Positions 1-39,502 are shown, counted from the first letter of the stretch. The stretch is 39,502 nucleotides of DNA from Chrysochromulina tobinii (GCA_001275005.1 JWZX01003165.1:1-39502), one strand, 5' to 3'. Numbers and translations are program-made. Notes: generated by a model not told the origin, from the sequence alone.

Positions 1-492
1 TCCAGTGGCACAAAGCTGATCCAAAGGTATCACCCTGTTCCACAAGTCAACTAAAATCACGGAAAAACGCGCTTACTGTTAAGCGCGCCGCTTACCGCTA
101 ATGAACCGATCATCCAAGTCCCTCGACGTGTTCCTAGTTTCCTAAAGCGGCGCATGGTTGCGATGGTGTTCACGCTCACGTTACGTTCACGTTCACGTTC
201 ACGTCCACGCGGCAAGACGCACAACCACCGGTCCCGAGGAGACACAACTGGAAGGCGCAGACTGTAACACAAAACACCAAAGACGCACACACAAGAGGTG
301 CGGCGGTCGCGGTCGCGGTGTGTCGCGCACGCGAATAGTATATAGTTATGTGGTTCAATGTGGAATGACACGAGAGGGCTGTGCCCGTACAAAGGCCAAC
401 GGGTGTTGACAGTGATCACAAACTAATCTCTGTACACCGAGCGCGATCCGGCCGAGCCCTTCCTTGTAGGAAACCTCTCTCACTTACTCTAC

Positions 493-3400
493 TTACTTAG
501 CCTCCAGATGGCGCGCCGCAAACTCGACTGCGCGCTGGACGGAGGCTCGGCCGTCGGAGGCGCGTGTGCCTACATTCGCCCAGCACACCGGGTCGCGAAG
601 GAGATCGAGAGCCAATACGCCGAGCGTCTCACGGACGGCATGCCGCTCCAGGTAAGTAGAGAGCTCGGGCCGGAGCACCGCTCCTGCGATCGCCACTGGC
701 AAAGTGTCGACGGGTCGTGTAGCATGCGCGCGCAGGTGGGATGCCATCTGCTTGAATGGCGGCCCGTCTGGCAGCGAAGCAAGCGCCGCATTGAGTGCAT
801 GCGAGAGCCGCTGCCCGAGCTCGTCGACTGCAGCCTCCTTCGAAGTTGGCACATTGGCCATGATCGCGCCGGCTCTCGCTGCCACCGCCGTCTCATCCTC
901 GGCTGCCTTCGCCGCCACGGCCGCGCCCGCTACCTCCTCGGCCGCCTTTGCTGCAGAGGTCACCGCCTCGGCTGCCAATCGCTCGGCCTCAACACGACCC
1001 GCCTCGGCTTTCTCCGCCGCCGGGCGCTTCGCCTTCGCCTTCTTCCCCCTCCCAATCTCCGCCTTCGCCTTCTCCGCCTTCGCCTTCACCTTCTCCGCCT
1101 TCACCTTCTTCGCCCTCACCTCCTCCGCTGCTCCCTCCTCAGCCGCAGCCTTTTCCGACGCGTCCTCCTCGGCCGCCGCCAACTCGGCGGCCACCTTCTC
1201 AGCTGCCGCAACCTCGGCCGCCGCCTTCTCGGCCGCCGCCAACTCGACCACCGCCTTCTCGGCCGCCGCCTTCTCGGCCGCCGCCTTCTCGGCCGCCGCC
1301 TTCTCGGCCGCCGCCAACTCGGCCGCCGCCTTCTCGGCCGCCGCCTTCTCGGCCGCCGCCTCCTCGGCCGCCGCCTCCTCGGCCGCCGCCTTCTCGGCCG
1401 CCGCCTCCTCGGCCGCCGCCTTCTCGGCCGCCGCCTTCTCGGAAGCCGCCTTCTCGGAAGCCGCCATCTCGGCCGCCGCCTTGTCAGCGGCCTCCTTGTC
1501 GGCCGCCGCCTTGTCAGCGGCCGCCTTCTCCGCCGCCGCCTTCTCGGCCGCCGCCTCCTCAGCCGCGGCCGCCTTGTCGGCCGCCTCCTTGTCGGCCGCC
1601 GCCTTGTTGGCCGCCGCCTGGTCCGCTGTCGGAGAGGTCGCGGGCACGGCCGGGGCGACAGAGGGCGCGGGCGCTTGGGCCGAGATCGGCGAGGTCGGCG
1701 AGGTCGGCGAGGTCGGCGAGGTCGGCGAGGTCGGCGAGGTCGGCGAGGTCGGCGAGGTCGGAGCATCGGCGGAAGCGGGGGCGGGGCAGCCGCACGAGAA
1801 GGCGCACTTTGCATGCATGAACACTGGAATGCGATCGCATTCGCCCGATTTAGACCATTTGGCGCACGGGAAGGTGGCGTCGTCGATGCACGACGAGCGT
1901 GCGTCCTCGTTCTTTGTCGGTGCGCCAAAGTCGAAATTGGCTGGCGGGGCCGGCGCGGTCAAGGCTGGCGCATTGACCGAGATCGGCGAGATCGGCGAGA
2001 TCCTCGGCGAGGTCGGCGAGATCGGCGAGATCGGTATCGGCAAGGTTGACGAGGGCGGGGCTACGACCTCAGCGGCCGGTGGCACGACCGCAGCGGGCGC
2101 GGCAGGACAGCCGCACGAGAACGCGCACTTAGCGTGCATGAACACTGGAATGCTGAGGCACTGGCCCGAAGCGACCCATTTGGCACATGGGAAAGAGGGG
2201 TCATCGGCGCACAGTGCGTTGCCTGCTGCCGCTTCTTCTGCTGCCGCCTTCTCGGCCGCCTTCTTGTCGGCTGCCGCCTTGTCGGCGGCCGCCTTGTCGG
2301 CTGCCTCCTTCTCAGCTGCCGCCTCCTCGGCCGCCTCCTTCTCAGCTGCTGCCTTGTCAGTCGCCGCCTTGTCGGCTGCGGCCTGGTCAGCTGCCTCCTG
2401 GTCTGCCTCCGTGATCGGAGTGCTCGGCGTCGTCGCGTCGTCGGCTGGGGCCGGCGCGGCGATGTCGGTCGGCGCATCTGCCATGGCTGGTGCCTTGAAC
2501 GTCGTGCATTCCGCACAAGCGTTGCACGCTGCAAAGGTGGTGCACTTTTCCTCAAAGGAGGCCGTGTGCTGCGCGCACCACGACTTGCAATATCCATTCG
2601 TCGCCGGCACAGCCGGGGGGACAGAGGTCGCGGGCGCTTGGGCCGCGATCGGCGAGGCCGGCTTCGGCAATAACAGGCTCGCCTCCTTCTCGTCAGCCAG
2701 CTGCTTCTCCGCCGCCCTCCTGGCCTTCTCCGCTGCCCTCTCGGCGTCCGCTTTCTCAGCCGCCGCCCTCTCCGCGGGTGTCATGAGGTCACCTCCATCT
2801 TTGTCTGGGAGCGGCGGAGACACAGCAGGAGGCGGTGGAGAAGGCGGCGGTGGCATCGGAGGCGGAGGCGATGGCGATGGCGGCGATGGCGATGGCGGCG
2901 ATGGCGATGGCGGCGATGGCGATGGCGGCGATGGCGATGGCGGCGATGGCGGCGATGGCTGAAGCAGATCCAGATTGTTGGCATACCAACCGTCACTCGG
3001 GGTGCTCTCACGCGCCGGAGATGAAGGGAGATCGTGTGCGCCGTTGTGGTCCCCGATGGCCGGAGCCTTGAGGTCGTGACCCATGTCGTGTCCACCTGTG
3101 TTCCCCATGTCGTGTCCACCTTTGTTCTTGAGGTCCAGGTCGTCAATATCGAGGTGGTTGAAACGGTCGAGGTCCACGTCGTCGACATCGTCTCCAGCTT
3201 CGGGATCCTCATTGGCCAGAGCCTCGGGCTCGTCTGCATATTTGTTGTCGAGGTCGAGCTCATCGATGTACCAATCGTTGCTATGGTTGGTCTCATACGC
3301 CGGTGGTGCCAAGATCGGCGAGGTCGGCTTCGGCAACGTCATGCTCGCCTCCTTTTCGTCCGCCAGCTTCTTTCGCGCTGCCCTCTCGGCGTCCGCCTTC

Positions 3401-3999
3401 GTAGCCGCCGCTCTCTCGTCCTCCGCCCGTTCGGCATCCCTCTCGTCCGCCGCCTTCTCGTCCGCCGCCTTCTGGAGCTCAAGCTCGTCCTGAGGAATTG
3501 CCTTGTCGCCGGCAAAGTCGCACTTGACGATGCCGTTGTCGTTGTCGCACACGATCGGTGCCTTCGACACGGCCTCACGTGCGGGCGGCGCCGACACGAG
3601 ATCGTCTCCACCTTCGCGGTCCTCGCTTGCCGGAGCCTCGAGAACATCTTCACCTTTGTTCTTGAGGTCTAGGTCGTCGATGTCAAGGTCGTCGAGATCT
3701 TCGGGGTCAATGTCATCGCTGGCCGGAGCTTCGAGAGGTACATCAGGTCGTCGAAATAGCAGGTCGTCAATATTCCTCTCCCACATTTGTAGGTCTTCTC
3801 CCACTTGTGGTCGATGGTATTTGCCCACGGATCTCAACGACGGAGCGCTGGGTTCTGGTGCATGGGCTCCGCGAGGACTGTCATGACTCTCGTGGTGTTG
3901 TCCTCCACCTTTGCCGTCGTTGTCGTTGTCGTTGTGTCTCAATAGGGCAACGCCGCCGCCCAAGGGATACGCCAGGGCGACGGCAAAAAAAGCTAGCAT
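493..3999 (-). CDS. Secreted low-complexity protein with two ShKT-like domains, an (SPPSP)n Pro-rich tract and (AAAEK)n helical repeats
   Basis: ORF 493..4056; likely start is the signal peptide [10 protein letters not shown] at 3999. Two 6-Cys motifs, [12 protein letters not shown]...CAFSCGC and [12 protein letters not shown]...CAFSCGC, fit the ShKT pattern. The stop overlaps a GTAAGT, so the 3' end could be spliced onward. Confidence 0.7.
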
Positions 4000-4439
4000 T
4001 GCGACAGAGAGAGAGTGTTCACTGCCAAATTTGGTTTCGTTCACATCGCTATGCATGCAGGTTGTGTGGTAGTCAAGTCAAGACACATTCTCCGTCTTCA
4101 GTTGTTTATGTTTAGACTTGACTTTCAGGAACGATCATACATGTATCATGTTCGGTTCCGCTGCCGTGCCGGGAGGCCGAGCATGGCCGAGGCAGCCGAA
4201 GGCAGCCGGCATCCACACCACCTCCACCAGGAGCGCGGGAGGGCAGAGTTTGTGTTTGAGTGGTACGGTTGGACTAGTTCCGCTGTACCTTGGTTGTTCC
4301 ACTCGTCCTATTTCATGTCCTATTGCCGCACCACGATCGGTGCCCCCCCTAGCCCTTTGCACGTGGGCCATTGCTCCCCTCGCTCCCTGAGCGCTTTCGA
4401 TGCCCCGCAGCTCTTCAAATACACCACCTCACTCATCCC

Positions 4440-5402
4440 TCAGATTTGTATGGGTTTGCCATCGAGCCCGAACACGGGAGTCGTCACGGGGACTGTGTTG
4501 ATGATGGGTTTGCCATCGAGCCCAAACACGGGGAGACCGGGGACTGTGTTGATGGCTGTTGATGGCTGCGTAGCGGAAAGGAAGGCAGTGTTCGGCTGCA
4601 TGTCGTAAAAGGGCGCCGCAGAAGTCGCTACTTCCACAGTATGGCTGGTCATCGCACGGGTTGCCGTCCTTCTGCGGTGCAGATGTACCACCAGACCGCC
4701 AACCGCCAGGCCGATGGCAAGAAGGAGAATCGCGACGCCGACGACACACGAGATGACCCACAGGGGCAGCGGCTGGAGGACACACGCACCGCTCGTGCGG
4801 ACCACCACCGTGTACGTGATCACTGAGGCGGAAGTGGACTCCGTCCCGCTCACAGCCTGCGGATAGTTCACGGACCAATCGCACTCGAGCTGCATGACAT
4901 ATTGCCGCTGCAGGCCGCCAGAGCCGCCACGCGCAGGGTCGCCACCGCTGAATGTGATTTGCGCACCGCCTTTGATGTCGTTTGGATTCTGCAGACTCCA
5001 GACGTGGTTTCTCAGATGGCCCGGGGCGACGCACTTTGCACCGTTCTGGTATACGTCGATCGCGGCTGGATTCGATATGCACGGTGGGTTTGCTGAGTCG
5101 CAGGCATAGCTGCCTTGGCCGCACGTCACCGTGGGTGGCCTGCAGATGCGCGTGTAAATGTCGCCGGTGATGGCGCCGGCCTGATTCTTGACGGCCACAC
5201 GCAGATTGCCCGTTAGAGCTTCATCGGCCAAACGAAGATCATAGTAGATCTCAGGCTGACTTGCATCCGGGGTGAACGTGCAGATCATCGTAGCCTCTGG
5301 AGGTGGTGGGCTAGGAGGCGATGGTGGCGGGTTGAATTTAATACCCTGTGCCGATACGAGCGTCCATGCTTGCAGCAGCGAGAGCAGCCGCAGGCAACTC
5401 AT
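4440..5402 (-). CDS. Type I membrane protein with a mannose-6-phosphate receptor homology (MRH/ATG27-like) domain
   Basis: Signal peptide MSCLRLLSLLQAWTLVSAQG; MRH-like pattern YYDL..RIC..GAQITFSGGD..QLECD..RTSGAC; then a TM helix and a cytosolic tail. Confidence 0.65.
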   Translation of the reverse strand: MSCLRLLSLLQAWTLVSAQGIKFNPPPSPPSPPPPEATMICTFTPDASQPEIYYDLRLADEALTGNLRVAVKNQAGAITGDIYTRICRPPTVTCGQGSYACDSANPPCISNPAAIDVYQNGAKCVAPGHLRNHVWSLQNPNDIKGGAQITFSGGDPARGGSGGLQRQYVMQLECDWSVNYPQAVSGTESTSASVITYTVVVRTSGACVLQPLPLWVISCVVGVAILLLAIGLAVGGLVVHLHRRRTATRAMTSHTVEVATSAAPFYDMQPNTAFLSATQPSTAINTVPGLPVFGLDGKPIINTVPVTTPVFGLDGKPIQI

Positions 5403-5630
5403 CGCCTGGCGGCCTCGCTCGCCTTCCGCCAACTCTTCCGCACCGAAATCAAAGATCTTCAAGTTCTTGTTTTTTCGGGGATGTGAACGTTAACACTGAT
5501 GGTTCCATCTCTGTTTCCGCACAAAAGCTCCGCGGCTCACGCCCGTCCAGGGCCCGTCCCACCCGACACGGCGGCTTCTTGTCGTCAGCCCGAACTATCC
5601 GATCACGCAGGGCGTGGGCACTGCCGCAGC

Positions 5631-7847
5631 ATGACGACTAGGCGCGGGCACGTTCCGCATGCGCAGCGCCGTCATCCGGCACCGCCTCTCGAGGCTTTTC
5701 GCCGGTCCGATGTCTTCGAGACTCTCGCATGCCATCCCGACACGCGCCCACACGTGGTCGATGCTGGGTTCCGCGAGGCGGTTTCGAAGCTGCGCACGAG
5801 TTCACACGAGGGCGGCATGCGCCTGATCCAGCACGACCCGCGGCTGGTACAGGCCATGGGCGTACTCAACGGCCATCGTGTCAGTGCGACCGAGGCGGAC
5901 GTGCGCGCCGCCGAGCGTGTCGGCGACATCAAGAAGCGCGATGCCATCCAAACGGCCGACGTCGAGGCTGCGCTGCAGTGTGCGACCGTCGCGGAGGCCA
6001 AGGCGGCCGGCAACGAGCACTTCAAGGCGGGGGCGCACAGCAAGGCGCTCGCCTGCTACGCGCGCGCGCGCGTACTCCTCGACAGCGAGGAGGCAGCCGC
6101 GCTCGCCGCTGGGGCTAGCGAGGACGACGAGGACGACAAGGTGGCGACGGGCGCCGCGCGTTCGGGCACGATGCGCGCCGTGCTTCTGAGCAACTCAGCG
6201 GCGGCGCTTCTGCGGCTTGAGCGGCCCGCGGAGGCGCTGCAGGCCGGGCTCGAGGCCCTCTCCGCCGCGCCGCCCCGCAGCAGTGAGCCCCTGAGTAAGA
6301 TCCACTACCGACTCGCACACGCGTACGAGCAGCTCCAGAGGTATGACGAGGCCATCGAGGCCATGCGTCGCTCTCTGGAGCACGCGCGTGGCGAGGCAGT
6401 CGAGGCGCCGTCTCGGGCAGTCGAGGCGCCGTCTGGGGCAGTCGAGGCGCCGTCTCGGGCTGGCGAGGCGCCGTCTCGGGCAGGCGAGGCGCCGTCTCGG
6501 GCAGTCGAGGCGCCGTCTCGGGCAGTCGAGGCGGCGCGTGGGGCTCTCCACCCATCGAGCCTCGAGTGCAGTGCAGCCTCCGACAGCGCCACCACCGCCA
6601 GCGCCACCACCGCCAGCGCCACCACCGCCAGCGCCACCACCGCCAGCGCCACCACCGCCAGCGCCACCACCACGAGCGCCTCCACCGCGACCAGTGCCAC
6701 CACCACCGCGAGCGCCACCAGTGCCCGCGCTAAGCTGCTGGCAGACGAGCTACGGCGGCTCGAGTGTGCACGCCGTGTCGCCACTGAGGCTCGGGAGGAC
6801 AAGGAGCGGCAGGCGAGGCGGGAAGCGGTGGCGCAGGCAAGGCGCGAGGCGGGCGTGCCTCTCGCGCCGTCCCGGGCGCCTGCCAACGGGGCGGAGGCGC
6901 CGTCCCGGGCGGCCGAGGGGGCGAAGGCAGCGGCCTTGGCTGAGCACGACTTCAGCCACTGGGCGCGCCGGGCGTTGGCGGCGCGACTGGGGGGCCTTCG
7001 ACACGCTCGCGCGGGCGCAACTGTCGTCGTGGATAGGATGGATGATGAGCGCTCCGAGGTGACTCTGATGACCCTTGATGACCCTTGATGACCCTTGATG
7101 ACCCTTGATGACCATTGATGACCATTGATGACCCTTGATGACCCTTGATTACGTCCGAGATGGACGATGAGCGCTCCGAGGTGACTTGCGTCTGCCCCGA
7201 CCATCGCCCCGGCCGCCAACCCCCCTTGCCTCAAGCTGGTGTGCATGGGGGGGTGCTGATTGTGGTGTGCAGGGGGGGTGGCTGATTGTGGTGTGCAGAT
7301 GGCTGACGGCTTGCTGATGATGATGGCAGGTGCATGCATCCATTCAAGAGCGTCGCGGCCGGCGCGCACTATATTACGATCTGGACCTGGTGCTGCACTG
7401 GACGGGTCACTGCGCGCTGGGGGAGCAGACGTTGGGCGAGGAGGCTGGGCACGCGCCCGAGACGACGGCACACACGATCCAGGGCGAGTTTCGGCACGCG
7501 CCCGAGACGACGGCACACACGATCCAGGGCGAGTTTCGGCTGTACAATGTCGGGCAGGACACCCAATTCAACCTTCAACCTCGCCCGCATCCAAGTGCTC
7601 ATCACGGCGCCGCCCTCCCTCCCCTTCCCCACAGGTGGGGCAGGACACCCAATTCAACCTCGGCGGCGACCCGCACACGTCCTACCTCTACACAGTGGGC
7701 GTTCCCGTACAGTTCCACAACGATGAGCGGTGCGAGCTCTGGGCGCGCCATCTCAAGTACGAGGCCAGCGAGCTCTTCGAGCTTGTGAGCGCGCTCGTCG
7801 GCCAAGTTGTAACCGATCTCGTGCGCAAGGCCGAAAGGGATTGTTGA
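5631..7847 (+). CDS. Putative Hsp90 co-chaperone with STI1-like, TPR and Aha1 N-terminal-like domains; exons 5631-7058, 7330-7548, 7635-7847 (~619 aa)
   Basis: TPR motifs AKAAGNEHFKAG..ALACY, LLSNSAAALL and KIHYRLAHAY; DPRLVQAMGVL (STI1-like); EHDFSHWARRAL..ASIQERRGRRALYYDLDLVLHW (Aha1_N-like). Both GT-AG introns restore the frame. Confidence 0.7.
7059..7329 (+). other. Spliceosomal intron (271 nt) carrying a (TTGATGACCC)n insert
   Basis: GAG|GTGACT ... GGCAG|GTG; joins ERSE to VHASIQ in phase 0. Confidence 0.75.
7549..7634 (+). other. Spliceosomal intron (86 nt)
   Basis: AAT|GTCGGG ... CCCACAG|GTGGGG; pyrimidine-rich 3' end; joins the 7330 and 7260 frames. Confidence 0.75.
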
Positions 7848-7974
7848 AAGGGCTCCAAAGGGTTTCTACGCTGTGCAGTGGTAGACGAATCGTATTGATC
7901 GGATAGGACGCAGCGCTTGCCGCGTAGAATGTACTGTTTAGAGAATAGGTTTCGTCATTAGGGCTACCGGTACG

Positions 7975-8377
7975 CCACTGAGTTCAAAATCAGGTGGTGG
8001 GGATAGTGTGTGAATCCAGAAAGAATACCCTCCCCTACCCCTTTGGATCAACCACTGAGTTCAAAATCAGGTGGTGGGCAGGTGGGGATAGTGTGTGAAT
8101 CCAGAAAGAATACCCTCCCCTACCCCTTTGGATCAACCACTGAGTTCAAAATCAGGTGGTGGGGATAGTGTGTGACTCCAGAAAGAATACCCTCCCCTAC
8201 CCCTTTGGATCAACCACTGAGTTCAAAATCAGGTGGTGGGGATAGTGTGTGAATCCAGAAAGAATACCTTAGAATACCCTCCCCTACCCCTTTGGATCAA
8301 CCACTGAGTTCAAAATCAGGTGGTGGGGATAGTGTGTGAATCCAGAAAGAATACCCTCCCCTACCCCTTTGGGTCAA
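7975..8377. repeat. Intergenic tandem repeat, 5 copies of a ~77-nt unit
   Basis: Unit CCACTGAGTTCAAAATCAGG...CCCCTTTGGATCAA starts at 7975, 8052, 8137, 8214 and 8301; copies 2 and 4 carry 8- and 10-nt internal micro-duplications. Confidence 0.95.
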
Positions 8378-9112
8378 GTCGCAATCTCCGTAAGGTATTA
8401 AATCTCCGTAAGATATAGTATAGAGGATATAGAGAATGATATAGAGTTGTCCTGTGCCCCCATATAGCCGAGCGGCCGAGAGCGATGCGACGAGACCAAG
8501 AGAGATGTGACCGTCCGGTCCGGAGTCAGATAACCGAACGTGTGAGTTCAGTGAGTTGTGAGCGTCTCGCCGCGCGTGACTCGCCGCGCCTCTTCGCTCT
8601 CGCGCGTCTATTAATAAAAGCGACCGGTGCCGCGGACTACGCACACTCTGCTGCACACGCAAAGCGATTCGTGCACATGCGACGTGCCCTGCACCGCTGG
8701 TTCTCGACCTTGTACGTATGGGATATGCCACGGTGCCCGTGCCGCCTGCGTGGGGGCGGAGGCCTCCTCTCCCAGCCGGCTCGAGATCCGGAGACGAGGC
8801 CGAGCGCCGTGGGTGGAATCGAGCTTCGCGTCCACCACATCAAGATGCTTCATTGGTGACTTAAAAGATGCCTCGAGGATCAACATGGCGGTCGGCATGA
8901 TCCCAGCCATTCACGCATGATCCCAGCCCGGACTGAGGAGACGCAAGTGTGAACACCCACCCTCCCAAATCTCTCCAAATCTCCCCGAGCCGCTCAAAGC
9001 AGCGCTGGCGCATCTTCGGCTGCAATCTCCTCCCAATCTCCCTGCCATTTGCAAGATTCCCACATGCCCTCACGCCCGCATGCCCGCTGTTCACAGGCCG
9101 CATGCCCGCTGT

Positions 9113-11144
9113 TCACAGGCCGTTCGGGTCGTAGCGCGACGGCGCGTACTCGGGTACCGTCTTGAGCGGTTTCGTCGACTCCTCGATGAGAGTGTAATCA
9201 TACCCGTGCTCGCGGCGCGATGCGTATGAGCGCTCAGTCCACTCGATGTCGAACCTGTGAACGAGCGATGGGGCGCTGTGGTGAGCACACGCATGCGAGG
9301 CAGCTCAGGGCCGGGCGAACGGTCCAACTCGATGCCGTACGAAGTGGCGATGACGTCCCCGAAGCGCGATTGGAGCGTCTCGTACGTCTCGTACGGGATG
9401 AAGTTGAAGCCGCACACCTCCGGGTCGTTGATGCCCACGCGCTTGATCTCCTCGTCAGTCGGACCGAAGATCATCGGAAGGTCATCAAAGGGCATCGGCG
9501 GGTAGCACTTTGAGGTGGCCTCCGTGCCCTGAACGCGCAGGAAGCATGCGACGTAGAGCCCGGCCGAGCCGAAGTCGGTGATGTTCTGGAAGTAGTAGCC
9601 CTCGCCAGGCTCACACGCGCCCGTCGGCAGGGAGGAGCCATCGTCGACACACTTGAGGTGGAAGACCTTGCGTGTGCTCTCGGCGCTCATGAGCGTCATT
9701 GGGGAGGTGCACTCGGCCACACTGCCACACGTCATCCAGGAGCGCGGCGAGTGCGGGTTTGGGCACACGTACGACTCATCGAGCTCGCCCACGTCTTGCA
9801 GGAAGTACGCTGCGGAGTGCGAGCCGCGAGCGCGCATGCCATGCGAGCGCCCCATGCCATCCTCCCAAGTGTTGCGCACGATCCAGCCTCCGTCAAAGCC
9901 CCGAACGGTGCGGAAGTGGTCATTGTAGCCGACGATGTTGATGGCGTGGCCGCCAATCTGCACTAGCGGCTCATTCGGCTGGTGAAACCACTCGCCTGCG
10001 ACACACACACACGCGCGCGCGAGCGCACGCCCGGTGGAGAGCTGTCAGAGGTCTGGAGACGGAGGGGCGGGCGGATGCCGAGAGGACGCGCCCAGTACGG
10101 CGCCTACGCCACGAGCAGCACGCTGAGTGTAGGCGCCGTACTGGGCACGCTGAGCAGCACTGCCGGGCGATGACGCTGACGAAGTTGGCGAGGCTGAGCA
10201 GCACTGCCGGGCGACGCACCCTTCATGCTCACCATCGGGCGCTCGATGGTGATGCAGCACGTGATGCCCTCGTAGACGCGCTCGTGCGGGCACGCCTCGC
10301 AAACCTCCTTCTCCTTGTCGCAGCCCCGACGGGCGTCGCAAGGCACGTGAAAGTGCGAGCTGACCTCGCCGAGACCCAGCGAGAGCGGGTAGCCGCGCTC
10401 GACGAGCGTCCGCTTGATGTCGTCACGCGCAAAGTGCGTCTTCCACGAATTCACTTTAAACTCGAGTGGATTCTTGCTACGCGCCTCGGCGAGGCCATCG
10501 CATTTCCAGTCATCGTCGAGGCCGGCGACCGGTGTGTAGGGGCACACCGTCACGGGCAGCGGGCCGATCTTGCCGAGGTCCGAGATCTGGCTCAGGGGGG
10601 CAAAGATCTTCTCATCGCCACCGTCGCGGCCTTCGGTCGTATTGCCCCACGAGATCATAGTGGCTCCGCCCTCCACCGTGACCTCCACGGCAGGGCAATA
10701 GCTCATCGGGTACTTCTTGCACGTCTCCATGTACGCGATGCCGAGCGCCTGGCGGCTCAGCCTCATGTACTTTGCGGGGTCAAACCAGCCGCGCTCGACT
10801 CCATAGCGACGGTAAGAGTCTTCGAGGATGCCCGAGCCCGAGAAGAGATAGCAGTCGCCACGAAGCAACTGATGGGACGACGGAGTCACGCCACTGACGA
10901 GGAATCGCGGCGGCGTCGAAGTGTGGACGCTCGGGCAAGACGGCGCGCTCGCCATCGACACCGCGCTGGGCTGCATGAAGTAGGCGAGCGTGCTCAGGAG
11001 CCCGCCGCCGATTACCATACCTCCGATGACCAAGGTGCCATTTCGTACCATACCTCCGAGTGGCGTGACCAGGTTGGTCGGCTTGGCGCGCTCATCGTCG
11101 CCGAGAAGAGATGTCTTTCCATTCTCCATAGATGCGTACTGCAT
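9113..11144 (-). CDS. Papain-family (C1) cysteine peptidase with an N-terminal TM anchor; exons 11144-10220, 9995-9341, 9254-9113 (~573 aa)
   Basis: Catalytic-type motifs HQLLRGDCYLFS (Gln/Cys), GGHAINIVGYND (His) and WIVRNTW (Asn). Two GT-AG introns give a continuous frame. Confidence 0.8.
9255..9340 (-). other. Spliceosomal intron (86 nt)
   Basis: TC|GTACGG ... TTCACAG|GTTCGAC; gives ATSFDIEWTERSY...PNGL-stop. Confidence 0.7.
9996..10219 (-). other. Spliceosomal intron (224 nt) with internal direct and inverted repeats
   Basis: AAGG|GTGCGT ... GTCGCAG|GCGAG; gives MKGEWFHQP. Confidence 0.8.
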
Positions 11145-11687
11145 CGTGTCGGCGCAGGCGCTTGGAAGGAAGGTGACGTCGGGGGTCTCGCCGTCCGCGC
11201 CGATTCCGCTCGGGGGTCTCGTTACCGGTACGTACCGGTATCGGCAAATTCCGCACCAAAGCAATGACGACGCGTCGACCACCCTGTGACTGACCGACCA
11301 CCTTTCGCTGCCTCACTCACCGCGGAGCGCATGGCGCAAACGCAAATACGAGTAATGTCCTACAGTATCAGGCTACAGACTGCATCGGCGCCAGGCGCCG
11401 CGGTCTAAACTTAGTTCATGTCAGCCAGAGGACAACAACGCCGTGAATAAAGGAAGCCTTACTGAATGTGCTCCGGAAGCCAGCTGTGGTGGAAGGGAGT
11501 CGATGGAGACCATGGAGGGGGGTCCAAATTTTTGATGGACTTGATTGTTATTGATGTTATTGATCACGTTATCTTCGCGGAATTTTCTAGTGAACATATC
11601 CTGCGACGTCCACATTGCATCACCACGGGACCGAGTCTTGCCGTTCACAACCCCTACTCTAGGTCCTTCACACCTCATGTTCTAGAA

Positions 11688-13591
11688 ATGGAGACCTTCC
11701 TGCCTTCACCCATTGACGACGACGGCGACGCTACAGGTGACCGAGAGTGGGACAGCAGTTACCTCCTGCTTGCAGCTCTTGTCAATGAGGATGCGTGTGC
11801 ACGCCTCCTGCCTCCCGGCGTCTCGCTTCCTCCTGAGGAGGTGCTAGAGCTGGGCGCCGGAACCGGCGCCATGGCCTGCTCACTTCTTGCGTCACGCTGG
11901 TCTGGAGTACGGTACGTGGCCACGGACATGGCTTGCCGTATCGCCAACATAGAAGCCAACGCGGCCAAGAGCAAGTGCACCAGCTTGTACGCACAGCCAC
12001 TCATCTGGGGCAGCACGCCACCAGCACCAATGAGTGCGGGCGATGCCACCTACCTTGTTTTGATGTCCGACTTGATCTACTTTCACGGCAAGCACCTGCT
12101 CGAGCCCGACACACTCGAGCCGCTCGCGCAGACGCTCTGCATGGCGCTCTCACAGCGCAGGCGCTCCTGTGCCCTCTTCACGTTCAGGGAGCGCGACCCC
12201 GAGCGTGAGGCTCATTTTCGAGCCTTGTGCGTCGCACGTGGCTTGGCGGTCACAGAGCCGCTCGACGCTGACTATCTGGCGGGGCTCGTACCCGCCGCGA
12301 CGCACTCGGATGTTGAATCATCTGGGCCATTGAGGCTATGGCGCCTGACGCCTCCACAAGACAGCACTACACACGTGATTTCAGGCGAGGCGCCCACTCC
12401 CCCGGCGCCCGCAGCCACAGTGCCGCAGCATGCACTCTCTTCTGCGCAGCCGTCTGTACTCATACCGCAGCTCTCGATTACAGCACTCTCGGCCGGCTCT
12501 GTTCGCGCGCATCTCCGGATCAAGATCGGCCCAGATCTGCCGAGATTGGAGCCAGATCTGCCCAGATCGGAGCCAGATCTGCCGAAATCGGAGCCAGATC
12601 TACCCAGATCGGAGCCAGATCTGCCCAGATGGCGCCAGGGTGCCCTCGTAGCGAGCGAGCGAGAGCCTCGGCTGGTGCTCTACCCCAATTTCCTCTCTGC
12701 GTCGGAGACAGCGCACCTGCTCGACTTAAGTCGCTGGGGCGCGCTCGAGGCAGAGGCCGCTGCGATCTTCACGCCCGCGGCGACGCCTGCTGTCTCTTGG
12801 GACAGCGGTCGCGCCATTAACGCCGCGAGCAGCGGGCGCACGATCACCATCCATTTGCCCTCGCCCAGTGACGATCCTATCATCCAGGCCATCGAGGAGC
12901 GCTGTGCGGCAGCGACAGGCATCCCAATACACGCCGATGAGGAGCCTATAGGGGTGCGCCTAACGAGCCCCTCAACGGCCACCACTGATATATACATGAT
13001 TGCCCCTAATCATGGATGCCCCCTGATTGCCTCGCTCATCAGGTGCGCCATACGAGTCCCTCAACGGCCGACGAGTGCGGCGAGCGCTACTGCACCGCGC
13101 TTCACATCGACACGAACCAAGGCGGCCACTTCCGCGCCGCGACGGTGCTGCTGTACCTGCATGACATCGAGCACGGCGGCGAGACCCGTTTCCCGCTCGT
13201 CGGCGCGGCGGAGGGCTCGGAGATTCGACTTGCGGCCGAGCGCCTTGCGGATCTCGGCATCACGGCGTTCAGCCCGAGTGAAGACATCGAGTGGCCACCC
13301 CTCCACTTGCGAAAGCCGTTACTGGATGCCGCGGAGGCGGAGGGCGTCGGGCTGTGCATCCAGCCCAAGGCGGGGCTCGCCGCCGTCTTCTGGACGCATA
13401 CGCCCGATGGCCTGGACAAGTACAGCTGGCACGCGGGCGCGCGCGTGCCGCCTGAGGCCACCGATGGCAAGCTCATCGCCCAAAAGTTCAAGTCGCTTCC
13501 AGTCCAGTGGCGGCCAACACGGAAAGCAGATGCCGTCAGGCTGCCCGTTGAGTTGAGCCCGCCGTTAGGGTTAGGGTTAGGCGTAGCGTGA
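11688..13591 (+). CDS. Fusion of a METTL21-like (Methyltransf_16) protein methyltransferase and a prolyl-4-hydroxylase-like 2OG-Fe(II) oxygenase; exons 11688-12953, 13043-13591
   Basis: WDSSYLL, VLELGAGTG, ATD, LIWG and SDLIY motifs; then LYPNFLS..E, HID, ATVLLYLHD..GGETRFP and WHAG..K. A further in-frame intron may lie near 12450-12638. Confidence 0.75.
12954..13042 (+). other. Spliceosomal intron (89 nt)
   Basis: GGG|GTGCGC ... CTCATCAG|GTGCGC; joins the 11466 and 13016 frames in phase 0. Confidence 0.8.
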
Positions 13592-13790
13592 CCCAAACGA
13601 TGAACTCTTCGCGGCACTTTTCACTACAGGGAATTATTTGCTACACATTTTGGGAGCGGGCCACCCCATGCTCCCAGCGGCACGCACAGAACTGTGACAT
13701 TTGCGAGACGCCATGGCGTGGGCATGGTGCACCGACAGTAGTGTCGACTCGGGCGGCTGCGCGCGCGCCCTGCGCCCTCGTGCTCATCGT

Positions 13791-16700
13791 TTAGTCGTTG
13801 GTCATCGAGATCAGCGCGGTGCCGCGGCGCGTCCACAGGAGTGGGTCTTCCTTGCTCTTGAGCCAGAAGTTGCACACGTGGTTCGTCGAGTGGCCCGCGG
13901 TCGAGAGCGTGCCCGCGCGCACGTTCGTCTTGTAGAAGGGGCACTCGTAGTTGCCCTTGGCCCGATCGGGCCCGATTTTGTCGGGCATCAAGTGGAGGAC
14001 GTTCATCGGCGCGAAGAGCTCGCCCTGGTGCGACTCGGCCATGCACCCCTCCTTCGGGTCGAAGCGTGCGCCCTCCATGAACATGCCGTGGATGAAGACG
14101 CCGTCCGGAGGGGCCGCGGGCACGTCCTCGAGCCCCGCGTACGGCTTGACAAACGCGACGAACTCGAGTAGGTCGATGGCCTCCTTGTACTTGCGCGCGT
14201 AGGCCTGGAGCGCGGACGTGAAGAAGCCCTGTGGGAAGAAGACGGCGGAGATCCAGAACGACTTGGGCGGTCCGCCCGTGAGCCAGCCGCGCATGAACTC
14301 GACGCGCCCGACAAAGTCCTTGTACCAGGAGGCGAGGGGCTTGAGCGACGGGTAGCCCTTGCCGCCCTCGCCCCAGGGCCCCGGCACCTGCTGGAAGAGG
14401 AGGTTGGCGTATGCGGCGTCGAGTTGGGCGGACATGACGACGAGCCCCTTGAGGCCGCGCTGGAGCTCGTTGAGCATCGTCTTGATGGCACCGATCATTC
14501 GGTTGAACTTGTCAATCTCCTGCGAGAGGAAGATGCCGAGAGGATTCATCGAACCGTCCTCGAGCTTCGCAAAGGTCGACGCGCCCGCCTCCTTGAGGTT
14601 GAGATTCTTGGGCATGCGCGCCACGAGGTCGTCGCACACCTCGCCGACGACCTCATCGGACGACTTGCCGCCGCCGCCGCCGCCCGTGCGCGGCTGCAGC
14701 GAGATGATGGTCTCGAGCATGCCTGCGGACTCCTTTGTTTGGAAAGTGATGTCCGCGTTCAGGTGGAGTCCGAAGATCTCGGGACGGTCCACGAGCGGGA
14801 ACGTCGAGATGAACTGGCGGTACGTGTCGATCGGCCCCTCGGGCGGCGCGCAGTACCGGAACTTGGCATCCAGCTGCGGGCAGTACGAGAAGGTCGTCGG
14901 CTGCGCGATGGTCTGCGGGTCGAGGTACGACGAGAGGATGGCGCGCGTGAGGCGCACGTCCTGCTTGTCCGTCACGCGCCCGCCGTAGATGACGTCCGAG
15001 ATGATGATGTTGAGCGCCTCCCACGGCACCGACGGGTTCTGGTCGAGGAAGAGCTTGAGGTTCGCCTGCGCAAAGTTGAGGTCGGAGGTCATCCACTGGT
15101 ACGCGATGTTCCAGCCGATCGCGCCGTACTTGCGCCGCTCCTGAATGACCGCGTTGAAGAAGCACAGGCCGAAGAGCAGGTTCTTGAACTCGGTCGGCTG
15201 CGCGCATCCTTCGAGCGTGCTCACATCCATGTCGATGTACGAGCGGCCGATGTTGGCCTTGAGGCCCTTTGGAGGCTCCTGCGTGAGCTTGAGCGAGTTC
15301 TGCAGGATGGTCGAGGGGAACTCGGGCGTGGGCATCGTGGTGAGCCACATCCTAAAGTCCTCGGCGATGCCCGACGCGTCGCGAAGCTGCTCGAGCAGCC
15401 GATCGAGCGTGGGCAGCCACGAGACGGCCAGGTGGCAGTTCTGCAGGCACACCCAGTATCCCTTGCCCTGCCCCTCGGCCATCAGCCGCTCGGCGATCGG
15501 ACCCTGGCCCTGGCCGAGCGAGACCATCTTGAGATTGTCTCCGACCGAGTAGTCGTACTTGCGCCCGAGCGCGAGAAGGTACTGCGTCGGGTCGGCGCCC
15601 GAGGTGAGGACGAAAACGATCGGCACCTTGGACGACGAGTCATTGTACGTGGACTGCAGATCAAAGGGAGGCGGCTCCTTGAACGACTTGCCGATCGAGT
15701 TGCCCACGAACTCTGACGAGCCGAACGCGACCTTCTCTGGCCGGAAGGCCTTGACGAGCAGCAGCCGATGGAAGGCGGTCGCCTTCTTCTCCCAGGCGGC
15801 GGGCAGTGGCGCCGTCTCTGGCGTCTCGGACGTGAAGAAGGTCTCCCACGCGGCCGAGTCGGCCATGACCGACTTGCGCAGCCCCTTGAGCTCGTCGATC
15901 TCGGCGTCGGCCGCGAGCACCATCGCCCAGGCGCGCGGCTCGATCCACGAGGACGCGGCGCCCGCGTCGGGCAGCCCGTCGACCCCGATGCCGGCCTTGA
16001 GGAAGTAGGCCCACTCGGCGGGGGTGATGTCGCCGCGCTGGCGCAGCACGCCGACGGCGATCAGGAAGGCAAAGAGCGTCTTGTGCTTCTCGAAGAGGGC
16101 GCGGCAGATGTTGACGAAGATCGACTTTAGGATTTCGTCGAGGAGAGTCTGCAGGCGCACCGCGAGGTCGTCGCTGGGCGGCGCGTCGGTGACCGTCTTG
16201 CAGAAGACCTGCTTAAAGTACTGGAGCGAGAACTGGTACATCGGGTCGATGACGCGGAAGTCGGCGACCACGAAATACAGGATCGAGCCGCGCGTGGCCA
16301 CCGGCCGATATGCCTCGCACGTCTGCACGATCTCCTTGGTCGTCACCTCGGCGCCCTTGACCGACTCTTCGGTCTTCTTGGAGATCTTCTTGGACGAGTC
16401 GAGCGTGTTGATCAGCGCCTCGTCGTCGAGGATGTTGCCGCTCGACTCGGCAAGCAGCCGGAGGATTGTATCCTCGAGCTCCTGGATGGTCTTACGGCCG
16501 GCCGCGATCGAGATCACGAGCTCCTCCTTCTTCTGCTGCAGGTCGGGCCGCTCGAGCGACGCGACGTCGGCGAGCAGCTGGTCCTCGAGCCCCTCGATGG
16601 TGACGGTGAAGTTGACGATGGTCACCTTGATGCACACCTCGGGCGCGTAGTGCGGGTTGGCGAGCGGCGAGGTGATGTAGAACTTGAAGTTCTCCGAGTA

Positions 16701-19700
16701 GTCGACGTCCGTGTCGCCCAGGCGGAGCAGCATGCGCCCCTGCGACTTGTACACCTGCTTGAGCAGCACGGGATCGAGCGACGGGTCGAGCGCCTCCTGC
16801 ACGTTCTCGAGCAGCACCGGGACGCCCACGCGGATCGAGGACTCGAGCGTGCGCAGGAAGTCGCTCTGCGAGAGCTTGATGATGCGCAGCTTATTGTCCT
16901 TCTCGAGGTTCTTGATCCACCGGTTGGCCTGGCTTTGCGGGTCGATCATGAGCGGCCAGCGTCGCGAGCGCGTCACGAAGATGGCATTCTCGATCGAGAG
17001 GTTGTCCTGCGGGAGCCCCGCGATGCCCCATTCACGAATGGTCACCGGGTCGCCCAGGATGGCCGTGACGGGCGTGCCCACCGCCGGCGTCTCCTCGACG
17101 AGCACGTCGAGCTCCTTGACCTTCGAGATCCATTGCGAGTTGAGCGCGTTGCGATACTTGGCCGTGAACGGCCCCTCGTACGCGATCGCGCCCGCGCACA
17201 CGATGGTATTGCCGACGACGTTGCGTTGGCCCTGGTTGAGGCGCACGCACAGCTGCTCCCAGCGCGTCTTCTCGGAGCCGAGCCCACCCACGAGCTTATC
17301 GGCACGCTCGAGCTTCACCTTCGTGTCCGCCTCCTGCTCCTCGAGCTGCTTGGCCTTGCGCTGCGTGTCGTCGAGCTTCTTCTTGAGGCCGGCGACGCGC
17401 CGCTCGACCTCCTTGAGCGCGTCCTGCTTCTCCTTGAGCATGGCCTGGGAGTCGGCGAGCTGCTTCTGCGCCGCCAAGAGCTTCGCTTTCTTGGGCTCGA
17501 CCGTCTTGGCAACGCGTGCGTACGTATCCATCGCGCGCACCCACATGCAGAGCGACTTGGCCGCCGTGGACACCTTGCCCACCATCTCCGGCAGGAACTT
17601 TTCGTTCTTCATGTACTTTTGGATGTTCTTGATCTTCTTCTCCTCGATGTTGTCCTTGTCGTAGTTCTGGAGCTGCTCGAGGAAGTCCATGGCCGACATG
17701 AGCTTCTTCGCCTCACCCCAGTCGGGCTTGACACCGAGCAGGATGCACACGGCCTCGAGCGTGAGCACGACGAGCTCGGGCGGCTGCTTGTACGCCTTCA
17801 CCTCGTTGATGTCGTTCTTGTTCAGCGACTTGAGCGCATCGACGGACGCGTAGAAGGCGGGCATGGCCTCGTCAAGGTCGCGCTTCGCATCGGCGGCGAT
17901 AGCCTGGGCCTCCTTGGCGACCTCGCCCACGGCGGCCTCCTCCTTGGCGACGCGCTGCTTGACCTCGTCGGCGTTGGCCTGGTCGACCGACACCTCCTCG
18001 AGCAACTTGGTCGTGTCCTTGGCCGCCTGCACGAGCACGGGCTGCAGCTTCGTCAGCTCGTCCTTCATCGTGTCGACCACCGCGTTGGTCTCGATGAGCT
18101 TATTCACACCGCCCGAGTAGTGCGAGATCTTGCGCGCGACGAGCGACTTTTGTTCGCCGAGCATGGTGCTGTACAGGTTGAGCAGCTCGAGGTACGAGGT
18201 GGGCGTCGTGTACGTCTTGCGCCGCAGCTGCGCGAAAAAGTCGTCGCCTGCCTGGCCGACCGAGTAGTGGATCTCGACGCAGATGTTGCAGATGGCCGCT
18301 TTGGTCTCTGGGCTGCCCATGTCGACCTTTTCGAAGTAGCGGTTCGCGACGGCGAGCAGCGCGTCCTTGGGCCACGCGTCGAACCAGTCGATGGTGCAGC
18401 AGTTGATGAGCGACGGGAACATGCGGCAGCGCACGCGGAATGCATCGCCGATCGGCGAGACGCACATGACGATGTGCAGGTTCTCGCGCACGAGGGAGAT
18501 GAAGTGCTTGTAGATGTCGTCGCGCCCCTCGCCCTTGCCCGCCTCCTTGGCGAGCGGGCGGCACGCGGAGAGGATCCTCTGCATGTCCTCTTCGGCGAAG
18601 AGGTTGGGCACCTCGCCAGAGTTGAGGATGCCGTTGATGTCCTCGACCATCGCCTCCTTGATGATCTGCGTGTCGGAGAAGAGGAAGACTGTCGGCTTGT
18701 TCTCGCAGCCCGCGGCGAACATGAAGGTCTTGAGGTCGTCGTGCCACGCGTTGAAGTCATACGTGCGCGTGATCTCGATGCCGAGGCACTCCATCTCCCA
18801 CATCGAGGCAGCGAGGCGCGCGAGTGACGAGCGGCCGGAGCCGCCGACGCCGACGAGCAGCGCGCAGCCGCGCGGCTGCGTGATCACGCGCGAGATGCGA
18901 GCGAGGTGGAGGGTCGCGTCCGTGAAGAAGACGAGGTTCATCGGCTTCGTCGTGTTCATGTTGTAGTCGCTCAGGCACTCTGCGAACTTGTCGCCCGACT
19001 TTTTGACATCGAGCTCCTCGTAGACCATCCCGGCCACGCCGTTGGACGTGTTCATAAAGGAGCCAAAGACGAATTTGGAGATCGAGTCCGTGTCCCACTC
19101 CTTGCTGAACGTGGTCTTGACGGATTCGACGATCTCGTGGCGGAACCAGGTGCGGTCCTTGTCGGAGATGAGCCGGTCGCAGAAGACGCGGCAGGTCTCG
19201 TGGGCCCAGAGCCGCAGGAAGGCATCTGGGTCGGGCGCCTTGGCCGGCGTGATCTGGAGCGCGCCCTGCATGACGCGCGAGACGTCGCGCAGGTTGAACG
19301 TGTAGTGCGACTTGGAGGGCGTTGGAAGCATCTCGGCGAGCATCCGGTTGTAGATGTGGATCGTGGCTCGGACGACCGGCTCGCCCAGCTCGGTGATGTT
19401 GAGCGGGAACGACGACGCGGTCAGGAAGCCGCCCAGGATCGATGTGAAGATGCGCTGCATCGAGGCCGACGAGAGCGTCGGGATCCAGAGCAGGTTGAAG
19501 TGGCGCGTGAGGCGCGGCGTCATCGCGTTGCGCCCACCGCCCGCGGGCCCGCACGCGGCGAGGAAGGACGTGTTCTGCACCTTCTTGAAGAAGAGCTTCT
19601 TGAGGTCGTAGAAGCCGCCCTGCGCGAGCGTCTGGCGAACGAGCTCGATGGGCGGCTGCGCGCCGTACTTTTCGAGCGCGGGCATGTTGATGTCGTCGAC

Positions 19701-22700
19701 GAAGATGACGTTCTGACGGCCGGGGGGCGCACCCAGAAGGTTCTTGCGCAGCTTGTCGAGCTTGGACTCGAGCAGGTCCTGCATGTTCTTGGCCGCGGTC
19801 TGCGCCGAGAAGGCCGCCTGGATCGAGGTGAAGCCGGGGGAGCCGGGTGCGGGCGACTGCTGCGGCAGGCGCGAAAGGAAGCCCTGCACGAGCACCGACT
19901 TGCCCGTGCCCGTCTCGCCGACCATCATCACGTTCGTCGAGTTGTCCACGAGCACCTTGAGCAGGAACTCGAAGCACGTGGTCTCGCCCGTGGGCACGAG
20001 GATCCCAAAGTAGGGCATGCCCTTCTGGTACGTGAACGAGGCCGTCTGCGAGGCCCAGCTGACGAACGCACCATTGTCGGGCGACACGCAGTAGTCGTAC
20101 ACAGTTCCCTCTGTGGGGAACGTCGGGTCGAGCTCCTTGAGGATGCCGCACTCGCGCACGTACTTGTCGAACCGGGCGCGCGACGCGTCCTGCAGGTTGC
20201 CGCCGATGGCCCAGATGAAGCACCAGATGAACCACAGGTTGATCATGTTCTCGAGGCCGCTCTTGCCCGGGCTCACCCCATATTTGGGAAGCAGCGTCGC
20301 GTCGAGCAGGTTGAACATCGAGCGCACGATCTGCGGGGTCTGGCGCGGGCATGCCCACCTTGCACTCCTCGCGCACAAAGTCGATCGCCTTGAGCGAGTA
20401 CTTTGTGAGCAGCTTAGACAGGCGCGCGCCGTGCTGCGGCAGACGCTTGGGCAGCACGTTTTCGACCCACGACCTGATGTAGGGCTCAGTGCCGATGTAC
20501 ACGTACTCCATGTACACCATGCCGCAGCGCGAGACGGTGGCAGGGGAGGCGACGGAGAGGTCGTTCACCTCGAACATCATGTGCTGCGTCTTGGCGAGCT
20601 TGATGCGCTCACCGTTGGAGAGGCAGAGCATCTTATTGTCGTCGAGCACGGTGTTCATGTTCTCGATCCAGAGCGCGTCCACGGGCCCATCGAAGACGAC
20701 CCAGTTCTTGTTCTCGGACTCGTCGGTGACGCACAGGCGCACCAGGTAGGGCACGATGCCATCAGACCACTCCTGCGTCACCGTGTTCACCTCGCCGTAC
20801 AGCTCGCCCATCGTGATCGACTTCGGGTTGAGCCAGTGCTGCTTCGTCACCTCATACTTTGGAGATTCGTCACCGTCGCGCTTGAGCTGCGAGAGCGCCG
20901 CCGCGAGCATGTTCGTGTTCATCGTCTTGCCGGTGAGCGTGAGGCCGACGACCATCACGCCGTGGCGCACGAGCATCGTCTCGAAGAGCTGGATGACCTT
21001 GGCCACGTACGAGGGCACCGGCTGCATCCCGTTGAGCGTGATCTGGCGCTCGATGGCCTTCTGGAGCGTGCCGTAGTCCACATTCGGGATGGTGACTCCC
21101 GGGAAGAGGTCCTGGATGATGGCCACGAAGAGGGGCAGGTCGTGGTACAGGAACTTGGGCACGTTCGAGTCGCGGAGCGCGCGGATGAGGGTGATGTCCT
21201 CGGCAATCTGCGGGTTCTCGCGCTTGAGGCCGCCCGCCATCACGAGCACCGACTTGACGGCGCGCATGCCGAAGTCGTAGTGGTCCTGCTTCGAGAGCTG
21301 CTCCGACGAGAGCTGGTACAGCTTCGTCATCTTTGTCGAGAGCGGCTTCGCCTCGCCGAAGCCCTCTGAGAAGAGCATGATCTCGGCGATCAGCCGGTAG
21401 TCGGGGATCATCATCGCCACCGGCCGGAAGAGCGCCTTGAGGTTGTCGGGCAGCTCGGCGCGGCCGGCATAGCCCGGGTTCATCGTGATGAAGACGCCGT
21501 AGCCCGGGTTGAGGCTGATCTCGCGTCCCTCGAAGATGAAGCGCTCCACCTTCATCTTGACCGCCTCCATGATCGTGAGCACCTGCTGTGCGATCACCGA
21601 GAGCACCTCGATGTCGATGCGGTTGAACTCGTCGAAGCACGCCCACGCGCCCGACTGCGCGAGGCCAGAGAAGAAGCGGCCCATCGTGGGCACGGTGAGG
21701 TCAGGGCCGCAGTTCATGACCACGCACTGGCGTGCGAGGGCCTTGGCGAGGTCCTTGGTCGTCTCGGTCTTGCCCGTGCCCGCGGGGCCCGCGGGCGCGC
21801 CACCCATGCCGAGGTTGAGACCTCCCGTGAGCGTCATGTAGCACTTGTCGGTGAGGGGCGTGACAACGAGGCGCATCGAGTTGCCCAGGTACTCGTACCC
21901 GTACCGGAAGTACGTGTTCGTCTGGCGCAGCGCGCAGTCGTCGACCTCCTCGTCCCACTGGTAGCGCAGCTGCTTCTGCCACTCGAACTCGTTGACCCAG
22001 CCGACCTTTTTGTGCACGAGCTCGGAGTTCGTGTCGCGGCAGTGCACGTCGAGCGTCAGCTTGGCGCCGATGACCTGGCGCTGGTTGGGCTTGAGCTGCC
22101 GGCGTACGATCGAGACCATGTACCCGATCGACTGGATCCACTTCTCCGAGTAGATCTTGAGAGCATCCGGCTTCCCCTCGTCATGGATTTGTGTGAGCGC
22201 CATGTCGACGCCCAACGTCCACTCGATCTGGCCGATCATGATGATCGACTGTGCCGGGAAGCCGAAGAACCACTGGTCGAGCGGCCCGTTCTCGGCGCCC
22301 ATGCGCGCCTCGGAGAACTTGTCGGGGAGGACGAACTCAATCTCGAGCAACCTCAGCCACGCGTTCTTGCAGTTGGTGTAGAGGGCCTCGATCATCGCGA
22401 GCTGCATGTTCATCAGCCACACCTCGACCGGGCCCTCGGCCATCGGGCAGTTGACAAACGGGACGACCTCCGCCTCGCCCGAGATGATGGCGAGCATCTT
22501 CTTGGCGTCCTCCATGTCGCCGAACTGCAGGCGCTTGATGGCGTCGAAGCACTTGATGAGGTGAGGCTGCACCGCGTACGGGTCGCGGGTCTGCGAGAGG
22601 ATCTCGAGCAGCTCGTCGTTCGAGAGGAAGTAGAAGCGCGGGAAAGCGGCGCACTTGAGCTCGAGGTAGTCGTTCAAGCTCTTCTGGATCTCGTCGAGCT

Positions 22701-25700
22701 GCTTGTTCGCGTCGAGGAAGGTGTCAAGGAGCCCTGGCACGGTCACCTGCGCGATCACGTTTGGATTGTCGTGGCACTTGCGCATGCGGTCGATGAAGAA
22801 CTTGTTGATCTTCGTAAACTTTTGCGACTCGGCGGGCAGCTGCTTCTGGATGTCCTCGGCGCCAAAGATGTTCTCGAGGTACATCCACGAGCGCTGGCAC
22901 GTGAGCCACTCGTCGAGCACCTCGGAGAGCGTCGAGAGCTTCTTCTCCCACTCCTCCACCTCCGTCCGGATGCCTCCGACGAAGCGCGAGGCGAGGATCG
23001 TCTGCAGGCCCACCTGCGAGTCCTCGAGCTGAACCACGACCTCATCGATACCGCCCACGATGAAGATGTCCGCCTGGTCACGGTGGTTGAGCGTGACGAA
23101 GCCAATGTCGGCCCAGCCTTTGCGGATCTTCTCGAGCAGCTGCTCGAGGCCGAACTCGCCACTTGCGTTGTTCGAGGTCTCGTTGATGAACTCGGCCTGC
23201 TTCGTGGCGCCGTACGAGAGGAGCTGCTCGAGGGTGAAGGGCGCGCCCGGGTAGTACGACTGGCCGAGCTTGTCGTACAGCTTGGCCCAGTGCCGGTCCT
23301 TGCCCACGACCGCGAGGTTGGCGAGGTCCTGGATGCACGGCATCTGCTCCTTGAAGTCCTCGACGCTCTCCTTGAACATGGTCACCACCGGGTCAGGCAG
23401 CCCATTCGGACCTGGCCGCTTCGAGAGCTTGTGCGCGTCCTTGTAGTTCTGCGCGACCTCCTTGATCAGTTCCTCGACGTTGAGCGCCTTGAAGTCGACT
23501 GCCTTCCAGGCGTACAGCATCTCGTTCCACGTGTCCAGCTTGGACCACAGCTCCATGCGCAGCTCGTACTGCCCCATCGTGTCGTTGAGCTGCTTGAACT
23601 CCTGCGGAGGCTGCTTGAAGGTCTCTTGCATCGCCTTGTAGCCCTCGGCCTTCTCCGCGATGGCGGCCATCTGCTCTTTGGTCGCATGCAGACGCTCAAG
23701 CACCACCTTCGGGTCGACGGTCGGGTCGACGTAGTCGCCGGTCGAGAGGCTCGCCATGATCGACACGAGGTCCTCGTTGAGGTTGGCAATCGACTTGTTG
23801 AGTGTCGCGACCATCTGTTCCATCTTCTCACCCACCGCGCCGTCGGCGGAGCCCGTCTGCTCGGTGAGTTTGTCTCGTGCCTCCTTGAGATCATCCTTCT
23901 TGACGGCATCCGCCGCGGGCACCTTGACCTCGTACATCTCGAGCAGGTCGTACATCTCGTTCACCTGCATCGCGCGGTCCTCCATGTCGTTGCGCTCGAT
24001 GCGGATGCGGTTGAGGTTGTCGCAGTAGTCCGCAAAATCGCGCAGTGAGCGCGGCTGCTCGGACAGGTCGCGAATCCGCATCTGGTACGACGCGAGTGCC
24101 TCGGCGCAGAACTCGCGCGCCACCGACAGCAGCAGCGTACGGCACTTGTTGAGCGTCTCTTGGCAAATGGGCATCAGACCGTTCTTGAGCGTCTTCGTGT
24201 CGACGTGCAGGTTGCGCTCGGTGCCCGAGGTTTTCATCTTTTCGAGATCAATGACCCATTTCTTGATCTGGCCCATGTCCTGTCTTGAACGCCTGCACGG
24301 TCTCCTTGAACGACGTGCCCTCCTGCTGGCGCTCCGCGTACGCGTCAAAGTTGAAGTGCTGGCCGAAAAAGTGGATGACGCGGTACATCTCAAACTCCTG
24401 CGCGTACGCGTACGCGCGCACGAAGTCGGTGGCGACGGCCTCCTGCAGCAGCTTCTGCACCTCGATGAAGCGAGTGTCGTGCCGCACCACCTTCGACACG
24501 TCCGGCCCCTCGATGCGTCCTGAGTGGAAGTACCTGCCAAATTAGGGAGGTCATTAGGGGATCTCATTCAGGGAGGTCATTAGCATCAGGGGAGGCTCTT
24601 AGGGGAGGGCATTAGAAGAGGTACTCACGGCTTGAACGGGCGCATGTAGAGGAGCCGCGGCACCGTCTGCACGTTCGTGATCATCGCCTCGATCATGGTG
24701 ACGAGCGAGGCCGAGAAGGTCTTGAGCGGCGGCGAGAAGAGCGTGTCGTCCTCGCCGTACTCGACCGATGTGATCCAGAGCCCGTTCTTGCGCGGCGTCG
24801 TCATCGTGTTCAGCAGGTTCTCATTCGAGGCGACCGTGAGAAGGTAGCAGGACGAAACGGACATGTAATCCGCGAGCCGGATGAAGTCGCCGAGCATGAG
24901 CGACTCCCCCTGCGCCTGCTTGACCGCGCGCAGCTTCTCCTGCTTCTCCTCGCGCTCCGCCGCCATCGACTTCGAATGCGTCTTCATAGGGAGGGCACGC
25001 TTGCCATCCTCGCCTTCGCCGCCCGTGACCGAGGCGGAGAGCGGGTTATCGTCCGAGAGGCGCGAACGCGAGGTGACGTCCTTGCACACCTTCTCGACGA
25101 GCGCCTGCAGCTTGTCGATGATCTGCTCAAAGGCCTTCGCGGCCTGCAGCTGCTGCTGCTGCTGCTCCTCGAGGAACGCGTCGATCGTCAGGTAATTGGG
25201 TGACGCGGGCGCGAGCAGGCGCGTCTTATCTCCCGAGCGGAGCTCGTAGCACAGCGCGTTGATCTCGAGCAGCGTGCCGCAGAAGGCGACCTTTGACAAG
25301 AAGAGGCGCTTGCACAGCTGGCGCCGGCACGCGTCGAAGAGCTTGTACCGCACGTTCGCGCGCCACAGCCGGAAGATCTTCGCCGCAAGGAAGCTCTTGA
25401 AGAACCGGATCGATGTGAGCACGTTGAAAAAGGTCGACTGCTGCATCCACGACGAGAGTTGCGTGAACTCGGAGGGCGGGACCTCCTTGCTTCCGTTAGA
25501 GGCCCAGCTTCCGCCGAACACGTGCACCACGCCGCACGCGGACATGGTGAAGTACTCGGGATCCGTCTGATCGCGCGACACGACCGTCAGGTCGTACGGC
25601 CGGAACTCGTCGCCCGTCCGAGCGCGGTTGAGGTAGACAAACTTGACGGGGGTGTGGCTGCTATTGCGTGCGAAGAAGTTGGCGGCCTGGTCGCCCGTCT

Positions 25701-25914
25701 TCAGCCGCGCCTCGCCCGTCGCGTCCTCCTCCTCCGCCGATGCGCCCGCACCGGCGGAGCTCTTCGCGAGCTTCGCCTTTTTGAAGGAAGCTTGCATTGG
25801 CTGCTGAGCCATCGCCGTCAGCGACTCCGACGGGCGACGGATGTTGGGCAGGTCATAGTCGTACAGCTCCTCGATGTTGAAAGCGTACAGCGGCGCCGAC
25901 CCCTCCTGCGCCAT
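13791..25914 (-). CDS. Axonemal inner-arm dynein heavy chain (DNAH6-like, ~4008 aa); one intron and two apparent +1 frameshifts (~24284, ~20336)
   Basis: P-loops GPAGTGKTET, GLTLTGKT, GETGTGKS and GVGGSGRSSL; CFDEFNRI; FPRFYFLSNDELLEILS; stalk coiled coil; C-terminal YECPFYKT..HSTN. The subfamily call is from recall of the sequence, not from an alignment. Confidence 0.93.
24534..24628 (-). other. Spliceosomal intron (95 nt) with CT(A/G)ATG-type internal repeats
   Basis: AAGCC|GTGAGT ... TTGGCAG|GTACTTC; gives RPFKPYFHSG. Confidence 0.85.
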
Positions 25915-26304
25915 GGGCGCAGCACAAAGAGGTACCTTTCGCCAACGGAGACGAGAGTAGAGCGCCGTTGTGGTCATATCGAAACGTCCGATGCCTGCCT
26001 TATCTTTCACTGAGATGCTTTCACTTGGTAAGGGCCGGGGCTTCTGAACAAGACATGATAGCAACAACTCACATGACCCGCCATGGTCTCACGACGCACG
26101 AAATCCGGAACAACACAGGCGAGGTACAAAGCGGAACAGCACTCGTTAACGCACTTGCGGCTATGTGGTGCCCTCTCTGGCACACAACACGACAGCTCCC
26201 ATCTGACGCCTGGTATGTATATACTCCATCTCAAACCGATCGCAAGTGCGAGTTGACAAGATGCACAAGAAGCTCGATCTGCCCACGATCTGTCATTGGT
26301 ATCA

Positions 26305-27872
26305 TCAGTCGCAGCAGCACGAGGCAATCGGTTCGCAGTCGCTCGTCCGCACAGGGCACTTGTGCACGTCGCCCCCGGGCGCCGCGCAGCATTCGCCTCC
26401 CATTTGGATACAGTTGGCCTGCGCGAGGGCACGGATGCCCGGCAGCGACTTCGGGATGTCGCACACGCCGTTTTCCCACACGCAGCCGTGCACTGCGCCG
26501 TACTGTTTGCAGCTGCCCTCGCTCGTGTACGACTCGCCCGAGCCGGAGCAGCACGTCTGTCCCGGGCTGCACGTCGCGTCCGCATGGTAGCAGCAGTTGC
26601 CGGGCGTCGGGCCGGGCTTGGGGGGGGCGGGGGGGCCCGGGGCAGCGACTTCGGGATGTCGCACACGCCGTTTTCCCACACGCAGCCGTGCACTGCGCCA
26701 TACTGTTTGCAGCTGCCCTCGCTCGTGTACGACTCGCCCGAGCCGGAGCAGCACGTCTGTCCCGGGCTGCACGTCGCGTCCGCATGGTAGCAGCAGTTGC
26801 CGGGCGTCGGGCCGGGCTTGGGGGGGGGCGGCGCGGGCGCCCCGCACGGCCCCACCGCCATTGCTGCCGCGTGCATGAGGCCGACAAGGCCCGGCTGCTG
26901 CATGCAAATCGCGAGCCCCGCGCGGCCGAACTGCGACTCGACGTGGTTGTTGTCGAGCGCGCAGAACCAGTCGTCGCTCTCCGTTTTCGCGACCGCCCAC
27001 TTCGAGTGGTCCACCTGGGTGGCATGCACGTCAGGCGGTTCTTCGCCTGGAAGCTGAATGGTCAAGATGTCCGTCACGTTGTAGCCCTCACCAGGCGGTA
27101 CGCAGTAGCCGCCAATGACGCCGCCAGTATTGAGCCACGACTGCGACCACAGGTCCGTCTTGAGCGCGGGCGCGGTGATCAAGTCGAGCATGTCGATCTC
27201 CGCCGCGCTCGCCTTCCCCTGCAGGTGAAGCGTCGCCCACCCGACGTCGATCGTCGTGACTGTCGTGCCCGGTAGTTTCTGCTCCGCGGCGACGGCGTTA
27301 ATGTTGGGCCAGCTCGTGATGTCCAGGCGCTTGTCGTACACCTGCGGGTACGCGTACTGCATCACCAGGGCGATCTCGTTGAGCATCTTGGGCGTGAGCG
27401 ACATGCAGAACGCGTGCTGCCCGTAATACGTCTGGCCGTCGCCGTACTGGTAGCCTGCCTTGACGTACTCGGGGAAGTCGGGGACGCTGTGCTGGACGAA
27501 GAAGGCCGAGGTCTCGTCGAAGGCGAAGAAGCCCTTGGAGTGCCCGTGGGATGAGCTCGATCCCCCGCCGTCGGGCAACTGGTCGTTGTAGAAGACGTAG
27601 TTGGTGACCGAGCCATCGTAGACGCCGGCGAGCTGCAGCCCAAACAGCGACGACGTCTGGAAGACGGTGTGCGCGCCGACGGTCCATGAAGTGGGCGAGG
27701 CAGAGGTGCTGTACACGTACGTGGAGCCGGTGCAGTCGCCGATGCATGTTTTATGGCTCGCGTCCGTCCAGCGCGGATGCTTGTAGAGAAACCACCAGTC
27801 GACGGCTTCGCCGGCTTCGTTGACGCAGCCGAGCTTGGCGGAAATGGCGAGGACGGGCAGAAGCAGTGCCAT
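26305..27872 (-). CDS. Secreted deoxyribonuclease II with a duplicated Cys-rich C-terminal module; apparent frameshift in a G-run at ~26620-26640
   Basis: Signal peptide; GCVNEAGEAVDWWFLYKHP; two HxK motifs (GHSKG and DHSKWAV); QHSVPDFP; YGQHAFC. Confidence 0.85.
26441..26828. repeat. Near-identical tandem duplication (200-nt period) encoding the Cys-rich module
   Basis: GGCAGCGACTTCGGG begins at both 26441 and 26641; the copies are almost identical. Confidence 0.95.
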
Positions 27873-28388
27873 CCGTGGCGGCAGCAGCAGCAATGGCAGG
27901 AACACCCACAGGAAGCGCCCTCGAGGGAGCGAACGGAGCGAGGCACAGAGAGGAGGCCTTCGATGCCTCGAGAATGAGATCCGAAGCAGACCGGAGTCGC
28001 CGCTGTAACACTCTGTGAACGTTGAGCCGTGAATGCCGACGGCTTTTGGCTCCAATGCTGGAAGTGACCCGAGAGAGCGAGTGCAATTGTACTAAGTACT
28101 CCTTGCAATCTCCTTGTCAGTATTTAGAGTGCTGACCGAAGTGTGCGGAGCCGTCTTTTACTTTTTTTTTGAAACGTGTTGCGAGCGAAGGTGGAGGGAC
28201 AGCGACGAAACTGGACAATGTTTGACTGTTCACTGTTGAGAGCGCGAACGGAATAGAGCGCAGCGGCGGCGCTCCCTCCGGGACCGCGACGAAACTGACG
28301 GACTTCCGTAGTGACGTTTCGCGGTTCACGGGTCGCTCTTCTGTGCTCGCACTTCCTGTCTCGCGAAATTCGCTTCGGAGTGACGACC

Positions 28389-30150
28389 ATGCGCGAGACA
28401 GAGTGGGCGTGCCGTCCGTCGGACCTCACACCCCCACGCACGTCTCCACTTGCATCGACATACACACTCGTGGTCGCGGCTTATGAGTTCACGCCACCGA
28501 GCAAGGAGCGGAGCGAAACGCTGGGCTTCATCTTCCCGAAAGTGGCCGGGGGGTTCGCGATCCACGCAGATCTACCTGCACTGTCAGTCGCGCATCGAAC
28601 ACTGCAGAGTGCCCGTCGACTTGCTCGAGTGCGACGCCATCATAGGCTGCAGCCTGCACAAGCTGCGAAACGTCGGCCGGGAGACACACATCTACGTGCA
28701 CCATCTCAGCTCCTTGCATCTGGTGAATACCTCGCTTCCGACGATGACCTTCTTCACCCAGGAGAACGAGCTCTCCGATCTCGACAAATACTTGCTCGAC
28801 GCGATCGACGGCGTGCTCGATCCGAGCATATGGTTTGTGGGAAGCCAGTCATACGCTTGCTACGGAGGGGCAGGTTGCGGCTACGGAGGTACACGCAACT
28901 TCTGCTGGTCACCCCAAGACCTTGCGCCCGCGATGAACAAGATCTTTTCGATTCTTAACCGCACCTGCCCCAGTGCGCCGTTTGCGTGTGGGCTCCGTGG
29001 GGCTTTCGGCGTGCATCGCGTCGCCATCCTCCGCCACTCGCGAGAGACCTACGGCGCGATGCTTGCGATCACTGAGGACACGCTGCCAGGCCCACCGCTC
29101 CAGGGCTGCAGCAGGAAAGGCTCGAGAAGCAAAAAGTACGGGGATGCTGTGCGCAAAGAAGGAGCGGCGACTTGGTACGGTCATGCGTTTGAACGCATGT
29201 GGCCGTCTATCTTTGGCGCGGGAACCACGGATGTGCGTTGCACCACCGATCCAGATACTATCCTGGACGGGCCACCCTATTTCCCCCCGGTCGTCTGCCG
29301 GAATGCGCAGCTGCGCGACCCTACAGAACGCGCGCTCATGCAGTTGCGTGCTGCCCAGGCGCTGGTCCCGATCGAGGTGGAGAGCCGCTTTGCGAAAGCT
29401 GTGCACAAGGCGCTCAACTCGCCGAGCTCGCGCGTGCCCGAGGGTGCGATCATGGTAAGCGTGGCCAACGAGCAGCATCGCCAGCTACGAGGGGTTGCAT
29501 TTACTGGAGTCGGATCGAGGAATCAGTCGAACTGCTTGCTCGATCGCTTCGTCTCGCTTTGCTTTGGGTTCGAAGACAGCATCGGAAGTTGTGTGTCTGC
29601 CCAGCCAATTGTTGCCGCCGGCGGGCCCTCCCCCTACTACCACAGGTTGGCGTGGACGAAGTGGCACGTGCTTCGTATCGCCTCGAGCTTAGCGACGCAC
29701 GTTTTCTTCATGGACGCGGACGTTGTTCTGTTTGAGAACCCGTGGCCTGCACTCATTGCGGCCGCCAAAAATGTGCTCGGGTACGATGTACTCTTCCAAG
29801 TGGTGGGATTAGGTCGCTCCTGTGCCGTCAGCTGCCCCGATACGACGGGGCCTTCCTTTGTTGGCCACAGCAGCAACGTGTGCTCACGAAAGTTCATCAT
29901 GCCGAGAAGCGGAATGCATCGGTGTTGCCCTACGAATGGCAGCCAGCTGCTGGTGGCCCGAAATAGCGGCCTGGTCCGGCGCGTACTGCAATTCCAGCCC
30001 TGCTTTCGTGCAGGATCAGTCAGGCTGCCCCTCGACCAGAACATCAGCCATGTCGTGCGCTCTCATAACTTCCAGAACCTGCAGACGTGTAAGCTGCCCA
30101 CCACATTCGCAAGCCACTCTGAGAAGGCAATTTTGTTCTTATGGACATAA
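28389..30150 (+). CDS. DUF3431-like domain fused to a nucleotide-diphospho-sugar transferase (GT77-like, DxD); likely +1 frameshift at the G6 run 28548-28553
   Basis: LVVAAY, NVGRETHIYVHH..LPTMTFFTQ and GAFGVHR..GHAFERMWPSIFG; then LAWTKW..VFFMDADVVLFENPW. Confidence 0.6.
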
Positions 30151-30352
30151 AAGTTCGCGGGCTCTGGGGTGTTAACAGCCGAGCGAGCGAGTACCTTAGT
30201 TCTTGTTTGCTATTGACTGTTAACAGCCTTCTTTCACACCGCGTTCTCTTGCTTCTGTGAACACGCACGACCACGCGCTTCAGCTCCACGCGCTGGAGAC
30301 TCACCTTGACTTCACGCGCAAGCGGTACTCACCTTGACTTCACCGCAAACGA

Positions 30353-33300
30353 ATGGCGGACAAGGTGCAGCGCCTCCGCCAGTATGAGTACCGCGCCAAC
30401 TCCAACCTCGTGCTCACCTCGGAGACGGCGCGGGTGCGCAACGACGAGCCGTCGGGCGAGCCCACGTCGCTCAAGGAGCACCTCGAGGGCACGCGCTTCG
30501 GCGACCGCGTGTACCACTCGAAGCCGGACCTCGAGGGTGCGGGCAAGAAGCGACGCTCAGAGAAGGGCGTGATCGAAGTCAAGCGCTCAAAAAAGGACAC
30601 GGAGACGGTGCTTGGCCTCACCGATGACATCGACTCCTACCGGCCGCGCTCAAAGGAGACGCGCAGCGCGTACGAGGACCTGCTCTCGACGATCTCGCAG
30701 CAGCTGGGCGACCAGCCGCACGACATCCTGCGCGGCGCGGCCGACGAGGTGCTCGCGTGCCTCAAGAACGACTCGCTCACCGACCCAGAGCGCAAGGTCG
30801 AGGTGGAGAAGCTGATCAACCACCTGGGCTCCGAAGCCTTCGCATCACTCGTGCAGGTGGGCAAGCGCATCACCGACTACATGCAGTACGAGGGCATGGC
30901 GGGGAACGAGAAGCTCGACGACGAGCTCGGCGTTGCCGTCGTCTTCGACGGCGGCGATGACGACGACGACCCGTCGGCGAGGCGCGACGATGCCGACGAT
31001 CTGGTCGACGTTGATGTCTCCGATGACGATGCGGATGACGTGGGCGTCGATGCGGCGGCGCCTCGGCAGCTGGCGCGCGGCGACGAGGTGGCGGGCGCCG
31101 ACGGCGACGGCGACGAGCTGCCCATCGGCTCCATCGACGCCTACTGGCTGCAGCGTGAGTGCGGCAAGTACTTTGGCGATCCGTTGGTGGCGCAGCGCAC
31201 AGCCGTGGACGTTCTGACGACGTTGATGCTTCCGGACGAGCGTGAGTGTGAGAACCGGCTGGTACGTGGCTGGTGGTGGATGGCCTTGATGATGATGATG
31301 GCCTCGGAGTGCCTCTGACGGCCTCGTCGATGGCCTCGTTGATGGCCTCGTTGATGGCCTCGCTGATGGCTTCGTTGATGGCGTGCCTCCTCAGGTGGTG
31401 CTGCTCGACTACGACAAGTTCGAGTTCATCCGGCTGCTGCTCAAGCACCGCTGGAAGATTGGGTGCTGCACACGCCTCGCGCAAGCGCAGTCGGAGGCCG
31501 AGCGCGCGCGCCTGCTCGCCGAGTTCGACACACACGAGGCGACAGCCGCGGTCGTCCACGAGCTTGCGAGCGCGCGCACGCAGACCGAGGAGATATTCAC
31601 CCAGACGAAGCAGCTCGAGGCGCGTGTGCGCAAGGAGACCGCCGAGCTGTCGCGGATGCGCGCCCAGGCCGAGGGTGCCGGCGCCGCCGCCGCAGATCTC
31701 CTCGCAGCGATGCCCGAGCCCACCAAGGCGCGCGTCGGCACGACGGTGCTCGACCTGGACGCGCTCGCCTTCGAACAGGGAGGCCACCTGATGGCGAATA
31801 AAAAGTGCGCGCTGCCGGCGGGCTCGGTGCGCACCCAGCGCAAGGGGTACGAGGAGGTTCACATCCCCGCGCTCAAGCCGAAACCGTTCTTGGAGGGGGA
31901 GGCACTCGTGCCGATCGATTCGCTTCCCGAGTGGGCGCAGCCCGCGTTCGCGGGCATGCGCACGCTCAACCGGGTGCAGTCGCGCGTGTGCAAGTGCGCG
32001 CTGTACTCGGCCGAGAACATGCTCATCTGCGCGCCCACCGGCGCGGGCAAGACGAACGTCGCGATGCTCACCATGCTCCATGAGATTGGCATGCATCGCT
32101 CGCCGACGACGGGCGCCGTGCTGCTCGACGCGTTCAAGATCGTGTACGTGGCGCCCATGAAGGCCCTCGTGCAGGAGATGGTGACCAATTTTGGCAAGCG
32201 GCTCGAGGCGTTCGGGATCACGGTGCGCGAGCTCACCGGAGATCAGCAGCTGACGAAGCAGCAGATCGCCGAGACGCAGCTGATCATCACGACGCCCGAG
32301 AAGTGGGACATCATCACACGAAAGAGCGGCGACCGTACATACACGCAGCTGGTGCGCCTGATCATCATCGACGAAATCCACCTGCTCCACGACCACCGCG
32401 GGCCGGTGCTCGAGTCGATCGTCGCGCGCACGATCCGGCAGGTGGAGACGACGCAGGAGATGACGCGCGTCATCGGCCTCTCCGCCACCCTCCCAAATTA
32501 CGAGGATGTCGCGGCTTTCCTGCGCGTCGAGCCGAGCAAAGGGCTCTTCCACTTCGACAACTCGTACCGCCCCGTGCCGCTTCAGCAGCAGTATATTGGG
32601 ATCACCGAGAAGAAGGCCATCCGCCGATTCCAGCTCATGAACGAGATTGTGTACGTTGAGTGCCTCTGATGACCGCTGAGTGTGCCACTGATGACCGCTG
32701 AGTGTGCCACTCATGACCGCTGAGGAGCTCTGATTGCGCCCATCATCATGTTCAGGTACGAAAAGTGCCACGCCCAGGCCGGCAAGAACCAGGTGCTCGT
32801 CTTCGTGCACTCACGCAAGGAGTGCGCCAAGACAGCGAAGGCCATCCGCGATACCGCGCTGCAGCACGACACGCTCGTCGACTTTCTGCGCGAAGACTCC
32901 GCCTCGCGCGAGATCTTGCAGACCGAAGCCGAAGCGACCAAGAATCGCGAGCTGGCCGACCTGCTGCCGTATGGCTTCGCGATCCACCACGCGGGCATGA
33001 CGCGCGTCGATCGGACGTTGGTCGAAGACCTCTTTGCCGATGGGCACATCCAGGTGCTCGTCTCGGCGCCCTGAGTGCTCGTCTCGGCGCCCTGAGTGCT
33101 CGTCTCGGCGCCTTGAGTGCTCGTCTCGGCGCCCTGAGTGCTCGTCTCGGCGCCCTGAGTGCCCTCCCTCATCTGAAGGCCGAAACCGATGGCCTCCCTC
33201 ATCAGGTGCTCGTCTCGACGGCCACGCTCGCATGGGGAGTCAACCTGCCCGCGCACACGGTGATCATCAAGGGGACTCAGGTGTACGATCCCGAAAAAGG

Positions 33301-36300
33301 CAAGTGGACGGAGCTCTCGATGATGGACGTGATGCAGATGCTCGGGCGGGCGGGCCGGCCCGGCTTCATGGGACGTGCCGACGAGCACGGCGAGGGGATC
33401 ATCCTGACGCAGCACTCGGAGCTCCAGTACTACCTGTCGCTCCTCAATCAGCAGCTGCCCATCGAGTCGCAGTACGTGACGAAACTTGCCGACAATCTCA
33501 ACGCCGAGGTGGTGCTCGGCACGGTGCAGACGGCCGCCGAGGGCGTCGCGTGGCTTGGGTATACGTACCTCTTCGTGCGCATGCTGCGCAACCCTTCGCT
33601 CTACGGCGCGTCCGAAGCGGAGCGGGAGAGCGATCCGTTACTCGAGCAGCGGCGCATCGACCTCATCCACTCGGCCGCGACGCTGCTCGACAAGTGCGGG
33701 CTGCTGCGCTCTGATGGCCCTTGATGACCCTTGATGACCCTTGATGACCCTTGATGACCCTTGATGACCCTTGATGACCCTTGATGACCCTTGATGACCC
33801 TTGATTACGTCCGAGTGCCCCTCTCATCAGGTGCGGGCTGCTGCGCTACGAGCGCAAGAGCGGCCAGCTGCAGCCAACGGACCTGGGGCGCGTGGCGGCG
33901 TACTACTACGTGCCCCACAAGACGATCTCGGTGTACAATGAGTATCTCAAGCCGACACTGAGCGACATTGAGCTGCTCCGCCTCTTCGCGCTCTCGACCG
34001 ACTTTGCGAACATCACCGTGCGCGAGGAGGAGAAGCAGGAGCTTGCGCGCCTGATCGAGCGCGTGCCTGTACCGGTCAAAGAGCACGTGGACGAGCCCAC
34101 TGCGAAGACGAACATCCTTCTGCAGGCGTACATCTCGCAGCTCAAGCTCGAGGGCTTCTCCCTCCTCTCCGACATGGTGTACGTGACGCAGTCGGCTGCG
34201 CGCCTGATGCGCTGCCTGCACGAGATAGTGCTCAAGCGCGGATGGGCCTCCCTTGCGGATCGCGTGCTCAGCTTCTGCAAGATGATCGATCGGCGCATGT
34301 GGCTCGCGCAGACGCCGCTTCGCCAATTCAAGGGCATCCCGGAGGACATCATCAGGAAGATTGAGAAGAAAGACTTTCCGTGGGAGCGATTCTATGATCT
34401 CCAGCCGCAGGAGATCGGCGAGCTCGTGCGCTTTCCTAAAATGGGCAAGATGATCCACCGGTTCGTCCATCAGTTCCCGCGCCTCGAGCTGCAGGCGCAC
34501 GTGCAGCCCATCACGCGCACCGTGCTCCGTGTCGAGCTCACCCTCACCCCCGACTTCCAATTCGATCCCAAGGTCCACGGCCATGCAGAGGCCTTCCACG
34601 TGCTCGTGGAGGACGTCGATCAAGAGCACATCCTGCACACGGAGACCTTTTTATTAAAGGCCAAGTTTGCTGAGGACGATCACACTCTCTCGTTCACAGT
34701 TCCGATTGCCGACCCGCTGCCGCCTCAGTACTACATTCGGGTCGTCTCCGATAGGTGGCTTGGGTCCGAGACCACCTTGCCGGTCTCCTTCCGCCAGCTC
34801 ATCCTACCCGATAAGTTCCCGCCACACACGGAGCTGCTCGACCTGCAGCCGCTGCCCGTCTCGGCGCTCGAGAAGCAGTCGAGATTGTACGCCAACGCCT
34901 TCACGCACTTCAACCCGATCCAGACGCAGACCTTCTCAACGCTCTTCCACACCGACGAGAATTGCCTCGTCGGCGCACCGAGCGGCTCGGGCAAGACCGT
35001 GTGCGCCGAGTTCGCCATCCTGCACATGCTCATGACGAAACCCGATGGACGGTGCGTCTACCTCGCCCCCCTCGCCGCCATCGCGGAGGAGAGGCATGCG
35101 GACTGGACGAAGCGCTTCGGGGCGCTCGGCTGCACAGTCGAGATGCTCACGGGCGAGACGGCGATGGACCTCAAGCTGCTCGAGAAGGCCACGATCCTGA
35201 TCGCGACCCCGCAGCAATGGGACCATCTCTCGCGCCGCTGGAAGCAGCGCAAGAACGTGCAGACGGTCGCGCTGCTGCTGTGCGACGAGCTCCACCTCAT
35301 CGGGGGCGAGCCCGGGCCCGTGCTCGAGATTGTGATCTCGCGCATGCGCTACGTTTCGTCACAGACCGAGTCGGGGCTGCGCATCGTGGCGCTCGCGAGC
35401 TCCCTCGCGAGCGCCAAGGACCTCGGAGAGTGGCTCGGCTGCCCTTCAGCGGCGATCTTCAACTTCCATTCGAATGTGCGCCCAGTGCCCCTAGAGCTCC
35501 ACATCCACGGCCTCGACATCGCCCACGTGCCCTCGCGCCTGCTGGCCATGGGCAAGCCCGCGTACTATGCGATCGTCAACCACGCCCAGGAGCGCCCCGT
35601 GCTGCTCTTTGTACCCACCGCCAAGCAGACGCAGCTCACCGCCATCGACCTGCTCACCTACGCAACGGCCGAGGGCAAGCCGCGACGCTTCCTGCATGCC
35701 GAGCCGCAAGACATGGCGCCCTTCGTGGCCAAGATCAAGGACGCGGCGCTCTCTCACACGCTCGGGTACGGCCTTGGCTTCTTACACGAGGGTCTCTCTC
35801 ACGACGAGATCGCGGCTGTGAAAGCACTCTACGCTACCGGGGCGGTCCAGGTGCTCGTGGTCGTCTACACCCTTTGCTGGTCGCTCTCGCTGCCGGCGCA
35901 CCTCACGATCATCATGGACACTCAGCACTTCGACGGCGCAGAGCACCGGTACGTGGACTACCCCATCACCTCCATTCTGCAGATGATGGGGCGCGCGTGC
36001 CGGCCGTTAGTGGACGACGTGGGCCGCTGCGTGCTGCTCTGCCACGCGTCCAAGAAAGCGTTCTATCGCAAGTTCTTGTACGAGCCTCTGCCGGTCGAGT
36101 CGCACCTCGATCACTACCTCGCGAACCACTTGTGCGCCGAGACGGTCACCAAGACGATCGAGTCGAAGCAGGACGCGGTCGATTACCTCACGTGGACTTT
36201 CATGTACCGACGACTCACGCAGAATCCCAATTACTACAATCTTCAAGGGACGAGTCACCGCCACCTGTCCGACCACCTGTCCGAGCTCGTCGAGACGACG

Positions 36301-37473
36301 CTGAGCGATCTCGAGCAAGCTCGCTGCATCTCGATCGAGGAGGGCATGGAGGTGACGCCGCTCAACCTGGGCATGATCGCGAGCTACTATTACATCAACT
36401 ACACGACTGTCGAGCTCTTCGCTTCGTCGCTGACGGCGACCACCAAGCTGCGAGGTCTGCTCGAGATTGTGGCAAGCGCCTCCGAGTTTGAGCTGCTGCC
36501 TGTCCGATTGCGCGAGGACGACACGCTCGCGGCCCTCGCCGCGCACTGCCCGCACAAGCTCGAGAGCCCGCGCTTCTCGGACCCACACACCAAGGTGAAC
36601 GTGCTGCTCCAGTGCCATTTTGGGCGTCGCGATCTGCCGCCGGAGCTCACGGCTGACCTGCACGGCACGCTCGAGAAGGTGACGAAACTGCTCCAGGCGA
36701 TCGTGGACGTGCTTTCGTCCTCGGGGTGGCTCGCGCCCGCCCTTGCCGCCATGGAGCTCTGCCAGATGTGCGTCCAAGCGCTCTGGGATCGCGACCCCGT
36801 CCTCTTGCAGCTGCCGCACGTGACGCGCGAGATCGCGATGCGGGCCAAGGCGGCGGGCATCGAGACGGTCTTCGACCTGATGGAGATGGACGATGATGAG
36901 CGCGTCGAGCTGCTGGCCATGCCGCCCGCGCACCTCGCCGACGTGGCGCGCGTGTGCAACCGGTACCCGTCTGTCGAGCTCGCCTTCGAGGTCGAGGACA
37001 CTGAGGACGTCTCCGCAGGCGACACAGTCACCGTGCTCATCTCTCTCGAGCGCGAGGCTGAGGAGCAGCAGGGCGTGCCTGCAGTGCATGCGCCGCACTA
37101 CCCTAAGGCGCGCTGATTGCCTGTGATTGCACTGGGTTTGCCTGTGATTGCCTGTGATCACCTGTGATTGCCTGTGATTGCACACGTGATGACCTCTGAT
37201 GGCCTCCATCATCAGGTCAAGGAGGAGGGCTGGTGGCTCGTCGTGGGCAACACAAAGGCCAACACGCTGCTGTGCATCAAGCGGATCTCGCTGCAGCTCA
37301 AGGCCAAGGTGAAGCTCGAGTTCGTGGCGCCCGAGGCGGGCGAGTATGTGTATACGCTCTACCTGATGAGCGACTCATACCTGGGCTGCGACCAGGAGTA
37401 CGAGCTGCCTCTCCAGGTGGCCGAGGCCAAGGATGCGGACGACGACGAGGACGAGGATGACGAGGACGCCTGA
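30353..37473 (+). CDS. BRR2: U5 snRNP 200-kDa helicase Brr2; exons 30353-31261, 31395-32650, 32756-33053, 33206-33693, 33831-37107, 37216-37473 (~2161 aa)
   Basis: [13 protein letters not shown]-terminus; [23 protein letters not shown] cassette; [16 protein letters not shown]; second [12 protein letters not shown] cassette; Sec63 domains; [16 protein letters not shown]. The exon lengths sum to 6486 nt, in frame. Confidence 0.97.
31262..31394 (+). other. Brr2 intron 1 (133 nt) with (GATGGCCTCGTT)n repeats
   Basis: CTG|GTACGT ... CCTCAG|GTGGTG; gives ENRLVVLLDY. Confidence 0.9.
32651..32755 (+). other. Brr2 intron 2 (105 nt)
   Basis: ATTGT|GTACGT ... TTCAG|GTACGAA; gives MNEIVYEK. Confidence 0.9.
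33054..33205 (+). other. Brr2 intron 3 (152 nt) with five 21-nt repeats
   Basis: CAG|GTGCTC ... CTCATCAG|GTGCTC; gives [13 protein letters not shown]. Confidence 0.9.
33694..33830 (+). other. Brr2 intron 4 (137 nt) with (TTGATGACCC)n repeats
   Basis: GACAA|GTGCGG ... CTCATCAG|GTGCGG; gives [11 protein letters not shown]. Confidence 0.88.
37108..37215 (+). other. Brr2 intron 5 (108 nt), GC-AG type, with (CTGTGATTGC)n repeats
   Basis: AAG|GCGCGC ... ATCATCAG|GTCAAG; gives YPKVKEEGWW. Confidence 0.8.
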
Positions 37474-37821
37474 TGAGTGAGTAAGAGAGTGCGCGAGATG
37501 ACGATCTACCCTTGGCACCACAATCCGCACTCTCCGTGGTGGTGAGACCGTTGGTCAGACGCGCAAAGCCGAATAATTAAGGCATTTCATCATGGTTGCG
37601 CCTGTCATTGAACATGTCTCTCATTGACACGCACACGCACGTGTCGCCGGCAGCCGCCCGGCGCGGCAGTATAGTTGCGATGTGTACGGATGAGGTGAGC
37701 GGGCACGTATTCATACCGGTATGAATAGGTCGCTGCGTATGGCGTATGTTGCATCCGCTCACTTGTACTTCACGGCTGATTCACGCGGTCCGCACGAACT
37801 CGGGCCCGTGCCCCCGAATAT

Positions 37822-39222
37822 CTACAACTTGAGATTGGGAAACGTTTGATAGCGCTGGTGATGCTCTTCGCAAGTTTTGCGCGCCGCAATTGAGCCGGTG
37901 GCGGTGCAGGAGGTGAGCAACTCGTATAGGTTGACCGTGACACGCTCGGCTGAGTACCTTCGCACTAGACGTTGCGCGTAACGTTGCATCTGCGCGCGCC
38001 GTGTGGAGTTTGCTCGTAGGTGCTCGATGGCGTCCACGTAGCGATCGATCATCGTGTCGTCGTACAGCTGCGGGACGTGCAGTGGCTTATATGCTGACTG
38101 CGCTTTTGCCGGGATGCCACCTGGCGGGGTCACCCACATGACAGCCTCGCCAAACACCGAGGGCAGCGCGGCAATCGGTGGGGCGAGCACAAGCACGCCT
38201 GCAACCAACGCCTCCGCAACCGCGTTCGCAAAGGTGTCGTAGTGCACAATTCCGCGGACACTCGCAAGGCCATACACAAAGAAGGAGGAGCCGAGTAGCT
38301 CTCGCAGCAATGCCTCCTTGCTAAAGTGCGTCACCAACACGTCAAGCCCTTGACCAGCTGCAGAACGGATTCCGTCCCTCTCCGCAATTGAACCACGGTT
38401 GTCTTTGGCATATTGAGCCCACGTCGCGCGCGCCACAATGCTCTCTCTCTCTCTCTCTCTCTCTGTCGAGGTATGCATACGGGACGCGTTGACCATGCCA
38501 CCATATCTGTCACGCACCCGCGCATAGACTCGAGCAGCAACCGCACCACCTCGCTCATAGCACGCGGGGAAGACAAAGCCGAGGGGATTGCGGGGGATGT
38601 GCGAGGACGAGCTTATGCGATCCACGGCCTCGGTGTCGACCGGATTGCGCCACTGCAGGTGCCTTACCCACTGCGAAAGCTGCATCCATGTCGGTGCGTA
38701 CCGTGGGAAGAGAGACTGGCCCCACGGGCTAAGATGGGCAAAGACGAGTTCATAGGACGGGTGTACGGCACGCTGGGCTTCACTGTACGTCTTCAGCCTC
38801 TTCGCATCGTTTAGATCGACGTCTTGCATCTCCATCAAGATGCAGAGCCGCTGGGTGACGACTTCGGTAAAAAACCGTGCGACTGAAAGGGCAGTGGACA
38901 CGATCGTCACATTGAATGTTAAGGCCTTCAACCGGGTTTGCGCCTCATCCAGTGGCACATAGTGAACACCATTTGCAGCAGCCATGGAGCTCGGCTTCGT
39001 GACCTGACCCACAAGATACGTTTCCCAGCCCGATGCTGCAAAACGCTCTGCCATTGCAAGCAGTGCTGTATGTGTACCGGAAATGCCGACACCACTTTTA
39101 GGATTTGCTATGATCTCTGAATTCCAAGTGACCAAAATATCTGGTATGCTTGGAGTCTCAACAAGGACGCGATTCCTTGGGCGAACCCCTAGCATGGCGA
39201 GCGCTAGCGTTGCCACCAGCAT
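37822..39222 (-). CDS. GT-B fold glycosyltransferase (family 4-like) with a signal/anchor peptide
   Basis: MLVATLALAMLG start; GISGTHTALLAMAERFAASGWE; YERG; DTFANAVAEALVAGVLVL (resembles the E-x7-E motif). Confidence 0.7.
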   Translation of the reverse strand: MLVATLALAMLGVRPRNRVLVETPSIPDILVTWNSEIIANPKSGVGISGTHTALLAMAERFAASGWETYLVGQVTKPSSMAAANGVHYVPLDEAQTRLKALTFNVTIVSTALSVARFFTEVVTQRLCILMEMQDVDLNDAKRLKTYSEAQRAVHPSYELVFAHLSPWGQSLFPRYAPTWMQLSQWVRHLQWRNPVDTEAVDRISSSSHIPRNPLGFVFPACYERGGAVAARVYARVRDRYGGMVNASRMHTSTERERERESIVARATWAQYAKDNRGSIAERDGIRSAAGQGLDVLVTHFSKEALLRELLGSSFFVYGLASVRGIVHYDTFANAVAEALVAGVLVLAPPIAALPSVFGEAVMWVTPPGGIPAKAQSAYKPLHVPQLYDDTMIDRYVDAIEHLRANSTRRAQMQRYAQRLVRRYSAERVTVNLYELLTSCTATGSIAARKTCEEHHQRYQTFPNLKL

Positions 39223-39362
39223 GCCCTCGAGCTCCTGAACACGGATGCGAGGATGGGCGCCACTTGGCACGTGCGCGGAAAAACTCCAGTGTATCGGATA
39301 CAGGGCAGAACAACAGCACGAAAAAACCAACGGAAAAAGACAATTATTAGTCTTTTATGGGG

Positions 39363-39409
39363 GCAGTGGGAATAAAGTTACTGTTAACAGTTCACTTTAT
39401 TCCCACTGC
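39363..39409. repeat. Inverted repeat/palindrome
   Basis: GCAGTGGGAATAAAGT (39363-39378) pairs with ACTTTATTCCCACTGC (39394-39409) around a self-complementary core, ACTGTTAACAGT. Confidence 0.9.
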
Positions 39410-39502
39410 ACCCCAGGGTGACGGGGGGTTTCCTATACAAATTGGGGGGGGTTTCCTATACAATACGTATCCTGATGTATCCTGCATGTATCCTGCATGT
39501 AT

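Follow-up and report, generated by a model that had tools for sequence, protein, structure and literature searches.

Several routes by which spliceosomal introns are gained have been described. In Daphnia pulex, neointrons have been attributed to the repair of staggered double-strand breaks: repeats of 4 to 12 bp were reported in 33 cases, and 43 of 90 were parallel gains, with several different introns at one site (PMC4202315). Introners have been reported from Symbiodinium, from Polarella (classes 4, 5, 6, 8, and 10), and from the Chrysochromulina sp. TARA MAG (10.1101/2020.10.14.339549; 10.1101/2022.06.06.494994), and a five-copy family in Emiliania, which co-opts the 5' site, was noted with 10-bp terminal direct repeats (PMC12130899). 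In the tandem genomic duplication model, the whole intron is a copy of exon, and a duplicated AGGT provides both splice sites (PMC3443670). Replitron-1 and N1 of Chlamydomonas reinhardtii (3.6 kb and about 910 bp) have TAAAGG direct repeats and a Rep transposase; intron formation is not reported in the available parts of that study (PMC10288648). As for Chrysochromulina tobinii, the available text of its genome paper mentions introns once (PMC4580454), and among the rows listed in the supplement of PMC9860276, it is found in the input table only.

We modeled 11 introns in the window, by which we mean the whole stretch of DNA that was analyzed (39,502 nt): the five introns of the Brr2 gene were checked against RNA, and the other six were placed by reading frame. 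The window comes from C. tobinii, a freshwater alga. At the start of 5 of the 11 introns is a copy of the first 12 to 27 nt of the next exon, which we call an echo (permutation P = 1e-5), and the variable length agrees with the first-pass annotation. The anchored scores of the introns with their own next exons sum to 93, whereas 200,000 re-pairings average 34 (P = 1e-5), and the best of the 110 wrong intron/exon pairs scores just 5. Of about 400 GT sites drawn at random from the window, none reached the score of the echo at 7549, 12954, 33694, or 9340, and 1 of 399 reached that of 33054. These five echoes are real. The first-pass annotation had proposed a sixth echo, at 32651, but this is a 5-nt match at chance level (20 of 400 random sites reach its score), and GTACG is also the donor of the intron at 31262, so we rejected it. 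The other 6 introns do not have a significant echo, and several of them have the same family of filler (the sequence that follows the echo) as the echo introns. The polarity is one-sided: in the introns of the window, the echo sits on the donor side only. None of the 11 introns has a copy of the upstream exon at its 3' end (the longest match is 3 nt), and 4 of the 5 echo introns have an upstream match of 0 to 1 nt. The exact cut is ambiguous inside the duplication; the GT-AG placement used here is the canonical one. With our independent intron models, we reproduced two other observations of the first-pass annotation: the acceptor is CAG|G in all 11 introns, and 10 of the 11 next exons start with GT.

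How do these introns compare to the known systems? As with introners, the donor comes from the duplication, the acceptor lies in the insert, and intron sequence is repeated at unrelated loci; unlike introners, the duplications are not of a fixed length (3 to 8 nt in introners) and the introns are not near-identical full-length copies (10.1101/2020.10.14.339549; 10.1101/2022.06.06.494994). The introner of the TARA MAG has a 4-bp duplication, and its polarity is opposite to that of the C. tobinii echoes (same sources). As in the tandem genomic duplication model, the intron begins with copied exon sequence, but here a foreign filler provides the acceptor (PMC3443670). Among the C. tobinii echoes, CAG|GT lies within the duplication at 33054 only, which can be compared to that model. 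As in Daphnia, a direct repeat of adjacent exon flanks the insert; unlike in Daphnia, where the repeats are shorter, duplications are 12 to 27 nt in the window and appear to reach about 42 nt in relatives, the copy is always on the donor side, and filler families are common to several loci (PMC4202315). The literature that we covered, which lay mostly outside the subscription journals, contained no report of haptophyte echoes that are both long and variable.

The Brr2 gene (U5 200 kDa helicase; 30353..37473, plus strand) has 6 exons and encodes 2161 amino acids in a single frame once its five introns, all with family A filler (described below), are removed. Intron 1 (31262..31394) has no anchored echo, but 7 nt into it, the sequence of the spliced junction is repeated (GCTGGTGGTG). 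Intron 2 (32651..32755) has the nonsignificant match of 5/5 nt. Intron 3 (33054..33205) has a 12/12 echo, or 15 nt with the preceding shared CAG, and the echo is present five times, in a 21-nt array. Intron 4 (33694..33830) has a 17/17 echo, then an array of TGATGACCCT, and a CATCAG end; when we checked for terminal inverted repeats, which many introner families have, the CTGATG after the echo was complementary to the CATCAG end, and CTGATG is the array unit. Intron 5 (37108..37215) is a GC-AG intron without an echo.

The first-pass annotation had asked for RNA confirmation of the Brr2 junctions, and all five are supported. RNA contigs X14 and X15 span the junction of intron 1; X13, X14, and X15 span those of intron 2 and of intron 5, with its GC donor; and X13 and X15 span that of intron 4, where X14 has a loose end. 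For intron 3, the RNA support is one loose end of X14 that carries the next exon, and no other. RNA therefore backs two of the five echo introns (33054 and 33694); the splice site is co-opted from the duplication, and the mRNA is unchanged. The sampled words were almost absent from runs X19 to X21.

We considered whether the echoes, or the variant alleles described below, might be assembly artefacts around repeats. The dynein gene of the window has a frameshift that is not in assembly L005, and chimeric gene calls exist. However, two other assemblies, L001 (99.1% identical) and L005, have exactly the same echoes in introns 3 and 4, and the length of the array in intron 4 is the sole difference from the window in these two introns. 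Also, the RNA contigs (from three runs) skip the Brr2 introns while DNA run X9 retains them; the variants were called repeatedly, on as many as 23 contigs (P0413); and the collapse of reads cannot yield mismatched echoes. Artefacts are highly improbable.

Besides Brr2, the window contains a TPR gene with a weak Aha1_N match, a methyltransferase/2OG-oxygenase gene, and a gene that we take, from its translation, to be a dynein heavy chain. The dynein gene has frameshifts, one of which is missing from L005. The predicted intron of the TPR/Aha1_N-like gene (7059..7329, plus strand) does not have a next-exon echo. The predicted intron at 7549..7634 (plus strand) has a 25/26 echo and family B filler. 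The predicted intron at 9255..9340 (minus strand) also has family B filler, with a decayed 19-nt echo (16 of 19 columns match), and a gene model from C. parva (P0492) has the same junction. The predicted intron at 12954..13042 (plus strand) has a 24/27 echo and family A filler; protein read-through indicates that in two relatives (P0450 and P0462), this unit is doubled, as echo-filler-echo-filler. The predicted introns at 9996..10219 (minus strand) and, in the dynein gene, at 24534..24628 (minus strand) do not have an echo (an anchored one, in the case of dynein).

The fillers look like the 3' portions of other introns. We describe them as two families, which are a description and not a test, as pairwise scores were compared to 300 rough shuffles of repetitive DNA. 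Family A has TGATGACC-like units and mostly ends in CATCAG (introns 31262, 32651, 33054, 33694, 37108, and 12954). Family B contains GTGCTCAYCAC and ends in CACAG (introns 7549 and 9340). Neither has a fixed duplication length (12, 17, and 27 nt for family A; 19 and 26 nt for family B). Filler lengths range from about 25 to 140 nt overall and from 60 to 140 nt in the five echo introns. Among the 11 introns and locus L008, none are identical over their full length: they have motifs and two types of 3' end in common, and the single close pair in this small sample is a 94-nt internal piece. (L008 came from a scan of prokaryote genomes with two loci, the other of which was a chance match; its flanks resemble two different genes, so we did not use it for echo length.) The 3' ends of the introns fold no better than shuffled sequences (z from -1.5 to 1.3), and we rejected a hairpin there as a signal. 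We did not find terminal direct repeats or common termini among the fillers, or a poly(A) or simple-repeat tail by the duplication; on the gene strand, the inserts end in CAG. In DNA run X9, the summed depth was 2076 and 4163 on the bins for introns 4 and 5, versus about 45 to 55 on exons, so the words of family A are high-copy. When three filler motifs were compared to viral contigs, there were 0 matches.

One duplication departs from the GT/CAG pattern. At 7037..7186 (plus strand), a 28-nt duplication (7037-7064 and 7159-7186; 27/28 identical) surrounds a filler and spans an exon end and donor. This filler is 92/94 identical to 33722-33815, a part of Brr2 intron 4 some 26 kb distant, and a 13-nt non-repeat tail is confined to these two places in the window. 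The duplication starts with GATGG, not GT, and it lacks the CAG end; at 7159, the junction microhomology is just 1 nt. This sequence suggests that the underlying event is not limited to the formation of introns. Because the same filler lies in a duplication that starts with GATGG and lacks a CAG end, splicing is the probable source of the GT/CAG rule. The first-pass annotation had proposed insertion at exonic GT. The part of this proposal in which the duplication provides the donor and the insert provides the acceptor is supported, but insertion is not restricted to GT.

We then looked for presence/absence variation in near-identical relatives. Prokaryote gene callers run into introns, so their proteins show the starts of introns, and variant alleles are known by back-translation. 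(The variable gene calls also run into neighboring introns, so they are not spliced cDNA.) At 33559..33578 (plus strand), in exon 4 of Brr2, the window has an empty site (LG|YT) at which relatives appear to run into an extra echo intron. The site is empty in 15 of the 15 listed members of one 17-member cluster, and the exon is left there by all 7 members of a second cluster and by P0160, P0162, and P0163. (P0162, P0163, and P0412 are chimeric gene calls.) P0160 (on 8 contigs) and P0416 show both sides of the site: YTYL, a family B peptide, and YTYL again. This insert would be 72 nt if bounded by GT..AG; it is in frame and free of stops, so it could also be retained. With the 5' side alone visible, the echo would be about 20 nt in P0413 (23 contigs), 13 to 15 nt in P0414, P0415, and P0417, and 7 to 8 nt in P0418, and the calls of P0414 and P0415 may be contig ends, as may calls that end in YTYL or CGLLRY. 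Read-through thus points to several versions of this intron, with echoes of about 7 to 20 nt and different fillers. P0406 has the same intron 3 and 4 read-throughs as P0160 but without the 33559 insert. Junction microhomology at 33559 is suggestive.

A second empty site (HG|YDY) is at 9162..9203 on the minus strand. In 5 of the 15 listed members (of 45), protein read-through indicates a 67-nt insert that is compatible with GT..AG and that back-translates to an echo of about 42 nt and a filler of about 25 nt. The relatives' read-throughs also give an echo of 17 or 19 nt for Brr2 intron 4. Among the matches listed, we did not find an extra intron in exon 2 of Brr2 (15 listed) or in the first exon of the minus-strand gene (13 aligned). 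None of the 7 loci from a metagenome scan was a variant allele (2 were from this organism, 1 was a genomic haptophyte sequence, 3 were haptophyte sequences that are probably cDNA, and 1 was bacterial), and Brr2 was not among the 104 matches to a 14-base pattern of the 33559 site. P0427 and P0433, which we considered as intron-less alleles, are from a 6,907-base contig that is likely partly spliced RNA. Overall, the two sites add echo introns that appear to be present or absent among near-identical relatives, in line with the intron gain that the first-pass annotation had proposed, with echoes of about 7 to 42 nt; its claim that echoes decay is borne out by the alleles VLISAP and CGLLH. Judging from these proteins, intron gain looks ongoing. 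The pattern is like that in Daphnia, where introns are present or absent in close relatives and absent from outgroups (here by protein read-through, and with outgroups for 33559 alone). In Daphnia, several different introns also arose at one site (PMC4202315); the several versions at 33559 may be independent gains or one gain and later rewriting.

The extra introns and the age of the Brr2 positions bear on whether echoes are instead a later rewriting of existing introns, in which exon-start duplication, slippage, or conversion between repeat-rich introns replaces the 5' part and no new position arises. Outgroup haptophytes exist for 33559 but not for 9203 (P0024, L004, L006, and L007 were rejected as genomic outgroups). 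P0001 and P0002 (contigs of 236 and 202 kb), P0124, and L003 are unbroken at Brr2 introns 1 to 4 and at 33559, and P0002, P0124, and L003 are unbroken at intron 5 as well. Rewriting fails for 33559, which is empty here and in the outgroups and filled in near-identical relatives. Counting C-terminal breaks only, there is also no shared intron at 31262, 32651, 33694, or 37108 in 103, 128, 161, and 47 informative rows, respectively; the 1, 1, 13, and 1 rows that break there reflect divergence, short ends, or this organism. However, at 33054, 53 of 281 rows break or end at the intron position. We dropped 10 of these (one from this organism, three that continue, three one-residue ends, and three unclear), which leaves about 43, from many eukaryotes; the query length favors fragments that end there. 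These rows group with animals, green algae, Phaeocystis cordata, and one closer haptophyte, and none begins with an echo. Because the position is common to distant eukaryotes, the sequences indicate that an echo is not always the mark of a new position. The intron is missing from the closest haptophyte rows (P0002, P0280, P0001, and P0339), so a regain at CAG|GT is possible; in a tree from 181 columns, just 7 of 28 inner branches were well supported, and loss and regain both fit. Either an old intron later gained an echo or the CAG|GT site was struck again. The expectation that the Brr2 positions would be recent is thus supported for 31262, 32651, 33694, and 37108, which are missing in related haptophytes, and not for 33054. 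Local re-duplication, which rewriting would need, is seen in the five copies within 33054, the doubled unit of P0450 and P0462, and the junction copy in 31262; the 7037-7186 event sits in an existing intron; and one gain with rewriting is a cheaper account of the 33559 versions than several gains. As a general explanation, rewriting is quite unlikely, but it probably contributes, at 33054 and, more tentatively, in generating the versions at 33559.

The main rival to repair, which is our preferred explanation, is an enzyme-driven element: either target-primed reverse transcription of intron-bearing RNA, as by a non-LTR element, or a HUH transposase like that of Replitron-1. Variable duplications and 5' truncation are typical of non-LTR insertion, and a duplication of about 42 nt would be long for it. 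Read in the antisense direction, the introns have a fixed CTG end after a dinucleotide, a variable duplication, and a ragged far end, and the fillers are high-copy. Replitron-1 likewise inserts in one orientation at a dinucleotide, with variable duplications and one fixed and one ragged end, and it can carry sequence from its parent's flank; one Replitron-like locus has been reported in C. tobinii (PMC10288648). The insert of P0160 begins with YL-SRR, and P0163 passes from the same insert into a gene that starts with YEIYLSRR. This overlap could be a carried parent flank, but SRR may simply be a word of family B, or the match may stem from a chimera. One orientation and a variable duplication at a dinucleotide are found here, but selection by splicing would yield the same pattern. 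Unlike Replitron-1, the C. tobinii fillers do not have direct termini of the TAAAGG type (PMC10288648). More broadly, there are two unrelated filler families; fixed length, direct terminal repeats, and a poly(A) tail are all absent; the 7037-7186 insert ends within its template; and in a published screen for introners, C. tobinii is listed with 0 families (PMC12130899, supplement file 7). We consider an enzyme-driven origin unlikely.

We give about an even chance to repair, in which these are likely young introns that formed when a variable stretch of exon was duplicated on either side of a filler, whose probable template was the 3' part of an older intron. The duplications, their one-sided polarity, the two filler families, and the splicing of Brr2 are observed; the rest of the scheme is conditional. 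A staggered break or a stalled 3' end would switch template at a few matching bases, copy intron DNA, and then return to a point upstream of its departure. The echo copy would open with the donor GT and the filler would close with the acceptor CAG, and splicing would retain the events of at least about 65 nt that start with GT and include a copied acceptor. The flanking repeats would invite further slips, by which an intron might be doubled, trimmed, or rewritten. Variable filler length and the lack of a 3' fold are unlike a fixed element and favor repair, as does a duplication with filler but without a GT start or a CAG end (7037-7186). Against it, the several versions at 33559 and the 17- versus 19-nt echoes at 33694 would require a hot spot or later rewriting; the old position of 33054 and the six introns that lack a significant echo also count against it. 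Brr2 has 280 exonic GT dinucleotides. More tentatively, and somewhat improbably, introns might beget introns in a cycle without any fixed element: the 3' parts of introns would be copied into exonic GT, either through repair or by an enzyme of the Replitron-like or retro type, and leave duplications as long as about 40 nt, and occupied sites, even ancient ones, would be struck again and rewritten. If so, introner screens would overlook these introns, and turnover would go unnoticed at shared positions.

The origin of new spliceosomal introns is a long-standing question, and gains that still segregate are seen in few organisms. This one 39-kb contig seems to offer two such cases, in two genes: the intron is present in some near-identical relatives but not in the cultured strain. 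The target, the duplication, and the probable template are still legible, so that repair, retro-type, and Replitron-type routes can be distinguished. Our results also suggest that long exon echoes can cause errors in gene calling and that screens that require full-length similarity miss a common route of intron gain.

The public gene models differ from our intron models at two genes. First, the gene for the U5 200 kDa helicase Brr2 occupies window positions 30353-37473 on the plus strand, but the public model KOO23708.1 spans only residues 723-2078: it starts within intron 2 (32651-32755) and ends within intron 5 (37108-37215), which is a GC-AG intron. Second, for the inferred minus-strand intron at 9255-9340, the donor in the public protein KOO23700.1 comes 12 nt after the one used by the gene model from C. 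parva (P0492).

At about residues 870-880, Brr2 has a four-residue insertion (GRP[GQ]FMGRAD) in haptophyte-like sequences and in none of the other eukaryotes aligned. Downstream of this gene, past window position 37688, the contig of a relative (L001, 99.1% identical to the window) continues into 3.7 kb of unrelated DNA, whose counterpart in the window is an open reading frame without a Pfam match.

The dynein heavy chain gene (13791-25914, minus strand) has two frameshifts, at 24280 and near 20350. The frameshift at 24280 is not present in L005, another contig of this organism, so it is probably an assembly error. Nearby, a DNase II gene carries a 200-nt duplication (26441-26827) at its end, and at the joint of this duplication L005 and the window differ by a 12-nt gap. 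Beyond the window, L005 also has a short frame reading HSLRIGGAT (read by eye), which we take to resemble a tyrosine recombinase remnant.

A Methyltransf_16 domain and a weak match to 2OG-Fe(II) oxygenases appear to be joined as a single gene (11688-13591, plus strand), an apparent fusion across the intron at 12954. This gene also contains a 21-nt array (12523-12638) whose length differs among relatives. Elsewhere, at 7448-7540 within the Aha1_N-like exon, 45 nt are duplicated in tandem, exactly and in frame, with no filler between the copies; a 77-nt unit is present five times between two converging genes (7975-8377); and 496-3999 (minus strand) encodes a long protein of low complexity that has two ShK-like domains.

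Finally, a contig filed under a Gemmatimonas metagenome-assembled genome (locus L008, 1-1440) holds a haptophyte-type intron of family A, the filler type that mostly ends in CATCAG. Because of this intron, L008 is probably algal contamination.
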